Below are positions 1 through 56,608 of a DNA stretch of 56,608 nucleotides, piece by piece. The first letter of the stretch is position 1, and every line of letters begins with the position of its first letter. The position numbers and the translations under genes were made by a program. The notes beneath the pieces are model-generated. The model was given only the letters and a program-made list of their open reading frames with translations. It made no database searches and was not told where the DNA came from. The DNA is from Deltaproteobacteria bacterium (lineage in GTDB: Bacteria; Desulfobacterota; DSM-4660; Desulfatiglandales; B25-G16): assembly GCA_019310725.1 (NCBI GenBank), contig JAFDDT010000049.1:1-56608 (forward strand), written 5' to 3'.

Positions 1-21
1 CAACTACAAGGGGGTATATGA

Positions 22-258
22 ATGAAAACTACAGCCAAAGATCTCCGTTTTCATTCGAGAGAATTGCTTGATACCGTTAGTAGAGGGGAAGAAGTCATTA
101 TCACCTATCGTGGTAAGCCTTGCGCCAAGCTTGTTCCTTACAGTGAAAGAAAGGATAAGAAAATGTTCAAGGACAAACTATTTGGTATTTGGAAAAACAA
201 TGAAAAAGTAAAAGATATTGATGAATATGTTAGAGAATTAAGAAAGAGTAGATTCTAA
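22..258 (+). CDS. Type II antitoxin, Phd/YefM family
   Basis: 78-aa ORF. The N-terminus KDLRFHSRELLDTVSRGEEVIITYRGKPCAKLVPY is a typical Phd/YefM pattern. Its TAA stop (256-258) directly abuts the ATG of the PIN gene at 259. Confidence 0.8.
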   Translation: MKTTAKDLRFHSRELLDTVSRGEEVIITYRGKPCAKLVPYSERKDKKMFKDKLFGIWKNNEKVKDIDEYVRELRKSRF

Positions 259-648
259 ATGTTGCTTATTGATACGGACGTCCTCATTTGGTACATGAGG
301 GGTAATGAGCGTGCTTACAAAGTAATTGAAGATAATCTGCCATTTTCTATTTCAGTTGTTACCTACATAGAGTTAGTTCAAGGAATGAGAAACAAGGATG
401 AATTAGACTGCTTACGGAAAACTCTCAAAGACTGGGAAACGAAAATTCTATATATATCAGAGGAAATTTCTGCCAAAGCAATGTTTTATGTGGAGCAACA
501 TTATTTAAGTCATTCCTTACATCTTGCTGATGCCCTAATAGCTGCTACCGCTGTATCATATGGCCTGCCTATTCTTACAGGGAATGACAAGCACTACAAA
601 TTCATCAAGCATGTTCAAATAAAGAAATTCCGTCCGCAAAGAGATTGA
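259..648 (+). CDS. vapC: PIN-domain toxin, VapC family
   Basis: 129 aa. Starts MLLIDTDVLIWY (PIN acidic N-terminal motif) and carries a later LADALIAATA segment. Translationally abutted to the upstream antitoxin. Confidence 0.8.
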   Translation: MLLIDTDVLIWYMRGNERAYKVIEDNLPFSISVVTYIELVQGMRNKDELDCLRKTLKDWETKILYISEEISAKAMFYVEQHYLSHSLHLADALIAATAVSYGLPILTGNDKHYKFIKHVQIKKFRPQRD

Positions 649-1000
649 AAATGAAAGCAGCGAACATGTCACTCAAGCCGAGCATGAAAACGCCGGCGCA
701 TTTCACGGCAACTTAGCTCTCACGTTACAGGAGGCAAATGAAATCGTGGCCATAGCTGTTTTTCCGCACTCCAAAGTCGTGCACGTCGTTTCCTGCGGTG
801 ATTAACTCATCTACTTTCCTGATCCACGCACTTTCGTGCAATCTCCCTACCATTCTCTTACCCTTGTTATTCAACAGCTATTCATTGTAACAAACAAGGC
901 CCCCCTTCATTCAGTACCAAGTTTTGCCGGATTTTATGGCATACCATGTCAAACTATTGACATCAAAAGACTGCCATAAATATATACGCTCTTCCGATGG

Positions 1001-1041
1001 CATGATATCTATCATGATATCTATGCTTACTGCATGATATC
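1001..1041. repeat. Tandem 12-bp repeat CATGATATCTAT x2 plus a third CATGATATC copy
   Basis: Copies at 1001-1012 and 1013-1024 are identical, and 1033-1041 repeats the 9-bp core. The core contains the palindrome GATATC. It lies about 260 bp upstream of the Tat-MBL hydrolase start. Confidence 0.6.
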
Positions 1042-1302
1042 GTGTACTTGAAATTGCGAATCCTTAACTCTAGAGGGCCATTCGACCTACCTTGCGTTGT
1101 GAGATGTTCCCAGCCGGTTAAGGCATCCCGAGAATCAAATGCGTTACGCAATCGGCTGATCTAGGCACCCATATTGCATAATACGTAAGGCGGATAGATA
1201 CCCATCTCTTATGGGCAAGAGATAAAGCTCCCCGCAGTGGTGCTGTATAGGGGGAGAGGGTTATCCCGGCGAAGACAAAGAGAAAACACAAGGAGGAAGC
1301 AC

Positions 1303-2169
1303 ATGAGCGTTTCAAGAAGGCAATTTTTCAAGGGTTTGGGCGCTGCCATCGGCATGGTTGGTCTTCAGAGTCTTATGAAAGGTGCAATTGCCCATGCAGT
1401 TGAAAAGGAACCAATCGGTCCTGGCAAGGTCGGCATTGAATGGCTTGGCCATGGAAGCTTTTTATTCACCTCGTGCAATGGTAAGAAGATCCTGCTTGAT
1501 CCCTGGATTAGCACCAATCCAAAGTGCCCTGGGAGATACAGAAAAAAAGGGGCCTTTGGTTCAGTAGAGATGATTCTATGGACACACGGCCATGTAGACC
1601 ACTTTATGCTTCCTGACGCCAAGGAACTCGTGGCCGATTACAAACCAAAGGTTGTGGCCCCATGGGAGCTCAGTTTTTTCATCAAGGCCCAGATCCCTGA
1701 CGCCAATTGCCAGACCTTTGTCCTTGCAAATAAAGGTGCGACAGCGAATTTTGGCGGTATTAAGGTAACCATGACAGAGGCATTTCATTCGGCAGGTGCT
1801 CAGTTAACCGGGTTTGAGGGAGTAAACCGTTTCGTTGGTGAAGCTGCTGGCTATATCATCGAATTTGAAAATGGACTGAAGGTCTATCATTCAGGAGATA
1901 CCTCCTTGATGGGCGATATGAAAACTATTATTGGAGACCATTATAAGCCAGATATAGCCATTCTGCCCATTGGTGGTGTGTTCACCATGGGCCCTGATGA
2001 GGCGGCATATGCCTGCAAACTCATCAGGCCAAGGGTTGCTATCCCTGAGCACTATGGGACATTCCCTGTGCTTACTCAGACCAGCAATGGCTTTAAGAAA
2101 CAGGTCCGCAAACAGGCGCCTCAAGTCAAGGTGCTGGATGTGAAGCCAGGAGTGAGGGTGGAGGTGTGA
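1303..2169 (+). CDS. Tat-signal metallo-beta-lactamase-fold hydrolase
   Basis: ATG at 1303 is preceded by AGGAGG (1291-1296). Has a twin-arginine signal SRRQFFKGLGAAIGMVG and an HxHxDH motif (WTHGHVDHF). The ORF-track start at 1237 lacks an RBS. Confidence 0.75.
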   Translation: MSVSRRQFFKGLGAAIGMVGLQSLMKGAIAHAVEKEPIGPGKVGIEWLGHGSFLFTSCNGKKILLDPWISTNPKCPGRYRKKGAFGSVEMILWTHGHVDHFMLPDAKELVADYKPKVVAPWELSFFIKAQIPDANCQTFVLANKGATANFGGIKVTMTEAFHSAGAQLTGFEGVNRFVGEAAGYIIEFENGLKVYHSGDTSLMGDMKTIIGDHYKPDIAILPIGGVFTMGPDEAAYACKLIRPRVAIPEHYGTFPVLTQTSNGFKKQVRKQAPQVKVLDVKPGVRVEV

Positions 2170-2249
2170 GTCGCCACTTGCCATTGGTCATCTGTCATTT
2201 GTCGAATGACTAGTGACCAGTGACAGGGAATGAAGTGGAGAAATGTGAG

Positions 2250-4304
2250 ATGCGAGATGATGAATTCAGAGTCAGGATATCGATTTTCCAAAAGATAATG
2301 CTCTATGCTGTCCTCTTGGTCTTTCTTGCAGTGGGGATAAGCACCTATTTGGCAGTCAATACAGAGTCAAAGGTTCTAAAGGAAGGATTGATTCATGTGG
2401 CAAACCATACGGCCAGGGATATCGCATCCAGTACCAAGAGTGCCTTCTGGTCTTTGAACTGGATCTTTGTGGAAAGGATGCTGAAGGACTCTGTCCAAGG
2501 TCGGTCCCATCAAGTAATCTACGCCAAGGTTGTCAAGCCCAATGGTGAGGTCTATCTGGCCAGTGACAGGGCTTTCTATGGGGAAAAGGTTGCTGCCTCT
2601 CTTCTCTCAGATCACGAGGCCTTGCTGGATAACTATCTTTTCCCGGAGCAAAAAGAGCGTGGAATTTTATCCGTCCTTCCGGTCACAATAAACAATGATA
2701 CATGGCATATTATCGTAGGGCTTTCCCTCAAATCAGTCAAAAAAGCCATGAAGAATCTAGTTGTTCATAATCTGGCATGGGGAAGCCTTATTGTTCTACT
2801 AGGAATAGGGGGCTCATTTTTCTTTTCCAGATCAATCTCCAAACCTCTTATGAAGCTGGCCAAGGCTACAAAAAAAATATCGGACGGAGATTGGGAAGAC
2901 AATTTGACTATTAAATCAGCTGATGAAGTAGGTCTTCTGAGTCATTCCTTTTACAAAATGATGAAGGAAGTAAGAGCGGCCACTGCCAAACTGGAAGCGT
3001 CTGAATTAAGATATCGAAGCCTGATCACAACTGCCTCAAGGGCCAAAATAGGTATAACCGTGATCCAAAGCAATGATAACAGAAAAGGGCTTATAAGATA
3101 TGTAAACGATGGCATAGCTGATCTATTAGGATACAGCAAGAAAACACTTCTCAAAATGACCATTCAGGATATTATCCATCCGGATAACTATGACGAGGCG
3201 TGGGAGATGTACACAAGGACCCCTGCTGGAGATGAATCAGCTGTAACGTATCAGTTTTGGGCCATCAATAAAAGAGGAGAAAAACTCCCAATCGAAATCA
3301 GCACCGCTGTCACCGAATTTGACGGCAAAAGGGCCCTTGTTTGTTACATAAGAGATGTTACCGAAAAATTAGCAGCAGAGCAGCAACTTAAAGACTATAG
3401 CCAAAATCTTGAGAGGATGGTTGAGGAGAGAGCTGCCGAATTGAAAAAAACATTAACTGATCTTCAGAATGCCCAGTCCCAGCTCATACAATCAGAAAAA
3501 ATGGCCTCTATTGGACAACTAGCGGCCGGTGTGGCACATGAGATCAACAACCCCGTTGGTTTTGTACAGAGTAACTTGGGAACCATTGCTGAATACTGGG
3601 AAGATCTCATGAAATTGTTGAACCAGTACCGAGTACTCGAAACAGGCCTTGCCAAGGAAAAGAATATTGGGGGAGATGGCACTCTCCGGAAGGCCCTTGA
3701 AAATATCCAAAACCAGAGAGATAAGATCGATCTTGGCTCTATATTGAATGACTACAAAAATGTAATTAATGAGTCTCTTGAGGGCATGGCAAGGGTTACA
3801 AAAATCGTATCCGATCTCAAGGACTTTGCCCATGTGGACAAGGCAGAAATAGAGCATACCGATCTAAACAAGGGGATAGAGAGTACCCTCAATATCGCGT
3901 GGAATGAGCTCAAGTACAAAGCAGAGGTCATCAAAGACTTCGGCAATATCCCCTTAGTAAAGTGTTACCCACAGCGCCTAAACCAGGTGTTCATGAATCT
4001 GCTGGTGAATGCAGCCCATGCCATTGAAGACAAAGGGGAGATCCGAATAACAACCAGACACGATAATGGACATGTAGAAATCAGAATCAGTGATACAGGT
4101 TGTGGCATACCGCCGGATGTGCTTACAAAGATATTTGATCCTTTTTTTACCACCAAGGAGGTTGGCAAGGGAACAGGACTGGGCCTTAACGTGGCCTACA
4201 ATATCATCCAAAGGCATAAAGGAACAATTCTTGTGGAGAGTGAAGTGGGAAAAGGGACTACGTTCACGATACGTTTGCAAACAGAACCGGATTTGGTTGA
4301 GTAG
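2250..4304 (+). CDS. Membrane sensor histidine kinase (two TM segments, HAMP, PAS, HisKA, HATPase)
   Basis: TM segments are IMLYAVLLVFLAVGISTYLAV and LAWGSLIVLLGIGGSFFFS. HAMP-like segment is SKPLMKLAKATKKISDGDWED. The phospho-acceptor H-box is SIGQLAAGVAHEINNP, and the G-boxes are DTGCGIP and GKGTGLGL. ATG 2250 has GGAG upstream; GTG 2220 is the alternative start. Confidence 0.85.
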   Translation: MRDDEFRVRISIFQKIMLYAVLLVFLAVGISTYLAVNTESKVLKEGLIHVANHTARDIASSTKSAFWSLNWIFVERMLKDSVQGRSHQVIYAKVVKPNGEVYLASDRAFYGEKVAASLLSDHEALLDNYLFPEQKERGILSVLPVTINNDTWHIIVGLSLKSVKKAMKNLVVHNLAWGSLIVLLGIGGSFFFSRSISKPLMKLAKATKKISDGDWEDNLTIKSADEVGLLSHSFYKMMKEVRAATAKLEASELRYRSLITTASRAKIGITVIQSNDNRKGLIRYVNDGIADLLGYSKKTLLKMTIQDIIHPDNYDEAWEMYTRTPAGDESAVTYQFWAINKRGEKLPIEISTAVTEFDGKRALVCYIRDVTEKLAAEQQLKDYSQNLERMVEERAAELKKTLTDLQNAQSQLIQSEKMASIGQLAAGVAHEINNPVGFVQSNLGTIAEYWEDLMKLLNQYRVLETGLAKEKNIGGDGTLRKALENIQNQRDKIDLGSILNDYKNVINESLEGMARVTKIVSDLKDFAHVDKAEIEHTDLNKGIESTLNIAWNELKYKAEVIKDFGNIPLVKCYPQRLNQVFMNLLVNAAHAIEDKGEIRITTRHDNGHVEIRISDTGCGIPPDVLTKIFDPFFTTKEVGKGTGLGLNVAYNIIQRHKGTILVESEVGKGTTFTIRLQTEPDLVE

Positions 4305-4374
4305 GTAAGTGGTTGAATAGTCAAATGGTTGAATAGTCAAATGGTTGAGTTGTTAAGTGGTCGAGTAGTTGAGC
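4295..4374 (+). repeat. Array of five tandem 16-bp units (GGTTGAGTAGGTAAGT / GGTTGAATAGTCAAAT x2 / GGTTGAGTTGTTAAGT / GGTCGAGTAGTTGAGC)
   Basis: Read directly. Units 2 and 3 are identical. The stop codon of the kinase gene (TAG 4302-4304) lies inside unit 1. Confidence 0.85.
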
Positions 4375-4511
4375 TACTGGTTAGGGAACAGTTACAATTT
4401 CAGGCATTTTAGTTAACTACAGAGGCAGGTCATGACCAAGAATGCCTGGTTTGTGAGTGCATCAAACATCAAGAAGCAAATATCCGAAACCCAGTTGGTA
4501 GGAAGACCGCA

Positions 4512-5840
4512 ATGACAAAAATTTTGATTGTAGACGATGAAGGGCCTATTCGGGAACTCCTTGGGCAAATACTAGAGGGCAGTGGCTACGATTGTACCCT
4601 GGCAGCCAATGCAGCACACGCCCGTGAGTGTTTAAAAGAACAGGACTTCGACCTGATAGTCTCCGATATTAGGATGCCCGGAGAATCGGGACTGGACCTC
4701 ATAAGGTATGCACTAGCGGAGCATCCAGATACCGCGGCGCTTATGGTCAGCGCTCTGGATGATTTCTCTACTGCAGAAACTGCCCTGGAAATAGGCGTTT
4801 ACGGATATATTATTAAACCGTTTGATTCCAAAGGGGTGTTGATCAGTGTGAGCAACGCGTTACGCCGACGGCAGCTTGAGATTGATAACCGGGCCTACCG
4901 TGAAAACCTGGAGCAGATCGTTCAAGAACGGACTGCTGCGCTCAAGAAAAACAAGGAGGAATTGGAACATACGCTTAGCAAATTAAAACAGACCCAGGCG
5001 CAGATGATACAGTCTGAAAAAATGGCCTCCATCGGCCAACTAGCCGCCGGTGTCGCTCACGAGATCAACAACCCCACGGGGTTCATCGGTAGTAACCTAA
5101 ATACCTTGTTGGATTATCATAGGGATATTGGCAAGCTCATCAAACAATACCGGCAGTTGGTGACCGATTTGAAAGATATCGTGACCAGAGAGCAAGACTG
5201 GGCTGCCATTTCAGAACAATTGGAGGGTATTGTGGCCCTGGAGGCTGAAGCGGATATCGATTTTATCTTAGATGATGTTCCTAACCTGATCGGGGAAAGC
5301 CAGGACGGAACTGAGCGACTCAAAAGGATTGTGGCAGATCTTAAGGACTTTGCCCATCCCGGTAAGGACAAATTAGAATCTGCGGATATCAATAAAAGCA
5401 TCGACTCAACCCTGAACGTTGTGTGGAACGAACTTAAATACAAGGCTACTGTTACCAAGGAATACGGGGACCTGCCCCTGGTGGAATGCTATCCCCACCA
5501 GCTTAATCAGGTGTTTATGAACCTGCTGGTGAATGCAGCCCAGGCCATAGAGGAGAAGGGAGAGATCAAGATTGCAACACAGGCCTTAGATGGCCAGGTG
5601 GAGATTAACATAAGTGATACAGGGTCAGGTATTCCCAAAGAAAATCTTTCCAGGATATTTGATGCATTCTTTACAACCAAGGAGATAGGCAAGGGTACCG
5701 GGCTAGGCCTTAATGTTGCCTACAATATCATTCAAAAACATAAAGGTACGATTGATGTGGAGAGTGAGATGGGAAAAGGGACTACGTTTAGGATACGTTT
5801 GCAAATACAACCGGATTTGGTTGAGTATTCGAATGGTTGA
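4512..5840 (+). CDS. Hybrid response regulator-histidine kinase (REC, HisKA, HATPase)
   Basis: N-terminal REC domain (ILIVDDEGPIRELL, DLIVSDIRMPGESG). C-terminal kinase core (SIGQLAAGVAHEINNP, DTGSGIP, GKGTGLGLNV) is clearly paralogous to 2250-4304. Confidence 0.85.
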   Translation: MTKILIVDDEGPIRELLGQILEGSGYDCTLAANAAHARECLKEQDFDLIVSDIRMPGESGLDLIRYALAEHPDTAALMVSALDDFSTAETALEIGVYGYIIKPFDSKGVLISVSNALRRRQLEIDNRAYRENLEQIVQERTAALKKNKEELEHTLSKLKQTQAQMIQSEKMASIGQLAAGVAHEINNPTGFIGSNLNTLLDYHRDIGKLIKQYRQLVTDLKDIVTREQDWAAISEQLEGIVALEAEADIDFILDDVPNLIGESQDGTERLKRIVADLKDFAHPGKDKLESADINKSIDSTLNVVWNELKYKATVTKEYGDLPLVECYPHQLNQVFMNLLVNAAQAIEEKGEIKIATQALDGQVEINISDTGSGIPKENLSRIFDAFFTTKEIGKGTGLGLNVAYNIIQKHKGTIDVESEMGKGTTFRIRLQIQPDLVEYSNG

Positions 5841-5880
5841 GTGGTCAAATGGTTAAATGGTTAAACAGTTGAGGGGTTGC
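5819..5880 (+). repeat. GGTTGAGT-type 16-bp repeat array (left arm of cassette 1)
   Basis: Units are GGTTGAGTATTCGAAT, GGTTGAGTGGTCAAAT, GGTTAAAT, GGTTAAACAGTTGAGG and GGTTGC. The kinase stop TGA (5838-5840) lies inside unit 2. Confidence 0.8.
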
Positions 5881-6065
5881 TTAGGGCTCGCACAAGAATA
5901 AGTTCCCAGAATTGGCGTCCAGATTTGGGTCAGATTTGGTTGCGCCGATTGAGCAAAACCACAGGAATAGTCGTACTATTTCGAGGATTTTGCGATTGAG
6001 GTGCGGCCGAAGATGTCCTGAAAATGGGATGCGAAAATGTGAAGTTATTTTTGCGCGAGCCCTTA
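5881..6065. repeat. Inverted-repeat-closed 185-bp insert (possible structured RNA or nested miniature element)
   Basis: 5881-5905 (ttagggctcgcacaagaataagttc) is complementary to 6041-6065 (gaagttatttttgcgcgagccctta) at 21 of 25 positions. The pair encloses about 135 nt with no credible ORF. Confidence 0.4.
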
Positions 6066-6088
6066 GTGAGACGGGAGAGGAGAAACCT

Positions 6089-6178
6089 ATGTCAGATCAA
6101 TCAGCTAGTGATTTCAGGGACCGATGTCCTCTCAATGGCTATCGCAAATATCCGAAGACAAGGAAGAACAGTGAATAA
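6089..6178 (+). pseudogene. Internally deleted four-helix-bundle (23S rRNA IVS protein family) gene remnant
   Basis: 29-codon mini-ORF MSDQSASDFRDRCPLNGYRKYPKTRKNSE. It keeps the N-terminus (SDFRD) and C-terminus (LNGYxKYxxTRKNxE) of the intact paralog at 9665-10048. It has the same RBS context and the same post-stop sequence TAAACCxTTAA. Confidence 0.65.
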
Positions 6179-6222
6179 ACCGTTAAGCATTTGAACAAAT
6201 CAGGTTATGAGAGCCGAACAGG

Positions 6223-6271
6223 ATTTCAACAATTCGACAACTCACCCATTTGACGACTCAACAACTCAACT
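6223..6271 (-). repeat. GGTTGAGT-type repeat array in inverted orientation (right arm of cassette 1)
   Basis: The reverse complement reads AGTTGAGTTGTTGAGT CGTCAAAT GGGTGAGTTGTCGAAT TGTTGAAA. It is complementary to 5836-5858 over about 17 nt with one mismatch. Confidence 0.75.
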
Positions 6272-6284
6272 GCGTCTAAATAAC

Positions 6285-7328
6285 ATGACATCAATGAACA
6301 AAAATCTCCTTATCGTGGATGATGAGCCAAATGTGCTCAAAAGCCTGAAACGCGAACTCAGGCACGAAGGCTATACCATCTACTTGGCTAATCAAGGCAA
6401 GGCAGGGCTTGAAATTCTCGAAAAACATGACATCGGCGTAATCCTTTCGGATCAGATGATGCCAGGAATGGATGGAGTCACCTTTCTTGAGGCAGCCAAA
6501 CAGCAGAAACCGGATGTGGTCCGGCTCATCCTTACTGGCCATAGAAGTCTTGAAAATGCCATGGCTGCAATAAATAGATCACAAATCTTCGGTTATCTGA
6601 CAAAGCCATGGTCATCGGAGGGGTTAAAGGGGGCAATTGCCAGGGCCTGCGAACATTATAACCTGATCCTGCAAAACAAGAGGCTTCAGGAATTGACCGA
6701 TAAACAAAACAAAGACCTCCAGCAGTTTAACACCAACCTGGAGGCTTTGGTTCATGATCGGACTCTGCAACTCGAGGAGGCGGTCAGGGAAGGGGTTTTG
6801 ATGCTCGCCATGGCAGCAGACGCAAAGGACGATAACACCGGGCAACATGTTCAAAGGATTTCTGAACTAACCGAGGGGCTCTGCGTGAGACTCGGAATGT
6901 CTCCTGAAGAGTCAGAGAGAATCGGATTTTTCAGCATGATGCACGATGTGGGCAAGATCCATATCCCCGACAATATCCTAAGAAAACCAGGACCTCTCAC
7001 TGAACAGGAGTGGTCTGTAATGAAAGAGCACACCATAATAGGGGAAAAGATCTTGGGCAATAAGCCATTCTACCAAACCGCGCGGGAAATAGCACGAAGC
7101 CATCACGAAAAATGGGATGGATCGGGATATCCCGATGGATTGCAAGGAAAGGCTATCCCTCTGGTAGCCAGGGTTGTTGCTGTTGCTGATGTCTTTGACA
7201 GCTTGACCCATGAACGCCCCTATAAAAAGGCATGGCCTGTGGGAAAGGCGCTCAAGGAGGTGAAGAGGCTTTCTGGAAGACACTTTGATCCGGAAATAAT
7301 GGAGGTGTTTTTGAATTTATTTAGTTGA
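6285..7328 (+). CDS. Response regulator with HD-GYP phosphodiesterase domain
   Basis: REC domain (LLIVDDEPNVLKSL, ILSDQMMPGMDG, KPW). HD-GYP domain (MMHDVGKIHIP, HHEKWDGSGYPDGL). The first 26 codons of the ORF-track model (6207) are a translation of the inverted repeat array, so ATG 6285 or 6294 is the likelier start. Confidence 0.8.
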   Translation: MTSMNKNLLIVDDEPNVLKSLKRELRHEGYTIYLANQGKAGLEILEKHDIGVILSDQMMPGMDGVTFLEAAKQQKPDVVRLILTGHRSLENAMAAINRSQIFGYLTKPWSSEGLKGAIARACEHYNLILQNKRLQELTDKQNKDLQQFNTNLEALVHDRTLQLEEAVREGVLMLAMAADAKDDNTGQHVQRISELTEGLCVRLGMSPEESERIGFFSMMHDVGKIHIPDNILRKPGPLTEQEWSVMKEHTIIGEKILGNKPFYQTAREIARSHHEKWDGSGYPDGLQGKAIPLVARVVAVADVFDSLTHERPYKKAWPVGKALKEVKRLSGRHFDPEIMEVFLNLFS

Positions 7329-7378
7329 GCAGTTATGTAGTCGAATGGTTAACTCGCTAAGTGGTTAAGCAGCCGATG
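7323..7378 (+). repeat. GGTTGAGT-type 16-bp repeat array
   Basis: Units are AGTTGAGCAGTTATGT, AGTCGAAT, GGTTAACTCGCTAAGT and GGTTAAGCAGCCGATG. The upstream gene's stop TGA (7326-7328) lies in the first unit. Confidence 0.7.
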
Positions 7379-7428
7379 GGAAGAAATGGGATACTGAACT
7401 ACCCAACGATTGAACCGGGAGATGTGAT

Positions 7429-8736
7429 ATGGCGCTAAGATACAAACATAAACTCCTGCTAGTGGATGATGAGGAATCAATCACCAAGGCCCTCCAAAGA
7501 CTTTTTCGCAAGGAGGGGTATGAAATCCACACCGCATTAAGCGGGCAAGAAGGCCTGGAGGTGCTTAAGGAAGCCAAAAAGTCTTTTTCTCTGATCATTT
7601 CCGATCAAAGGATGCCGGGGATGACAGGGGCACAATTCCTGGAAAAGGCCAAAAACATCTTTCCAAATGCCAAGCGCATCCTTCTGACCGGTTATTCAGA
7701 CATAGACGCTATTGTGGATGCCATAAACAAGGGCGAGATTCACCGTTACCTTGCAAAACCCTGGAATGACGATGATTTGCTCATTCAAACCAGGCAAATC
7801 CTCGAACAGATGGAGCTCGAAGAGCGTAACCAAAAGCTGGAAAGTAGTGTTTTGAATGCTATCAGGTTGCTATCTTCACTGGTTGAGATCTTAAACCCCA
7901 AGCTGGGAGAACACATGAAACAGGTTGCGCCCCTTGCAAGAGAGATTGCCGAGGAATATGCGCTGGAAAAGGAGCAACTTGATCAAATCGAAATAGCTGG
8001 AATGCTTCATGATATTGGTCTGCTTGGGGCACCGGAAAGGATACTTGAAAAGGATCCAGATGAGATGAGCGAGACAGAACGTTACATGTTCAACCAGCAT
8101 CCGGAGATAGGCCAGATCTGTCTCCAGACTGTAGAGAGTCTGGATCAAGTGGGTGCCATTGTTCTTGCTCACCATGAACACTACGACGGGAGCGGATTTC
8201 CTAATGGTTTGATAGGAGATGAGATTCCTCTCGGGGCCCGGATTATTAGCGTCGTGGCGGACTACTGCCAGCTAGCGAGAACATGGCCAACGGATGTGAA
8301 TGAGATCATGACAAAAGCTCGAAAATATATAGGACCATCAGTGAAGGACATTCTCGTCGCTGGCCGCAAAGAGTTAATAAATGATATCACCTCAAAGATA
8401 CTCCTCCTTCGTGCTACCCAAAAGTATGATCCTGATGTGGTAATGAAGTTAGTGAAAAATTTGGAGCCAGATGAAGAAGAGAGAAAAAGGCAGCAAAGGC
8501 TGCGAGACGTTGTCGCTGTGCACTTCAATGACCTGAGAGAGGGAATGGTTCTCGGAAAAAATCTACGGACTGTGGATGGGAGGCTTGTGCTTACTCGGGG
8601 CACAACCCTCAACCAATCGTTAATCCCCTCGATTCAGAGGCTCGGGGAAGGAAACGTTTTGGAAGGCTCTGTCTACATAATCAATTCAACAATCAAAGAG
8701 CCAAATGGAAAACAAATGAGCAATAAGGAAAGCTGA
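7429..8736 (+). CDS. Response regulator with HD-GYP domain and extra C-terminal domain
   Basis: REC domain (LLLVDDEESITKAL, IISDQRMPGMTG, KPWNDDDL). HD-GYP domain (MLHDIGLLG, HHEHYDGSGFPNGL). The roughly 100-aa C-terminal extension (HFNDLREGMVLGKNLRTVDGRLVLTRGTTL) resembles the DUF3391-type module usually found N-terminal to HD-GYP. Confidence 0.8.
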   Translation: MALRYKHKLLLVDDEESITKALQRLFRKEGYEIHTALSGQEGLEVLKEAKKSFSLIISDQRMPGMTGAQFLEKAKNIFPNAKRILLTGYSDIDAIVDAINKGEIHRYLAKPWNDDDLLIQTRQILEQMELEERNQKLESSVLNAIRLLSSLVEILNPKLGEHMKQVAPLAREIAEEYALEKEQLDQIEIAGMLHDIGLLGAPERILEKDPDEMSETERYMFNQHPEIGQICLQTVESLDQVGAIVLAHHEHYDGSGFPNGLIGDEIPLGARIISVVADYCQLARTWPTDVNEIMTKARKYIGPSVKDILVAGRKELINDITSKILLLRATQKYDPDVVMKLVKNLEPDEEERKRQQRLRDVVAVHFNDLREGMVLGKNLRTVDGRLVLTRGTTLNQSLIPSIQRLGEGNVLEGSVYIINSTIKEPNGKQMSNKES

Positions 8737-8739
8737 CCC

Positions 8740-9597
8740 ATGGATCCCCAAACATTTTTCAAAAAGCTTGATCGTATCCCCGACATCCCAACCCTGCCGA
8801 CTATTGTTATCAAGGTAAACAAGATGCTTCAGGACTACGACGCCTCCATCAAAAAGTTGAGTGAAATCATAGAAAAAGACCAGGCTATGGTCACCAGAAC
8901 TCTCAAACTTGTCAATTCCACCTTTTATGGGTTTAGCTCTAAGATAACAAACATAAACCATGCCGTTATCATACTGGGTTTCAATACCATCAGGAATGCC
9001 ATCGTTTCAGTGTCCATTATAAAGGCATTCTCCGGGGAAAAGACCCTTGAAGGATTTGAGATCAGAGACTTCTGGAAGCATTCCATTGCCGTGGCAGTGA
9101 CCAGCAGGCACCTGTCTGAACAAACCAAACTTGATTCTCCAGATGACTGTTTCGTTGCGGGCCTTTTGCATGATATCGGCAAGGTAATTCTCTCGCAGCA
9201 TTTCACCGAGCTTTTTACCCAGGTGTGGCATACAGTCAAAGAAAACGGCGTATCCTTCTATGAAGCGGAGCAAAAGCTCTTACCGGTGAACCATGCCCAA
9301 ATCGCGGGGTACTTGACAAAGAAATGGCAATTTCCAGAGAGCCTGGTTGACTCCATCACCCATCACCATGCAGTCAGAGAAAGTGTATCCAGTCTTGATC
9401 AACTGCTCATCGTGCATACGGCAGATAGCCTTGTGAATAAATACAAAGCTGATTCAGAAATTCCCCCTCGTCTTTCTTCTATCGATCCTGAGGCAAAAAG
9501 GGTTCTGTTTCGCCAGGTGGAAACTGTTTCAGATTGGTTTCCGAATATAGCAACCGAAATCGAATCGGCCTGTGAGTTTTTTCTTAAAGAAAGCTGA
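8740..9597 (+). CDS. HDOD domain protein
   Basis: LPTLPTIVIKVNKMLQD, GLLHDIGKVIL and the later HHH region are typical of HDOD. The start lies 3 nt after the upstream stop. Confidence 0.8.
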   Translation: MDPQTFFKKLDRIPDIPTLPTIVIKVNKMLQDYDASIKKLSEIIEKDQAMVTRTLKLVNSTFYGFSSKITNINHAVIILGFNTIRNAIVSVSIIKAFSGEKTLEGFEIRDFWKHSIAVAVTSRHLSEQTKLDSPDDCFVAGLLHDIGKVILSQHFTELFTQVWHTVKENGVSFYEAEQKLLPVNHAQIAGYLTKKWQFPESLVDSITHHHAVRESVSSLDQLLIVHTADSLVNKYKADSEIPPRLSSIDPEAKRVLFRQVETVSDWFPNIATEIESACEFFLKES

Positions 9598-9606
9598 TTT
9601 GTTATT

Positions 9607-9646
9607 GGTTGAGTAGTCGAATGGTTGAGTAGTTAAGTGGTTGAGG
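9607..9646 (+). repeat. GGTTGAGT-type 16-bp repeat array (left arm of cassette 2)
   Basis: Units are GGTTGAGTAGTCGAAT, GGTTGAGTAGTTAAGT and GGTTGAGG. AATGGTTGAGT here is perfectly complementary to ACTCAACCATT at 10378-10388. Confidence 0.8.
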
Positions 9647-9664
9647 CCTTAAAGGAGGGAAGAT

Positions 9665-10048
9665 ATGTCTGAGGAATTAAGGAGTGATTTTCGAGACCTG
9701 GACGTATGGAAGAAATGTCGAGATATCAGGATAATGATATGGAAACTGGGCAAGAAACTTCCAGCCGAGGAAAAATTCAGATTGACCGATCAAATGATCC
9801 GAGCTTCCAGATCTTCCACAGCGAACATTGCCGAGGGCTATGGGCGGTTTCATTTCCAGGAAAACATTCAATTTTGCAGGCAATCTCGTGGCTCACTTTT
9901 TGAATTAATTGACCATGTGTTGGTAGCAGAGGAGTGTGAATACATTACCAGGGAAGTGAAAGAGGAATTGATTGGGCATATTACTGTCGCCATTCGCCTT
10001 CTCAATGGCTATATCAAATATTTAAGGACGAGAAAAAATAACGAATAA
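9665..10048 (+). CDS. Four-helix-bundle protein (23S rRNA intervening-sequence protein family, Avd-like fold)
   Basis: 127 aa. FRDLDVWKKCRDI, RASRSSTANIAEGYGRF and SRGSLFELIDHV are the hallmark motifs of this family. RBS AAAGGAGGG lies upstream. Confidence 0.85.
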   Translation: MSEELRSDFRDLDVWKKCRDIRIMIWKLGKKLPAEEKFRLTDQMIRASRSSTANIAEGYGRFHFQENIQFCRQSRGSLFELIDHVLVAEECEYITREVKEELIGHITVAIRLLNGYIKYLRTRKNNE

Positions 10049-10344
10049 ACCATTAAACACTAAAATACTTATCTTCAGACATCTGGAAAATTTGACCAAA
10101 ATTGGTTCAGTTAACATAGGATTTTGCCCCTGTAAGCTCTAATGATGCGTTGATGGAAGGGCTTGCCACTTCTAAGTCATTGATATTACTGGTTATATTT
10201 AAAACACAAAATAAGTAAGGGGCAAGTAGCTATGACAACTTCAAATTGTCAATTAAGTAATTGTTATTATTAAATATTTGGCAATCTCCCAAAAATGTTT
10301 AAATCCAAATTTCCAGTAGTCTGATCTTATGAAAATCGACCGGG

Positions 10345-10392
10345 ATTTCAACAACTCGACAACTTAACGAATCAACGACTCAACCATTGACC
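10345..10392 (-). repeat. GGTTGAGT-type repeat array in inverted orientation (right arm of cassette 2)
   Basis: The reverse complement reads GGTCAAT GGTTGAGTCGTTGATT CGTTAAGT TGTCGAGTTGTTGAAAT. Its outer 22 nt (ggatttcaacaaYtcgacaact) match 6221-6242 with one mismatch. Confidence 0.75.
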
Positions 10393-10412
10393 ACCCCAAC
10401 GGAGTGAGGGAA

Positions 10413-11240
10413 ATGGATGATTTCCAACATACAGTCCTGTGTGTGGATGACGAGGAGGCTATCTTGCATTCCTTGAAACGATTGCTCAGGAAAGAGGGAT
10501 ACCAGCTCCTTACGGCTACAAGCGCTGATGAGGGCCTGAAGATCCTTGAGGAGAATGATGTCCACCTGGTGATCTCAGATCAGAGGATGCCACAGATGAG
10601 CGGAACCGAGTTTTTTGCTGCTGTGAAAGAACAATATCCTGATACGATTAGAATTATTCTGAGCGGCTACACCGATGTGGACTCCATTACCGAATCAATC
10701 AACAAAGGCCATGTCTATAAATTCTTTCTCAAGCCCTGGAACGATCAGAGCCTAAAATTAGAGATCCGGCAGGCCTTGAATCAATATGACCTTATCCAGG
10801 CCAACAGAGGCTTGAATGAAAAGGTTCTGGAACAAAATGAAGCGTTAAAGAAAACCAATGAAAATTTGGAGACGCTGGTCAAGGAAAGAACCATGGAGCT
10901 TGAGATTCAAAATCAGGCCCTGGAATTATCACGTGCAATTCTGGAAGACTTGGACCTCCCTATAGTAGGTGTCAGTGCTGAAGGAACAATTGCGCTTTTT
11001 AATCGAGAGGCAAAATCCATATCCATAAACGGCAACAGCATTGAGATAGGCAAAGACATTAGTGATTACTTCTCAACGGATGCAAGAGACAAAATGGTCT
11101 CTGCACTCGAAACCAGCACAACCCAACTAATGAAGCAATATTCAATATCAGGGGTTTCCTACAATATCAATATTACACCTCTTAGCGGAAGGTTTATGGG
11201 CAAAGGCGTTATCGTGAGTCTAAAACAGGGAAACCGGTAG
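10413..11240 (+). CDS. Response regulator with C-terminal PAS-like domain
   Basis: REC domain (VLCVDDEEAILHSL, VISDQRMPQMSG, KPWNDQSL), then a coiled linker and a roughly 100-aa PAS-like tail. ATG 10413 has GGAG upstream; the ORF-track start is GTG 10404. Confidence 0.75.
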   Translation: MDDFQHTVLCVDDEEAILHSLKRLLRKEGYQLLTATSADEGLKILEENDVHLVISDQRMPQMSGTEFFAAVKEQYPDTIRIILSGYTDVDSITESINKGHVYKFFLKPWNDQSLKLEIRQALNQYDLIQANRGLNEKVLEQNEALKKTNENLETLVKERTMELEIQNQALELSRAILEDLDLPIVGVSAEGTIALFNREAKSISINGNSIEIGKDISDYFSTDARDKMVSALETSTTQLMKQYSISGVSYNINITPLSGRFMGKGVIVSLKQGNR

Positions 11241-11433
11241 TTTCGGTCTTGGCCATTGAAAGTCATGCGGAGATTGGCAGGCACGTTCGCACACCCGCCT
11301 TCAGGCCATACGCGGAGGCTTGGACCTTGCCGCTTTGCTGTTATCTGGTGAGGGACCGAACCTGAGAAAACCAAGCAATTATTTCCACGTCATCCGGTCC
11401 AGTGCATCTGATTTAGAATAAGTCTATGCCAGC

Positions 11434-12744
11434 ATGGAAACCAAACCAAAACAGTGTGTAGCATCGGGAAATTACGTTGTCAGTAGCAGAAAGAACGCAA
11501 TTTTGGAGGCCTATCTGGGAACCTGCGTCGGTGTGACGCTTTGCGATAGCCAAGCTAACCTCGGTGGATTGTCTCATTTTCTTCTTTCAGAACCTACCGG
11601 TCTTGACAAACCATGGAAACCTGCCACGTATGCAACAACTGGTCTGCCTGCCCAAAAAAACAGGCTCAAGGCCACTGTTGCGGGAGGTGCTCTGGTGGGC
11701 CGCATATCGAGAGAAGACCTTGACCTTGATATTGGTGGGAGGACAACCGATGTGGTCCAATCAATCCTGAGGAAGGAAAAAATACCTGTTTCTGAGGCTG
11801 AAACCGGTGGGTATTTTAGCTGCCGGCTCAGTCTCGATCTGCAGACCTTAAAAAGCTCGATTCAGCCTATTGAAAAGCAATTCTCTTCTCATAGAAAGGA
11901 TTTCAATAGTCCGACTTCTGATGAGATTTCCCACGCAATCCATCTTGTACGCCCTATTCCTCAGATAGCCCTGAAGATAGCCCGCATGATCCATAGCAGA
12001 ACCTATGACATGAGCAAAGTTGCCAGGGAGATCAAACAGGATCAAATCATAAGCGCCAGGGTCATCAGAATCTGTAATTCTGCCTTTATCGGCTTAAGGA
12101 AAAAAATTGATTCCATTGACAGAGCGGCGGTTATCCTGGGTGAAAAATTGCTTCTGCAATTGGTTATCGCGGCTTCCTTGGAACAGTTTTTTTCCGACTC
12201 TGGCGAGGGCTACTCTCTGTGCAAAGGTGGCCTTTTTCAGCACGCCTTGAGCACCGCAATGGTTGCCGAGGCACTGGCACAGTTTACCGGGAGCGCATCA
12301 TCCGACATAGCTTACACTGCTGGCCTGTTGCACGATATAGGCAAGGTAGTGCTGGATCAGTACATAGCGCCCATATACCCTTTCTTCTATAGACGGACTC
12401 AGGTAGATGAAATAGACCTCTGCGGGGCAGAAGAAGAGAAGCTTGGAATCACCCACCCTGCGGTTGGAGGGTTATTGGCTAAAAAGTGGGCACTGCCTCA
12501 AAACCTGACAGACACCATCAGGCATCATCATTATCCAGAGCAGGCAACTGTAGACCCTGAGCTGACGCACTTAGTATACTTGGCGGATTTGCTTATGAGT
12601 AGGTTTCAGGTTGGTCAAGAATTAGAATATATGAACATGGACACCCTTGCCATGCGCATGCAAAAGGTTGGGCTCACACCATCACAATTTCCGCGTATTG
12701 TAGATCTTATTCCTCAAAGGGTATTCGACGTTACGTTAAAATAG
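11434..12744 (+). CDS. CheD-like deamidase domain fused to HDOD domain
   Basis: The N-terminal 150 aa aligns by eye to CheD: LGTCVGVTLCD (catalytic Cys region), GGLSHFLLSEP (His region), KATVAGGALVG and IGGRTTDVVQSILRKEKIPVSEAETGG. The C-terminal 270 aa is HDOD (GLLHDIGKVVLDQY, HHHYPE). Confidence 0.65.
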   Translation: METKPKQCVASGNYVVSSRKNAILEAYLGTCVGVTLCDSQANLGGLSHFLLSEPTGLDKPWKPATYATTGLPAQKNRLKATVAGGALVGRISREDLDLDIGGRTTDVVQSILRKEKIPVSEAETGGYFSCRLSLDLQTLKSSIQPIEKQFSSHRKDFNSPTSDEISHAIHLVRPIPQIALKIARMIHSRTYDMSKVAREIKQDQIISARVIRICNSAFIGLRKKIDSIDRAAVILGEKLLLQLVIAASLEQFFSDSGEGYSLCKGGLFQHALSTAMVAEALAQFTGSASSDIAYTAGLLHDIGKVVLDQYIAPIYPFFYRRTQVDEIDLCGAEEEKLGITHPAVGGLLAKKWALPQNLTDTIRHHHYPEQATVDPELTHLVYLADLLMSRFQVGQELEYMNMDTLAMRMQKVGLTPSQFPRIVDLIPQRVFDVTLK

Positions 12745-12764
12745 ACTGAAGAAGTACCGTGGAA

Positions 12765-14252
12765 TTAAGCTCTGATCTTTCCCTGCTCATAAAGGCCAAG
12801 AAAAACCTTTGCGACCTTTGGATCAAATTGGGTACCCAGGTTTTCCTTTATAATCGCAACCGCAACAGCCTCTTGCAATCTTTTCCTATATGAGCGATCA
12901 GAGGTCAAGGCATCATAAACATCTGCTACCGCAAGAATCCTGGAAGGAAAGGGAATCTTTTCCCCTTTAAGCCTATCAGGATATCCGTTTCCATCCCACC
13001 TCTCATGGTGGTATTTTATTATCTTCTGTTCATCTGCCCAAATGCCAAAATGACCAATGATATTGCTTCCAATGGTGGGGTGTTTTTTTATAACATCATA
13101 TTCTCTATGGGTAAGCCGGCCAGGCTTTAAGAGGATTTTATCAGGAATCCCTATTTTTCCGATATCGTGCAGGTTACCAGAAACGGTTAACATCTCTATC
13201 TCTTCTTCCGAACACCCGATAGCCTTTGCAATTGACACAGCATAGCCTGTTACCCGTGCTGAATGCTTCTTGGTATATGGATCTCTGGCTTCAATAGTTT
13301 CCACACACGCATAAAGCGTAGAAAAGAGGTTTTCGTAGATATTTTCATAGAGGGCCAAGTTTTCTATTGAGAATGACGCCTTTTCTGCCAGAAAATTTAA
13401 AAAAAAGAGCTCCCTTTCTCCAAATCGACCCTTGCCACCTTTGATTAGTGAAATCAGCATACCAAAGACTCTGGACCTGATCTTGAGAGGAATTGCCATG
13501 ATGCTATCACTACCATCATCTTCTTCTATGAGGTAGGGGATTCCATCGTGTGCACCTTTCCTGACAATGGTTCCCTTTATATATTCAGCATCCATGGTGG
13601 CCTTATGCCGGTCTTTTACAAATGAAGAGATTATAACAGGCTCCTTTATCTCATGAGCAAATATACAGAAATGGGCTTCGTCGCAATCGGTTACTTCGCC
13701 ACAGAGATTTACCAAGGCAGTAAAGAGTTCTCTGCTCGTTGTTATCTGGTCTAACTGCTGGAGGATGAGATTTATGGTCTCAACTTCCTTTATCTTTTCG
13801 TGTAATTTTTGATTTACGCTCAGAAGTCTCTTATTTCGTTTGGCCTCCTCTTTCAGTATGATGTTGTCCACAAACAGGGAGCGTTCCCTCATAACCCTTT
13901 CAATCGTGAGGGGGAGTTGGCTTACCTTGATTGGTTTGGTTAAGAAATCTACCACTCCATTCTTTAAGGTCTTTATGGTACTGTCTATGGTAGGGTATCC
14001 AGTCATTACTACCACAGGGATTGTATTATCATAGCGGTGGATTCTCCTGGCCAGCTCCAGTCCGTCGAGCCTGGGCATGGAAAGGTCGGTAAAACAGCAG
14101 TCAATCTGTTCTCTCTTGATAATCTCGAGTGCCTCGAGGCCATCAGCTGCTGTTAACACAGTGTAATTTTTGCTAAGTTCCAGGTATTCCTTGAAAATAT
14201 CCAGAATCGTCTCTTCATCGTCCACCACGAGCACCTTCAACTGTTCCTTCAT
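12765..14252 (-). CDS. Response regulator with GAF-like and HD-GYP domains
   Basis: REC domain (VLVVDDEETILDIF, FTDLSMPRLDG, KP), a central roughly 150-aa GAF-like region, and an HD-GYP domain (NLHDIGKIGIPD, HHERWDGNGYPDRL). Confidence 0.8.
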   Translation of the reverse strand: MKEQLKVLVVDDEETILDIFKEYLELSKNYTVLTAADGLEALEIIKREQIDCCFTDLSMPRLDGLELARRIHRYDNTIPVVVMTGYPTIDSTIKTLKNGVVDFLTKPIKVSQLPLTIERVMRERSLFVDNIILKEEAKRNKRLLSVNQKLHEKIKEVETINLILQQLDQITTSRELFTALVNLCGEVTDCDEAHFCIFAHEIKEPVIISSFVKDRHKATMDAEYIKGTIVRKGAHDGIPYLIEEDDGSDSIMAIPLKIRSRVFGMLISLIKGGKGRFGERELFFLNFLAEKASFSIENLALYENIYENLFSTLYACVETIEARDPYTKKHSARVTGYAVSIAKAIGCSEEEIEMLTVSGNLHDIGKIGIPDKILLKPGRLTHREYDVIKKHPTIGSNIIGHFGIWADEQKIIKYHHERWDGNGYPDRLKGEKIPFPSRILAVADVYDALTSDRSYRKRLQEAVAVAIIKENLGTQFDPKVAKVFLGLYEQGKIRA

Positions 14253-14285
14253 AGAGAACCCTGCAATAAGAAGTTTTCGTTTTTT

Positions 14286-14957
14286 TCAGCCCCTCGGGCT
14301 GATCGAATCCAGGAGATGTTTCTTAAAGGCCCGAAATTCACCTTCAGTGAGCAACCCGTTTTTCTTTAAAGAAGACAGGGCTTGCAATTTGTCAATGTGG
14401 TTATTGGGAGGGTAATCTGGATTGTATAGATAGTGCAGGCTCGGCACATTGGGTGAGAAAAAACTGATATTCGCTATCTCTTCATCTTCAAGCTTTTTTT
14501 CCTTGAGTGACATTAATTCATGGTAGGCGTCCTGAAGTTTCTTGAGTAATTCCTTATTTTCTTCGTTTAGCTTTATCTTATCTATGGCGTTATTAACAAC
14601 AACTCCTATCTCTTCAAGGTTACATGGTTTCCTGATATAGTCGTAGGCCCCCTCCTTTATCGCCATTATAGCTGTTTCCAATGACGCATACCCGGTAATG
14701 ATAACAACAACTACATCTGGATTGACCTTCTTGGCATATTTCAATAGATCCAGTCCGCCAACCCGGGGCATGATCAAGTCAACAAGAAGCAGGTCATAGG
14801 GAATTTTCTGTATCCGTTCAATGGCAGTTAGACCATCATAGCAGACGTCAACTAATCTTTCACTGTCCTCCGAGATAAGATCCTTTAAGATGTCTGCTAC
14901 AACCTTGTCATCGTCAACGATAAGAATGTTTATGTGCAGAGCATTCCTTTTTTTCAT
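14286..14957 (-). CDS. Response regulator with C-terminal SHOCT-like domain
   Basis: REC domain (ILIVDDDKVVADIL, LVDLIMPRVGG, KP). The C-terminus LSSLKKNGLLTEGEFRAFKKHLLD matches the SHOCT short C-terminal motif. Confidence 0.7.
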   Translation of the reverse strand: MKKRNALHINILIVDDDKVVADILKDLISEDSERLVDVCYDGLTAIERIQKIPYDLLLVDLIMPRVGGLDLLKYAKKVNPDVVVVIITGYASLETAIMAIKEGAYDYIRKPCNLEEIGVVVNNAIDKIKLNEENKELLKKLQDAYHELMSLKEKKLEDEEIANISFFSPNVPSLHYLYNPDYPPNNHIDKLQALSSLKKNGLLTEGEFRAFKKHLLDSISPRG

Positions 14958-14988
14958 CTATGAAGACATAGCTCCCGGCACCAGCCTT

Positions 14989-15339
14989 TTAGCCCCTTCG
15001 ATCAAACAAAAGGCCGACCATTTCGCCGAGCCTGGCCTCGAGATCTAATATCTCTGATGGAGGAATCTCCCTTATGACTTCACCCGTAGATTGCTCCCTC
15101 ACCGTTACCATAATATCACCAGAGGCCTCGTGAACGCTAAATTGCAGGTCCACATTATGAACCATACTGAGATTGTTCTGAATTTCAGCTACCGCCTGTG
15201 TCATACGCGATAAATCTGGCTCATCCTGCGGCTTTGCATTTCTCACGCTCTCCTGGCGTGTTGGCATTTCTGCAGGAAGCCTCGCCTGGGCCGGTGAAGC
15301 TAGGTTCTTCCCTGCTATGGTGACAGGTTTGACTAACAT
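14989..15339 (-). CDS. flaG: Flagellar protein FlaG
   Basis: 116 aa. DLQFSVHEASGDIMVTVREQSTGEVIREIPPSEILDL is the FlaG signature region. RBS GGGAGG. Sits in a flagellar context. Confidence 0.8.
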   Translation of the reverse strand: MLVKPVTIAGKNLASPAQARLPAEMPTRQESVRNAKPQDEPDLSRMTQAVAEIQNNLSMVHNVDLQFSVHEASGDIMVTVREQSTGEVIREIPPSEILDLEARLGEMVGLLFDRRG

Positions 15340-15418
15340 GTTAAAGACACCTCCCTTTTCTTTTAATCGGATATTACTGTAGAAACTTTAGGCAAAACAC
15401 GCTGCCCAGAACTAGTTC

Positions 15419-15880
15419 TTATCGTATGGTATCTAAAAACCTCGGGGTAGATTTTATCTTGTCCCGGTAACCCTTAGCAGCTTGCCTGACATCTTGAAGC
15501 TTGAGAAGCTCTGCTTTGATGTTCTCGCCTTCAACGCCGACCATAGCTATCAATTCTCGATCAAGAAGATCCACAGTTTCCATAATGTTTCTTAAACTCC
15601 TCAGATAACCATCAATCATTCCCTTACATTTCTCGGAAATATTATGAACCTTATCAGAGCTATCGCCCATAATTTTCTCCAGTGATGCGTCAATCTTCTG
15701 GATCTTATTAATGCACGCCTGCCGTTGGGAAATGGAAGCCCTTGGATCTCTTTCTTTCGCATGCGCAAAGATCTCATTCATCCGCTCTGTTATTGATAAG
15801 TATTGATCAAAAAAGGCGGTTTTCTTCTCCAAGAGAGAGCAAATTTCCTTTTCCAGATCCATGTCTTTCATATCCTCCAT
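15419..15880 (-). CDS. Hypothetical helical protein in the FliT/chaperone position
   Basis: All-helical and charged. It sits downstream of fliD-fliS, where fliT-like genes are found. The ORF-track start at 16000 would overlap fliS by 100 nt, so the model is trimmed to ATG 15880 (ATG 15862 has the better GGAGG spacing). Confidence 0.45.
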   Translation of the reverse strand: MEDMKDMDLEKEICSLLEKKTAFFDQYLSITERMNEIFAHAKERDPRASISQRQACINKIQKIDASLEKIMGDSSDKVHNISEKCKGMIDGYLRSLRNIMETVDLLDRELIAMVGVEGENIKAELLKLQDVRQAAKGYRDKIKSTPRFLDTIR

Positions 15881-15900
15881 CCTTACCGGGCGAAAGCCTG

Positions 15901-16344
15901 TTATGCACTGACGGTGCCTGAAGCCTGCCTGTTCTCCTGATAAAATACTGTCTTTTCTGTTGTAATCTCGCTGTCCCGTTGAAAAAAGATCTCCTCCCAT
16001 GCAGCCTTAAGTTCAGTGAGCATGCCGATAACCTCGTCAATGGCCCCCAGATCATTCTTCACATCTGCATGGATTATCCTCCTCAGCATGTAATTATAAA
16101 GAGAATCCAGACCTTTGGCTATAGAGCCACCCTTTTCAGAGTTGAGAGAGCATAAGAGTTCACAGATAATATCCTGAGCCTTATCAAGCGCCTTGCTCCG
16201 TGCCTCAAAATCCTCCTCGGCTATCCTCTGTTTCCCGATTTTCAGATTATCTATAGCCTCCTCATAGCACAGTATTATCAGTTTTCGGGGGTCCGCTGTC
16301 ATTACCTTTGTTCTGCGATAAGTCTGGATTCCGTTACTGTACAT
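15901..16344 (-). CDS. fliS: Flagellin-specific chaperone FliS
   Basis: YRRTKVMTADPRKLIILCYEEAI, AQDIICELLCSLN and LDSLYNYMLRRIIHA follow the typical FliS pattern. RBS AAGGAGG. Confidence 0.85.
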   Translation of the reverse strand: MYSNGIQTYRRTKVMTADPRKLIILCYEEAIDNLKIGKQRIAEEDFEARSKALDKAQDIICELLCSLNSEKGGSIAKGLDSLYNYMLRRIIHADVKNDLGAIDEVIGMLTELKAAWEEIFFQRDSEITTEKTVFYQENRQASGTVSA

Positions 16345-16413
16345 CTAATAACCTCCTTTTCTTATAATTTCTGTTGATAGCTGTTAGTTATATGGTTACT
16401 GCTCAGGTTGTCC

Positions 16414-16440
16414 GGTTCAAGGTTCAGGGTTCACGGTTAC
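16414..16440 (+). repeat. Heptamer microsatellite (GGTTCAN)x4
   Basis: Units GGTTCAA GGTTCAG GGTTCAC GGTTAC, read directly in the 440-bp fliD-fliS spacer. Confidence 0.7.
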
Positions 16441-16785
16441 TCGCTTCGCACTTTCCTTACATATCTTTTCAAGATAGCTGATGAATACACGAACGGCAGT
16501 CCTACACCTCGATTCGCCTTGCATGCCTGCCCGCCATAAGTCTGGCGGGCCAGCCCGCCATCGGCTTCGCCTTCAGGACCTGCCCCACGGACGGCAGGCC
16601 CCAATATCTTCGAACCGTTTGATCCTCATCTCTCTCATCCGCCTAAGACGAAACCCCTGAACCAGTTACGTTATATGTTTTATTTATTTTGTTGCGATTT
16701 GCGAATCATATCCCATATCTGACGAGGCATAGTCCTTCGATTCACAATTTCAAAGCCGAGAATCCCCAACCAAAAATCAAATATT

Positions 16786-19700
16786 TTACCACCATTTCCA
16801 TCCACTGAACGTGGCATTAATCTGTCCGGCCAGCCATTCGCTCTGGTTTTTTATCTTACTCAGAGCGATTTCCATGGCCACAAACCTGTTGATCATCTGC
16901 TCCATCTTTCTATCGAGGCGAGCCTCCATTTCTTTGATCTGGTCCTCAAAATCCTCAACCCTGTCTTGCAGGGAATCCTGTTTAAAAGCGATATATCCCT
17001 CATAGTCGTCAGTCATATTATACAGGGCCCGGTCAAAGAGCTCTGCCGCGCCAAGGGTGAGCTTGATTGTTCCAAGATCCCCGGTGGAGGTCCCGGTATA
17101 TTTGACAACCAGACCATCCACATTGGCTTCGCCATCATCGCCGGTAAGAACTTGCCCTGAACCGGTAGCTGCTTCACCATTTATGGTGCCGGTCACATCC
17201 ACGCCGTTACTCACGGTCTGATCTCCGTCTGTCCATAAGAGGTCAGCCGTTTCCGAAATAGTAAAGCTATAGTTGCTGCCGTAATTGTCATGGGTCAATG
17301 TGAGATGATCGCTCCCATCATTGGACGCGGTAATTTCAAAGACATACCGACCCTCTTGGCCCCCTGTGTTGGTGGTGAGAACAGTACCGAAGATATCAAC
17401 CTGGTTCTGAGTCTGGCTATAGTCGAAACTTAATGAAAGCTGACTGTTTCCCGTGTATTTATCTGTAATATCAATATGCCCTGAGCTATCGATTGAGGCA
17501 ATCACTCCGTTTCCATACGCTGATTCGATGGCAGAAAGCAGCCCCTGAACCGTGTCCGCGGATATATCACTAATGGTATATGATCCTGAGATGGATGACC
17601 CGGTTCGAGAGGTTCCGGTAAATGCGATAATATCCCCATTTACCAGTTGGCCGCCATCAATGTTCGTCCATGTCGTAGCAGATGTGATGGGAGACCCGCT
17701 TGCAGTAACAGCAGTGCTTCCCACCAGCTTTTCTGTATACACCGTGTCGAGTTCCGCATTTACGGCATTAATAATATCTGTAATGGTCATGTCGCTGGTC
17801 AGGGAGATGGTGGCGGTCTTATCTCCCTCGGTAATGGTGAGTATTTCATCACTTCCGACTGTGCCGCTCACCGCTGTATTGCTCGTGGTTGTACTCTGGG
17901 TGGCCGCCTGGGTGATGTTTACGGTGTATTCTCCTGCTTGGGTGTCATAAGCGTGTGAGACATATTCGAGTGTGCCCACACTGGCGGTTCCATTGGCCGA
18001 AAACAGGAGCTTTACGTCATTGAAATTGGTTTCGAGATATCCCTGAAGCGTGTCCCTGTCTATGCTCAACTGGCCTTCGCTGTCCAGATTAACCCCCACG
18101 AGTCCAGGAATGGCGAAATCAGATGAAACACCCCACACAGAATTGACCAGAATGGAGGTTAGGTCCGACTTCACCGAAGAAAGGGTGCCGTCACCAAAGA
18201 GCACTCCACCTGTTTTCTGCTCATCTGGGTCGTATGACTGCTGCTCGTGGATGTATGAGGCCACTTCATTGTAGGCCTCTACAAAGGTGCTGACCGTATC
18301 TATAATGGCATCGATATCGCGATCGATGTTCAAGGTAATTGTAGTAGCTGCATCTGCCTTTAACAGATTCAGGGTTACACCGGGGAGCACATCTTCCACC
18401 GAATTATCCGGGCTAGTTATTGAAACCCCATCTACTAGGATGGTTGCGTCCTGACCCTGCACCACCTCCCGGTTCCGCACAACCCCGGCATCCTGATTGG
18501 AGATCCCGAAATCGAGAGAGCCCTTATCTACGTCATCGGCCAAGGTTACATTCAAAGAGGAGCTTTGGCTTGTGCTGTTATCTACAATCTGGATTTTACC
18601 ATCACCAGTAACTGAGGCTGTCACATCCCCGTATTCGTTCTCTAAGGCAGTCAAAAGATCCTGAACGGTAGTTGTGGAAGTGATATTGAACCAGTAATCT
18701 ACGCTTCCATTATCTGTGTCCTTCCCGGTAAATTGAATTCTGTCTCCAGACGTCCATTCCAGATATCCATCGATATCTGCCAACACTGTGCTGGCAGTGA
18801 TGGCCTGGCCATTGGTGGTCATTTCGTTCGTGCCGGCAATACCCAGAACATTTCCTACACCACCCTTGATCAAACCCAATGTCTGGAAGATGTTATTCTC
18901 ATCCGAAAAGGGATCTGTATCGGCAATACCATCTATCTGAAGCCGGTAATAGGTGGTGCCGCTCACTGTTTCTGAAACCACGGATGCGTTCAAACTGGTA
19001 CTTCCCGCCGCATTATTGATGGCATCCCTGATGTCGTACAAATCATCGGTTGCCAAATCTATACTTATGGCATCGGAGGTGCCATCGATTGCCTCTATCG
19101 TCAATTGGGTAGTGCTTGACTGCGCGTTATTCAAATCAAGTAGGTCCTCAATGCTGGTGCTCACACTGGTAAATCGGTCACTCTGAGCGCCGCCGGTAAT
19201 GCTATTCTTGACCTCATAGGAACCTGAGGCCGTCTCTGAAAAACCTAGGTTCCCCAGAATATCCGTGGCAGAGGCGTTGAGCAGGGATATACCGTCTTCG
19301 CCGGTATCATCGCTCGTGAGGAGCAGCCGGTAGTTATTGGTTCCGTAGTTAACGATACTGGCGGTAACCCCCGTCGGGTTGGAGCCCGAATTTGCATTAT
19401 TGATTTTGTCCCTTACATCGGCGAGGCTGTCTGTCACGCTAATCGCAATAACCGTTCCATTGATCAGGATATCTCCGACATATGCACTTCCCAGGGCATC
19501 GGAAAAACTGGAAAATGAATTGGAGGAAAGCTTTTGCGCCGTGGCCAATGCAGATACAACAACTGAGTACGAACCTTGTGACGCGGTTGAGGAGGTAAAA
19601 ACAGATAAGAGATCTGAGGCCTCAACCGTGGCGCTGTCAGAGGTCATAAGGGAAGTGAAGACGTTAAAGTCTTCGGGATCCTTGAGCCCTTCAGCGGCTG

Positions 19701-19881
19701 TCTTGAGGGAAAGAAGTTTGGTATTGACTGACTGCCATTCTGCGAGCTTCTCTTCATATTCACGTTTTCTGGTCTCAATCAAATCAACGGGTCGGCGCTC
19801 GATCTTCATCAATTCATCGATCATAGAGCGCCAATCAAAACCACTGGCAAGGCCGCTGATAAGGTTAGTGCTTAATCCCAT
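16786..19881 (-). CDS. fliD: Flagellar filament cap protein FliD (hook-associated protein 2), unusually long
   Basis: N-terminus GLASGFDWRSMIDELMKIERRPVDL and C-terminus RLDRKMEQMINRFVAMEIALSKIKNQSEWL are FliD N and C domains. The Ser/Thr/Asp-rich centre carries repeated flagellin-IN-type motifs (LADVRDKINNANSG, LYDIRDAINNAAGS, ITDIINAVNAEL). Confidence 0.9.
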   Translation of the reverse strand: MGLSTNLISGLASGFDWRSMIDELMKIERRPVDLIETRKREYEEKLAEWQSVNTKLLSLKTAAEGLKDPEDFNVFTSLMTSDSATVEASDLLSVFTSSTASQGSYSVVVSALATAQKLSSNSFSSFSDALGSAYVGDILINGTVIAISVTDSLADVRDKINNANSGSNPTGVTASIVNYGTNNYRLLLTSDDTGEDGISLLNASATDILGNLGFSETASGSYEVKNSITGGAQSDRFTSVSTSIEDLLDLNNAQSSTTQLTIEAIDGTSDAISIDLATDDLYDIRDAINNAAGSTSLNASVVSETVSGTTYYRLQIDGIADTDPFSDENNIFQTLGLIKGGVGNVLGIAGTNEMTTNGQAITASTVLADIDGYLEWTSGDRIQFTGKDTDNGSVDYWFNITSTTTVQDLLTALENEYGDVTASVTGDGKIQIVDNSTSQSSSLNVTLADDVDKGSLDFGISNQDAGVVRNREVVQGQDATILVDGVSITSPDNSVEDVLPGVTLNLLKADAATTITLNIDRDIDAIIDTVSTFVEAYNEVASYIHEQQSYDPDEQKTGGVLFGDGTLSSVKSDLTSILVNSVWGVSSDFAIPGLVGVNLDSEGQLSIDRDTLQGYLETNFNDVKLLFSANGTASVGTLEYVSHAYDTQAGEYTVNITQAATQSTTTSNTAVSGTVGSDEILTITEGDKTATISLTSDMTITDIINAVNAELDTVYTEKLVGSTAVTASGSPITSATTWTNIDGGQLVNGDIIAFTGTSRTGSSISGSYTISDISADTVQGLLSAIESAYGNGVIASIDSSGHIDITDKYTGNSQLSLSFDYSQTQNQVDIFGTVLTTNTGGQEGRYVFEITASNDGSDHLTLTHDNYGSNYSFTISETADLLWTDGDQTVSNGVDVTGTINGEAATGSGQVLTGDDGEANVDGLVVKYTGTSTGDLGTIKLTLGAAELFDRALYNMTDDYEGYIAFKQDSLQDRVEDFEDQIKEMEARLDRKMEQMINRFVAMEIALSKIKNQSEWLAGQINATFSGWKWW

Positions 19882-19935
19882 ACTTGCCCCCCTTTAAAGA
19901 AAATCTGGTACGAGTACATATCAATCTCCATATAA

Positions 19936-19963
19936 CTATCGGAAAAATTTTCCCAAAACTTGA
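19936..19963 (-). promoter_or_regulatory. Sigma28 (FliA)-type promoter for fliD: TCAAGTTT-N12-TCCGATAG
   Basis: The minus strand reads TCAAGTTTtgggaaaattttTCCGATAG, 55 nt upstream of the fliD ATG. Compare the consensus TAAAGTTT-N11-GCCGATAA. The same two boxes recur at 22940-22967. Confidence 0.6.
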
Positions 19964-20025
19964 GATTTTTCCTCTGCAATAATGGATGTAGCAAGATATT
20001 TGCCAATACCATTATTACCAAAATG

Positions 20026-20057
20026 AAAACCCCGCTCCTGAAAAGAAGCGGGGTTTC
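20026..20057 (-). terminator. Rho-independent terminator (copy A)
   Basis: Stem aaaccccgct / agcggggttt (20027-20036 and 20047-20056). On the minus strand it is followed by a T-rich tail. Near-identical to 21456-21487. Confidence 0.7.
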
Positions 20058-20128
20058 TGCACGTCCTTAATGAGTATCTGGCTCAACTATACATAACGAA
20101 TGCTGAATTTCAGGATGTGTGTGATCAT

Positions 20129-20355
20129 GCCTGCCTGTGCTGGAGTTCCGGCAGACAAGCCGAACAGCCCTTCACCCTGTTAGGGGACCCTGGCAGGGCG
20201 CTCTGCCATTCGAGGTTTTGTCCTCCCATACGTCTGGAGGGCTGGCTTTCAAGCAAGGTCAACGAAAGACCTGTCTGCGTACAACGCACAGGCAGGAAGG
20301 TAATCCGACTCGGCTGAGCTCGTCGCAGGCTGAACCCCGCCTTGCATCAGTCGGG
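20129..20355. other. GC-rich structured element of unknown nature
   Basis: A perfect 11-bp long-range pairing joins cctgcctgtgc (20130-20140) and gcacaggcagg (20286-20296). A second helix joins ccgact (20305-20310) and agtcgg (20349-20354), and there is an internal hairpin cctcc..ggagg. GC content is well above the flanks and there is no protein-like ORF. Confidence 0.3.
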
Positions 20356-20450
20356 TAGGGGTGAGCTCTGAACCTTTGAACGCCTACTATATTTACTAAA
20401 GAAATATCAATCTCACAAAACCTAGCAAAGGAGACCACGAGATCCACAGT

Positions 20451-20741
20451 TTATCGAAATGTAGCATTATCAAATTCTTTGGGCGATAAATCTATCTGCA
20501 AAACAGTCAACCAAAAATTCAGGGTCCGCTTGAACCACAACCCTCTTCTTGGTTTCTTAACAACCTGTTCTAAATCATCTTCTGAATAATTTTTATACAG
20601 CCACTCAACACCTTGCCAATCCCCATAATTCAGGACCTGAGTGATTACGAGATTTTTATGGCGGCCGAAATCGAGTTCAGATATATCATATGACCAGAGA
20701 CATCTTAGGACGTAATCAGGTATTTTTTCATTATCTATCAT
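20451..20741 (-). CDS. Small protein coupled to the AbiEii-like nucleotidyltransferase (family not recognised with certainty)
   Basis: 96 aa. Its ATG lies 1 nt after the NTase stop (TAGAATG). Composition is Trp/Tyr-rich and globular-looking (LWSYDISELDF, NYGDWQGVEWLYKNY). Confidence 0.55.
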   Translation of the reverse strand: MIDNEKIPDYVLRCLWSYDISELDFGRHKNLVITQVLNYGDWQGVEWLYKNYSEDDLEQVVKKPRRGLWFKRTLNFWLTVLQIDLSPKEFDNATFR

Positions 20742-20742
20742 T

Positions 20743-21396
20743 CTATCTGAGCTTTTCCCTTTTATACGTTATAACAACCTTGATTAAATATTCTTTTACT
20801 TCACCCCAACCTGGGTGATCACTAAATACTCCAATCCTTGATCCAGGGGGGGCACCTTCTGCCTCTTCAAAATAAGTTAGTGCCTGCAAGGCAAGATATG
20901 GGTTAAAGATACCAGGATATTTTTCCTCAGAATAAGAAAAAATTTCTTCTAGCCCAAATCGCTGTATCAAATAATAGATATCAATAAAATCTCGCCTTTC
21001 TCCCCTTTGAATAATGGCAATGAGTTTCATGGCAGAGATATCTTCCAGAGATAAAAGAATTAGGTCTTTTGTGTGAAAAAATGGTCTTATCACCTTGTAA
21101 TCATAGTGGAAAAGACTCACTTGAATCCCTTCAACATAAACAACTAAGGTTCCTTGACTCATCTGAATAACAGAAACATTTTCAAAGAATTGGCGGAATT
21201 GTCTTAATAGTACATCCAATTCAAATTCAGCCTTATCATAAAAATCGAAATCAATCGAGCTTCCATGCCCTATCTGCAAAGCGAGTGCCGTGCCTCCAGC
21301 AAGGTAAATCTCCCTTTCCTTTAGAAACCCCAGCCGAGGCAGAATCTCTCTTTGTTTATTGCTCAGAATATCATAGTAAATCTCTGCTTCCATCAT
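20743..21396 (-). CDS. Nucleotidyltransferase, AbiEii/AbiGii toxin-like family
   Basis: 217 aa. YLAGGTALALQIGHGSSIDFDFY is the GG(T/S)AL..H..S.DxD signature of AbiEii-type NTases. No AbiEi-type wHTH antitoxin gene lies upstream. Confidence 0.65.
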   Translation of the reverse strand: MMEAEIYYDILSNKQREILPRLGFLKEREIYLAGGTALALQIGHGSSIDFDFYDKAEFELDVLLRQFRQFFENVSVIQMSQGTLVVYVEGIQVSLFHYDYKVIRPFFHTKDLILLSLEDISAMKLIAIIQRGERRDFIDIYYLIQRFGLEEIFSYSEEKYPGIFNPYLALQALTYFEEAEGAPPGSRIGVFSDHPGWGEVKEYLIKVVITYKREKLR

Positions 21397-21455
21397 ATAA
21401 TCCAGATTTATTTTGATTATATCTTTTTATCCAATTCCCGCTTCATTAACAACAA

Positions 21456-21487
21456 AAAACCCCGCTTCTGAAAAGAAGCGGGGTTTT
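21456..21487 (-). terminator. Rho-independent terminator downstream of fliC (copy B)
   Basis: Stem aaaaccccgcttc / gaagcggggtttt with loop tgaaaa. On the minus strand it is followed by TTTTTTGTTGTT. It lies 57 nt after the fliC stop. Confidence 0.8.
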
Positions 21488-21543
21488 GGTTTAAGGTTAG
21501 CTTTAGCTATCAGCCATTAGCTGAATCAGCCTGCGGCTGATTA

Positions 21544-22656
21544 CTATCCAAACAGAGCCAGTATCTGCTGCGGTGCCAGGTTCGCCTGGGCCAGCATGGC
21601 AGTACCAGACTGGAGCAGGATCTGGTTCTTGGTAAACGCCGTCATCTCTGCCGCCATATCCACATCCCGGATAACCGACTCCGCAGCCTGGAAGTTTTCA
21701 ACCGAAATCGCCAGGTTACCGGCGGCATACCCAAGGCGGTTCTGGTAGGCACCGATATCGCCTCGAGATTCAGCAACCGTAGAGATAGCAGTCTCTATGT
21801 CATCCAAAATAGCATGGGCCGATGCTGCTGTGGAAATATCATCTGCAGCGAGGCCAAGATCAGTGCTTTGGACACTATCTATGGTTATACCAATGCTGTC
21901 ATAGGCGGCTTCACTGTAGCCAACCTGGAACGAGGCGGTTGTGCCCTCCTGGACGTTGAGGTTAGCACTTGCCAGGGCTGCTCCTAGAGTATCTTTGAGT
22001 CCATTACTTGCCGCTGCTGCTTCAGTCATCGTGAAACTCACCCCGAGTGTGGAGAAATTTACGTTAGCGCTGGTATCCAGGTCAACCGTCTCTGTAACAG
22101 TACCCTTTTGTATCGAGACCACATTCGTGGTCGCGCTGTAGGTTACTGTGTGGGCCCCGGTTGCGGCGTTCAAGACGCTGACATTGTAAATACTATCTAT
22201 ACCACTCCAGGTCGTTGTGGTGTTCCCAGCATTGAACGTACCATCGAGTAGGGCCTTATTTGCGTATTTGGTAGAATCAGAGATTCGGTCAATTTCCAGA
22301 ACCAAGGCGTTGTACTCATTACTCAGCTTGCCAATATCATCGCCTGCGTTCCCCGAGGCAGCCTGAGTGGCAAGCTCCTTCATACGGGTCAGGATTTCCC
22401 CGATCTTGATCATACCACCTTCAGCGGTCTGCAGAAGGGCATTGGCCTCAGAAACGTTTCTCTGTGCCACCTTTAAACTTGCAATCTGAGCCCTAAACCT
22501 CTCAGAAATTGCGAGCCCGGCGGCATCATCTGCCGCAACGTTGATACGATATCCAGAAGAGAGCCTTTCAAGTGACTTCGAAAGCCCCTTATCTGCAACC
22601 ATCAAGTGTCGATGCGCGTTTATCGCAGCGATGTTGTTTTGGATTCTAAGTCCCAT
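21544..22656 (-). CDS. fliC: Flagellin
   Basis: N-terminus MGLRIQNNIAAINAHRHL...LSSGYRINVAADDAAGLAISE and C-terminus TKNQILLQSGTAMLAQANLAPQQILALF are canonical flagellin termini. The Ser/Thr-rich central domain could take O-glycans. RBS AAGGAGGA. Confidence 0.95.
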   Translation of the reverse strand: MGLRIQNNIAAINAHRHLMVADKGLSKSLERLSSGYRINVAADDAAGLAISERFRAQIASLKVAQRNVSEANALLQTAEGGMIKIGEILTRMKELATQAASGNAGDDIGKLSNEYNALVLEIDRISDSTKYANKALLDGTFNAGNTTTTWSGIDSIYNVSVLNAATGAHTVTYSATTNVVSIQKGTVTETVDLDTSANVNFSTLGVSFTMTEAAAASNGLKDTLGAALASANLNVQEGTTASFQVGYSEAAYDSIGITIDSVQSTDLGLAADDISTAASAHAILDDIETAISTVAESRGDIGAYQNRLGYAAGNLAISVENFQAAESVIRDVDMAAEMTAFTKNQILLQSGTAMLAQANLAPQQILALFG

Positions 22657-22753
22657 TGTTTTATCCTCCTTGATATTTGGTTAAATTGTTGATTAGCTGA
22701 GTGGTCAAATACTAAAATCTTTGCTGACCCTTTTCCACTAATCACCCTATTCT

Positions 22754-22765
22754 GGCATCCTTGCC
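22754..22765 (-). promoter_or_regulatory. CsrA-type binding hairpin in the fliC leader (GGCAAGGAUGCC)
   Basis: The minus strand reads ggCAAGGAUGcc, with GGA in the loop of a GGC/GCC stem. This matches the CARGGAUG core of the CsrA SELEX consensus. A second site, CAAGGAGGA, overlaps the fliC SD at 22661-22672. Confidence 0.4.
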
Positions 22766-22821
22766 AAATATTTTTAAGGTTTCTTTTTCAAGCAACCAGA
22801 TAATTATTACTCTCCTCTTTA

Positions 22822-22849
22822 TTATCTGCTGCCTGCTCCCTAGTCTTTA
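22822..22849 (-). promoter_or_regulatory. Possible proximal sigma28-type promoter for fliC: TAAAGACT-N12-GCAGATAA
   Basis: Read on the minus strand. The -35 box is good, but the -10 box deviates in the CCGATA core. Confidence 0.3.
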
Positions 22850-22939
22850 CTCCTTACTAAATTCACCTCCTTTCTGCTGGATTACGCCGAGAATACGATT
22901 TACTTGTTTTTGAACCGTTTTCTCAAAGATTCAATATGT

Positions 22940-22967
22940 CTATCGGATGATCCAGAGAAAAACTTGA
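22940..22967 (-). promoter_or_regulatory. Sigma28-type promoter for fliC: TCAAGTTT-N12-TCCGATAG
   Basis: Both boxes and the spacing are identical to the fliD promoter at 19936-19963. It implies a fliC leader of about 275 nt. Confidence 0.55.
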
Positions 22968-23226
22968 ATTTTTTTGAGGGGAAAGGATCGGAGTGTATTT
23001 TTTGGAGCTTTGTAGGGAGGGGTATACGAACACCCGTCGAAGGGTGTCACATGGCTGGAACACTGAAACCGTCGGAACAGAGAACTCGGCCTTTTTTATC
23101 TCTCTGAAGGCTCAAATACGCGGGAGCGGGCGAGAGATCAACAACAACGGCTTTGCTTATCCACGAGCAACTACGCAAAGCAAGCTTCGGATCGTCCCGC
23201 TTTGTGGGAAAGGCCAAGATATTGAA

Positions 23227-25173
23227 CTAGTGCTGGGCAGATGAAAGAAGCTCAGTGAATCGAGTAGCATCTAGTATCTCCGGTGCAATTTGGGTCGCAA
23301 TACGAAAGGCCATCTCAGCCAGGCTCCATTGTCGCGTGCTGCAAAATCGTTCTGAAACATCGTACAGTACACGGCCGAGACCATCTGACGAATCGATGGA
23401 AATATTGGTATTCATGCCCACAGACTTCATGATCTCCTCAAGGTTACTCGTGAGGCTATCCACATCTCCGGACAGCCAACTCAGACTTACGGCGAGGAAC
23501 CTCTTCTTTGTTGCTTCCGCCACGCTCAACCCATCTTCATCCGCCTTCTGCAAATATCTTGCTGCCTCTTCCAGGTCTTGTTGTTGAAGATACAGCCCCC
23601 CCAACCTCAGGTAAGTGCTCTTATCTTCCGGAAACAGCTCCAGCAACTTCTCGCAAGGCGCAATAGCGTTTTCAATTTCACCCAATTGCTCATATGCGAA
23701 GCTGAGTTTTGTATATGTTTCTCTCAGAGAAGGATCTAAACTAATGCTCCTTTCATAGCTTCTTACTGCTTGGGATATATCTTTTTCTTCAACCTGGATG
23801 TCACCAAATATCGTCCAAATCGCCCCCCAGGAAGGATAGACGTCCAAAAGGGCCTTCATTCTTGTGCGAGCCCCAGGCAAACCTTCTTGAACATAATAAT
23901 CCTTAAATTTCAGTAAAAGTTCCGCATCCCGGTATCCAATATTGTAGGCTATATTTAACCATTTGAGAGCATTTTTCTCCATATTCTGTTCCAGATAAAA
24001 CAGGGTTATGTTTTTGGCCATATCCAAAGGTTTTCCTTGATCCCGAAATGCCTTTTCAAAATATCCTTCTGCCTTATCAAATTCCTTTTCCAAAAAGTGC
24101 ACACACGCCATACCAAAATAGATTTCATGTCTCTTGACATAACTATTGAAATAGATTTCTTGCATCTTTTCAGGGTGTTCCTCGAACATCTGATGCACTT
24201 CAAGATATTTGCGCGACATCTCCATACATCGATTTAGATCCTTTTTCTTAAAATAGATGGCAGCTAAAAAATGGTAGGAGTTGAGGTCGAACTCAAAGAA
24301 ATCAAGCGCCTCATGGCAGATCTCCTCAGCCTTATCTAGATCTCCCAACACAAAATATCCTTGGGCCACAGTGTAATAAACAGAACTGAAGTACGAATTT
24401 CTAAGGTCCTTCCGCCGCATCAGCGCAAGGGCTACTTCTCCCTCTTCAATTGCCTTTTCAAATTCCCTGCGCATGGAATACGAGGCAGCCAGCTGGTAGT
24501 GATGATCCGGGTTTTCAGGGTCCTCGTTGATCCTTTTTTTCAGCAGAGAGGTGGTCCTTAGATGCTTTTCGTGCATCTTTTCCGGAGATAAATCATAGCC
24601 ATAATGCCGAAATCTTAATTTGGTATATGCCCCTTTGCCAGCCGTTTGCAGTTGATTGTGAACCGTTTCGGTATAGTGCATTCCCAGGCCATTTCTAAAA
24701 AGCCTGATTTGATTAAAGACACCGTGCACATTTCCTGTTTTCTCTAGGTCATGGCATTGGAGATAGAGAAAATCGGCATGGGTTTCTTGCAGGCTCCTCT
24801 TTATCTGTGGAGCATCTTCAGAGTAGAATTCCTCGTCAGCGTCCATAATCAAGACCCAATCCTTGGAGGCATACAATATAGACTGGTTCCTATGTTTGCT
24901 GAAATCGTGTTCCCATGGGTGATGGTAGACCTTGGCCCCATAGCTTCTAGCTATTTCAACTGTTCGATCACTAGAGCCTGTATCTACAATGATTATCTCA
25001 TCCACCACATCTTTAGCGCTCTCAAGGCATTGTGGCAGCAACTCCTCCTCGTTTTTGACCATCATGCAAAGGGAAATAGTGGGAAAGTTTTTTTTCGGCG
25101 CATGCAGGTATCTCGCTCTTGAGCCAGAATGCCGTTTTTTTTGTCGCCGGGTTGTCTTCTTCTTCTTGCTCAT
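23227..25173 (-). CDS. Family-2 glycosyltransferase fused to C-terminal TPR repeats (paralog 1)
   Basis: GT2 core ISLCMMVKNEEELLPQCLESAKDVVDEIIIVDTGSSDRT...IMDADE, followed by about 400 aa of TPR-like repeats. It is the last gene of the island before fliC. Confidence 0.8.
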   Translation of the reverse strand: MSKKKKTTRRQKKRHSGSRARYLHAPKKNFPTISLCMMVKNEEELLPQCLESAKDVVDEIIIVDTGSSDRTVEIARSYGAKVYHHPWEHDFSKHRNQSILYASKDWVLIMDADEEFYSEDAPQIKRSLQETHADFLYLQCHDLEKTGNVHGVFNQIRLFRNGLGMHYTETVHNQLQTAGKGAYTKLRFRHYGYDLSPEKMHEKHLRTTSLLKKRINEDPENPDHHYQLAASYSMRREFEKAIEEGEVALALMRRKDLRNSYFSSVYYTVAQGYFVLGDLDKAEEICHEALDFFEFDLNSYHFLAAIYFKKKDLNRCMEMSRKYLEVHQMFEEHPEKMQEIYFNSYVKRHEIYFGMACVHFLEKEFDKAEGYFEKAFRDQGKPLDMAKNITLFYLEQNMEKNALKWLNIAYNIGYRDAELLLKFKDYYVQEGLPGARTRMKALLDVYPSWGAIWTIFGDIQVEEKDISQAVRSYERSISLDPSLRETYTKLSFAYEQLGEIENAIAPCEKLLELFPEDKSTYLRLGGLYLQQQDLEEAARYLQKADEDGLSVAEATKKRFLAVSLSWLSGDVDSLTSNLEEIMKSVGMNTNISIDSSDGLGRVLYDVSERFCSTRQWSLAEMAFRIATQIAPEILDATRFTELLSSAQH

Positions 25174-25240
25174 TCGATAGGACCTCGTATGGGTGTAAAT
25201 TCCAATTGAAAAAGTAACGTGAGCAGGGTACTGGCTTTTC

Positions 25241-27187
25241 TTATGACCTCATAGCTGAGGATTCCTCACTCTGCATCTGCCTCAGGAGGTTTCCCGTTTG
25301 CCTGGCCTCCTCAGATAGATGCATTTTTCCATTTTGTTTCAATCCCGAACTCATCAAAAGGAATATTTCAGCCAACTCTCCGATGTCGTTTAATGTCTTG
25401 CTACAAGGAAGTTTGAGCGTCTTCAGTGTTGAATCACAAGCCTCAACGCAGTTTTCAATTTCTCCATCGAAAAGATACAGACTTGCCAGGCGCACATGGA
25501 CATCAACGAGATTCTTTTCCAGTTGAATGGCCCTTACATACATCTCTTTGGCCTTATCGTATTGCGTTGCTTCGTAATGCAAATGCCCAAGGTTTGATAG
25601 GGCTTCAACGGAATCATTCTTGAGTTCTAAAGCCCTTAGGTTATGTCTCTCGGCTTCTTTTACTGATCCTTCGTGTTTATAGGCTAGAGCGAGATTTATG
25701 TGGGCGTCCACATCATCAGGTCTTTGCTCGAGTATTTTCTTGAAATGCACTATGGCCGACTGATAGTTTCCAGATCTCAGATCAGAAATCCCTATCTCCT
25801 TGATGATCTCTATATCCTTAGATTCGAGCTTCTTGAGCCTGTTTATGGTATCGAAATATTGATCATTTTTCTTCACGGATTTATATACCCGTGCGAGGCC
25901 CAACAAGGCATCCGGATATTCGGCACTCATGTCGAGGGCAGTTCGATAATGCCTTTTTGCCAATTCCCATGACGCCCTCGCTGAATAGAAATTACCTACA
26001 ATTTTGTGACATTCTGACGGGTTTGGGGTAGAGGAGAATGCCTTGTCAAATTCCTCATTCGCTCTCTTAATCAGCTTTCGCTCCAGATAGACATCTCCGA
26101 GTGCAAGGTGAACCCGCCATTCCTCATTAACGGTATTTTGCATGATATTCCCAAATCTGGCCGGGTCTTCTCTCAGTGCCTTCACAATATTAAGATAGTG
26201 ACTACACACTGACTCTAAGGAATTCCAATCTCGGGTCTCATGATAAACGTTAACCAATATGAAATACGAATCGAGATGTTGAGTGAAAGCCTGTAACGCC
26301 ATGTGAGCATATTTTTCCGCATTGCTCAGGTTCTCTAACTTTAGATATGCAAAGGCAGTTATAAAGTATGTCCAGGGAATAAGTGCTTCCTGACCATGAG
26401 CGTTTCTTCGTGCCATTTCAAGAGCCCTAATCCCTTCAACAACAGCCTCCTCGAACATATGGTTGCTCAAATAGCATGCAGCCAGATCATGTCTGTGCCG
26501 ATATACATCAGGTTCCGTTTCAATCTGTTTTTTCAGGAGTGAAGATGTCCTGGCAAATTTCTCTCTCCGTTTCTCTAAACTGAGATCATAACCATAGTGA
26601 TACAAATAAATAGCATAGGCTCGGGAAGAGGTATATCCAGCGAGCCTGTTATGCACCCTGCCGACATACGAAATCCCTGGATTATTTCTAAAAAGTCTGA
26701 CCTGATTGATCCAGCCTTGGCTCATGTGATCATTCATGTAACTGATTACCGTTACCATGACACTATCAATGCCATCATCCCTTATGGCCGCTCTTACAGC
26801 ATCTCTTGAGTCTCCCCTTAGTTCTTCATCTGCGTCTATGATAAAGATCCAGTCACCAGATGCGTAGCCTATAGATTGATTACGATGCTTGCTGAAATCA
26901 TTCTCCCATGGATGATGGTAAACCTTGGCCCCGTAGCTTTTGGCTATTTCAACGGTTCCATCCTTTGAGCCTGTATCTACAATGATTATCTCATCCACAA
27001 CATCCTTAATGCTCTCAAGGCACTGCGGCAACAGCTCCTCCTCGTTTTTGACCATCATACAGGCAGAAATGGTAGGGGACGTCTTTTTGCCTTCTCCACT
27101 CTTAATGCTTTGAGCTTTCCTCTTCTTGCTCTCGTTCTCAGCCATATTTAGCGAACTACCGTTCAGTTGTGTTACAGCAAAGGGCAC
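25241..27187 (-). CDS. Family-2 glycosyltransferase fused to C-terminal TPR repeats (paralog 2)
   Basis: GT2 core ISACMMVKNEEELLPQCLESIKDVVDEIIIVDTGSKDGT...IIDADE plus TPR repeats. The start is uncertain (GTG 27187 or ATG 27145). Confidence 0.8.
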   Translation of the reverse strand: MPFAVTQLNGSSLNMAENESKKRKAQSIKSGEGKKTSPTISACMMVKNEEELLPQCLESIKDVVDEIIIVDTGSKDGTVEIAKSYGAKVYHHPWENDFSKHRNQSIGYASGDWIFIIDADEELRGDSRDAVRAAIRDDGIDSVMVTVISYMNDHMSQGWINQVRLFRNNPGISYVGRVHNRLAGYTSSRAYAIYLYHYGYDLSLEKRREKFARTSSLLKKQIETEPDVYRHRHDLAACYLSNHMFEEAVVEGIRALEMARRNAHGQEALIPWTYFITAFAYLKLENLSNAEKYAHMALQAFTQHLDSYFILVNVYHETRDWNSLESVCSHYLNIVKALREDPARFGNIMQNTVNEEWRVHLALGDVYLERKLIKRANEEFDKAFSSTPNPSECHKIVGNFYSARASWELAKRHYRTALDMSAEYPDALLGLARVYKSVKKNDQYFDTINRLKKLESKDIEIIKEIGISDLRSGNYQSAIVHFKKILEQRPDDVDAHINLALAYKHEGSVKEAERHNLRALELKNDSVEALSNLGHLHYEATQYDKAKEMYVRAIQLEKNLVDVHVRLASLYLFDGEIENCVEACDSTLKTLKLPCSKTLNDIGELAEIFLLMSSGLKQNGKMHLSEEARQTGNLLRQMQSEESSAMRS

Positions 27188-27202
27188 ATTTGTGATTCGT
27201 GA

Positions 27203-28316
27203 TTACACTGTTCTTGTTGCTACTTCCTCTACCGTTCTGATTACATAATCAATCTCATCCTCTGTTAATCTTGGGTATAAAGGCAGGGAAATAGTGGAAT
27301 TGCCGATACGCTCTGCTACCGGAAAACTACCTTCACCCTTGCCAAACATTTTCCGAAACTTCGTCAGCAAATTGATGCTTCTATAATTAACGGCTACTCC
27401 AACGCCCTTTTGTTGCAATCTTTTCAAGATGTCATCACGTCTTTTTGGATCCACCCATATGGTAAATAGATGGTATCCACTTTTGGCGTTAGCGTATAGC
27501 TTAGGAGAATCCACATCTTTCACAGACGAAAGGGCCTTCAAATACCTTCTGTATACATATTCTCTTCTCTTCCAGTATTGTTCAACCTTTGCAAGCTGAG
27601 GCATGAGAAGCGCAGCCTGGATATCACTCATATTGTATTTCCAGCCCAATTCAAGCAGATCCCAGTGTTTATATTCTTCGGTGTATCGCTCTGCGGCTTC
27701 TTTATTCATTCCGTGAAGTCTAAGAATCCGAATATTCTCGGCGAGTTTCTTTGAGTTTGTGGTTACAGCGCCCCCTTCACCTGAGGTGATGCTCTTGGTG
27801 GCATAGAAACTGAAGCACCACCCTTACTCCATCTCTCTCGCTTTCCAACGCGTGAGCAGCATCTTCGATGACAAAGACTCCGTGTTTGTCTGCTAGCTGC
27901 CTGATTCGCCTCATATCACACATCTGACCATACAGATGCACCGGGAGGATGGCTTTGGTGTTTTCCGTAATCGCATTCTCCACCAGATCCGCATTCAGGT
28001 TCCCGGTATTCTCTTCGACGTCTACCCAGACCGGCTTCGCACCGCAATGTATGATCGCTGTTGACGTCGCAACGAAGGTCATTGGAGTGGTAATGACCTC
28101 GTCTCCAGGACCTATGTTTAATGCCAAAAGGGACAAATGCAATGCGGCGGTGCAGCTCATAAGTCCAACACAGTAGTGCGCACCAACATAATGTGCCAAA
28201 TTGCACTCAAATTCATCGACCACCTCACCGCTGGTCAGAAACACAGAATCGAGAACCCTAATGACTGATTCCTTCTCCTCAGATCCGATATTGTGCTTGT
28301 AAAATTCTATTTTCAT
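27203..28316 (-). pseudogene. DegT/DnrJ/EryC1-type PLP sugar aminotransferase, split by a frameshift
   Basis: Two ORFs (27777-28316 and 27203-27709) are the N and C halves of one aminotransferase. Reading the downstream frame upstream of its Met gives FSFYATKSITSGEGGAVTTNSKKLAENIRILRLHG (PLP-lysine motif). That frame is closed by TAA just before it, so the shift lies near 27810-27830. Confidence 0.75.
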
Positions 28317-28335
28317 GATCCTAAAGTGTAATCAC

Positions 28336-29364
28336 TCAATGCATGACGACAGTTCCGTCTTTCATCTTGATGGGTATCTGCCTCATCCATCTTAGCGGTT
28401 CCCACCACCGCTGATTACTTGCATACCAATCAATTGTTAAATCAAGCCCGCTATCAAAGTCAGTTTCCGGCTCCCAGTTCAGGAATTTCTTCGCCCGTTC
28501 AGTTGAAGCAACGTGTTTTTCAACTTGTCCGGGCCTATCATTGACATAGGTGATTAGATCCAGCGGCTTATTCATCTTATTTAATACTGTCTCCGCTATC
28601 ATCTTGATAGTAATAGCGGTGCCGGTTCCGATATTGACAGCCTTTCCATATAGATCTCGATTTTCACTGTGTAAAACGGCATCCAGCGCCTTGCAATGAT
28701 CCCCAACATATATCCAATCGCGAGAGGCACTGCCGTCACCATGAATTGTGAGGGGCTCATTCAAGATAGCACTCGTTATGAAACGAGGAACCGCTTTCTC
28801 TAGGTGTTGATGTGGACCATAATTATTGAAGGGTCGGATGATCACCGCTGGAATTTCATAGGTCTTCCAGTATGAATAAATGAGGCGGTCGGCCCCTGCT
28901 TTTGCACTTGCATAAGGACTGCAGGGTAGTAATGGATGATTTTCTGTCATCGGTGTTTCGACAGCGCTTCCATATACTTCCGAAGTTGAGACGTGGATGA
29001 GCTTTTTGATTCTTCCGTTATTCTTTAAGATCGCATTGCAAATAGTCTGAGTCCCTAATATATCTGTTTCAAAAAAGACCTTATTGTCAAATATAGATCG
29101 TGCCACATGGGTTTCTGCTGCAAAATGAACCACATAGTCTGCTTGGGCTACCAGGTTATTTACAATCTCAGAATTCCTGACGTCACCATACCAAAACTCA
29201 AACCGATTATCATTTTTGATCAGGAGGTTGAAATTGTCGGGATTTCCTGCGTAGGTTAATGCATCCAAGACCACAAAGTGATAATCTGGATACTTCCTAA
29301 ACATGGAATTAATAAAATGGCTTCCGATAAAGCCAGCTCCACCAGTAACTAATATGGTCTCCAT
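28336..29364 (-). CDS. rfbB: dTDP-glucose 4,6-dehydratase (RmlB-type SDR)
   Basis: ILVTGGAGFIGSHF, HFAAETHVARSI, TSEVYGS and SPYASAKAGAD (YxxxK). ATG 29364 overlaps the upstream stop (TAATG). Confidence 0.8.
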   Translation of the reverse strand: METILVTGGAGFIGSHFINSMFRKYPDYHFVVLDALTYAGNPDNFNLLIKNDNRFEFWYGDVRNSEIVNNLVAQADYVVHFAAETHVARSIFDNKVFFETDILGTQTICNAILKNNGRIKKLIHVSTSEVYGSAVETPMTENHPLLPCSPYASAKAGADRLIYSYWKTYEIPAVIIRPFNNYGPHQHLEKAVPRFITSAILNEPLTIHGDGSASRDWIYVGDHCKALDAVLHSENRDLYGKAVNIGTGTAITIKMIAETVLNKMNKPLDLITYVNDRPGQVEKHVASTERAKKFLNWEPETDFDSGLDLTIDWYASNQRWWEPLRWMRQIPIKMKDGTVVMH

Positions 29365-30059
29365 TATCTTAGCTCCCTTTTCCCTGTTAGATAATCCAGA
29401 GATTCTGGACCGCAATTGAAAAGAAGGTCCACTACTGATAAATGCGGAACGAAGCCTCCGAATAATTGAGGATATTCTGGATGCTTATAGTTGTGATACT
29501 TGACCTTGATGCCCCTTTCCATGAACTGGTCTTCTTCAATGTAATTCCTCCCTGCATCTCCACTCAAATACTCACGTGCGCCCAGTTCGACACAGATATT
29601 CACCAACCGCTCAGTACTATTACCATCTACCTTTAGTGCAGATGAATAGACAATATTGGCCTTAATATTGAGGACATCTTTAAAGCATACGATCAGCTCC
29701 ATATTAAGGTCGATTAGGTATTTGTGGTTCTTCCCAAGTATCTCCTTTATAGAGGGAAAATAGTCCTGGAAATACCTTGCCCTTGCATAAGCGGCACTGA
29801 TGGATTCAGCATGCTTTAAGTTCCATGCTGTGTCGTAGACTATCATTGCTTCACTTATCAGTTGACCTCTCCTGTCCTTTGACAATACCGGAACCGACAA
29901 CCATAAAGGTCCACTTTGGGTCTTGATTCGATTTCTCGATCTCCAATCTCGTTTTGTATATTGAACATCATCATAAATTACGAAAATATCTGCCCAGTCC
30001 ATTTGGTCGAAGAACCCAAGCCAAGGCAGATAACTCGGTTGTAGAATCACACACTTCAT
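29364..30059 (-). CDS. WbqC-family protein
   Basis: MKCVILQPSYLPWLGFFDQMDWADIFVIYDDVQYTKRDWRSRNRI...LWLSVPV matches the WbqC-like family pattern. ATG 30059 has GAGGAA upstream. Confidence 0.7.
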   Translation of the reverse strand: MKCVILQPSYLPWLGFFDQMDWADIFVIYDDVQYTKRDWRSRNRIKTQSGPLWLSVPVLSKDRRGQLISEAMIVYDTAWNLKHAESISAAYARARYFQDYFPSIKEILGKNHKYLIDLNMELIVCFKDVLNIKANIVYSSALKVDGNSTERLVNICVELGAREYLSGDAGRNYIEEDQFMERGIKVKYHNYKHPEYPQLFGGFVPHLSVVDLLFNCGPESLDYLTGKRELR

Positions 30060-30176
30060 ACTCGATTCCTCGATCACAGAGTACCTTTGAGCAGCATCGA
30101 TGGGCGGAGTTACAGCAGTTCATATCCGGCATTCTACATATCGGGCGACTCCTCTTCAAAGATGGGAGTCTAAGAT

Positions 30177-32009
30177 CTACCAGAGATCCCCCATAGCAAT
30201 CTCATCACAGTCTGACTTAATGGTCTTGAAGTAGGCTGGGAGATGCAATGCAGTTCCACCCAGTGACAGAGCATATTGCCTGCAAACCTCTTTTTCACCC
30301 AACGATTCAAAGCCTCGGTCTATATAAAAGGACTCCACTTGCTCATTCTTACTTGTTGCTATATAAAAGCCGAACACCTCCTTACAATTCCTCTTCCGGG
30401 CAACTGACTTACAGTCACTTAAGAGAACATCTTCAATCCCTCTTCCAATAACTCTGCAGCTCAGAAGAAAGGTATCCACAAGGCATTTCGTTTTTTCATA
30501 TCTCAAAATAGCCACACCGACGATGCCGGAATCACCAAACCGATCCTTTAGCCGCAAGAATCGTACATCAGCCTCGCTGGAAGCAGCAAGGTCAGCTATT
30601 TCAGATTCTGAATACCTCTTTGTGGTTAAATTGAACTGGTTGGTTCTTTGCGTTAACTGAGCAATCCTCGGGATGGAAAACGCGTCAGCACTCTTGATGA
30701 ACACTTCCATTTCTAGATACCTGTAATAATCATCGATACTCAAATCCTTTAACTGTGATGCTGTCTTTTTTCTCATTATCTCCGCACGATACATTTCGCT
30801 CCGATTTCGATCCTCATTTGAAAATGTCAAGGAATCAAACAAACCACATGCGTTGAGCGCATGCTTGAATTGGGAAGGATCTGGCGGTAGCAGGATGCAT
30901 TCAACTTCTGGTAAGAATTTTCGCACCATATTGATCTCGACCTCACTGTCATCTATAAACACAAAGCTATCCAAACCTAAATTCAACTCGTGTGCCATCT
31001 CTCTCAAATTCGAAACCTTGTCCCTCCAGTTAATTTTCATTGAGAGAAAACATTCCCTTTTCAGGAGCATATCAGGGTGTTTTTCTAAAACCTCGATGAC
31101 GTCCTGCTCATTATTTTTGCTACAGATCCCCAATAGAACTCCCCTGTGATAGAGGTCTAATATGGCATCTTGAAATTCCCGAAAGGCTGACCCAGGGTAT
31201 GTCCTGCCCAACTTGATATTCTCAACTCCATCTTCGCCAACGATGCCACCCCACAAGGTATTGTCACAGTCCAGCACAAGGCATTTCTTATTTCTGCCCT
31301 TTAATGCGCGAATGAACTTCATATATTCCTTGGCAATAGCCTTGGACGCGCTCACGGTATAGGGTGCCCTTCCGATGTGCCAGTACCGAGAATCTAAGAA
31401 ATGCATATCACCAAGAACGGATTGCAAGAGATCAATATCTACGACATAAACACCTTTGTATTGGTGAATTATGTCAAGTAGCTTGTTGTTGATACGTCGA
31501 AACGTGTTTACCTGTTTGTAGCGTTCTTGGTAGTCAAGCACCCCATAAGCGGGATAAACGGGAACTTCAAAATTATGCACCAGGACAACTGCGTTGCTGT
31601 TTCTTCTGATTGCCATGAGAATAGTATCGAAAGTATCTAGTACTCGCTCCACTTCACTATCAATCTTCTCCTGGGTTAAACTGACGAAGGAGTTCGTTAA
31701 TTCCCCGCAAAGCAGTTCTTTTTTTAGACACACCACGATAATATCGGGTTCATGCTGGAAGAGAGGGCTGTCAGAATTTAGAACCTCCTGCATTATATTG
31801 TCATATTCCCCCATATAAACATCAGCCTTCAAATTATCGTAGTAGCAGAAAAACTTCCAATAGGTGCATATATGATCCACGGTGATGTTTCTAAGAAATC
31901 CTATCCTCAAAGGAATGTGATTCCCATCTGAACCATCGAGGAGGTGAACACGTCTTACAACTTCGTTGAATTTAAGCGTCTCAAGGTCTGCGCCATTCAT
32001 GATATTCAC
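30177..32009 (-). CDS. FkbH-like HAD-IIIC phosphatase/acyl-loading protein with C-terminal GNAT-like region
   Basis: KCLVLDCDNTLWGGIVGEDGVENIKLG is the FkbH / HAD-IIIC DxDxT motif block. 610 aa. The start is GTG 32009 or ATG 32000. Confidence 0.7.
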   Translation of the reverse strand: MNIMNGADLETLKFNEVVRRVHLLDGSDGNHIPLRIGFLRNITVDHICTYWKFFCYYDNLKADVYMGEYDNIMQEVLNSDSPLFQHEPDIIVVCLKKELLCGELTNSFVSLTQEKIDSEVERVLDTFDTILMAIRRNSNAVVLVHNFEVPVYPAYGVLDYQERYKQVNTFRRINNKLLDIIHQYKGVYVVDIDLLQSVLGDMHFLDSRYWHIGRAPYTVSASKAIAKEYMKFIRALKGRNKKCLVLDCDNTLWGGIVGEDGVENIKLGRTYPGSAFREFQDAILDLYHRGVLLGICSKNNEQDVIEVLEKHPDMLLKRECFLSMKINWRDKVSNLREMAHELNLGLDSFVFIDDSEVEINMVRKFLPEVECILLPPDPSQFKHALNACGLFDSLTFSNEDRNRSEMYRAEIMRKKTASQLKDLSIDDYYRYLEMEVFIKSADAFSIPRIAQLTQRTNQFNLTTKRYSESEIADLAASSEADVRFLRLKDRFGDSGIVGVAILRYEKTKCLVDTFLLSCRVIGRGIEDVLLSDCKSVARKRNCKEVFGFYIATSKNEQVESFYIDRGFESLGEKEVCRQYALSLGGTALHLPAYFKTIKSDCDEIAMGDLW

Positions 32010-32015
32010 CGGCGA

Positions 32016-33593
32016 TTATCTTGTTAAATACTCCGTCAACCACTGGGAAGGAATCTCACGATAAATGTCATCATTCCAGTAGTCGTCGTCTATAAAATCT
32101 TCTTGAACTAGACGGGCCCGTCTCAAATCTGCTGATTCAGTCAACCCTCCGAGGACTTTCTCAAGCATGCTCAAGAGAGTCGTCCCATTCGATTCCTTTG
32201 CTGCGAAGAAATGGCCCCTGAGCGGAGAATTAATGATCCTGAACAAGACTGCCGTTAGCTTTGATGCCATCATAAGCTCACTGTGAGACATAGACGATGT
32301 TGAAAAAACGTAATGCGGCGCATCCTCCGAATATACTATCCCATACGAGCTAGATGAGGTTTCCAGGTCGGAACCAGGTAGGATCTGAAGCCTATGGACA
32401 TTCAGGATATGATCTGTGTTCCTCAAATAGGGCAAAATAGATTCAAGCCCTTTGATATACGATTCAAATGTTTCGAACGGCAATCCCAGAATAATATCTA
32501 ACTTAAGCACAATATTGTATCTCTGGACGACCTTCATGAAACGCTCAAATTTTTTCAGACTGACTGGTGCTCGGGCAACAGCCCTGAGTGCTTCTCGGCA
32601 AAAAGACTGCACACCTACACAGTTCACTACCGTATAATCTTTCAGGAGATCTGAGTAGAGTTGTGGCCGGTCAAGAGGGGCGATACCGTTTGAATTGCAT
32701 ATCCTTTCGCGATATTTAAGAGAAGAGGTGAGCTTAATGAACTCCTCATCAACACCATTGTAAACAAATTCCCAGTATATCCGAGGGAGTCTAAGCCCTT
32801 CTCTTCCCTTCAGATCCCTTAGATATTTTACGATATATTTTGCCCTCTCGAGATTGGAAGTGAATACGGCATCGAAAATCCTAAGAGAGAAGACCTGTTT
32901 CTCTAAGATCAGATGGTCTAACTCCTCAATAATCCTCTCAAGAGGATAGTAGGCAATGTTTGGCAAGCCCTTGTGATATACGCAGTAACTGCATCTATTT
33001 TTGCACCCTCTCTGAGTTTCCAGATACGCCTGCTGTCGTTCATACAATCCTTCTTCAATGGCTCCGCTCAGATACACAGATGGAAGTTTGTCAAGATCTA
33101 CAACACCTTTGTTCGCTGTATAATGGAAACCTTTAGAACTCCTATAGGCAATCCCCCGAGGGAAATTGCATCGAAGACCTCTCTTTCTCGCCATTAGGTA
33201 TTTAATATGATTAAGTATTTTTTTCTCTCCCTCCCCGATTACATAGTAGTCACCTACACCCTGCTCAGACAAAAAAGCAGCCCGATTCACAGAAATCTCC
33301 GGTCCACCCAAGATGTGAAGACACTCCACTCTTTCCTTTAATACCTTAATCGTCCCGATAATTTTCCCGATATTCCATATGTAGCAGCTATACCCAACCC
33401 AGTCCGGCCACTTGCACACAATCGCATCACAGATTTCTGATAAACCTGTCTTGGAGCTGAGGTCAAGAACCTCTACAGAAAAAGCTTCCTCACCAAGAAG
33501 GTACTTCTCTAGATACACCTTGAGCACATAGGAGGAAAGAAGGTATCTAGCTAAGGTTTCTTGAGGGTACAAATTGACGAGGAGTAATTTCAT
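32016..33593 (-). CDS. B12-binding-domain radical SAM protein
   Basis: The N-terminal region resembles a cobalamin-binding domain. Radical SAM cluster motif ETQRGCKNRCSYCVY (CxxxCxxC). 525 aa. Confidence 0.7.
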   Translation of the reverse strand: MKLLLVNLYPQETLARYLLSSYVLKVYLEKYLLGEEAFSVEVLDLSSKTGLSEICDAIVCKWPDWVGYSCYIWNIGKIIGTIKVLKERVECLHILGGPEISVNRAAFLSEQGVGDYYVIGEGEKKILNHIKYLMARKRGLRCNFPRGIAYRSSKGFHYTANKGVVDLDKLPSVYLSGAIEEGLYERQQAYLETQRGCKNRCSYCVYHKGLPNIAYYPLERIIEELDHLILEKQVFSLRIFDAVFTSNLERAKYIVKYLRDLKGREGLRLPRIYWEFVYNGVDEEFIKLTSSLKYRERICNSNGIAPLDRPQLYSDLLKDYTVVNCVGVQSFCREALRAVARAPVSLKKFERFMKVVQRYNIVLKLDIILGLPFETFESYIKGLESILPYLRNTDHILNVHRLQILPGSDLETSSSSYGIVYSEDAPHYVFSTSSMSHSELMMASKLTAVLFRIINSPLRGHFFAAKESNGTTLLSMLEKVLGGLTESADLRRARLVQEDFIDDDYWNDDIYREIPSQWLTEYLTR

Positions 33594-33598
33594 CTTGT

Positions 33599-34279
33599 CT
33601 ACCTGGATATCTCCATCATTTTCTCAAAATGTTCACTATCCAACTGGTATAATTCAGTCTGTCTTTCGATATACACCTCTTTCTCTTTTGTGCTCCTTAG
33701 GATGAGCGCTCCAGCGCCTATGATGCATTCTCTGCCAATCGTTACATCATCCCGAATAGTCGCATTCACCCCTATAAAGCAGTAAGGCTCTATTCTAACT
33801 CCACCAGAGACAACAATATGTGAAGAAATCCAACAATGCTCACCAATAACAACATCGTGTCCGAAATGATTTCCACTCCAGATGATGACGTTATTACCAA
33901 TCTTTACAAAAGGCTGAATGACTTGATTTTCAAGAATGAAACAATTATCCCCAACCTTTGTGTCGTCCCACTGGGTGGCCTTCGAACTCACATAAGAAAT
34001 GAGCTTGTATCCCTTTTTTCTCGCCTCTTTGTATTTAGCAGCTCGTACCGTATTGAGCCCTTTATACCCTATGGCAACGAACATCGTGAATTCATCAGGT
34101 GGGTAGGTCGTTGCAATTGTTTCAAATGGCACAACAGGAAGGTTCATTATCTTCCTTCTGTCAATAAATGCTTCATCTGCAGCAAAAGCAACTACCTCAT
34201 AAGGACTGTCTTCTGTTAGATAGAAATGGGCCAGTTGGGCCATTTTTTCCGTGCCAAAAATTACAACCTTCTTTTTCAT
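33599..34279 (-). CDS. NeuD/PglD-family sugar N/O-acyltransferase (left-handed beta-helix)
   Basis: Rossmann-like N-terminus KKVVIFGTEKMAQLAHFYL...YEVVAFAADE, followed by hexapeptide repeats (IGNNVIIWSGNHFGHDVVIGEHCWISSHIVVSGGVRIEPYCFIGVNATI). Confidence 0.75.
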   Translation of the reverse strand: MKKKVVIFGTEKMAQLAHFYLTEDSPYEVVAFAADEAFIDRRKIMNLPVVPFETIATTYPPDEFTMFVAIGYKGLNTVRAAKYKEARKKGYKLISYVSSKATQWDDTKVGDNCFILENQVIQPFVKIGNNVIIWSGNHFGHDVVIGEHCWISSHIVVSGGVRIEPYCFIGVNATIRDDVTIGRECIIGAGALILRSTKEKEVYIERQTELYQLDSEHFEKMMEISR

Positions 34280-34289
34280 GATCTCTTCC

Positions 34290-35039
34290 TTATATCCTCA
34301 ACCCACCGTCAATTTCTAAAACCCTTCCATTAAAAAAATCGCTCTTGAGAATGAACACTATACCATCCGCAATTTCCTTAGGTTTAGCCATTCGTCTGAG
34401 TGGTGTATCTCGAATCCAGTTACTCAGGATAGTCTCACTCATTGATCCTATTGTGGTATCTGTCTTTGTAAAACCAGGGGCAATCCCTGCCACTCGAATA
34501 CCCAGAGTTCCCAATTCTTTAGCCCAGGTGACTGTCAGAGCAACGACCCCTGCCTTAGCCGCAGAATAGGCACTCTGTCCGATGTTTCCTACCGCGGAAA
34601 TGGAGCTAACGTTCACAATGACACCTTTAGTTCTTTGTGAGACCATTCTACGGACCACTTGGGTGGTAACATAAAAGACTGAACTTAAATTTGTGGATAT
34701 GATTTTGTCCCACATCTCAATATCATGGCTCACTATACCTCTCGGACCCAGGGCTACCAGTAATGCACTGTGGACGATCCCAGCATTGTTAACCAACACG
34801 TCAATCCTTCCAAACTCTTTAAAGAAATCATCCACTGCTGTCTCGACTGAGTCCGGCTGACTCACGTCGCAGGCCCTGCAATACAAACTAGAATAACGGC
34901 CTCCCAGCCTCAGGAGGGCCTTCTGGTCAATATCTAAAACACCTACAATGGCCCCCTCATCAACTAGCTGATCTACAAGGACCATACCGATACCGCTTGC
35001 CCCTCCGGTTACGATCACCCTTTTTTCATTGAGATCCAT
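34290..35039 (-). CDS. Short-chain dehydrogenase/reductase, FabG-like
   Basis: VIVTGGASGIGMVL (TGxxxGxG), NNAG and YSAAKAGV (YxxxK). Confidence 0.8.
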   Translation of the reverse strand: MDLNEKRVIVTGGASGIGMVLVDQLVDEGAIVGVLDIDQKALLRLGGRYSSLYCRACDVSQPDSVETAVDDFFKEFGRIDVLVNNAGIVHSALLVALGPRGIVSHDIEMWDKIISTNLSSVFYVTTQVVRRMVSQRTKGVIVNVSSISAVGNIGQSAYSAAKAGVVALTVTWAKELGTLGIRVAGIAPGFTKTDTTIGSMSETILSNWIRDTPLRRMAKPKEIADGIVFILKSDFFNGRVLEIDGGLRI

Positions 35040-35050
35040 AGGTCCACTGT

Positions 35051-35281
35051 CTACGGTTTCTTACTTTGTAGAATTCCTATGATCGCGGAAAACCTAGTCA
35101 TTTCGACGATTTCATCCATGCTCAACATGGGGATATCAAAGTTTTCCTCAATGGCAACCATAAGTTCCATATGTTTCAAAGAGTCCCACGAAGCAATGGT
35201 CTCCATTGACGATTCCTCATTTATTTGGTCAGCACCGATCTCGAGAACATCCGACATGATTCTCTTTAGATTATTCTCCAT
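35051..35281 (-). CDS. Stand-alone acyl carrier protein
   Basis: 76 aa, acidic. The WDSLKHMELMVAIEENFDI segment carries the DSL phosphopantetheine-serine motif. Confidence 0.75.
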   Translation of the reverse strand: MENNLKRIMSDVLEIGADQINEESSMETIASWDSLKHMELMVAIEENFDIPMLSMDEIVEMTRFSAIIGILQSKKP

Positions 35282-35402
35282 ATTTCACCTTCCTCTCCGT
35301 CTTCACTTGAAAATTCTCCGCCAACCTAAAATTCGTAGATGCCTCTACGACCATTGAAATATCGATCTTGACATAGAATACCCATTTTCCATCAAATCCC
35401 AT

Positions 35403-36317
35403 CTATTCCACCAATACCGCATATCCACAACCGGACTTGCCATACCCATTACCGTTGTAAAGCATATAATTACGCGCTTCATGTTTGAAAACAAAGGGAT
35501 AGCAAATCATCTCGCTGTCCCAGCCTTGCGGAGAGACATCGATTCCAACAGTATCGTCCATGCGTTTCCACGATAGGCCATCTTTTGATTCTGCATAGCC
35601 TGCTCGGTAGGTATTCCATCCCCCCCTATGGCTGTACCACATTTTGTATGTACAGCCTTCTTGATAAACGACCGGTCTGGCAATAGCATATTCATCCTGC
35701 CTCAGGTCGATACAATCCAGTCCTTGTGGATTCCAATTCAACCCATCGAGTGACTCAGCGTAACGAATATGGTAATAGTGTTTCGATTTAGGATCGTTTT
35801 GGACTACTTCCCAGCCAGTTCCAGAAACGTACCACATCCGCCATATTCCATTTTCCTTAGTTACCCAGGGCGAAGCCGTCAGATACGGATCGTGCTCAGT
35901 TCGGCCTAAAACTGGAGCCTTTGAATACCTCTCATAGGTCTTCCCACCGTCTTCACTTATCGCAAGGCCAATAAAGAAAGAAAACGGTGTTACCACCTCC
36001 TGTTTCCACCCCGTGTAGTACATGTATTTTTTCGAGTCGGAATCAACTATACACGACGGCATGACTCCACAGTCATCGAAACATCCCAGATCACCAAGAT
36101 CTATGGTAGGTTCCGGTGTTATGTATAAGAGTTTTACGGAATCTTTGAAATCAACAGATGCATATCCTCCCCGTGCTCTATTTGCTCTGTCCCTCCCTGC
36201 AAAGTGGACTTTATATAGGCTATTTTCTACGTTCTCAACAAATGGATTTTGTGCATAAGTGACCATCCACTCGAACGTACCAGGTTGAATAAGCAAGCCC
36301 TTTTTTAGCCATCTCAT
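35403..36317 (-). CDS. Predicted beta-propeller glycosidase-like protein (GH32/43/68-clan-like), function unknown
   Basis: Repeated W/Y-rich blades (WRMWYVSGTGW, YKMWYSHRGGW, YMLYNGNGYG). This is only a fold-level guess. ATG 36317 follows the upstream stop in TAACATG. Confidence 0.35.
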   Translation of the reverse strand: MRWLKKGLLIQPGTFEWMVTYAQNPFVENVENSLYKVHFAGRDRANRARGGYASVDFKDSVKLLYITPEPTIDLGDLGCFDDCGVMPSCIVDSDSKKYMYYTGWKQEVVTPFSFFIGLAISEDGGKTYERYSKAPVLGRTEHDPYLTASPWVTKENGIWRMWYVSGTGWEVVQNDPKSKHYYHIRYAESLDGLNWNPQGLDCIDLRQDEYAIARPVVYQEGCTYKMWYSHRGGWNTYRAGYAESKDGLSWKRMDDTVGIDVSPQGWDSEMICYPFVFKHEARNYMLYNGNGYGKSGCGYAVLVE

Positions 36318-36318
36318 G

Positions 36319-36954
36319 TTACGTGATCTCATATTTCTTAACTAATATTGTAAACTCATAGAGGCCGTAGTCATGAAGCAGAGCTACATTTTTGGAATAA
36401 TTGCGCTTACAGTGATCAAACACAACACACGGGTCCGCATAATACAAATAGTCTTTCATATGTTCTCTATCTGAGTATTGTGTTAGCATGTTAAAGGCAA
36501 AACCCTTTTTACTTAGGTGATTAATTCCTTCAAGTATAGCTAAAACATACTCTTCCCACTCTTCATAGCTTCTGTCTAATTTGATATTAAAAATTCCACT
36601 TGCCACCGTGTAATCTGCCACAGTCAGACACGCTTCATCCGTAAAGAAACAGCACTGTTCCAATTCCCCATATAATTCTCTGGCCGTTTCACACATCTTG
36701 CCTGATATTTCAAATCCTCGATACTGAAACGAGTAATCTCCATCAGTCATATACTTAACCAGTGCTCCATAGCCACAACCGTAATCATTTATGGAAAAAA
36801 CCAGGTTTCTATCACAGATCTTTAGTAGTTGCTCAAATCTCAGCGTTTGTGACTGGGGAGAATTCCAGTCCACCCCCTTAGCTGTAGCGCCATAGGTGAC
36901 AATCTTTTCGTTATAATATTGCCTAACTCCGTCAATGATGCTATTGAACTGCAT
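36319..36954 (-). CDS. Class I SAM-dependent methyltransferase
   Basis: Motif I INDYGCGYGALVKYM. 211 aa. Confidence 0.7.
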   Translation of the reverse strand: MQFNSIIDGVRQYYNEKIVTYGATAKGVDWNSPQSQTLRFEQLLKICDRNLVFSINDYGCGYGALVKYMTDGDYSFQYRGFEISGKMCETARELYGELEQCCFFTDEACLTVADYTVASGIFNIKLDRSYEEWEEYVLAILEGINHLSKKGFAFNMLTQYSDREHMKDYLYYADPCVVFDHCKRNYSKNVALLHDYGLYEFTILVKKYEIT

Positions 36955-37072
36955 GCCTGCTGGCCCGCTTTCTCACTATTTTCAACTGATATTCCAAACT
37001 CAATACATGAATAGCCTTACGACTTACTTGCTATATTTCGTACAATGTTTTGTGATTGATCAATTTTCCCAT

Positions 37073-37446
37073 ATGGCCTATTGACTTAGCTGACCCAACT
37101 TTTTGGACATCAACTCATCCCTAGTTATAGTGCTTGTAGAGGCACAAGCAAACAATAAGCGATGAAACACTTCCCTTCCCCAAAACCTCCGATTGAAACG
37201 ATAACATACTTCTGAAAGATAGCTTTGGAGATGTTTTTTGATACACCTCCATCTGAGCCAGCAAAAACTGCTTTTACATTTGCAATGATCTTATTAGTCC
37301 AAGGTAGTGCCTTCATAAAAGCCTTGGGATCGCGAAGAACAGCACTATGATGAACTTATACCCAGCTTTGTCGTCACAGTCTCATAACCCTACATTACCC
37401 ATGGAGTTCGTGATAAATAATTGGGTCAGCTAAGTCAATAGGCCAT
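37073..37446. mobile_element. MITE-like nonautonomous element: perfect 26-bp terminal inverted repeats with 6-bp target-site duplication
   Basis: Left TIR atggcctattgacttagctgacccaa (37073-37098). The right TIR at 37421-37446 is its exact reverse complement. Flanking direct repeat TCCCAT at 37067-37072 and 37447-37452. Only a 63-aa non-transposase-like ORF lies inside. Confidence 0.8.
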
Positions 37447-37607
37447 TCCCATAATATATTCATATTCTGACTCTTGTTACAGGAACACTTCTTTGGACAA
37501 AAGAAACAGAAGGACATGCCCTATCGATTAGGTCAAGGAAACCCTCCCACAGGGGATGGCCTGACTGAAGAACTGTCACTTTCTTTACTCCCTCAAAATC
37601 ATATTCT

Positions 37608-40600
37608 TCAATGAAGGGAAATTTTTCCATAACATTCAGTCAAATTTTTGATCATATTCTCTTTACCGTAAGCATACAGCCTCTCTCGGTTTTCTCTGGC
37701 AAACCGTTTTTGCAGTGATTTGAGATTCCCAGCTGCATGGAGCAGAGTCTCTCTGACACTTTTCCCATCAATCTTCGTTCGCAACACATTCAGCTTGTGA
37801 TCCAAAATGCCATCAATGTCAGATGTATCCTGAACAATCGTAACCGCTCCTGAATATGCTGCTTGAAGTGTTGTGCCGGAGAATCCCTCATCATGGACCG
37901 CGAGAGAATAGACGATGTTATGTGACTTAATTAGTTCTGCAAATTCTGCCTGCGATAGAGAGTGCGGAATAAAATCGCAGTACTGGGCCACACCCAGCGC
38001 CTTTGCCATTTGAATCATTCTTTCAAAATATTCCCTGCCCTGGTTTGGATTTTGGCCTATTATAAATGTGGCCTTTGTAGCAGGAAATTTGTTGACAAGA
38101 TATGGGATTGCCTTAACGAGAAGATCTTGACAATAGAACTCTCCCATCACTCGCGCAGAGAGAATCTTCGGGGTATCACTAATTTTTCGTATTTGATCAT
38201 AAAGGGAAAGGTCAATTAGAGGACGGAAGAAAACATATTTTTCAGCTGGCAAGTTGCCATAATATGACTGGTATCGTTTGAAAACATTGGGCATCCCGTG
38301 TAAAAAATAGTCCAGAGTTTCGATGCACCGTTTTTCATAATGATTCGCAACTCCATTGGGATACTTCATAGTTTGCGAAGACCATGGTACCAAGACACTG
38401 CGAATACCAAATCTGATTTTTGCCATCCAGACAGGGATACAGCTATACGTTAAGGAGTGTCCGTGGACAATATCAGGCGCTTCTTTTTCGAATGCCGTTT
38501 TCAGAAACTCTTCTAGCCGTCCCTCTAACTTTAGCCGTTGCCAATCGGGGCTCTCATAACCCCTGTAGGGAAAATAATACACAGGAATATGTTTTGGTGT
38601 GATAGCGGTTTCCGGAGGATAGTAACTAATTACACATTGCTCATATCCTCTCTTGTCTAGTTCTTCTATAATGTCAGATACATGGACAGAATGAGCACCG
38701 CCAATATGACATATCTTAGGCTTATCTTTGATCTTAGCCTCGGCCCTGGAAGGATGAGTCTTTTTGCGCCCTGTATCATTTGTTACGTACTTGAACTTTC
38801 CTCCCTTGGTCAAAGGAATATCCTGAACATATTGGAAATTAATGCTGACGTTGTCATCAACTTCTTTTATTTTGCTGTGAATATAATCCTCATCGTTTTT
38901 GGAAAAACCAATTTCTTTTACAATTTTTACCAAAATGGATTTCTCTTCATTTTGAATAAATTGATATGCTCTCATGGGTAAGTGATTAATCATATTGCAT
39001 AATTCTGTTCCATTAATAATAGCATTGGGAGTCGTCAGGTAATCCGTTACCCTTCCCTTAAGATCTCTTATTAGTGGCAAGGTCCGCCCGCAAGCACAAC
39101 GATCATGTGTGACTCTTGCAAGGTCATCAGACTTATAGCGAATCCACGGCATCACCAGATTATAAAGATGGGTACACGTGATGATGCCTTCCTGATTTGA
39201 ATCCACCCTTTGATTCTCTTCACTGAGGAGTTCCAGCAAGAAGATCTCGTGAGAAATATGGAAACCATCATGGTTTTCACACTCCATTGCGTTCGATCCA
39301 CCGTCATTGACGCCATAGGTGTCAAAGACCTCTCCCAAGTGTTTGCTAATGCGTTGTCTTTGTGAATCGAGTAACACTTCACTTGTTAAGAAACTAGCTT
39401 TCCCTTTAATGTTTTCATTTAGTTCCAACTTCTCAAGATAACTGCAGAACAAATCCATCAAATACGGCAAGCCCCTGTAGAACTCAGGATTGTATGTCAG
39501 AATCTCCTGATAAACCCTTAATGCTGTCTCATCCGTGAAGCCGAACATCTCTATTTTCTTGCCGCCCTGAGGGCCCAACCCGCCTCCAGCAATAGTTAAC
39601 AGTCTACTGTTTTCCTTCCACCCGGCCCATCTCCAACCCCTTCTCTGTGTACAGTCAATGGATTCTGCCTGTTCCTTTGAAATAAGATAATTAAAAGGCC
39701 TTCCAGTCGAGCCTCCTGTATTTCCGTGGTAAAAGCCAAATTGATCTGCATTATCCGCGATAAAATCCCTTATCTGCTTTCTCATTACCATCTTGTCAAC
39801 GACCGGTAGTTTCTCAAGATCCTCAAATGCCTGGATGTCTTTAGGCTTAAGGCCTCTGTATCGCATTTCCTTTTTCCAAAATGGGACATGGTAATAGGCC
39901 TGTTTTATAAGATTCTCCAAAAGGAGGCCATGATGTTTCAAAGCTTCCGTTTTATCCCAATATTGTGATTCAAAAAGATCGATATCTTTTATGGACGGGG
40001 CAAAGATTCTATCCTTCTTAATTACATTAAAATGCCTGCCCTCCTCTTCTGTTTTAAACACCTCCCGAGCTGTTTTCCTTGCAATAACCATTTGCCCCAA
40101 TAAGTTATCAGTTGTAGAGGCGAAAAGAGCTGTCTCCTCATGGATTTTTTTCAGTACAGCTCTATCAAAATATTCCTCTATTTTAGCATTCTTACTGATC
40201 CCATCTTTGGAAAGCTCGGCTTTCAACTTCTTGAGGGAGCTAGCTGTGGCACCCGACTTTTCAAGGAAATCTCGACTTGTCTTTCTTGTTTCATAGCTCT
40301 TATGAAGGCGAATTTCAAAACCAGCCTTATGGATGGCTAATTCTAAAGACTTTTTCGAAAAATAGTAAAGATGATTGGGTACTTCCAGGAACCTTGTCCC
40401 AATTGAATCATCGAGGAACCGTTGCTCTATATGGTAAATGAGTGCGCCACAATTTGGAACGCTCAAAAAAACCACGCCGTTGTTCTTTAGAATACGCCGT
40501 ACCTCAACCAGGAACCGTATTGGATCGGGCAAATGCTCCAGAAGTTGGTTGAAAATAACGATATCAAATGTTTCTTCAGGGAAGTTGAAGTCGAAAATAG

Positions 40601-42581
40601 TTCCGCATTCTAGATCCAAACCATATTTCTGCCTGCCATACTCGATAAAATACCTGTTCAGATCGATTCCTTTGCATTCATAGCCGATATCCGCAAATTT
40701 TTTGAGAAACAGGCCATCAAAACAGCCGACCTCCAGAACCTTTTCTCCGCCCCTCAATTCGGTGTTTTCAGAAATGGTGGCGAAATACGTTTCATAGGTT
40801 TGTTTGTTCTGTTTGTGGTTTGCCTCTATGGCTAGGTTCAGATCGTTATTCCATCTCTTTTTCTTCTCTTGCTCTGAATACCACTGTTTTGAGAATTCCT
40901 CGGTGGGAACTGGATGAACAAAGCGCAGCTCACAGTCGCGACAGAAGATCACGTGGAAATCGTATATCTTCTTGATGCGCTCCGTGTGCATGCTTCCACA
41001 TATACGACAAGGCACACACCTTGAGCCCATATCCAAAGATTCTCTTACTCCTATCCCCTCAATTCGAGACCCTCGATTCATTACTTGCCTATAGAACTGT
41101 TCAAGCCGTGCAATTTCCTTTTCGTAGGTGAATACCTGTCTTGAGAAGTCTGTTATCTCAGCGATCTCCTTTAATCGAGACACGTTTTTGGTTATATCCT
41201 CTTTATTCTGAAATGTAATTCCCACAGGATTCGTGCTGAAGTATTCGATATAGCTTCTCAGAGGGGATGCCAACACCGGGAGGCCAGCTGCAAGGTATTC
41301 GAATAATTTGTTGGCGATGGTTGAATCGAGGAAGCGTTTGTTTCCCTTCTCCAGGTTAAAGGGTATAATGCCAAAATCGAATTGGCTCATCGCCTCGATT
41401 ATCTGTTTAGGCGACAAGGGGTTGCTGTAATGGATATTTGGAAACTCCGAGAAATACCGAGCGATCTCTGTGTCGTAAAATGTAGGATAAATGTGTATAT
41501 GGTTTCCCAGCTTGGCGAGTTGGACAAATAAGGAGAAGAAATCCCGATGCCCGTTCCCTCCAATGCCTCCTTCGTAGACAATGTGAACTTTACCATCCCG
41601 GGCAGAAAGTTTTGGTAAACTGTTTTTAGGTAAATCGGATTCCGATACGTAATTGTAAAGAACCAGAGAGGGCCCATTAACGCCATACAGCTTCTGTGCC
41701 TCTTCCATTTGATACGGCGTCGTGTAGACCCTGCCGGTGGCTCCGCGATTTGCCACACCCTCGAAATAAGACAAATTCAGATCCCCGTTTGCCCGCAATG
41801 AGATTAAATCATGTGTGTCGTGGATTACCGGTGCCTCTCCAGCCAGAGCGGCAACAGTCAATATATCTGGCTCGTTATGACAATGAACGATATCGTAATG
41901 CCTTGATATGTCCCAAAGCTGGCGAAAATTCGATATATGAATATTCTCGTCATACACATCATCACTCAACCCTTTATACATTTGACTCAAACGCGCCTTG
42001 GTATAGGCTAGGGAAATCCTATGGCCTCTGGATCGCAAGGCAGTGGCCATTTTGTAATTGCGAATGCACGGTGCTTCCTGAACAAAAAGGATGTTGAGGG
42101 GCTTTTCGCTGATCGCAATCCTTGGAGCAGAACCCTTTTTCTCAAGTGCTCTTAAGGAATCTGCAACAATTTGTTGATCAGGATTCAGTTCAAGGGATTT
42201 TTTCAAGGTCACTCGAGCTTTTTCAGTCTCGGCCATCTCCAAATAGATCGTGCCAAGCTGATTAAAGAGATTGGGATCCGTATTCTCGATCTCGATGCAC
42301 TTTTCTAAATGAATACAAGCCTCTTTCCAGCGCTTGGTGTTCTGGTATAAGTCTGCCAAATTAAGTAGCGCATCGAGGTACTCTTCCTTGGCGGCGATAG
42401 CTTTTAAGAATAGGTCTTCAGCTCCTTTAACGTTACCTTTGGCATGCTGGATTACCCCAAGATTATTGAGGGTTTCAGCATTCATTGGATCATTTTCCAA
42501 CAGATCCAAAAAGCACTTTTCCGCCTCTTCAATTTTTCCTTCAGCAAATAATGCTTCGCCCTGTTTTATGGGGTTTTCCAT
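37608..42581 (-). CDS. 1657-aa multidomain enzyme: TPR, GT4-like glycosyltransferase, Zn-ribbon + SAM methyltransferase, CapK/phenylacetate-CoA-ligase-like adenylating domain, second GT4-like glycosyltransferase
   Basis: TPR repeats in the first ~160 aa. GT-B-like region (FEYLAAGLPVLAS). Zn-ribbon CVPCRICGS...CRDCELRF plus methyltransferase motif VLEVGCFDGLF. NTGGSTGRPFNY (adenylate-forming motif). C-terminal GT4-like region (VHGHSLTYSCIPVW...). ATG 42581 has GGAGG 9 nt upstream. Confidence 0.75.
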   Translation of the reverse strand: MENPIKQGEALFAEGKIEEAEKCFLDLLENDPMNAETLNNLGVIQHAKGNVKGAEDLFLKAIAAKEEYLDALLNLADLYQNTKRWKEACIHLEKCIEIENTDPNLFNQLGTIYLEMAETEKARVTLKKSLELNPDQQIVADSLRALEKKGSAPRIAISEKPLNILFVQEAPCIRNYKMATALRSRGHRISLAYTKARLSQMYKGLSDDVYDENIHISNFRQLWDISRHYDIVHCHNEPDILTVAALAGEAPVIHDTHDLISLRANGDLNLSYFEGVANRGATGRVYTTPYQMEEAQKLYGVNGPSLVLYNYVSESDLPKNSLPKLSARDGKVHIVYEGGIGGNGHRDFFSLFVQLAKLGNHIHIYPTFYDTEIARYFSEFPNIHYSNPLSPKQIIEAMSQFDFGIIPFNLEKGNKRFLDSTIANKLFEYLAAGLPVLASPLRSYIEYFSTNPVGITFQNKEDITKNVSRLKEIAEITDFSRQVFTYEKEIARLEQFYRQVMNRGSRIEGIGVRESLDMGSRCVPCRICGSMHTERIKKIYDFHVIFCRDCELRFVHPVPTEEFSKQWYSEQEKKKRWNNDLNLAIEANHKQNKQTYETYFATISENTELRGGEKVLEVGCFDGLFLKKFADIGYECKGIDLNRYFIEYGRQKYGLDLECGTIFDFNFPEETFDIVIFNQLLEHLPDPIRFLVEVRRILKNNGVVFLSVPNCGALIYHIEQRFLDDSIGTRFLEVPNHLYYFSKKSLELAIHKAGFEIRLHKSYETRKTSRDFLEKSGATASSLKKLKAELSKDGISKNAKIEEYFDRAVLKKIHEETALFASTTDNLLGQMVIARKTAREVFKTEEEGRHFNVIKKDRIFAPSIKDIDLFESQYWDKTEALKHHGLLLENLIKQAYYHVPFWKKEMRYRGLKPKDIQAFEDLEKLPVVDKMVMRKQIRDFIADNADQFGFYHGNTGGSTGRPFNYLISKEQAESIDCTQRRGWRWAGWKENSRLLTIAGGGLGPQGGKKIEMFGFTDETALRVYQEILTYNPEFYRGLPYLMDLFCSYLEKLELNENIKGKASFLTSEVLLDSQRQRISKHLGEVFDTYGVNDGGSNAMECENHDGFHISHEIFLLELLSEENQRVDSNQEGIITCTHLYNLVMPWIRYKSDDLARVTHDRCACGRTLPLIRDLKGRVTDYLTTPNAIINGTELCNMINHLPMRAYQFIQNEEKSILVKIVKEIGFSKNDEDYIHSKIKEVDDNVSINFQYVQDIPLTKGGKFKYVTNDTGRKKTHPSRAEAKIKDKPKICHIGGAHSVHVSDIIEELDKRGYEQCVISYYPPETAITPKHIPVYYFPYRGYESPDWQRLKLEGRLEEFLKTAFEKEAPDIVHGHSLTYSCIPVWMAKIRFGIRSVLVPWSSQTMKYPNGVANHYEKRCIETLDYFLHGMPNVFKRYQSYYGNLPAEKYVFFRPLIDLSLYDQIRKISDTPKILSARVMGEFYCQDLLVKAIPYLVNKFPATKATFIIGQNPNQGREYFERMIQMAKALGVAQYCDFIPHSLSQAEFAELIKSHNIVYSLAVHDEGFSGTTLQAAYSGAVTIVQDTSDIDGILDHKLNVLRTKIDGKSVRETLLHAAGNLKSLQKRFARENRERLYAYGKENMIKNLTECYGKISLH

Positions 42582-42608
42582 GAAAAGCAACCTCCGCTCA
42601 CTTTTTTA

Positions 42609-42637
42609 TTGACAAAACAACCCAAAAGCAATACACT
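42609..42637 (+). promoter_or_regulatory. Sigma70-type promoter candidate for the RHH-PIN pair (TTGACA-N17-TACACT)
   Basis: TTGACA at 42609-42614, a 17-nt spacer, and TACACT at 42632-42637, 30 nt upstream of ATG 42668. Confidence 0.4.
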
Positions 42638-42667
42638 TTTCAAAATTTTGTAATACAAAGGTGCGAT

Positions 42668-42974
42668 ATGAAAAAAACGCTTACCCTCAGGTTAGATTCA
42701 AGGTTTTACAATCAACTTGAATCGATAGCAGCCAGCAGCCAGGAAAGGTGTTTCAAAAAGTTTTTTGGTCAGGAAAGCGCTGGAAGGCGCCTTTTCTGAA
42801 TTGCATGAAGAAATCGACTCGACGCTGCTGAAGTCAATGACAATAGCCTTGAGAGAAAACAAGTCCTTGTCCTTTAAAACAAATTGGCAACTTATTGAAA
42901 AGGAGTTGTCTGAGTCCATGCCACAGTGGCCTTCTGCTGATGAAGCTATGAAGCATTCCAGAACGAGAAAATAA
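42668..42974 (+). pseudogene. Ribbon-helix-helix (CopG-type) antitoxin gene interrupted by a +1 frameshift
   Basis: From ATG 42668 the translation is MKKTLTLRLDSRFYNQLESIAASSQER. The protein sense then continues in another frame as VSKSFLVRKALEGAFSELHEE... to 42974. One extra base lies near 42749. Confidence 0.6.
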
Positions 42975-42978
42975 CTAG

Positions 42979-43446
42979 ATGAAGTTGTTTATTGATACCG
43001 ACATTTTTGTTCGAGACCTGATATACAGAGACGACAAGAACATCAAAGAGAATGATTTGTTTCTAAATTCGGTCAAGGCAAAAAAGATAATTGGATTCAC
43101 ATCTATTTACAATCTGTTGGAATTATGTGGAATATTGTCATTTAATCTTAACTCGGAATCGCTATTGCATCTTTATTGGGGTTTCAAGAAAAGGTATCGG
43201 CTAAAACAAATTCTTTTTGGCAAATCTTCTGATGAAAATCCTATCATTGATATCAATATAGTATTTGGACAACTTCTCAAGAAGATGTCCTTTGGAGATG
43301 CGCTGATTGCTGCTTGTGTTCAATATCATTCGGATTTGATAGAAGGTTTTGTTTCGTGGAACATGAAACATTTTGAAAACAAATTAAATATGGATGTGTA
43401 TACTCCGCTGACATTGCTCAGGAAGCTTGACGCTGATTTATTTTAA
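42979..43446 (+). CDS. PIN-domain protein (VapC-like toxin)
   Basis: MKLFIDTDIFVRD start and a later GDALIAACV segment. It begins 4 nt after the RHH reading frame ends. Confidence 0.6.
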   Translation: MKLFIDTDIFVRDLIYRDDKNIKENDLFLNSVKAKKIIGFTSIYNLLELCGILSFNLNSESLLHLYWGFKKRYRLKQILFGKSSDENPIIDINIVFGQLLKKMSFGDALIAACVQYHSDLIEGFVSWNMKHFENKLNMDVYTPLTLLRKLDADLF

Positions 43447-43788
43447 GCCCTCCCTCTGGAAAAAGCTATAAACCTCGTCGCTAACAACCTCGGCCAACCT
43501 GTTTGCCAGAGAATCGATCCTGCTTGGATTCAAATGAGTCCTACTCGCTTGATCCCTATTGTTGAGTTCTTTCTTGATCTCCGCCAGGGGCATTCCTTTT
43601 CCTCTCAACTCTTTAATCCCTTTAATGATGGAAACGTGCTCAGAGGTGTAGCGTCTCTGTCCACCCTGGGTTCTTAAAGGAAGCAGAATGCCTTCAAACT
43701 CTCTTTCCCAAAAACGCAACGTCGGCTTTGGTATTCTAAGCTCCAGGCTGACCTGCTGGATACTCAATGCTTTTTCCTGTGGATTCAT
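43438..43788 (-). CDS. Small MerR-family transcriptional regulator
   Basis: LSIQQVSLELRIPKPTLRFWEREFEGILLPLRTQGGQRRYTSEHVSIIKGIKELR is a MerR-type wHTH. 116 aa. Confidence 0.75.
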   Translation of the reverse strand: MNPQEKALSIQQVSLELRIPKPTLRFWEREFEGILLPLRTQGGQRRYTSEHVSIIKGIKELRGKGMPLAEIKKELNNRDQASRTHLNPSRIDSLANRLAEVVSDEVYSFFQREGLK

Positions 43789-44100
43789 AGGTATAACTTG
43801 CGGTTATGCTAAAGGAGCACCTAAGAGGCTAGAGGACCACTACGTTCGAGGACCGCTTCGCTTGAGGCAAAAAAGGCAAAGCCCTTTGCGCCATGCGTTT
43901 TACTTTGTGCCCCCATGCTCAAGGCCAGTCGCCCCTCTAACCACTTTCCGGCAGATAGACTCCGTCCCCTTAAATTACATGCCATCTCATTCAATAACAC
44001 ATTTAATTTTCTATTTTTCTTCTCATCCCAACGTTTCAAGCAGTTGACAATTTCAACGCAGCCAACCACTGATAGGGTGAGATTGGAAAGCTCAATAATT

Positions 44101-44127
44101 CTATCGGAAAAATTTGCTCTAACTTTA
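44101..44127 (-). promoter_or_regulatory. Sigma28-type promoter candidate: TAAAGTTA-N11-TCCGATAG
   Basis: The minus strand reads TAAAGTTAgagcaaattttTCCGATAG. The -10 box is identical to those of the fliD and fliC promoters. It points toward the MerR-type gene about 310 nt downstream. Confidence 0.45.
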
Positions 44128-44549
44128 ACTTTGGCTTTAAATACAGCAACAAGCATGCCACTTTTTCTTATCCTAAATTGGTTAGTTATTTAAAGAGGAT
44201 ACGTTCGGAAGGCAACGGTAATTAGGAAAAAATGTCAATTCCGTGACAATTAAAGTGGAAGTATTTGCCGGTTTGTGTCGCGAAGATTGGAAAGGCTAGC
44301 GGAGAAGTGGAAATGATATGTTCGTTCCTCTCTCCAAGGTGTAGGCTCTACTACCCAGAGCCCTTACGAGGCAGCAGGGTGAACAGGGGGGGGGCAGAGG
44401 CTTGATCCTGAATGCTGAGATCAAGCTTCAAATGAACTTCCCCGCAGCCCCGCAAGCGGGATCTCCGCTTTGCTCCGACAAGCTGCTGGGTATTCTGGCG
44501 AAGGTGAATAAATATATCGCTGGTGTTACTATGTATACCAGAAATGGCC

Positions 44550-45008
44550 TCATAAAGAGCGATCCACCAACTCGGGATTTGAATTGATCCATTTCAAGAT
44601 AACAGCCAGAATCCTTTCTACATCCCTCAGTTGGTCATGGCATATATGATATATTTCCTCAGTTGTACCCTCATCACAAAAGTGTACCATTCGCTTTCGG
44701 TATCCCGCTAATTCGCGCATGAGCCTTGCATCTGTTGAGTGCAATACGCCTTCTCTTTGAAGTTCTCCGGGAATTTCTTTGTATTCAGTGACAGCCTTGC
44801 CGAACGCTTTAGCCAAGATATGCCTGCCCAAATCCATTAAGGCCTCCAGTGACCTCCGCAGGTAAGATTCTGCAGAAGCTGCATTTCTTGGGTCAGACAA
44901 AAAAGACTCCTTCGAATCAAGAGGTAACGCTTGAATCCCTCCTATCATTTTCCTGATCCACGCTGCCCTCTCCACAATAATCTTTTCTCTAAGCCCTGAA
45001 GGTGTCAT
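44550..45008 (-). CDS. hepT: HepT-like HEPN (DUF86) toxin
   Basis: 152 aa. LAGYRKRMVHFCDE fits the Rx4-6H HEPN motif. It overlaps the upstream MNT gene by 4 nt. Confidence 0.7.
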   Translation of the reverse strand: MTPSGLREKIIVERAAWIRKMIGGIQALPLDSKESFLSDPRNAASAESYLRRSLEALMDLGRHILAKAFGKAVTEYKEIPGELQREGVLHSTDARLMRELAGYRKRMVHFCDEGTTEEIYHICHDQLRDVERILAVILKWINSNPELVDRSL

Positions 45009-45436
45009 AAGCTTGCTCCAGTAAGAATCTGTTTTCTTCTCTGCCGCTCAAAGTAGGCCAAATCACCCGCCTTGCTCAATATATATAGCTCGTATTCTGC
45101 GCTCCGGTTAGGATCTGCCGAGTATAGCTCTTCACCCCTTATTACATCCAGAGCAAGAAATGGCGATGCTTCCGAAAGGATCACTAGATCAACCCTACAA
45201 ACCCCTATCAAGTCTTCCAAATCAACTGTCAATCTGACTCTATCTTTGACATCTAAATGGTACTTTTGGGCCGGAAGCACTCCCAAATCCACATCAACGT
45301 TTTTCTCCCTCGCTATTTTCCCTTTCCCGCGCGCGTGATTAGCTAATTCTTTTGCCCTGCTCCCAAATACATAGAGGATGTCAATATGGTAACGATGGCA
45401 GATTGATTCTACATTATCTAGGAAATCCGATTTCAT
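45005..45436 (-). CDS. mntA: MntA-like minimal nucleotidyltransferase antitoxin
   Basis: ILYVFGSRAKE...VDVDLGVL (GS-x-n-DxD NTase motif). 143 aa. Confidence 0.7.
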   Translation of the reverse strand: MKSDFLDNVESICHRYHIDILYVFGSRAKELANHARGKGKIAREKNVDVDLGVLPAQKYHLDVKDRVRLTVDLEDLIGVCRVDLVILSEASPFLALDVIRGEELYSADPNRSAEYELYILSKAGDLAYFERQRRKQILTGASL

Positions 45437-45457
45437 GATACGCCCCTACACAGCAAA

Positions 45458-45667
45458 TTAGCTTTTATTTTGATCAAAAAACTTCATTAGCCACTTCTCC
45501 TCGAAAAGCTTTCCCGAAAGAAGTTCTCGAAGCAAGGTTTGGCATGAAGCCATTCCTGTAATCCGGGCCAACCGATGTAAATTATCTATAATAAACTTCG
45601 GCAGAGAAACTACCGGTAAGAGTGCGCCTATATATTGATAATAGGCTGTGTCATGGTACAAAATCAA
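45458..45667 (-). CDS. Hypothetical small protein upstream of mntA (doubtful)
   Basis: 69-aa ORF with a TTG start and no clear RBS. A segment (LARITGMASCQTLLRELL) looks HTH-like. Kept only because it is co-oriented with mntA and 21 nt upstream of it. Confidence 0.2.
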   Translation of the reverse strand: MILYHDTAYYQYIGALLPVVSLPKFIIDNLHRLARITGMASCQTLLRELLSGKLFEEKWLMKFFDQNKS

Positions 45668-46015
45668 GCTTAACTCAATGGATTTTAGACAGCGTTTATC
45701 CTATTTTTTTCCCACCCGCGTAAAGGTGCAAGACAGCGACATGGGAAAGCTCCCTAATGGACAGATTTTCCTCAAACCTTAAAGTTAAGTCTGGCTTGGG
45801 CAATTGGTATGCCAGTATGGTTGAGATTATTTTGCTCCGTTATTTCAATATGATATAGTTTTAATAGGGGCTGGCACGGAAAAAATCGCCACAAAAAGCA
45901 TCAATCGGGTTGAAATAATTTTCCTTAAGTTATTTGAGTAGATGCCGAATAAGGTACATCACCTCTCGATTTTTTCGTCGCCCAACAGAGACAGACAGAG
46001 GGGTACATTTTTTTC

Positions 46016-46043
46016 TAAAGTTTTTTCCGTGACCCTCCGATAA
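46016..46043 (+). promoter_or_regulatory. Sigma28-type promoter of the flgM operon: TAAAGTTT-N12-TCCGATAA
   Basis: Near-consensus boxes, 19 nt upstream of ATG 46062. flgM is a classic sigma28-dependent gene. Confidence 0.65.
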
Positions 46044-46061
46044 ATTGTTTGAGGTAGTGTT

Positions 46062-46475
46062 ATGGTAATCTCGACCTATCAAGTTAATAATGTCCTCAGG
46101 GTTTACGGAGATCAACTTCGCCAAAACAGGCTCTCAAGTAAAGAAAAAATTGGCGATACTCGCTCACCGGATAAAATTGATATCTCTTCTGAGGCCAAGA
46201 GGAAAGCCATTATTGATAAGATAGCCTCCGATATTGTAGACAAAATCACACGATACGGACCCCATGAGAATGTTGAAAAAGACGTATTTAAGCAACTTGA
46301 AGATGAGTATGGCGCCCATTTGGCCATATCCAAAAACACTCCCACTGACCTAATCTTCAAGGTAATTGATGGAAATGGTGAAACAATGAACGCACTTTCT
46401 ATTGAAGATTCTAAATTTTTGCGGTATAAACTAGAAGAAATCACCAGAGACGTGGTAGATAAGAACATGATGTAG
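46062..46475 (+). CDS. FlgM-associated protein (resembles the DVU0524-type family as I recall it)
   Basis: 137 aa. Starts MVISTYQVNNVLRVYGDQLRQ and sits directly upstream of flgM in the same operon. The family name is from memory and unverified. Confidence 0.5.
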   Translation: MVISTYQVNNVLRVYGDQLRQNRLSSKEKIGDTRSPDKIDISSEAKRKAIIDKIASDIVDKITRYGPHENVEKDVFKQLEDEYGAHLAISKNTPTDLIFKVIDGNGETMNALSIEDSKFLRYKLEEITRDVVDKNMM

Positions 46476-46494
46476 CAACCGGAGGAGTTGGTAA

Positions 46495-46824
46495 ATGAAA
46501 ATTGATGACAAGATTCTCAACTATGAGATCAGCAAGTACCTCCCGAAATCTACCCCAAATGCCACGGAAAAGATCGGGGAAAAACCACTTTCTGAAGAGC
46601 AAAAGGTTGAGGGAAGCGAAAGGTCAGATCAGGATACTATTGTTAATCTTTCCCAGGCCTCCAAGGAGGTCCAAAAGATTAGAGAAATCATCTTGTCTGA
46701 ATCCGATGTTCGGGAAGATAAGGTAGCTGATCTAAAGGAGAGGATTGAATCAGGAAAATATAGCATCGATCACAAGGCTGTGGCTGATAAGCTTGTTAAT
46801 GAATTGATAGACGAACTGTTCTAG
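46495..46824 (+). CDS. flgM: Anti-sigma-28 factor FlgM
   Basis: The C-terminus VREDKVADLKERIESGKYSIDHKAVADKLVNELI is the FlgM signature. 109 aa. Confidence 0.8.
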   Translation: MKIDDKILNYEISKYLPKSTPNATEKIGEKPLSEEQKVEGSERSDQDTIVNLSQASKEVQKIREIILSESDVREDKVADLKERIESGKYSIDHKAVADKLVNELIDELF

Positions 46825-46870
46825 GCCCGCTCAGTCTACTCCTCCTCAGGCCAAACCCCATGATCCTCTG

Positions 46871-46898
46871 AGCCGATTAATCTTATTCGGCTTTTTTC
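46871..46898 (+). terminator. Rho-independent terminator after flgM
   Basis: 6-bp stem agccga/ttcggc (46871-46876 and 46887-46892) followed by TTTTTT. Confidence 0.5.
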
Positions 46899-47430
46899 AT
46901 CCCATAATTCCCTTACTCGCACGCACTTCAAATCCAAAATACAAGAAACCAGGAATACCCTGCTTCCTCTTCTTGATTTCTGTGTCGGAAATCTGCCCAG
47001 GTTTGCTGGCTATAGTATAAACAAGGTGGAATGATGCGAAATATGATGTGTGCCTTCTAAAATGTATTGCCTCTTGCAAGATTTCCTGATACCGCTAAAG
47101 CGAAACAATCAGAACTTTCTTTTGACATCTTGTTTGCCCCATGATAAACAACCTATCTCTATCCAGTGCATTTCAGTTGCTGACCAACCAAGTCTAAGAG
47201 AAGCTCATTCCGCATAGTATTCGTGCCGGGCCGCGGGCAACTGACAATTGGGCAGTTAAAGGAATTAATGGGACACTGTGTCCAGGTGAATCCGAGCGTG
47301 AGATAGAAATTGTTTCCCGCTAATTGTTTTGTTATGTTCCTGAAAAAATTTAGCAACTGCAGACCGAATTTGTTCTCAGCTAACTCTTTGATCACACGTT
47401 TCAAACTGAAAAAGCTTTAGGAGGAAAGAA

Positions 47431-48903
47431 ATGAACGACTTGCATCGTGCGCTTGCATCTGTGTTTCCCGGGGACAGAATAGCTGATGATGAGGTGGTTC
47501 TGGCCGGCTACGCAGCAGACTCAGCCATAGCACCGGGATCAGCAACCTTCCCGAGTTATGCGGTCTTGCCTAAAACGACCGAGGAAATCACACATCTCCT
47601 TCAAATTGCTGACCGCTTCAGGGTTCCGGTGACACCCATGGCGCGGGGTTCAAACATAGCAGGGATGACGGTTCCGGTGCAGGGCGGAATTATGGCTGAC
47701 CTGAGGCTCATGAATAGGATCGTTGAGATCAACGAAGATGCAGCATATGCTGTTATCGAGCCGGGGGTTACCTTCCATGATCTTTATAGACAGCTCAAGA
47801 AAGCAGGATTTTTCTGCCACCTACCAACGGCTGCAGGGGGCAGCAGCCCTCTGGCCAATTACCTCATGCGTCCTTCAGGCAACTTCTCGGCTAAATGGGA
47901 CCCAGACCCTATACTCTCGCTCGAGGTTGTCACGCCGCAAGCGGGCATCATCAAAACCGGTTCCGCCACCTTCGAGACCGCGGGCTGGCGTGCACGATAC
48001 CACTGTTTTCCTGATTTGACCGGTCTGTTCACCAACTCTTACGGAACCCTGGGGATTGCAACAAAGGGAGCGGTGAAGATTTTCGATCGGGGAGAAGAGG
48101 AGCGCCTCGTGCTAACTACCTTTGACAGTTTTCCCCCGGCCCTCGATTACATGAAACGCATAATACGGAGAAATCTGGCAGACAGCGTGACATTCTGGAC
48201 GTGGGGATGGAGCATGTTTCATGAAATGATGCTGTCTAAATCAGAAAAAATGCCCGAAGAGATGCTCAAACCGGATCAAAAAACCCCGCCTCCCGGTGTG
48301 CCTTTCGGCATAGCATCAGCACGTCTCAGCGGTTACAAGGAGGTGGTGAATGCACAGGAAATGGTATGTATCAAAGTAGCCCGTGAATTGGGAGGAAATC
48401 ACCTGGATAATCGAGAAGCTCATGAAAGGTATCCCGGCTGCTACAACTATCTGCACTCTTACTTTGTTGAAGGCATGCACCCAAAACCTGGTGAGGAGTC
48501 CCAGATAAGGGCCGGCCTTCATCTGCCGGGCTGCCTGCTTACGGCTGAGCCCTCAAAGCTGATTGAGATAGAGAAGTTTATGTGGGATTTGGCACAGCGG
48601 GAATTCAAACCCCCCTATTTCTTTCGGGCTCTCCCTTACTCGCACGGGAGGGAGTTTTTCTTCGCCTTTGTGGTTTATGTGACCGGTTCTTTGATCGAAG
48701 AGAGAGAATACTTGCAGCGCCTGAAGGGAATATACGGCACACTGTACCGGGATTTATTGCGAAATTACGGGGGAGTTATGTTTAGGTACCGTAAAGACCC
48801 CACGTTCTTCGGAATGACCGGCACCTATGGTGAGCTGCTGCGAAGGGTTAAGAAACTTGTAGATCCGAACAACATCATGAACCCCGGTATGCTACTCTTT
48901 TAG
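47431..48903 (+). CDS. FAD-binding oxidoreductase (GlcD/D-lactate dehydrogenase-like, PCMH-type FAD domain)
   Basis: RVPVTPMARGSNIAGMTVPVQGGIMADLRLMNRIVEINEDAAYAVIEPGVT is a typical FAD-binding-4 domain pattern. RBS AGGAGG. Confidence 0.7.
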   Translation: MNDLHRALASVFPGDRIADDEVVLAGYAADSAIAPGSATFPSYAVLPKTTEEITHLLQIADRFRVPVTPMARGSNIAGMTVPVQGGIMADLRLMNRIVEINEDAAYAVIEPGVTFHDLYRQLKKAGFFCHLPTAAGGSSPLANYLMRPSGNFSAKWDPDPILSLEVVTPQAGIIKTGSATFETAGWRARYHCFPDLTGLFTNSYGTLGIATKGAVKIFDRGEEERLVLTTFDSFPPALDYMKRIIRRNLADSVTFWTWGWSMFHEMMLSKSEKMPEEMLKPDQKTPPPGVPFGIASARLSGYKEVVNAQEMVCIKVARELGGNHLDNREAHERYPGCYNYLHSYFVEGMHPKPGEESQIRAGLHLPGCLLTAEPSKLIEIEKFMWDLAQREFKPPYFFRALPYSHGREFFFAFVVYVTGSLIEEREYLQRLKGIYGTLYRDLLRNYGGVMFRYRKDPTFFGMTGTYGELLRRVKKLVDPNNIMNPGMLLF

Positions 48904-48915
48904 GAGGTAACTGCA

Positions 48916-50094
48916 ATGGGAAATCAGTTCAACATTGATGAAGATCTGTACACGGCAATGCACAAGTGTACGCGCTGCGGCCAGTGTTCTTACAGCGGAG
49001 AGGATGCCGAATTCGTCTCACTCTGCCCCATGCACATAAAAGGCAAATTCTTCACTTACAGTGCGGGGGGAGTTATGCAAATGGCCCGAGCCCTATACGA
49101 AGGAAAAATAAGGTTTTCGGAATCTGTCAGGAATTTATTGTACCTTTGTACCACCTGTGGGGCATGTGAAGTGAACTGCGGCGTTATCGAGAGCCAGGTA
49201 GACCTCTTCACCCTGCTAAAGAAAGAGTTGCTACAAAATGGAATTACACTCCAAGAGCCTCATCAAATGGTGGTTGAAAACATCCTCAGCAAAAAAACCC
49301 CTTATGCCGGGAGGTTACCGGCAAGAGATGAGTGGTTGGCCAAAGAAAAAAGGGGAAAAATAGCCTCTCAGGCCGAGATTTTTTACTTTGTTGGTTGTGT
49401 TTCATCCTACCGCGAAACCGAGATAGCCGGTGCCTTTGTGAGCATACTCGATAAACTGGGCATTCCGTTCTCTGCCAGTGGTGAGGAGTGGTGCTGCGGC
49501 GCACCCCTCTATTTTTGCGGACACAAAGACAAGGTCCACGACCTCGTAACACATAATGTCGAGCTCATAGAAAAAAGTGGGGCATCAACAGTGGTCCTTA
49601 CCTGTCCAACCTGCAGCATGATATTCAAAAAATACTATCCGCAATGGATGAAGAGAGAACTCCCATTCGAAGTGCTTCATGCAACTGAATTCCTGGAAAG
49701 ACTTCAACAGAAAGGCACATTGAAACTGGATACCTTGCATGTAGAAAAAACAGTGACCTACCACGATCCCTGCCATCTGGGAAGGGGACAGGATATATAC
49801 GAGGCTCCTCGTGAAATACTGAACAGGATCAAGGGAATAGAATTCAAGGATCTTGCTCGTTCTAGGGAAAACAGCTTTTGTTGCGGAGGCGGTGGGCTTG
49901 TGCCGATCGGATTTCCGGATTTTTCACTGGACTTGGCCCGGGAAAGGGCCTTAGAGATGAAGAGCATGGGCGCTGAATTGTTGCTTTCGGCCTGCCCTGC
50001 GTGCAAGGAAAATCTGAAAATAGCTGCCCAGAAATTGAAACTGAGAACCAAGGTAGTTGACATTGCTGAACTCGTCAACAATGCACTGAAATGA
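48916..50094 (+). CDS. Fe-S oxidoreductase with two 4Fe-4S motifs and two CCG domains (GlcF / Dld-II partner type)
   Basis: CTRCGQCS...CP and CTTCGACEVNC cluster motifs. CCGAPL and CCGGGG (CCG domains). It starts 12 nt after the FAD protein gene. Confidence 0.75.
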   Translation: MGNQFNIDEDLYTAMHKCTRCGQCSYSGEDAEFVSLCPMHIKGKFFTYSAGGVMQMARALYEGKIRFSESVRNLLYLCTTCGACEVNCGVIESQVDLFTLLKKELLQNGITLQEPHQMVVENILSKKTPYAGRLPARDEWLAKEKRGKIASQAEIFYFVGCVSSYRETEIAGAFVSILDKLGIPFSASGEEWCCGAPLYFCGHKDKVHDLVTHNVELIEKSGASTVVLTCPTCSMIFKKYYPQWMKRELPFEVLHATEFLERLQQKGTLKLDTLHVEKTVTYHDPCHLGRGQDIYEAPREILNRIKGIEFKDLARSRENSFCCGGGGLVPIGFPDFSLDLARERALEMKSMGAELLLSACPACKENLKIAAQKLKLRTKVVDIAELVNNALK

Positions 50095-50237
50095 GCCTTA
50101 CAGGCTGCAAAAAGGAGGCGACGCCACAAGGCCTTTGGGGAAACACACAGAGTCTTTATCGAATTCCCAACGCAGTAAGTTGTTATGACGGAGGACTCTA
50201 ATGCAGGATCAGGAAATAACTTTTTCTCAGCAGAGAA

Positions 50238-51539
50238 CTAGCCCATGCTTGTAGGAAGAAAAAGGGCTATTTGTGGCAATACCAGGATAATGATGATACA
50301 GACCAGCATGGCAACCCAAAAGGGCAGAATACCTCGGAAAATGGTATACATGGGAACGTCTTTGGCCACCCCGCTGATGATGAAGACATTAACCCCCACG
50401 GGCGGTGTAATGAGGCTCATTTCCATAACCAGGGTGATGATAATGCCGAACCAGATCGGATCAAACCCCATATCCATTACCATGGGATAGACAATGGGTA
50501 TGGTCAGGACCATTATTGCCAGACCTTCCATAAAGCAACCCAAGATAATGAATCCGAAGATAAGCATCGCCATGACAACATATCTATTCAGACCGAGTTC
50601 TCCAATCCAGGTTGAGAGCTGATCAGGAATCTGGCTCACTGTCAAAAAATATCCGAAGATATTGGCCCCGATCAGAATAACAAAAACCATGGCTGTTGTC
50701 TTTGCCGTTTCAGTTAGCGATCCTCTCAGGTTACCCCAGGTTAACCTTCTTTTTATGATAGTTATGGAAAATGCGCCAAAGGCTCCTACCCCTGCTGCCT
50801 CAGTAGGTGTGAACCATCCTGTATAGAGGCCACCTATCACTAATAGGAAGAGCGCTAAAAGGCTCCAAGTACCTTTCAGTGAATAGATCTTCTCCTTCAT
50901 GGTGAATCGTGGTCCAGGGGGGCCCAGGCTCGGCTTATATTTCGTCAGCGCATATATCGTTGCAATGAACAGACCGCTCAAAAGCAGCCCAGGCAGGATC
51001 CCTGCAATAAACAACGTCGCGATAGGTTGTTCGGTCAAAATACCATAGATTATCAACACCGTACTCGGCGGGATAAGAATCCCCAAGGTCCCTCCGGCTG
51101 CAATGCACCCGGTGGCCAGCGAATCGTCGTATTTGAACCGTTTCATCTCTGGAAGCGCCACCATGCCCATGGTTGCTGCCGTGGCCAGGGAAGACCCTGA
51201 TATTGCAGCAAACCCGGCACAGGCCCCGGTAGTGGCCATACTGAGCCCACCAGGTAAAAAACCGAGCCACCGGTAAACGGTCTCATAAATCTCCATCCCC
51301 ATTCTGGAATGATTGGCAAACTGCCCCATGAGAATAAAGAGTGGAATAACCGTTAGGCTATAAGCAGTTCCTGTCTTAAAGGCCTCCATCCCCAGTATCG
51401 AAAAGCTCGCTTCAAGGGAACAGAGCACGGTAAATCCGAGAAACCCTACCAACGCCATGGAGAAACCAATCTGCATCCGAAGGGCCAGAAGTAAAAACAA
51501 AAAGAAAATTCCAATTATCCCGACAGTTACCGGACTCAT
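50238..51539 (-). CDS. dctM: TRAP transporter large permease
   Basis: 433 aa, polytopic and Gly/Ile/Leu-rich, with typical DctM organisation. Overlaps dctQ by 4 nt. Confidence 0.85.
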   Translation of the reverse strand: MSPVTVGIIGIFFLFLLLALRMQIGFSMALVGFLGFTVLCSLEASFSILGMEAFKTGTAYSLTVIPLFILMGQFANHSRMGMEIYETVYRWLGFLPGGLSMATTGACAGFAAISGSSLATAATMGMVALPEMKRFKYDDSLATGCIAAGGTLGILIPPSTVLIIYGILTEQPIATLFIAGILPGLLLSGLFIATIYALTKYKPSLGPPGPRFTMKEKIYSLKGTWSLLALFLLVIGGLYTGWFTPTEAAGVGAFGAFSITIIKRRLTWGNLRGSLTETAKTTAMVFVILIGANIFGYFLTVSQIPDQLSTWIGELGLNRYVVMAMLIFGFIILGCFMEGLAIMVLTIPIVYPMVMDMGFDPIWFGIIITLVMEMSLITPPVGVNVFIISGVAKDVPMYTIFRGILPFWVAMLVCIIIILVLPQIALFLPTSMG

Positions 51540-52042
51540 GATTCACCCGTTCTCATGTAGGCCATGAAGGATTTTATCAATAGTGAAAGCGCCAAAAGGG
51601 CGCAACCCAGCGCAACTACATAAATAAATGGATATACAGGGAGCCACAGGTCCTGCGAAACCTCGCCTGAGGCCCTCATCTTTGCCGCATACACCAGAGT
51701 GGACCAGGTAAATAATCCAAACAGGAGAAAACAGACAAATTGAGTAATCATATCAGTCATGGCCTGGGTGCGTTCACCGAATCGGCTCATTATCAGATCC
51801 ACTTTAACATGGCCATCCAAGATTTCCGTCTGTGTCACGGCAAAGAAAAGCAAAATCACCATCATGAACTCGGTAACCTCAACAGTGCCCAATATCGATT
51901 GGCTGAATACCTTTCTCAAAAAGACGTCAGCTATAGTAAGAAGCATCATAAAAAACAGCACTCCAGAGGCAATGCGATTCATCGCTTTGGATATCCGGTA
52001 AACCCACGCTTGGAAGCTGTTGCCTAATTGCTCTCTTTTCAT
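51536..52042 (-). CDS. dctQ: TRAP transporter small permease
   Basis: 168 aa with 4 TM segments. Position and overlap match DctQ. Confidence 0.8.
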   Translation of the reverse strand: MKREQLGNSFQAWVYRISKAMNRIASGVLFFMMLLTIADVFLRKVFSQSILGTVEVTEFMMVILLFFAVTQTEILDGHVKVDLIMSRFGERTQAMTDMITQFVCFLLFGLFTWSTLVYAAKMRASGEVSQDLWLPVYPFIYVVALGCALLALSLLIKSFMAYMRTGES

Positions 52043-52124
52043 GAAACCAAAAGACCTTCTTTTTTCCGGGCCGACCTCTATACTGCAAGGCCGACCCGGG
52101 TGCTCATCACTTTTTCATACACTT

Positions 52125-53153
52125 CTATCTATGCAATTTAGCTGACTGTTTGACTGCCTCCAAGATCTGCTTAGCAGGGAGTCCTTTTTTGGACATTTCA
52201 GCCACCCAATCGGCCTGCATTCCATGCACTACCCCCATAAACCTTTTTTTCTCAGACATGGGTACCTTGTAGATCGCGATCTTCCCCGACACTTTATTTT
52301 GATTCAACATGTTTTGATCGTGATTGTCATAGACCTGTGCTGCGTGCAGGCCCCACTGCATGCCTGATGCCTCATCAATTGCCTTCTTAGCAGGGTCTGG
52401 AAGTGAGTCCCATTTCTTCTTGTTCATCACCACAGCCATGGGCGAAAGATACATATCCAGCTGGGAGATGTACTTTACCAAATCCCACAACCGAAAATCT
52501 ATGACAGCGCTGTAAGGTGTTAGCATCCCGTCGATAACCTTCTTCTGAAGTGACATAGTGAGCTTTGAAATAGGCATCCCCACCGGGTTCGCACCGCAAA
52601 GCTTAAGAGCCTTGCTCATATAAGCCGAAGGTGCGCGCATCTTCATCCCCTTGAGATCCTCCACCCTGTAAATGGGCTTGGTAACAGAATGGAGTTGGCC
52701 GGTTCCACAGGAATAGAACCACAACACCTTATAGTCTTTGTAGTCGCCTGCCAGGTAGTCATAGGCGAGTGCATAGATCACCCTGGTTGCATGTGATGCG
52801 CTGTCAAATATAAAGGGCAGATCAAAAGCTGAAGTCCGCGGAAAACGACCGGTCGTATACGACGGGATAATAAAGGCTATGTCCGTAATACCGGTTTTTA
52901 CCGCGTCTGGAAGTTGCTTAGGCCTACCTAATGCCCCTCCCGGGTAAATCTTGATCTTGACCTGACCCCCGGTCAGCTCCGCTACCTTCTTGCAAAACGG
53001 CGAAAAAGATTTTTGATGCTGGATGTGCATAGGTGACATAAAGTGGGCAAATTTCAGCTCAATAGTCTTTGCCTGAACCGCTTGCGCACCAGCAAAAACA
53101 AAAAGCCCAAACAAGCATGCCATTCCAATCCCTAATAAGATTGCCTTTTTCAT
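52125..53153 (-). CDS. dctP: TRAP transporter substrate-binding protein
   Basis: Signal peptide MKKAILLGIGMACLFGLFVFAGAQAVQA, then ELKFAHFMSPMH in the typical DctP pattern. ATG 53153 has GAGGAGG upstream. Confidence 0.85.
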   Translation of the reverse strand: MKKAILLGIGMACLFGLFVFAGAQAVQAKTIELKFAHFMSPMHIQHQKSFSPFCKKVAELTGGQVKIKIYPGGALGRPKQLPDAVKTGITDIAFIIPSYTTGRFPRTSAFDLPFIFDSASHATRVIYALAYDYLAGDYKDYKVLWFYSCGTGQLHSVTKPIYRVEDLKGMKMRAPSAYMSKALKLCGANPVGMPISKLTMSLQKKVIDGMLTPYSAVIDFRLWDLVKYISQLDMYLSPMAVVMNKKKWDSLPDPAKKAIDEASGMQWGLHAAQVYDNHDQNMLNQNKVSGKIAIYKVPMSEKKRFMGVVHGMQADWVAEMSKKGLPAKQILEAVKQSAKLHR

Positions 53154-53276
53154 CCTCAAACCTCCTCTCCCTGGGGTATTTGACCCCATTGTTTAATTAA
53201 CTGATACACCATGAGACTACCCAAACACCCATCTGTTGCCTGAATCACCCAACCATTTTTACCACCCCCTCATTGT

Positions 53277-54764
53277 TTAATGTTCCCACACCGGTTTTCC
53301 TGGTTTGAATCGAGCCCATTTCGGGATAGCCTTGACCTTCGGTCTTTTTCCATAAAAGATATCATCCATGATCGAAAAGATGCGCCGTGCAGATTTATTT
53401 CTTGTAATAAGCTCCAGTATTATCCTGTGGGGAAACGTCCTCGCGTGACTCCATGGGCACACCCTCATGCAAACATTACAGTCGGTTCCAATCTTTCCCC
53501 AGTATTCAAAACAGGTTTCATCATTCAACTTCCACCGGCGCAACCCGTTGACCACAGTCTGATTTTTTTCAACAGGTATAGAGTTAGAGGGGCAGCACAC
53601 AGCACATTTCTTGCAGATCCTGCAAAAATCCTGCACCCCTATGTCCACTGGTTTGTCAGGTATTAGCGGAAGGTCAGTTGTCACCACTCCCAGCCTCACC
53701 CTCGGGCCCAATTCCTTGGTGACTAAATAGCCAAGCCGGCCCAGTTCTCCCAGGCCTGCATCTACCGCCAGCGGCACCATGAGGGCCTCATAGTGACGAA
53801 AGTGACTTGCCGCGGCAGAGTGTCCGAGATTCGCAATGAAGCTCGCCAGCTGGGTTGCGATGTAGGCCCCCTTTGCGTAGTTACCCATGCTTTCGATCGC
53901 GGTGGGTGTATGTGGACCGGTCCCCACCATATCAAAGGACATCTCCATGGCGAAGACAACTGCATACTTATGCTCCACCTTTATTTCTCTACCCCAATCC
54001 TCCCAATTTTCATAAAAGATCTCTCCCCTATGGGAATAAACCCACAGAGGGTTGAGCTCGGTTATCCCAACGAGATCGGCTCCACGGTTTTGGACATAGC
54101 CCTTTATCCTTTCCGTGGCCTCTTCAGGGGTGAGATTAACCCTCTTTCCCTTCATCAGGAAATGGGGTTCTGGCTTCACCTTTTCTGGTGTGCCGAGGTA
54201 CATCGGAATCGCTCCCGATGCCAGTGTTGCAGCCACATTGGGCCCCTCATGAGGACTGTCTATGGTCCCGAAATGCCCCAGAGGACCCCCTGCTTCCCTT
54301 CTTCTGGCATCGTATTCCTCATATTCGGGGTGTTCCCGGTAAAATGCTGCAAACTGTTCTGAACCAGGCCGAAGGGATCGATTCCTTGCAAAAACGTGAG
54401 TTCTCTCATCCTGTCTCTTCACCTCTCCAGCGATCAATCCCCTTGTCCCTTGCAGGGCCTGTAAATTCGGCGCACTCCTTCGCAACAGCACAATAGCAGC
54501 TGAAACCGCCAAGACATACCCTGATATGAGTATAGCAAGCCCAAGGCCAGTTCGAAAGAAACCAATCCACATGAGCAAAAGGTAGACGATCAGAAAGGCA
54601 CTCATGCCCAGAAACTGCAACCCGGCAAAAACGCTCGCCCGCCTCTCTTTTTCCCAGATGCATGAAACAAAAAAACCCAAACCTACCACTGCCTGGACCA
54701 AAAGGCCTGCTGCCCCTATGACAAGCATTATAGTAATTACTACTTCCACTTGTACACACCTCAC
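53277..54764 (-). CDS. Membrane-anchored reductive-dehalogenase-family (RdhA-like) Fe-S protein
   Basis: About 90 aa of N-terminal TM helices and no twin-arginine signal. The C-terminus carries CRICKKCAVCCPSNSI and CNVCMRVCPW (two 4Fe-4S motifs) in the arrangement typical of RdhA/QueG-type enzymes. Confidence 0.55.
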   Translation of the reverse strand: MRCVQVEVVITIMLVIGAAGLLVQAVVGLGFFVSCIWEKERRASVFAGLQFLGMSAFLIVYLLLMWIGFFRTGLGLAILISGYVLAVSAAIVLLRRSAPNLQALQGTRGLIAGEVKRQDERTHVFARNRSLRPGSEQFAAFYREHPEYEEYDARRREAGGPLGHFGTIDSPHEGPNVAATLASGAIPMYLGTPEKVKPEPHFLMKGKRVNLTPEEATERIKGYVQNRGADLVGITELNPLWVYSHRGEIFYENWEDWGREIKVEHKYAVVFAMEMSFDMVGTGPHTPTAIESMGNYAKGAYIATQLASFIANLGHSAAASHFRHYEALMVPLAVDAGLGELGRLGYLVTKELGPRVRLGVVTTDLPLIPDKPVDIGVQDFCRICKKCAVCCPSNSIPVEKNQTVVNGLRRWKLNDETCFEYWGKIGTDCNVCMRVCPWSHARTFPHRIILELITRNKSARRIFSIMDDIFYGKRPKVKAIPKWARFKPGKPVWEH

Positions 54765-54907
54765 CAGTATTTTGAACGCATATATCCTACTACCCTATTT
54801 GCCAACAGAAATAAAAGGCATTTTTGCCCAAGACTGGGCACATAGTCCTCTTTTCAAGATACCAATAGTTTTAGCATCCCGAATCTATACGGGGTGGCAA
54901 ATCCCGT

Positions 54908-55648
54908 CTACTTACTCCGAAACTCCTCTATCTTTTCTTTTGTATCCAGGATATCCTCTCTGATGAGCCGCTTGGCCTCTTCCGGTTTTCTCTGTGCAAT
55001 GACCCGGAAGATCCCTTCATGGACCTGAAAAAAGTGTCTTTCCAGAGAGAGATCCAAGAAATCGAGGGTAGTTTTGGCCAGGAGTTCAATCACCGACTCC
55101 AATAGAAGCGATAACACAGGATTCCCAGAGGCCTTTGCCAACAGGAGGTGAAACTTGAGATTATTTCTCTTGAGAAGGATCGGGTTCTCTTGGTGACTAG
55201 ACGAATCGGTGATTAAGTTCTCCAGCTTCTCGATATCCTTATCTTTTGCATGGAGCGCTGCTTCCATGGCGATATGTGGTTCGATAAGCAAGCGGACGTC
55301 AAAGAGATGGCCTATGGTAATCTCACCCGAGGTAATCAGGTTGTTTAAGGAATTTGTTATAGGTTTATGATAGACATCGGAGACAAAAATTCCCCCTGTC
55401 GGTCCTTTCTTGATGTTAACGAGGCCGGAGACCTCCAGGATTCGGAGCGCCTCTCTGATCACGGAGCGGCTCACCTGAAACTCCAGTGCAAGGCCCTTTT
55501 CTGAGGGAAGGTTTGTGCCAGTTTCAAGGTGACCCCGCAGGATCTTGTGCTGCATCAACTCAGCGATCTGCTCAGAGTAACGTTTCTTTTCCAGCGGTTT
55601 AAATACCGCCTCGTTCGTTAGCGTTTCCATTTTACTATTAAAGGCCAT
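54908..55648 (-). CDS. GntR-family regulator, FadR subfamily (FCD domain)
   Basis: LPSEKGLALEFQVSRSVIREALRILEVSGLVNIKKG is a GntR wHTH, followed by a helical FCD-type C-terminal domain. Confidence 0.8.
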   Translation of the reverse strand: MAFNSKMETLTNEAVFKPLEKKRYSEQIAELMQHKILRGHLETGTNLPSEKGLALEFQVSRSVIREALRILEVSGLVNIKKGPTGGIFVSDVYHKPITNSLNNLITSGEITIGHLFDVRLLIEPHIAMEAALHAKDKDIEKLENLITDSSSHQENPILLKRNNLKFHLLLAKASGNPVLSLLLESVIELLAKTTLDFLDLSLERHFFQVHEGIFRVIAQRKPEEAKRLIREDILDTKEKIEEFRSK

Positions 55649-55797
55649 TTTCTTTCTCGATTTAGTTTGCGAAGTATCTCATCTGGTGGGAATTGGTCTG
55701 ACCTATTAAAAATACTACGTATTAAAAAAAGGCTCCCTTGTCAAGGTTTTTCGGAGTTTCCCTCTGCAGGCCCGGCTTTCTTTCAGTATCTCTGCTA

Positions 55798-56607
55798 TTA
55801 GCATCTGAAAACCTTGCGCGGAGCGGCCAACCAGATAAAGAGACTGGATAGTATGAAGGCAATCATCGCAAGGGCAAAGGCCCATTGATAGCTCTGAGTG
55901 ATGTCAAAAAGATATCCTGCCACCCAGGCTCCAAAGGCGCCTCCGATACCAATGCACCCCTCTACAATCCCATAGATAAGACCAAACATCCTCCCTTTGA
56001 AAAGGTCTGCTGCCACAGACATAAACATAGGTGCCGTTACCCCCCATCCTATCCCGAAAAAGATAAAAAAGAAATAAACGAGGGGCTCCGCTCGCAACCC
56101 GTCCAAGAGCAGAAGGGACGCTACGCCGATGCAGATACAGATCATCCCCATTGTGTATGTCTTCTCTCTCCCGATTCGATCAGACAGCCAACCCCAAAAG
56201 ATACGAAAAAACGAGGAGATAACACCTGCCAGGGCAAAGATGAAAGCGGCCGTCATCTTGTCGATCCCTAAGTCAACCAGAAATCTAACGTGGTGAACAA
56301 GAACAACGTATATGCCGATAACCGCCAGAAATGGGAATGTAACTAAGGCCCAAAAATTTTTGGTTCCCACAGCCTTCTTAAGGCTCCAGTCAGTTGCTGC
56401 CCAGCTCGACTCTATCTCCTCTCCCTCTCTTCTACCGGGCTCTGCCGTTTCCTTAAGCCCATCGGGCATCAGGCCGAGCTCTTCAGGTTTGTGTATAAGA
56501 AAAATGACATTCAGGGGGAATAGAATAATTAGAACCAGCCATCCCAAAGCCACAAAAGTGAATCGCCATCCGCACAAAGCGATGAGGTGCTGGGATAAGG
56601 GGACCAA
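55798..56607 (-). CDS. MFS transporter, C-terminal part (5' end outside the window)
   Basis: The ORF is open to the window edge. It has multiple TM helices and an MFS-type loop, LSDRIGREKT. Confidence 0.7.
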   Translation of the reverse strand: MVPLSQHLIALCGWRFTFVALGWLVLIILFPLNVIFLIHKPEELGLMPDGLKETAEPGRREGEEIESSWAATDWSLKKAVGTKNFWALVTFPFLAVIGIYVVLVHHVRFLVDLGIDKMTAAFIFALAGVISSFFRIFWGWLSDRIGREKTYTMGMICICIGVASLLLLDGLRAEPLVYFFFIFFGIGWGVTAPMFMSVAADLFKGRMFGLIYGIVEGCIGIGGAFGAWVAGYLFDITQSYQWAFALAMIAFILSSLFIWLAAPRKVFRC

Positions 56608-56608
56608 A

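Follow-up and report, generated by a model that had tools for sequence, protein, structure and literature searches.

A repeat-armed four-helix-bundle gene cassette with a later MITE insertion in a signalling-operon spacer of a deltaproteobacterium

We found that the spacer between an HDOD and a REC-PAS gene in the window (the whole stretch of 56,608 nucleotides analysed here) is occupied by a cassette in which the gene of a small four-helix-bundle protein lies between inverted arrays of 8-nt words. As one explanation for the whole locus we favor, with moderate confidence, a cassette of the intervening-sequence (IVS) type, which was inserted long ago into the operon spacer, later received a MITE, and would be expressed by read-through transcription and RNase III processing. 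The locus joins the PF05635 family and short tandem arrays at one site. To our knowledge, PF05635, a very large family, has no known function outside DGRs, and short tandem heptamer/octamer arrays are unexplained in many bacterial genomes. Among the titles and abstracts listed by a literature search on the family names, none describes repeat arms around PF05635 genes in operons.

The cassette gene (9665–10048, + strand) encodes 127 aa and is preceded by the GGAGG-type RBS GGAGGGA (9654–9660, + strand), placed 5 nt upstream of the ATG and just inside the base of the putative stem; with no internal stop, it is the intact gene with a strong RBS that was proposed earlier. The left arm (9599–9654, core 9607–9646, + strand) is composed of about five tandem 8-nt words, read as GGTTGAGT AGTCGAAT GGTTGAGT AGTTAAGT GGTTGAGG, and follows a degenerate TTGTTATT unit located right after the HDOD stop codon (9595–9597). 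In turn, the right arm (10345–10393, - strand) holds about six inverted 8-nt words, which on the reverse complement include GGTTGAGT CGTTGATT CGTTAAGT TGTCGAGT TGTTGAAA, and ends 20 nt before the ATG of the REC-PAS gene (10413). The four-helix-bundle gene takes up most of the 815-nt gap between the HDOD stop (9597) and this ATG. The arm words follow the 8-nt consensus nGTYRART. The arm pattern occurs 11 times in the window versus 0.12 expected, and TRF reports period-8/16 arrays in both arms. The forward and inverted arrays described in the earlier note are thus period-8 arms, 75% complementary over 44 nt (9601–9644 / 10348–10391), and the perfect 11-bp complement is present as AATGGTTGAGT at 9620 and ACTCAACCATT at 10378.

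The cassette occupies an HDOD/REC-PAS spacer and not helix 25 or 45 of 23S rRNA. By the classical criterion the cassette is not an IS or transposon, as its sole ORF is the 127-aa helical bundle and no transposase or recombinase is encoded. Inspection of the sequence outside the arms revealed no flanking direct repeat that could represent a target duplication, and no precise empty site was seen, the empty junctions of two relatives (G008 and G031, see below) being too diverged to align. A promoter and terminator scan of positions 9400–10600 returned no + strand promoter and no terminator, with counts at or below those of shuffled sequences, and Rfam searches at a permissive threshold gave no match in 9400–10600 or 5750–6350.

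The 127-aa protein matches PF05635 (23S_rRNA_IVP) with 102.6 bits (cut-off 33.8), covering 106/106 positions, and TIGR02436 ("four helix bundle protein") with 98.8 bits (cut-off 24). An AF2 monomer model based on an alignment of 41 sequences reaches a pLDDT of 93.9 and consists of helices 13–29, 34–59, 64–90, and 96–126; residues invariant in the alignment include an ANIAEG-type motif (A56 E57 G58). In Foldseek comparisons the protein is structurally closest to 2gsc (TM 0.85/0.96, rmsd about 1 Å) and 2rld (TM 0.77), both stand-alone pentameric proteins, followed by the DGR protein Avd (4dwl; TM 0.75, identity 8%), a result that confirms by fold the likeness to Avd and IVS proteins recognized earlier. 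Both solved relatives, 2gsc and 2rld, comprise five chains, and from this analogy the cassette protein is probably a pentameric ring as well. It is mildly basic (pI 8.8). Compared with its counterparts in the metagenome contigs L151–L153, the gene shows a dN of 0.062, a dS of 0.55 and a dN/dS of 0.11; it is under strong purifying selection, and the selected function of the protein may involve the cassette's own arms.

The Avd-like fold (TM 0.75) could also be taken to mean that the cassette is a DGR remnant, i.e., an Avd gene stranded without its reverse transcriptase (RT). We give this reading next to no weight, as the protein is much closer to stand-alone 2gsc and 2rld than to Avd, with which it shares 8% identity, and as the genome has 17 copies of the family, yet its sole RT matches are two fragments of group II intron type on other contigs, one of them with a GIIM domain. 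The remark that no DGR reverse transcriptase is present thus extends to the assembled portion of the genome (all but 7%), and the DGR reading was rejected.

To follow the junction in relatives, orthologous clusters were located via the HDOD protein. In two more distant genomes (G008 and G031, with HDOD proteins 65 and 56% identical) the HDOD-REC-PAS order is kept, with spacers of about 75–100 nt and no arrays. In a third (G009, HDOD 75% identical) the junction is occupied by a different cassette, with arms of GTCATT words and a four-helix-bundle protein 37% identical to that of the window. Three metagenome contigs (L151, L152, and L153) carry at the same junction a cassette of the same clade; their HDOD proteins are 73–75% and their cassette proteins 87–89% identical to those of the window, and REC-PAS is 74–75% identical in L152 and L153, the L151 contig ending before this gene. 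Genomes of the same genus (G001–G006) contain no close HDOD ortholog (32–36% identity) and therefore offer no junction comparison. Gain, loss, and swap of the cassette are thus seen at an orthologous junction. Since this junction is filled by the same cassette, by a different one or by none across relatives, we regard the cassette as an old, formerly mobile insert, which supports the mobile or formerly mobile module suggested in the earlier note.

Relative to the window, the HDOD genes of L151–L153 show a dN of 0.14–0.15 and a dS of 0.66–0.79, and the REC-PAS genes a dN of 0.14–0.15 and a dS of 0.96. Set against these flanking values, the rates of the cassette gene indicate that the residence of the cassette goes back roughly to the divergence of these lineages, and that the cassette protein is more constrained than the products of the neighboring genes. 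The cassette has been kept at this junction over a dS of about 0.5–0.8. The HDOD protein of G009 is closest to that of L151 (85%), and therefore the different cassette of G009 is best read as a replacement. The metagenome cassettes L151–L154 bear one to three GTCATT words outside the GTTRAGT arms, and the window retains degenerate traces of these outer words (TTGTTATT ... CCATTGAC). They would fit either composite arms or one cassette nested inside the hairpin of another. Cassettes of the same clade (76–85% identity) occur in at least seven unrelated gene contexts, in which the neighboring genes, as read from short translations, are acsC-like, ligA, pilin-like, iorA/B, cheA-like, and efp; the cassette has therefore reached many unrelated junctions.

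Four copies of GTTGAGT-type elements are located in consecutive spacers of one signalling operon region. At the threshold used, only 13 such arrays were detected genome-wide, 7 of them in the window, versus 0 in shuffled sequence. Upstream of the intact cassette lies a decayed paralogous one (5819–6271, + strand; arms 5819–5882 / 6224–6271), which has undergone an internal deletion and retains a relic ORF of 29 codons (6089–6178). The right-arm region 10327–10384 is 79% identical to 6205–6262 of this copy over 58 nt. The near-identity of 22 nt between the two right arms, pointed out earlier, is real but concerns the inner, ORF-proximal end and not the outer one. The decayed cassette includes a hairpin MITE of 187 nt (5880–6066), unrelated to the 248-bp MITE described below; this hairpin is near-perfect (-93 kcal/mol, z = -10.9) and was found in 86/201 sampled genomes of the order with identity up to 97%. 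Two different MITEs have thus landed in cassettes of this locus. A third, nearly erased copy (7323–7420, + strand; a partly by-eye reading) consists of a left array (7323–7370) followed by an RBS/ATG-like remnant and the right-arm remnant ctacccaacgattgaacc, and shares the loop motif tactgaact with a gene-less hairpin on contig C236. The fourth is a solo forward array of 10 words (4295–4374, + strand), whose sequence furnishes the stop codon for the kinase gene upstream and for which no right arm was found. With an intact copy, an internally deleted copy, a nearly erased copy, and a solo arm, the locus presents an unusually complete life history of the element.

That one word forms arrays in four successive spacers of a single signalling cluster could mean that the arrays are host regulatory sites, bound by a global regulator or IHF/HU, with the small gene as a dedicated regulator; similar paired sites were interpreted as binding sites of this kind by Aklujkar et al. 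(2009, PMC2700814). This explanation is already disfavored and we judge it very improbable: the orthologous clusters of G008 and G031 are entirely devoid of arrays, the same cassette clade adjoins ligA, efp, iorAB, acsC-like, pilin-like, and cheA-like genes, and all but one of the four copies in this region have decayed.

Between the cassette's stop codon and its right arm, the earlier note described an AT-rich passenger segment of 290 bp as part of the cassette. The AT-rich stretch is real (33% GC vs. 45% for the window) and missing from the decayed copy, but its assignment to the cassette does not hold, as TIRs, TSD, and copies at unrelated loci identify it as an independent MITE of 248 bp (10076–10323, + strand). 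Its 19-nt TIRs (CAGACATCTGGAAAATTTG, 10076–10094; CAAATTTCCAGTAGTCTG, 10306–10323) are bordered by the 5-bp TSD ATCTT (10071–10075 and 10324–10328). Homologs with 72–85% identity are found in seven further genomes belonging to the same family, and in alignments with the full-length copies of G103 and G015 the similarity extends exactly from CAGACAT to GTCTGA. The G103 copy is situated between TetR-like and MeaB-like genes, and the G015 copy 3′ of a CPBP-like gene (read by eye). A 5-bp TSD accompanies 4/4 full MITE copies; it is perfect in three and has a single mismatch in the fourth, and the TSDs outside the window are AACTA/AACTA (G015), AATTT/AATTT (G007), and AACTT/ACCTT (G103). The tail of the decayed paralog (6175–6240) represents the empty site, colinear with the intact cassette after deletion of the MITE and one TSD except for one 1-nt gap, and the orthologous cassettes of L151, L152, and L153 have no MITE. 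The 248-bp MITE is thus unrelated to the cassette and was inserted later into its 3′ untranslated tail.

Bacterial MITEs are non-autonomous derivatives of insertion sequences. The 248-bp passenger resembles them in its 19-nt TIRs, 5-bp TSD, non-coding character (it contains no ORF of at least 34 aa), and copies at unrelated loci, but differs in being single in this genome, in which a BLAST search with the passenger found no second copy. The relative G018 gave 13 matches to the MITE ends, most of them at a distance of about 119 nt from the end of a contig, with ORFs reading inward from both sides. This genome thus appears to carry a longer, multicopy, ORF-bearing parent element with the ends of the MITE, which breaks its assembly. 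An internal piece of the putative parent in G018 (a C-terminal ORF piece of 122 aa) had no Pfam match, the contigs breaking inside the element. The inverted pair formerly noticed in the AT-rich stretch is present (TTTGCCCCT at 10123, AGGGGCAAG at 10218); it belongs to the subterminal inverted pair of the MITE (10109–10131 / 10218–10240) and corresponds to the subterminal regions of the G018 element.

This inverted pair, together with a weak TTGTCA-N17 motif, could suggest that the cassette carries the AT-rich segment as functional cargo, either a promoter or a small RNA. Yet the promoter-like TTGTCA site (10246) failed the consensus scan, with no + strand site and a total not above shuffles, and Rfam gave no match. 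The segment has TIRs and a 5-bp TSD of its own, its homologs at unrelated loci each have a different TSD, and it is absent from the orthologous cassettes of L151–L153 and from the decayed paralog. Moreover, in the 76 armed cassettes collected from relatives (see below) the distance from stop codon to right arm has a median of 33 nt and reaches at least 200 nt in only 4. The cargo explanation is largely refuted, and we hold it to be extremely unlikely.

The genome (3.9 Mb, 343 contigs) contains 17 PF05635 matches. By eye, nearly all of these loci adjoin short tandem arrays of period 7–8, mostly in inverted pairs; by algorithm, the inverted-arm score exceeds all 60 shuffles at 11/17. Each PF05635 subfamily has its own word (GCAGTAAG, GAGTTCC, GGTTCAG, GAAACTT, GCTCGTT, GATTTTGG, and others). 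TRF detects about 413 arrays of period 7–9/14–18 in the genome versus 17 PF05635 loci, and gene-less arrays therefore far outnumber cassettes. Some, on contigs C230, C236, and C257, are "empty hairpins" of GTTGAGT words, and gene-less array pairs look like cassette remnants. Beyond this genome, 160 protein relatives (52–89% identity) from many phyla yielded 76 non-redundant cassettes with clear inverted arms of period 7–9, so that arms of this design also surround other family members.

The upstream gene is co-oriented with the cassette in 87/91 cases (96%, vs. a background of 74%, p = 7e-8), the downstream gene in 83/90 (p = 1e-5), and both flanks in 77/87 (vs. 59%, p = 1e-9); the loci are partly non-independent, the neighbor calls heuristic, and the background is formed by the genome's own adjacent genes. 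Such an orientation bias fits an insert that relies on read-through transcription. The motif GTTRA occurs at least three times upstream of the gene in 24/80 clade members; the corresponding figures are 1/278 for background windows and 1/13 for the remaining cassettes of the same genome, and this enrichment is orientation-specific. The idea that one arm word is universal in the protein clade was considered and rejected, as GTTRA, although strongly enriched, is present in only 30–42% of members. Arm words of the clade drift to GTTAT, GGTGAGT, and GGAAAAT, and in the nearest relatives L041 and L158 the word is altered jointly in both arms (GGTCGAGT / ACTCGACC).

Under the IVS-type explanation that we favor, the cassette would have no promoter of its own and would be transcribed by read-through from the signalling operon. 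In the transcript the arms would pair into an imperfect stem of about 45 bp, which RNase III would cut, as it does in 23S rRNA intervening sequences with the same gene family; the cut would free a translatable monocistronic RNA and part the flanking messages. The minimum free energy structure of an 820-nt transcript has 43 arm-arm pairs with or without the MITE, and the arm duplex has an energy of -45.3 kcal/mol (z = -4.6), compared with -44.9 for the decayed copy. An RNase III gene is present in the genome (on contig C108). The folding model thus predicts that the stem will form and makes it a plausible RNase III substrate.

Maintained pairing in the sense RNA should leave transition mismatches that favor G·U over A·C. 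Among the 76 non-redundant armed cassettes, sense-G·U-compatible mismatches number 89 versus 91 compatible with the antisense strand only (p = 0.94), arm mismatches comprise 181 transversions and 180 transitions, and duplex energy does not distinguish the sense from the antisense strand (34 vs. 35). As there is no excess of sense G·U, this test does not identify RNA pairing as the selected feature, which weakens the simple picture of an "mRNA version of an rRNA IVS." Complementarity within a cassette (74–75%) compares with 71–73% between the intact and decayed copies and, by our own estimate, two arms sharing one degenerate word can account for the within-cassette value. Because of the absent wobble bias, the equal cross-copy complementarity, and the joint change of the word in both arms, it looks as if what selection preserves is the word, in both arms, and not RNA pairing base by base.

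The same data bear on a possible, though on balance doubtful, alternative in which the arms act as DNA: they would be inverted arrays of a clade-specific recognition word, bound by protein, with RNA pairing as a by-product. The simplest putative binder would be the cassette's own pentameric four-helix-bundle protein. Ends with multiple subterminal binding sites are a feature of Mu, Tn7, and En/Spm. Consistent with this alternative are the symmetric mismatches without sense-strand wobble bias, the within-cassette complementarity equal to that across cassettes, the word family that follows the protein clade across phyla (the orientation-specific GTTRA enrichment), and the joint word change in L041 and L158. 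The numbers also agree, with about five to six units per arm and pentameric solved relatives, and Avd binds nucleic acid in DGR complexes (8ub7 and related entries). However, arm and gene travel jointly, so that shared words may reflect plain co-inheritance; GTTRA is kept by a minority of clade members, their words drifting; the protein is only mildly basic; and the genome holds hundreds of gene-less arrays.

A more specific proposal, which we consider unlikely, is that the arms are not primarily RNA stems but word arrays that the cassette protein recognizes as a pentameric ring, the roughly five words in each arm matching its five subunits. The cassette would then be a self-recognizing element without an enzyme, its word and protein co-evolving, that uses host machinery to enter pre-existing hairpins or arrays. 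If true, it would represent a mobile element of a new kind. Hints in this direction are the GTCATT words that lie outside the GTTRAGT arms of L151–L154 and the swap in G009.

The closest known design to the IVS-type cassette that we favor is found in ribosomal RNA. ORF-bearing 23S rRNA IVSs are described from Coxiella burnetii (helix 45), Leptospira, Brucella, and Xanthomonas (Warrier et al., 2016, PMC4990558). In Coxiella, the S23p ORF lies in a 28-bp stem, tandem GACAGAT heptamers precede the ORF, and the element is cut by RNase III; the ORF is decaying, with its SD lost on cleavage, and the IVS was proposed to be a selfish, once-mobile element (PMC4990558). The cassette shares with these IVSs an S23p/PF05635 gene in the loop, a long stem of terminal inverted repeats, and tandem repeats of 7–8 nt in the arm just 5′ of the ORF. 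It differs in its location in the mRNA spacer of an operon between protein genes and not in rRNA, and in its ORF, which is preceded by a strong RBS within the stem and is under purifying selection (dN/dS of 0.11), whereas that of Coxiella is decaying. RNase III cutting was demonstrated experimentally for the rRNA elements and is inferred here.

Short arrays comparable to the arms are known from Xanthomonas, where GGGAATC arrays form dispersed inverted tandem pairs (Rehm et al., 2015, PMC4692102), and from G. metallireducens, whose paired tandem 7–8-mers were read as sites of a global regulator or of IHF/HU (Aklujkar et al., 2009, PMC2700814). Like the window arrays, they are convergent pairs of short tandem 7–8-mers between co-directional genes, are transcribed, as those of the window would be by read-through, and have insertion sequences nearby at fixed distances. 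Yet in these reports no link to PF05635 was drawn and the arrays were read as G-quadruplex or regulator sites, while those of the window are the arms of a gene cassette. With Avd (4dwl, 8ub7) the cassette protein has in common the four-helix-bundle fold (TM 0.75), but it is 8% identical, has no adjacent RT, and occurs in many copies per genome. This instance contributes a junction whose history is well resolved, MITEs nested in cassettes, and a test for RNA-level selection that came out negative. As a class, the cassettes vary the known rRNA IVS design by placing it in mRNA.

The decayed cassette, a paralog of the intact one, carries a near-perfect hairpin element of 187 nt (window 5880-6066; -93 kcal/mol, z = -10.9), inserted between its left arm and the RBS and bounded by the TIRs CTTAGGGCTCGC.../...GCGAGCCCTTAG. 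The element occurs here in a single copy and was matched in 86 of the 201 sampled genomes of the order, which hold many copies each at identities of up to 97%; no Rfam family was found for it.

Two paralogous histidine-kinase genes (window 4260-4310 and 5790-5845) each have their 3' end within the forward array: one uses the TAG in GGTTGAGTAG as its stop codon, whereas its paralog runs four codons beyond. Their orthologs in the relatives G008 and G031 terminate earlier (…IPV(E)*), and the 3' end proper to the G008 gene, CCGGTTGAATAA, is similar to the arm word. At the right arm of the decayed cassette (window 6207-6295), the listed start of the REC-HD-GYP gene, 6207, lies upstream of the arm, so that the ORF would run through it. 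Since the G031 ortholog aligns from residue 24 only, the true start is probably an ATG near 6286-6295.

In a 68%-identical cassette (L042, locus 1950-2480), the two arrays apparently have the same orientation (both of the GTCAACGAGT type) and are not inverted. In the orthologous cassette of a metagenome contig (L152, locus 1885-2030), the stop codon is directly followed by a forward GTTGAGT array, a spacer of ~50 nt and the inverted right arm, a layout that resembles a hairpin lacking a gene and nested 3' of the ORF. ORF decay within intact arms is common: among the 80 genomic sequences most closely related to the cassette gene, 5 contain an in-frame stop codon (L046, L059, L087, L098 and L100, the last two being the same contig sequence).

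In the orthologous signalling cluster of G031 (L040, G031:C59), copies of a different repeated element of ~60 nt (gggacgagga.gaaataatttcccca.g.ag..gc.cagattcag.tcaggtttgttcg) occupy two consecutive spacers (locus 6300-6385 and 7240-7380). In the cassette's own genome, C48:794-1834 and C63:2-478 are two reverse transcriptase fragments of the group II intron type; one has a GIIM domain and is interrupted by an internal stop, and the other is truncated by a contig end.

Fragments of the 248-bp MITE found in the intact cassette's 3' tail again adjoin the repeat arms of other cassette types (L124, G007:C131, locus 1200-1620; L126, G018:C117), where the arm words are CTAAAGTG and GGTTCAG; at L124 the fragment sits within what appear to be cassettes nested one in another. 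In the cassette's own genome, a further MITE-like element (…gtcattgcgaggagcggagcgacgtggcaatc…cttattgagaagtta) was seen at three additional hairpins or cassettes with repeat arms, either within them or next to them (C247:6461-6700, C39:6330-6520, C7:7200-7400). Small mobile elements seem to collect in cassette loops. For paired arrays of a similar kind, ISs at a fixed spacing from the arrays have been described (Aklujkar et al., 2009; PMC2700814).

Follow-up and report, generated by a model that had tools for sequence, protein, structure and literature searches.

Flagellin glycans influence how susceptible cells are to phages, how the immune system recognises them and how the filament assembles. 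Campylobacter, Tannerella and other pathogens carry N-glyceroyl and related hydroxyacyl groups on sugars of their flagellin, S-layer and LPS, and a 2017 Tannerella study called the genetic basis of such groups 'a major challenge'. Flagellin viosamine islands with an acyl branch that depends on an ACP are already published for Pseudomonas syringae and P. aeruginosa; the viosamine island of P. syringae pv. tabaci 6605 and the a-type island of P. aeruginosa PAK contain vioA, vioB, vioS, vioR, acp, vioM and vioT (PMC3927599). There, a FabH-like ketosynthase III (vioS) makes an acetoacetyl unit, which then becomes 3-hydroxybutyryl. The flagellin glycosylation locus of Campylobacter jejuni contains an FkbH-domain gene, cj1302 (PMC7099621), and C. 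jejuni flagellin carries N-(2,3-di-O-methylglyceroyl)-pseudaminic acid, whose glycerate-derived N-acyl group was found chemically. A search of the literature found no paper assigning cj1302 a function.

FkbH-family enzymes convert 1,3-bisphosphoglycerate to glyceryl-S-ACP, the glyceryl intermediate being carried on a conserved C-terminal Cys. Their partners in the methoxymalonyl-ACP pathway are the FkbK/FkbI dehydrogenases and the O-methyltransferase FkbG. For the attachment step the closest described protein is GmaR of Listeria monocytogenes, a 637-aa GT-TPR flagellin O-GlcNAc transferase (PMC9638930).

The island described here lies in a 56,608-nt stretch of DNA, analysed whole and called the window below, from an uncultured Desulfobacterota-like bacterium that resembles sulfate reducers. 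We interpret it, with a probability of roughly 0.6, as a flagellin O-glycosylation island composed of two portable modules and protein glycosyltransferases. Comparative genomics resolved the modules as a sugar arm (DegT, WbqC, methyltransferase, NeuD-like and GH130-like genes) and an acyl arm (FkbH, ACP, B12 radical SAM and SDR genes). Like the Pseudomonas viosamine island, it has an aminotransferase, a left-handed beta-helix N-acyltransferase, a stand-alone ACP, a FabG-like reductase, a methyltransferase and a very large glycosyltransferase. Compared by family only, 6 of 6 analogues (of vioA, vioB, acp, vioR, the methyltransferase and the large glycosyltransferase) are found, that of vioA being broken. 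For both islands the proposed product is an N-hydroxyacyl 4-amino-4,6-dideoxyhexose destined for flagellin. They differ in that a vioS-type FabH-like ketosynthase III is absent from all window ORFs, an FkbH loader and a cobalamin-dependent radical SAM enzyme being present instead. WbqC and the GH130-like propeller fall outside the seven Pseudomonas genes, and the GmaR-like GT2-TPR glycosyltransferases are likewise unlike those of the viosamine island. What is new is that FkbH and a cobalamin radical SAM enzyme replace the ketosynthase in a known viosamine-type design, in a cassette that is widespread and unstudied.

The locus of C. jejuni NCTC 11168 is alike, by domain description, in placing an FkbH-domain gene among flagellin glycosylation genes, but its scaffold is a nonulosonic acid and that proposed here a 6-deoxyhexosamine. 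FkbH/OzmB-type glyceryl-ACP synthases (of methoxymalonyl-ACP and tetronate pathways) share with our enzyme the DxDxT motif, the invariant C-terminal Cys, a dedicated ACP and an above-cut-off score; the context here, in contrast, is a glycan locus without polyketide synthase, and FkbH is partnered by a B12 radical SAM enzyme and a classical SDR. The GT2-TPR proteins have the domain order and size of GmaR. GmaR, however, transfers plain GlcNAc and is the MogR anti-repressor, while the window holds two diverged paralogues, and Listeria is without a biosynthetic cassette of the kind found here. With TokK and CysS the radical SAM enzyme shares an N-terminal B12-binding domain and a radical SAM core, although it is only distantly related to them (about 63 bits across about 215 residues). 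We know of no precedent for an ACP-tethered glyceryl unit as the substrate of a cobalamin radical SAM enzyme.

The island and its flagellar neighbours

All island ORFs are co-directional on the minus strand, packed in the manner of an operon, from 42581/42590 down to 23227; every gene and promoter given below is on that strand. An earlier note on this DNA had described a single same-strand run from 42581 to 23227 that ends 570 bp upstream of fliC, and this was verified. Its count of 13 ORFs was not: mechanical calling gives 14, with the DegT gene split in two. Two junctions that it had singled out are present, TAATG at 29366–29362, where the WbqC stop overlaps the RmlB-like start, and TAACATG at 36321–36315. 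Its picture of generally tight junctions holds for these overlaps and for gaps of 5–11 nt, the range found between the ACP, SDR, NeuD-like, radical SAM and FkbH genes, but not for other gaps of 653, 121, 99 and 67 bp. Each of its family assignments was recovered by Pfam/NCBIfam profile searches, and so was the stated lack of rmlA and of a NeuB-type nonulosonate gene. Homologues of RmlA, NeuB, PPTase, Wzx, ABC-2 and AglB are absent across the whole window. The earlier gene inventory stood as to the families named and fell short in omitting the GH130-like gene, a 211-aa methyltransferase and the five-part architecture of a 1657-aa protein.

The 653-bp gap, between the gene for the 1657-aa protein and the methyltransferase gene, contains a 374-bp MITE-like element (37073–37446). 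It has 32-nt inverted repeats (37073–37104 and 37415–37446) with promoter-like hexamers between them and a TCCCAT duplication, and it recurs in a sister contig (L001). A phase-variable invertible promoter (inverton) was rejected for this segment, given the target-site duplication, the lack of a recombinase in the window and the same orientation in the sister contig; we read the element as a MITE or IS remnant. Within the island, sigma-70 promoter-like sites number 23, against 37.7 in shuffled sequence, and were therefore set aside as evidence. Scanned whole against Rfam, the window had no match to a riboswitch or to any other RNA family at the gathering score.

The run begins with the 1657-aa multidomain protein (37608–42581), whose ATG at 42581 is preceded by a GGAGG Shine-Dalgarno sequence. 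Pfam domains, a CapK_C annotation match and NCBIfam PaaK/FlxY/DVU1553 matches give it TPR, GT4-like, class I SAM methyltransferase, PaaK/CapK-like adenylate-forming (about aa 870–1250) and C-terminal GT4 domains; it has no TM segment. The run ends with two GT2 + TPR proteins that are 36% identical. Paralogue a (25241–27145, 634 aa from ATG) is a GmaR/SunS-like protein glycosyltransferase, matching the NCBIfam SunS family at 107 bits. Paralogue b (23227–25173, 648 aa) is a GmaR-like protein glycosylase candidate, whose GT2 domain (residues 30–216) matches Listeria GmaR (PDB 22ao) at E 9e-32 and also matches SunS.

The presumed acceptor, the 370-aa flagellin FliC (21544–22656; Flagellin_N/C in Pfam), has 27% Ser+Thr in its central domain versus 11% in its termini. 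A sigma-28-like promoter, TCAAGTTT-N12-TCCGATAG, was read from the sequence upstream of fliC at 22940–22967 by comparison with the sigma-28 consensus, and a strong terminator lies at 21487–21456. Pfam identified fliD (16786–19881), fliS (15901–16344) and flaG (14989–15339), flagellar filament genes (14989–19881) that define the context.

Genes of the acyl and sugar arms

The FkbH-family enzyme (30177–32000, 607 aa) consists of FkbH_N, HAD-IIIC and a C-terminal domain, and scores 296.8 bits against TIGR01686 (cut-off 146.65) over residues 241–568. In an alignment of 18 homologues, D244 and D246 of its LDCDNT motif (HAD DxDxT) are invariant, as is S514-C515-R516 (SCR). Its sole match in a sequence search of solved structures was an uncharacterised Bacteroides protein, 3slr. 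Relatives are common, with at least 589 matched stretches in a one-genome-per-species collection. The stand-alone ACP (35051–35281, 76 aa) has a WDSL phosphopantetheine site and scores 22.3 bits against PF00550 (cut-off 20.8); of 87 loci, 67 have an ACP in the 10-kb flank of FkbH, in most cases directly downstream. The FkbH DxDxT motif and the Ser of the ACP's DSL, on which the earlier note had staked its reading, are thus both present.

The FabG-like classical SDR (34290–35039, 249 aa), with TGGASGIG and YSAAK motifs, scores 160 bits against Pfam adh_short and 244 bits, under the cut-off, against the NCBIfam 3-ketoacyl-ACP reductase family. It accompanies the ACP irrespective of loader type. 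The cobalamin-dependent (class B) radical SAM enzyme (32016–33593, 525 aa) combines PF02310 B12-binding and PF04055 Radical_SAM domains and has the CxxxCxxC motif as CKNRCSYC. Among solved structures TokK and CysS come closest (E about 1e-16). KedN5, the top-scoring NCBIfam family, gives 92.7 bits where the cut-off is 700, so that the enzyme is not a member of that equivalog. From its sequence it is probably a C-methyltransferase, although it could methylate the sugar rather than the acyl unit. It is paired with FkbH in every full cassette (see below), and the two are kept together in L087, where the scaffold is a nonulosonate.

The NeuD/PglD/VioB-family left-handed beta-helix N-acyltransferase (33599–34279, 226 aa) scores 182.6 bits against TIGR03570 (cut-off 160.8); its closest solved relatives are PerB, PglD and VioB. 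In a neighbor-joining tree without bootstrap, the NeuD-like proteins of loci with ACP and SDR form their own clade, and the window's protein is inside it. To our knowledge, the NeuD/PglD-family enzymes characterised so far use acyl-CoA. From co-occurrence only, we infer that this one uses an acyl-ACP donor.

The sugar arm is joined by an RmlB-type NDP-hexose 4,6-dehydratase (28336–29364, 342 aa). Its score against TIGR01181 is slightly under the cut-off (344.3 versus 365.1 bits), and its best solved relatives are all dTDP-glucose 4,6-dehydratases. The RmlB catalytic triad is TDE. Here STSEVYG replaces STDEVYG, and because of this TSE the nucleotide sugar is uncertain.

The DegT-family sugar aminotransferase gene (27203–28316) is disrupted. 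Its two ORFs, 27777–28316 and 27203–27709, cover profile positions 3–159 and 207–359. Alignment to the sister contig, an otherwise 99.8%-identical JGI sequence, places a 20-bp deletion between 27818 and 27817, after which the PLP-lysine (FYATK) is out of frame. Restoring the 20 bp gives an intact 377-aa protein, and the gene is intact in the sister contig over the stretch that the contig covers. The best family match is PseC, whose score of 355 bits falls short of the 423-bit cut-off. The aminotransferase proposed earlier is thus upheld as to family, but in this contig the gene is a pseudogene.

Three further genes belong, by co-occurrence, to the sugar arm and not to the acyl arm. The WbqC-family protein (29364–30059, 231 aa; PF08889, 271.6 bits) gave a confident model (pLDDT 93.3) with weak fold matches to BshC (E 2.8e-3, TM 0.46), then to TyrRS and a cytidylyltransferase; these matches to HUP-class Rossmann enzymes are too weak for a functional assignment. 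The idea that WbqC substitutes for the absent RmlA is weakened, since L010, L170 and other loci carry both. The 211-aa class I methyltransferase-like protein (36319–36954) has weak NCBIfam methyltransferase hits only, and its homologues adjoin NeuD-like/GH130-like genes in 28 of 40 loci. The 304-aa product of 35403–36317 is, from its AlphaFold model (pLDDT 93.9) and Foldseek, predicted to be a five-bladed beta-propeller of the GH130/GH43/GH137 fold. Its best Foldseek matches are BT_0996 and beta-1,2-mannan phosphorylases (TM 0.72–0.76); Pfam GH130/GH43 matches are below cut-off. It is the most conserved member of the sugar-arm module, with homologues 55–74% identical, none of them named. The predicted fold is clear, and no activity follows from it.

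A possible pathway

We infer the acyl chemistry and flagellin as its target as follows. Going by family membership, the RmlB-type dehydratase would convert an NDP-hexose made elsewhere in the genome to a 4-keto-6-deoxy sugar, which DegT would aminate to an NDP-4-amino-4,6-dideoxyhexose. The 211-aa methyltransferase, WbqC and the GH130-like propeller may tailor or handle this sugar. On the acyl side, a glycolytic phosphoglycerate would be dephosphorylated on the HAD domain of FkbH and the glyceryl unit passed through the conserved Cys to holo-ACP. The cobalamin radical SAM enzyme may then C-methylate the ACP-tethered glyceryl unit, and the FabG-like SDR alter its oxidation state. The NeuD-like enzyme, whose clade is always found alongside ACP and SDR, would take the acyl group off ACP and attach it to the amine of the sugar. 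Finally, the soluble GT2-TPR pair and the 1657-aa protein would glycosylate Ser/Thr residues in the central domain of flagellin while it is still in the cytoplasm and not yet exported, and they probably attach other sugars too. In the sequenced window this pathway is cut at amination by the 20-bp deletion; the gene of the sister strain is intact. As DegT is broken, the product of this copy may be no more than a truncated glycan, or nothing at all.

Distribution of the cassette and alternative explanations

The full cassette of ACP, SDR, NeuD, radical SAM and FkbH genes was found in 12 distinct loci of bacteria and archaea; besides the sister contig, full-cassette loci are L002, L004, L005, L010, L085, L086, L090, L168, L169, L170 and L172. 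PPTase genes lie inside the sister cassettes L010, L086, L087, L088 and L170. In L088 and L171 an AMP-ligase loader takes the place of FkbH and the radical SAM enzyme, while ACP, SDR and NeuD are retained. The ACP+SDR clade of NeuD-like proteins, the cassette PPTases and this loader swap are comparative support for an acyl arm that feeds the NeuD-like transferase, as the earlier note had proposed. They also divide the system into separable modules: a loader (FkbH with radical SAM, or AMP-ligase), a carrier with tailoring (ACP with SDR) and a transferase (the NeuD clade).

The cassette is a concrete, testable gene set for N-glyceroyl-type chemistry. Tentatively, and at somewhat less than even odds, we propose that FkbH, the cobalamin radical SAM enzyme, ACP, SDR and the ACP-associated NeuD clade form a widespread route, in bacteria and archaea, that puts a C-methylated glycerate-derived N-acyl group on 6-deoxyhexosamines and nonulosonic acids. 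If true, it would be the missing genetic basis of N-glyceroyl-type substituents on flagellins, S-layers and polysaccharides, and would bring in two new enzyme activities: a radical SAM enzyme that methylates a glyceryl unit tethered to ACP, and a PglD-type transferase that depends on acyl-ACP.

A flagellar setting is not the rule for this cassette. Most homologous cassettes lie away from flagellar genes, several with polysaccharide export or archaeal N-glycosylation genes: full cassettes are found beside an ABC-2 transporter (L010), an ABC ATPase (L168) and sulfation genes (L169), with a Wzx-like flippase (L085), and with archaeal AglB and Wzx (L086), and of 40 sugar-arm loci, 6 include ABC-2 and 5 include NeuB. 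No flagellin gene was found in 172 loci, a negative weakened by flanks of only 10 kb in the GH130-centred set. The island could thus serve a surface polysaccharide, LPS O-antigen or general protein glycosylation, its adjacency to fliC being a coincidence of a variable island. In keeping with this, island proteins are singletons at 90% identity whereas flank proteins have 65–67 cluster members, as expected of a swap-prone island. Yet the window contains no flippase, polymerase, ABC transporter or polyprenyl-phosphate transferase, the island lacks genes for membrane proteins, flippases and transporters and encodes no protein with a TM segment, and the GT2-TPR pair resembles the protein/peptide glycosyltransferases GmaR and SunS, not polysaccharide synthases. 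Moreover, an independent Bacillota MAG (L170) has the whole cassette, plus RmlA, between flgN-flaG and flgB-fliI. We consider this non-flagellar explanation unlikely. The flagellin target proposed earlier keeps the support of the fliC/fliD/fliS/flaG neighbours, the GmaR-like pair, the lack of an export gene and the Bacillota flagellar cassette, and loses that of a generally flagellar cassette. It is very improbable that the FkbH, ACP, radical SAM and SDR genes instead make a free small molecule or lipid of tetronate or polyketide kind. All characterised FkbH enzymes that we know of feed polyketide or tetronate pathways, and the literature found linking FkbH with glyceroyl units concerns polyketides only; however, no ketosynthase, acyltransferase, NRPS or thioesterase was found in any window ORF, sugar genes are interspersed among the four in the 12 distinct cassette loci, and the FkbH-ACP pair occurs in nonulosonate loci too.

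The same genes could also be a decaying remnant that no longer makes the modified sugar, leaving flagellin bare or with a shorter glycan, which we regard as rather unlikely. The out-of-frame PLP lysine of DegT and the MITE-like element between the two halves of the island favor decay, and strain-level losses are published: cj1302 is a pseudogene in C. jejuni 12664 (PMC7099621), and P. syringae groups III and IV are without vio genes (PMC3927599). Against this, the remaining 13 ORFs, all intact, match the sister contig at 99.8% identity; that contig shares the MITE-like element and has an intact aminotransferase over the stretch covered. As the sequence is a metagenome assembly, a lone 20-bp indel could also reflect misassembly or a minority variant. 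The strain-level break in DegT is an example of within-population variation of such islands.

Island layout and enzyme families

The minus-strand ORFs of the island run continuously from 42590/42581 to 23227 in a mechanical ORF list, which counts 14 of them; the earlier note had 13, the difference arising because the aminotransferase gene lies in two pieces. The first gene starts with an ATG at 42581 with GGAGG ahead of it, and the run ends 570 bp upstream of fliC (21544–22656, Flagellin_N/C), as had been claimed. The TAATG overlap of the WbqC stop with the dehydratase ATG (29366–29362) and the TAACATG junction (36321–36315) were likewise exactly as described. Tight spacing in general applies only to part of the island: 5–11 nt separate the genes for ACP, SDR, the NeuD-like enzyme, the cobalamin radical SAM enzyme (rSAM) and FkbH, but other gaps measure 653, 121, 99 and 67 bp. 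The 653-bp gap, between a giant glycosyltransferase gene and the remaining island, is partly filled by a 374-bp element (37073–37446) whose ends are 32-nt inverted repeats sharing a perfect 24-nt core (GGCCTATTGACTTAGCTGACCCAA); a TCCCAT direct repeat borders it. The element looks like a MITE or what is left of a decayed IS. The window has a single copy, and L001, a JGI sister contig, carries it too.

Pfam and NCBIfam profile searches recovered all the families that had been assigned by eye. FkbH scored 296.8 bits on TIGR01686 (cut-off 146.65) and the NeuD/PglD/VioB-family transferase 182.6 on TIGR03570 (cut-off 160.8); the stand-alone ACP was slightly over the PF00550 cut-off, and the FabG-like SDR matched adh_short. 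A B12-binding and radical SAM protein, WbqC (272 bits), an RmlB-type dehydratase and DegT were also found. Two motifs whose absence had been named beforehand as grounds for refutation are present, LDCDNT in FkbH and WDSL in the ACP. FkbH residues D244 and D246 and a C-terminal Ser-Cys-Arg were invariant among 18 homologues compared; the radical SAM protein carries CKNRCSYC, and the SDR TGGASGIG and YSAAK. Closest solved structures were the cobalamin-dependent C-methyltransferases TokK and CysS for the radical SAM protein, PerB, PglD and VioB for the NeuD-like protein, and exclusively dTDP-glucose 4,6-dehydratases for the dehydratase. Among the proteins that the earlier note left undescribed are a 211-aa methyltransferase-like protein (36319–36954) and a 304-aa protein (35403–36317) predicted to fold as a five-bladed beta-propeller of GH130/GH137/GH43 type (pLDDT 93.9). 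On the whole that note observed largely correctly, and its interpretation is partly supported.

The confident model of WbqC (PF08889; 29364–30059; pLDDT 93) has no close solved relative. Its best matches, all weak, are the HUP-class Rossmann enzymes BshC, TyrRS and a cytidylyltransferase, which hints that WbqC might act on the amino sugar in a nucleotide-dependent manner.

No homologue of RmlA, NeuB, PPTase, Wzx, ABC-2 permease or AglB was found within the window, bearing out the claim that it holds neither rmlA nor a neuB-type gene. The dehydratase (28336–29364) has STSEVYG in place of STDEVYG, a form it shares with its closest relatives, those of L088, L161 and L092 (L-numbers denote loci fetched with FkbH or GH130-like homologues). 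RmlA was not detected in those three loci, of which L092 is a contig of only 1.6 kb, whereas the STDEVYG form stands next to RmlA in L010, L170, L165, L094, L132 and L137. From this pattern one may speculate that a nucleotide sugar other than dTDP-glucose is used here, a difference that might account for the absence of rmlA.

A broken aminotransferase

DegT is split into 27777–28316 (profile positions 3–159) and 27203–27709 (positions 207–359). L001 matches the window at 99.8% identity across 14,317 bp; the two differ by nine mismatches and a single gap. At that gap L001 has 20 bp (GCCAACTCGCGGATGCGGCT) that the window lacks, between 27818 and 27817. Putting them back yields a 377-aa DegT protein whose frame includes the FYATK lysine. 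The top family of this protein is PseC (355 bits, under the cut-off of 423), and ArnB, perosamine synthase and QdtB are its top structures. With DegT split by the 20-bp loss, the window as sequenced would be unable to make the amino sugar. The break may be a genuine strain variant or else an assembly fault.

Two modules and their distribution

We searched a one-genome-per-species collection with FkbH and obtained at least 589 matching stretches. Relatives of ∼600 aa are very common, the closest named genome among the matches listed being 50% identical. Of 87 loci, 67 have an ACP no more than 10 kb from FkbH, mostly directly downstream. The full cassette of ACP, SDR, NeuD, rSAM and FkbH occurs at 11 loci besides L001, making 12 distinct loci with the window: L002 and L004 (FkbH 63–66% identical), L005 (a Phycisphaerae MAG), L010 (a Methanospirillaceae archaeon), L085, L086, L090, L168, L169, L170 and L172.

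Partners of the GH130-like propeller, counted across 40 loci of at least 8 kb, gave a different picture. The NeuD-like gene accompanied it in 35, DegT in 30, and the 211-aa methyltransferase and WbqC in 28 each, whereas ACP was present in 4 and FkbH in 1; the usual order is WbqC-GT2-MT-NeuD-GH130like-MT-DegT. There are therefore two separate modules, a sugar arm (DegT, WbqC, methyltransferase, NeuD-like enzyme, propeller) and an acyl arm (FkbH, ACP, rSAM, SDR), which the window joins. The methyltransferase, WbqC and the propeller are placed in the sugar arm by the genes with which they co-occur.

The sugar-arm module WbqC-GT2-MT(211 aa)-NeuD-like-GH130-like-MT-DegT, free of ACP and FkbH, is widespread in metagenomes (L094, L104, L112, L122, L165 and ∼25 others). 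Its GH130-like members are all annotated as hypothetical, and it may make a specific N-acetylated, methylated amino sugar.

Several patterns are evidence that the acyl arm would feed the NeuD-like transferase. L088 and L171 keep ACP, SDR and NeuD but carry an AMP-binding ligase in place of the FkbH and rSAM loader; in them the shared ACP-SDR-NeuD core would receive a hydroxyacyl group by a different route. FkbH and ACP also occur beside NeuB and a CMP-transferase in the nonulosonate loci L087 and L173, the former of which has rSAM as well. The rSAM accompanies FkbH on differing sugar scaffolds, and SDR accompanies ACP under differing loaders. Sister cassettes L010, L086, L087, L088 and L170 have their own PPTase. 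In a neighbor-joining tree of 64 NeuD-like sequences, built without bootstrap, those of loci with ACP and SDR form one clade apart from ∼50 ACP-less ones, some of whose labels may stem from short contigs. L088 additionally encodes two ACPs and a D-2-hydroxyacid dehydrogenase beside its PPTase.

Neighbors of the cassette vary: an ABC-2 permease and RmlA (L010), an ABC ATPase (L168), a Wzx-like flippase (L085), AglB/STT3 with a Wzx-like flippase (the archaeal L086, JGI Ga0480573_000027), and sulfotransferase and PAPS genes (L169). In L170 (Bacillota MAG GCA_049323615.1) the whole cassette is flanked by flgN-flaG and flgB-flgC-fliE-fliF-fliG-fliH-fliI, and the locus holds DegT, WbqC, PPTase, ACP, SDR, NeuD, rSAM, FkbH, methyltransferase, GH130-like, RmlB and RmlA genes. 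These settings mark the cassette as a modified-sugar module of general use that has entered flagellar loci on at least two occasions, in phyla far apart. The archaeal cassettes L086 and L010 point to the same acyl sugar, presumably in N-glycans or surface polymers of archaea. No fetched locus contained a flagellin gene within its flanks of up to 10 kb; for the GH130-centred set this absence is weak evidence, because fliC in the window lies 12.7 kb from the GH130-like gene.

A proposed route to flagellin

The families, motifs, synteny and co-occurrence were observed; from them we infer every chemical step and the acceptor of the following route, to which as a whole we assign a probability of about 0.6. 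The RmlB-type enzyme and DegT would form an NDP-4-amino-4,6-dideoxyhexose. FkbH would load a glycerate-derived unit onto the ACP, where the radical SAM enzyme would C-methylate it and the SDR would set its oxidation state, and the NeuD-like enzyme would transfer this acyl unit to the sugar amine. Flagellin would then be decorated in the cytoplasm by GmaR-like GT2-TPR proteins and a giant TPR-GT fusion.

Both 648-aa island proteins are GT2 plus TPR. In one of them the GT2 domain has matches to the peptide S-glycosyltransferase SunS and, at E 9e-32, to the glycosyltransferase domain of GmaR, a 637-aa GT-TPR enzyme of Listeria that transfers GlcNAc to flagellin (PMC9638930). The product of the first gene (37608–42581) is a fusion 1657 aa long, which joins TPR, a GT4 domain, a methyltransferase, an adenylate-forming domain of PaaK/CapK type and another GT4 domain. 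Hydrophobic segments of transmembrane strength are absent from all island proteins, and Ser plus Thr make up 27% of the central domain of flagellin against 11% of its termini. The adenylate-forming domain of the fusion (residues ∼870–1250; PaaK/CapK/F390-synthetase-like, GGSTGRP motif) suggests that a carboxylate or amino acid may be ligated ATP-dependently somewhere in the glycan.

The closest published design is the viosamine island of Pseudomonas syringae and its P. aeruginosa PAK counterpart (vioA, vioB, acp, FabG-like vioR, FabH-like vioS, vioM and the 1173-aa VioT), which makes N-(3-hydroxy-1-oxobutyl)-2-O-methylviosamine for flagellin (PMC3927599). Its logic is retained in the window, which lacks any ketosynthase and has FkbH and a radical SAM enzyme in its place; this is not a new category of system. 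Campylobacter jejuni 11168 has an FkbH-domain gene, cj1302, within its flagellin glycosylation locus (PMC7099621), and its flagellin bears N-(2,3-di-O-methylglyceroyl)-pseudaminic acid. We found nothing in the literature that ties cj1302 to the di-O-methylglyceroyl group or characterises such an FkbH enzyme in glycan synthesis, and a 2017 Tannerella study called the basis of N-glyceroyl groups "a major challenge". The system matters because it delimits an acyl-donor cassette that is widespread, modular and uncharacterised, and because its aminotransferase shows an apparent break at the population level.

A putative sigma-28-like promoter (TCAAGTTT-N12-TCCGATAG, 22967–22940) lies ahead of fliC, and a terminator with a 14-bp stem follows the gene. 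Downstream on the same strand as the island come a toxin-antitoxin pair and then fliD, fliS and flaG. Flank proteins (DctM, GlcD-like oxidase) have relatives of at least 90% identity in Desulfatiglandales, Deltaproteobacteria or Desulfobacteraceae MAGs, and for FliC and the island proteins the clusters at 90% identity have one or two members. This fits a probable hypervariable island within a Desulfobacterota-like genome.

Directly upstream of the island, 43438–45436 holds a MerR-family regulator, a HepT/MNT (nucleotidyltransferase) toxin-antitoxin pair and several small ORFs without Pfam match, at a GC of 0.42 against 0.48 further right; it may mark the island boundary. The pair between fliC and fliD (20451–21396), within the filament operon, consists of a 217-aa nucleotidyltransferase toxin of AbiEii type and a 96-aa DUF6922 partner. 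Beside the filament genes, 6207–14957 carries six response-regulator genes with HD-GYP or HDOD and a CheD-HDOD fusion, a cluster suggesting that motility may be under c-di-GMP-linked control. The filament cap protein FliD (16786–19881) is unusually long at 1031 aa and contains Flagellin_IN motifs.

Follow-up and report, generated by a model that had tools for sequence, protein, structure and literature searches.

What does a protein do that joins TPR repeats, two glycosyltransferases, a methyltransferase and an adenylate-forming enzyme, and on which substrate do these parts act? The question is raised by one gene in the stretch of 56,608 nucleotides analysed here (contig JAFDDT010000049.1 of a Deltaproteobacteria bacterium, hereafter the window). 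This gene sits in a sugar-biosynthesis island, with flgM on one side and fliC-fliD-fliS-flaG on the other. We regard it as probable, with some reserve, that its product builds and decorates the glycan of the flagellar filament, as an enzyme of a flagellin O-glycosylation island.

One intact gene with five modules

An earlier note on this DNA had described a single uninterrupted reading frame carrying five modules in a given order; the frame itself, the HMMs, two AlphaFold models and the motifs all agree with this description. Both motifs quoted there, VLEVGCFDGLF and NTGGSTGRPFNY, are found in the translation. The gene and its parts are:

37608..42581, minus strand: big ORF, 1657 aa, stop codon included at 37608-37610
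42132..42581, minus strand: TPR module of nine helices (~4.5 repeats), residues 1-150
41073..42101, minus strand: GT1, a GT-B glycosyltransferase, residues 161-503
40932..41009, minus strand: Cys4 zinc-ribbon-like motif, residues 525-550 (C525, C528, C547, C550)
40272..40814, minus strand: class I SAM methyltransferase, residues ~590-770
38766..40037, minus strand: PaaK/CapK-type adenylate-forming module, residues 849-1272
37611..38720, minus strand: C-terminal GT4-like GT-B glycosyltransferase, residues 1288-1657

The frame opens with an ATG at 42581, preceded by a GGAGG 9 nt upstream, and runs over 1657 codons with no internal stop; this ATG is the likely start because the alternative TTG at 42590 lacks spacing to the ribosome-binding site. 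The domain mapping with AlphaFold suggested by the earlier note gives two models, at pLDDT 91 and 85 and with short linkers, which support the five modules, and the search for the same domain order returns about ten full-length colinear homologues, 40-74% identical, in which the order of the modules is the same. Since these homologues come from independent assemblies, they argue against a frameshift or a chimeric fusion. Besides, dN/dS against P0003 is 0.12-0.23 for TPR, GT1, ZnMT and PaaK, the modules for which dS is unsaturated; the modules so compared are under purifying selection. That the long frame is an artefact of assembly or sequencing, or a decaying pseudogene joining separate genes, deserves hardly any credence: the assembly is in 343 contigs and a neighbouring DegT gene is frameshifted, but the 1657 codons without a stop and the confident, tightly linked models speak against it, and the colinear homologues together with the per-module purifying selection rule out an assembly artefact or split genes. 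We conclude that the big gene is a real and selectively maintained five-module fusion, whose catalytic motifs are largely intact.

TPR families of Pfam recognise the N-terminal module (E 1e-13 to 1e-16), whose helices span residues 4-150 of the AF2 model with pLDDT above 90. A GT-B domain follows, so that the FlmG-type layout is present both in the Pfam matches and in the AF2 model. This GT-B domain, GT1, matches Glyco_transf_4 and Glyco_trans_1_2 of Pfam, has a precomputed PF26337 (Gtf3_C) match, is modelled at pLDDT 91 and is the most conserved module of the protein, with 60-72% identity across phyla. Gtf3 and GtfC are enzymes that extend a sugar which a protein already carries. These glucosyltransferases, which act on serine-rich-repeat adhesins of streptococci (PDB 3qkw, 3rhz, 4w6q), are by profile the closest solved relatives of GT1 (E 3e-8 against the PDB), with a match limited to the C-terminal nucleotide-sugar half; in the PDB alignments, which extend over profile positions 223-317 only, no Gtf3-type N-terminal acceptor half was found. 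They differ from the big protein in having no TPR, no fused tailoring modules and another substrate protein.

For the TPR and GT1 taken together, the best whole-model matches of Foldseek are TPR+GT-B protein O-glycosyltransferases, e.g. SPINDLY and OGT (E 1e-15 to 5e-19), and TPR+GT-B proteins dominate the list. The likeness to these GT41 enzymes, a TPR leading into a GT-B, is at the level of the fold only (TM ~0.4, rmsd ~20 Å, identity 10-15%), and the Pfam scans of the protein give no match to Glyco_transf_41 (PF13844). As the TM is low and the rmsd large, the match reflects common parts rather than a common geometry.

The earlier note had seen its reading as vulnerable if HMMs did not back the methyltransferase and adenylating modules; they back both. 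For the methyltransferase, Methyltransf_23, 11 and 25 score above their cut-offs (E 3e-21 for Methyltransf_23 and 2e-18 for Methyltransf_11). Its motif I (ExGxGxG; E617, G619 and G623) and the acidic D640 after strand 2 are invariant in the homologues, and the four cysteines of the preceding zinc-ribbon-like motif are invariant in 10 of them. The PaaK/CapK-type module has NCBIfam PaaK-type matches at E 1e-20 to 1e-26, whose scores fall far short of all NCBIfam equivalog cut-offs (for PaaK itself, 71.5 bits against 646.3 for TIGR02155 and 77.9 against 700 for NF041878), and a precomputed PF27533 (CapK_C) match. Compared with the PDB PaaK-type ligase 4r1l (E 1e-19), P-loop, IRY..D, CxCGR and GRxxD are all aligned; Foldseek retrieves PaaK-family ligases with TMt 0.6-0.69. 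The ANL features are present—two-lobed fold, P-loop, ribose-binding Asp, hinge GRxxD and C-terminal catalytic Lys—and T955-G960, D1153, G1176/R1177/D1180 and K1262 are invariant in the homologues. The module has its fold and core motifs in common with the AMP-forming ligases of the PaaK family (PaaK1, BT_0428, 2-hydroxyisobutyryl-CoA ligase, NatL2, AjiA1, ClxA), from which it differs by being fused inside a glycosyltransferase.

The C-terminal GT4-like module matches Glyco_trans_4_4 and Glycos_transf_1 of Pfam, and MshA/BshA by Foldseek (TMt 0.72-0.75). At the EX7E position it reads E1565-x7-Q1573, and P0003 and P0004 have G...E in the same columns. An internal duplication of the two glycosyltransferases is ruled out, this module and GT1 having no detectable similarity.

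The island between flgM and fliC

The flagellar setting that the earlier note had given to the gene is upheld by the position of the island between flgM and fliC and by a sigma-28-like promoter. The surrounding features are:

21544..22656, minus strand: flagellin, 370 aa, the presumed acceptor
23227..27187, minus strand: two tandem GT2-TPR glycosyltransferase genes, adjoining fliC
27203..36954, minus strand: downstream glycan genes, of the ten types named below
43438..43788, minus strand: small MerR-family gene (Pfam MerR_1), the conserved partner upstream of the big gene
44101..44127, minus strand: predicted sigma-28-like promoter, TAAAG-N14-TCCGATAG, directed towards merR and the big ORF

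The order on the minus strand is merR, the big ORF, the sugar genes, the two GT2-TPR genes, fliC, fliD, fliS and flaG, with flgM upstream on the plus strand. The flagellin gene, 15 kb from the big gene, is the only clear one in the 3.9-Mb assembly. A merR gene stands directly upstream in L001, L002, L027, L060 and G039 as well, and in L060 the two genes share 4 bp. The sigma-28-like motif is found again upstream of fliC, fliD, flaG and the flgM operon. No minus-strand terminator was found between merR and the big ORF; the gap of 856 bp is filled by an ORF on the opposite strand, which weakens the argument for read-through from this promoter.

The glycan genes encode a small methyltransferase-like protein, a GH130-like protein, an ACP, a FabG-like SDR, a NeuD/PglB/VioB-type acyltransferase, a B12-radical SAM protein, FkbH, WbqC (on whose function our literature search gave nothing useful), a dTDP-glucose-4,6-dehydratase-like protein and a DegT aminotransferase. 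The frameshift in the latter, near 27.80 kb in this assembly, may mean that the pathway is decaying, unless it is a sequencing error. The island also carries a MITE-like element and toxin-antitoxin cassettes. Its genes combine an amino-dideoxyhexose set with an ACP/FkbH acyl branch, and the local sugar toolkit is of the dTDP-glucose-dehydratase/aminotransferase type. Neither a NeuB/PseI-type synthase nor a CMP-sugar synthetase occurs among the window ORFs scanned, and MAF_flag10 is absent among the 25 Pfam matches listed and from the per-module scans of the protein; without NeuB-type or CMP-synthetase genes and without a Maf domain, a FlmG- or Maf-type system based on nonulosonic acid (Pse/Leg) is ruled out. 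Loading of an ACP by the CapK-like module is likewise ruled out as a general requirement, no ACP being near the loci L001, L061 and L062.

This toolkit recalls the flagellin of Pseudomonas syringae and P. aeruginosa PAK, which carries a modified viosamine—a 4-amino-4,6-dideoxyhexose, N-acylated via an ACP/reductase branch and O-methylated—made by vioA, vioB, vioR, vioS, vioM, acp and vioT/orfN, the transferase being large (1173 aa) (PMC3927599). Counterparts of VioA, VioB, VioR and the ACP are present in the window, and the big protein has its methyltransferase module. In the viosamine system, by contrast, the functions are on separate genes, and no CapK-like adenylating enzyme, FkbH or B12-radical SAM protein is described there.

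A family with exchanged modules

The earlier note did not recognise the architecture as a described one, and we found no description of it in the literature; it is nevertheless not unique, as the full-length homologues belong to a larger modular family. The literature search found no reported function for any member of the core (GT1) enzyme family either, which counts 438 representatives at E <= 1e-30 (~440 clusters).

The gene and its island are in none of the 40 relatives examined, and a closed congener genome has fliC/fliD/fliS/flaG with no island genes within ~45 kb beyond flagellin; a conserved core gene of the lineage is thereby ruled out. In a congener, FlgM (83%) and MerR (64%) are followed by a 553-aa protein in which a TPR, 71-75% identical to that of the big gene and at the same flagellar position, is fused to a GT2 domain. 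Because the congener joins the same TPR to another domain, we read it as a portable targeting part; the congener gene is the natural equivalent of an engineered FlmG TPR/GT-B chimera (bioRxiv 10.1101/2022.03.25.485807). Other members of the family have a sulfotransferase or an AsnB-like amidotransferase in the methyltransferase slot, and the homologues P0011 and P0016 have no TPR. The CapK-like module also exists as a separate protein (64-65% identity), which begins with a TPR-like region of its own; in L067 and L068 its gene immediately precedes TPR-GT1 genes, an adjacency that suggests a functional coupling of the modules. The modules are mosaic, with separate histories.

Substrate and order of the reactions

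In FlmG, the TPR binds flagellin, the GT-B sets the donor specificity and the domains are swappable (PMC7591256; bioRxiv 10.1101/2022.03.25.485807), and these two studies sustain the analogy drawn by the earlier note. The big protein resembles FlmG of Caulobacter crescentus and Brevundimonas in layout and setting, with an N-terminal TPR before a GT-B and a gene placed with flagellar genes. FlmG, however, is a two-domain protein of 596 aa, and the sugar it transfers is pseudaminic or legionaminic acid. The big protein adds three catalytic modules to this layout, its TPR is shorter (150 versus ~310 aa), and nonulosonic-acid genes are absent from its neighbourhood.

We propose that the big gene encodes a soluble enzyme with several functions, belonging to a flagellin O-glycosylation island. 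By analogy with FlmG, its TPR would hold a protein substrate, most likely flagellin. GT1, the Gtf3-like GT-B and conserved core of the family, would add or extend a sugar on this substrate, and a second sugar would come from the C-terminal GT4-like module. The methyltransferase module would methylate the glycan; in the CapK/PaaK-type module, ATP would serve to activate a carboxylate, which would then be linked to the glycan or its amino sugar through an amide or ester bond. The donor is probably an N-acylated 4-amino-4,6-dideoxyhexose, for whose synthesis a dehydratase, an aminotransferase and an acyltransferase are encoded nearby. As the modules behave as exchangeable cassettes, lineages could vary their flagellar glycan.

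The substrate might be other than flagellin (another glycoprotein, a capsule/LPS-type polysaccharide or a small molecule), the flagellar position then reflecting the insertion of a mobile accessory island. Judging from the sequences, the use of the catalytic core extends beyond flagellin, since there are TPR-less versions and since GT1 relatives (32-40% identity) occur in three genomes without a flagellin gene, of Acidobacteriota and Actinomycetota. Several GT1-relative loci lie >100 kb from any flagellin gene, and none was seen near the full-length homologues of L003, L005, L061, L062 and L063 on the stretches available. The clusters of Butyrivibrio and of L067/L068 resemble general glycan clusters, and the absence of the island from the relatives, with its MITE-like element and toxin-antitoxin cassettes, also fits an accessory insertion. 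On the other hand, the island lies between flgM and fliC; L006 and L007 share the order big gene, WbqC, dehydratase, DegT, GT2-TPR, flagellin, FliD; the congener keeps the TPR at the same flagellar position; and neither Wzx or Wzy nor an ABC exporter or initiating phosphotransferase is encoded in the window. GT1 is moreover enriched near flagellin genes, with one on the same contig within ~35 kb in ~17 of ~45 loci, many of which are on short contigs. A substrate other than flagellin thus appears rather improbable to us.

With flagellin as the target, the order of the reactions can be understood in two ways. The methyltransferase and the CapK-like module could modify the nucleotide-sugar donor before transfer, the fusion only co-localising the enzymes. 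This has a precedent in P. syringae, where VioM, VioB and VioR modify the dTDP-viosamine donor and the acyl group is put on viosamine at the nucleotide-sugar stage, ahead of transfer by VioT (PMC3927599). The relatives commonly encode Zn-ribbon methyltransferases and PaaK-like proteins as separate proteins, and the nearby ACP, FkbH and VioB-type acyltransferase suggest acylation of the donor. Against it, the TPR-like N-terminus of the stand-alone CapK-like homologue suggests protein targeting, and a sulfotransferase or AsnB-like domain replaces the methyltransferase beside the TPR-GT1 core in related fusions; neither point is decisive. We consider tailoring of the donor as possible, without favouring it.

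The other way, the assembly line, is plausible. In its full form, which we advance tentatively, the four catalytic modules would work one after another on the TPR-held flagellin, the CapK/PaaK-type domain ligating a carboxylate, or amidating a sugar acid, on the protein-bound glycan; the cassettes would be swapped between lineages, and GT1 would represent a new and widespread family of protein-directed GT-B transferases. To our knowledge, such an ATP-driven ligation or amidation on a protein-bound glycan is undescribed for the CapK/PaaK class, and our literature search found no paper characterising a CapK-type enzyme in glycan pathways; the attachment of carboxylate or amino-acid substituents in capsule pathways, which the earlier note had given as established for such enzymes, found no backing there.

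Flagellin glycans affect the assembly of the filament, its recognition by phages and the immune system, and surface chemistry. As far as we know, the enzymes that make them are poorly known outside the Maf, FlmG and GT2 systems. Relative to the TPR-guided flagellin glycosyltransferases, what is new here is the five-module fusion, in which one chain would unite a TPR that targets the acceptor with two glycosyltransferases and two tailoring activities. The natural module swaps could serve to map where specificity lies, and the big protein offers a testable function for CapK-type adenylating enzymes. Should tailoring take place on the protein-bound glycan, it would amount to a new kind of enzymology following glycosylation, and glyco-engineering would gain a useful scaffold.

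Domain architecture and conservation of the big ORF

The big ORF (window 37608-42581, minus strand) is one open frame of 1657 codons, with an ATG start at 42581 and a GGAGG 9 nt upstream. The earlier note had read five modules in it from the sequence, and Pfam and NCBIfam recover all of them, the methyltransferase and adenylating ones included, in the same order:

Residues 1-150: TPR repeats (Pfam/NCBIfam scan)
Residues 161-503: GT1, the first GT-B transferase (Glyco_transf_4 and Glyco_trans_1_2)
C525, C528, C547 and C550: four cysteines ahead of the methyltransferase (sequence)
Residues ~590-770: class I methyltransferase (Methyltransf_23, E 3e-21)
Residues 849-1272: PaaK-type adenylating region (Pfam/NCBIfam scan)
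Residues 1288-1657: GT4-like transferase (Pfam/NCBIfam scan)

Precomputed Pfam labels on the protein place Gtf3_C (PF26337) on GT1 and CapK_C (PF27533) on the adenylating part. Two AlphaFold models, of residues 1-515 (pLDDT 91) and 860-1657 (pLDDT 85), are confident; in them the linkers at 150-160, 505-515 and 1271-1284 are short and disordered. The adenylating part of the model can be superposed on ligases of the PaaK family (TMt 0.6-0.69); in a sequence alignment with PDB 4r1l the P-loop, the IRY..D and CxCGR motifs and the GRxxD hinge all line up, and ten homologues all retain the P-loop T955-G960, D1153, G1176/R1177/D1180 and the C-terminal K1262 unchanged, together with motif I of the methyltransferase and the four cysteines. 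For the last GT, the model fits MshA and BshA, which are retaining GT4 enzymes (TMt 0.72-0.75); it shows no similarity to GT1, the two modules being unrelated to each other.

Among solved proteins, Gtf3 and GtfC come closest to GT1 in a sequence-profile comparison, which matches them over the C-terminal half alone (E 3e-8); both enzymes lengthen the O-glycan on serine-rich adhesins of streptococci. Over the whole TPR+GT1 model, the best fold matches are SPINDLY, OGT and bacterial OGT homologues, at a TM of only ~0.4 and an rmsd of ~20 A, so that this likeness reflects shared parts and not shared geometry.

A search of 5.8 billion proteins returned about ten proteins of 1535-1708 aa from separate assemblies, colinear over their full length at 40-74% identity, two of them missing the TPR. 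Against the closest homologue (P0003, locus L060), dN/dS at unsaturated dS is 0.13 for TPR, 0.14 for GT1, 0.23 for the cysteine-methyltransferase part (Zn-MT) and 0.12 for PaaK, so that each of these four parts is kept up by selection. Identity to P0003 is 84%, 90%, 90% and 80% for the same parts and only 36% for the last GT; dS, in module order, is uneven in keeping with this (0.62, 0.38, 0.23, 0.89, 3.7). In P0005 and P0007 the last GT is 68% identical and PaaK only 31-33%. The five-slot architecture has been preserved while single slots were exchanged. Besides, a wider match list contains the TPR-GT1 core with a methyltransferase only, with a sulfotransferase (PF00685/PF13469), with an AsnB-like amidotransferase (PF00733), with a GH88-like domain (PF07470), or with CapK-like and GT modules without methyltransferase.

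TPR plus GT-B acting on flagellin is already known, and so are large multi-domain flagellin transferases; the earlier note did not recognise the five-module architecture as a described enzyme, and our literature search found no published description of it or of the GT1 family.

Flagellar and sugar-gene setting

The minus strand carries, in order, merR, the big ORF, a small methyltransferase-like gene, a GH130-like gene, an ACP, a FabG-like reductase, a NeuD/PglB/VioB-type acyltransferase, a B12-radical SAM enzyme, FkbH, WbqC, a dTDP-glucose-4,6-dehydratase-like gene, a DegT aminotransferase, two GT2-TPR genes, flagellin, an AbiEii cassette, fliD, fliS and flaG; flgM lies upstream on the plus strand. 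This flagellin gene is the only clear one of the 3.9-Mb assembly. A sigma-28-type motif (TAAAG or TCAAG, N14-15, TCCGATAG) stands ahead of fliC, fliD, flaG, the flgM operon and merR, and from merR to the big ORF there is no sign of a minus-strand terminator. These two are separated by 856 bp (window 42582-43437) containing an opposite-strand ORF, unlike in L060, where they overlap by 4 bp. The gap ORF (42979-43446, plus strand; 155 aa, starting MKLFIDTDIF, PIN-like by eye) has no match in Pfam or NCBIfam and may be an inserted toxin-antitoxin cassette.

Toxin-antitoxin-type cassettes are dispersed through the flagellar region: AbiEii between fliC and fliD (20743-21396) and a HepT/nucleotidyltransferase pair near merR (44550-45436). 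Between the big ORF and the gene that follows it, a MITE-like element (37073-37446) has inverted arms of 32 nt, 94% complementary and separated by 310 nt. FliD (16786-19881, minus strand) is unusually long, 1031 aa, with Flagellin_IN motifs, and genes for receiver, HD-GYP and HDOD domains and a CheD-HDOD fusion are dense at 2220-14957, adjoining the late flagellar genes.

The sugar genes between the big ORF and flagellin include:

27203-28316, minus strand: DegT/PseC-like aminotransferase, in two ORFs
29364-30077, minus strand: WbqC-family protein (PF08889, E 7e-81)
30177-35281, minus strand: FkbH domain protein, B12-radical SAM C-methyltransferase-like protein, VioB-type acyltransferase, FabG-like reductase and 76-aa ACP
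35403-36332, minus strand: GH130-like protein, 309 aa, with weak GH43/GH130 (beta-propeller phosphorylase-like) matches

The 30177-35281 set has the look of an ACP-dependent side route that would furnish the amino sugar with an unusual N-acyl group. The GH130-like protein, which recurs beside big-gene homologues in L003, L005 and L062, could be a phosphorylase-type sugar-transferring partner. WbqC is a very consistent neighbour of these homologues (L001, L005, L006, L007, L061, L062); the literature search returned no paper on its function. As a whole this gene set recalls the system by which Pseudomonas syringae puts modified viosamine on its flagellin, with its aminotransferase, VioB-type acyltransferase, reductase, ACP, methyltransferase and large transferase (PMC3927599).

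From sequence and models, the big ORF probably encodes a TPR-guided multifunctional builder and decorator of a flagellin O-glycan. The first sugar would be attached by the neighbouring GT2-TPR enzymes or by GT1 itself, then extended by GT1 and the GT4-like module; the methyltransferase module would O-methylate the glycan, and the CapK-like module would activate an acid and attach it. Two points weaken this scheme: the E-x7-Q of the last GT is non-canonical, and DegT is frameshifted near 27800-27815, its catalytic-lysine stretch SFYATKSITSGEGGAV falling in another reading frame. DegT is intact at the homologue loci (375-397 aa). The frameshift here stems from a sequencing error or else marks a pathway in decay. 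The steps could fall on a protein-bound or on a nucleotide sugar; tailoring at the donor level, compatible with the builder and decorator scheme, is a possibility that we hold with clearly less confidence.

The GT1 family and its link to flagellin

Of all the parts GT1 is conserved best, 60-72% identity being retained across Desulfobacterota, Planctomycetota, Ignavibacteria and Cloacimonadota; a profile search gave 438 cluster representatives at E <= 1e-30, the proteins ranging from a stand-alone 345 aa through a common form of ~465 aa to fusions of up to 2224 aa. The single named relative found is labelled just 'glycosyltransferase'. Neighbours common to full-length homologues are WbqC, DegT, dehydratase, a formyl- or hexapeptide-type N-acyltransferase, the GH130-like protein and a giant multi-GT2 protein; the order seen in the window is found again in L006 and L007: big gene, WbqC, dehydratase, DegT, GT2-TPR, flagellin and FliD.

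With tblastn and, in 33 host genomes, a search for Flagellin_N, we found a flagellin gene on the same contig, at most ~35 kb away, in ~17 of ~45 GT1 loci, many of the remaining loci being on short contigs. As counter-examples, four loci lie >100 kb from any flagellin gene, and GT1 (32-40% identity) occurs in three genomes, two of Acidobacteriota and one of Actinomycetota, that have no flagellin gene whatever. Enrichment of the family at flagellin loci is therefore real but not exclusive. For the big ORF itself, a target other than flagellin, which with donor-level tailoring is one of the two main alternatives, seems unlikely.

Outside fusions, the adenylating module has its nearest relatives in proteins of 556 aa (64-65% identical) with a TPR-like N-terminus of their own, ~130 aa long, which hints that this enzyme too is directed at a protein. 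In L067 (10001-14531) and L068 (10001-13155), the genes for these TPR-bearing CapK-like proteins lie 2-3 bp upstream of TPR-GT1 genes; the window fusion thus joins genes that are neighbours elsewhere. In addition, there are sulfotransferase, PEP mutase, sulfatase-like and heptose-pathway genes in these two clusters, pointing to other decorated glycans made on a TPR-GT1 core.

The TPR as a probable portable targeting module

None of 40 relatives of the genus, family or order carries the big gene. In a closed congener (G038:C1:4040000-4099999, L064-L066) flaG (84%), fliS (69%) and fliD (79%) are kept, flagellin is only 51% identical, and no island gene occurs within ~45 kb beyond it; on this comparison flagellin seems to change in concert with its glycosylation genes. 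In another congener (G039:C161; L052, L057, L058), flgM (83%) and merR (64%) are followed, at the big-gene position and shortly before the contig end, by a 553-aa protein whose first 158 residues are 71-75% identical to the TPR of the big ORF, the rest being a GT2 domain. In an engineered chimera of FlmG, the two-domain TPR and GT-B flagellin glycosyltransferase of Caulobacter and Brevundimonas, the TPR keeps flagellin as target, and exchanging the GT-B alters which sugar is added (bioRxiv 10.1101/2022.03.25.485807; PMC7591256). By analogy, the congener TPR-GT2 protein would be a natural targeting/catalytic domain swap, the counterpart of that chimera.
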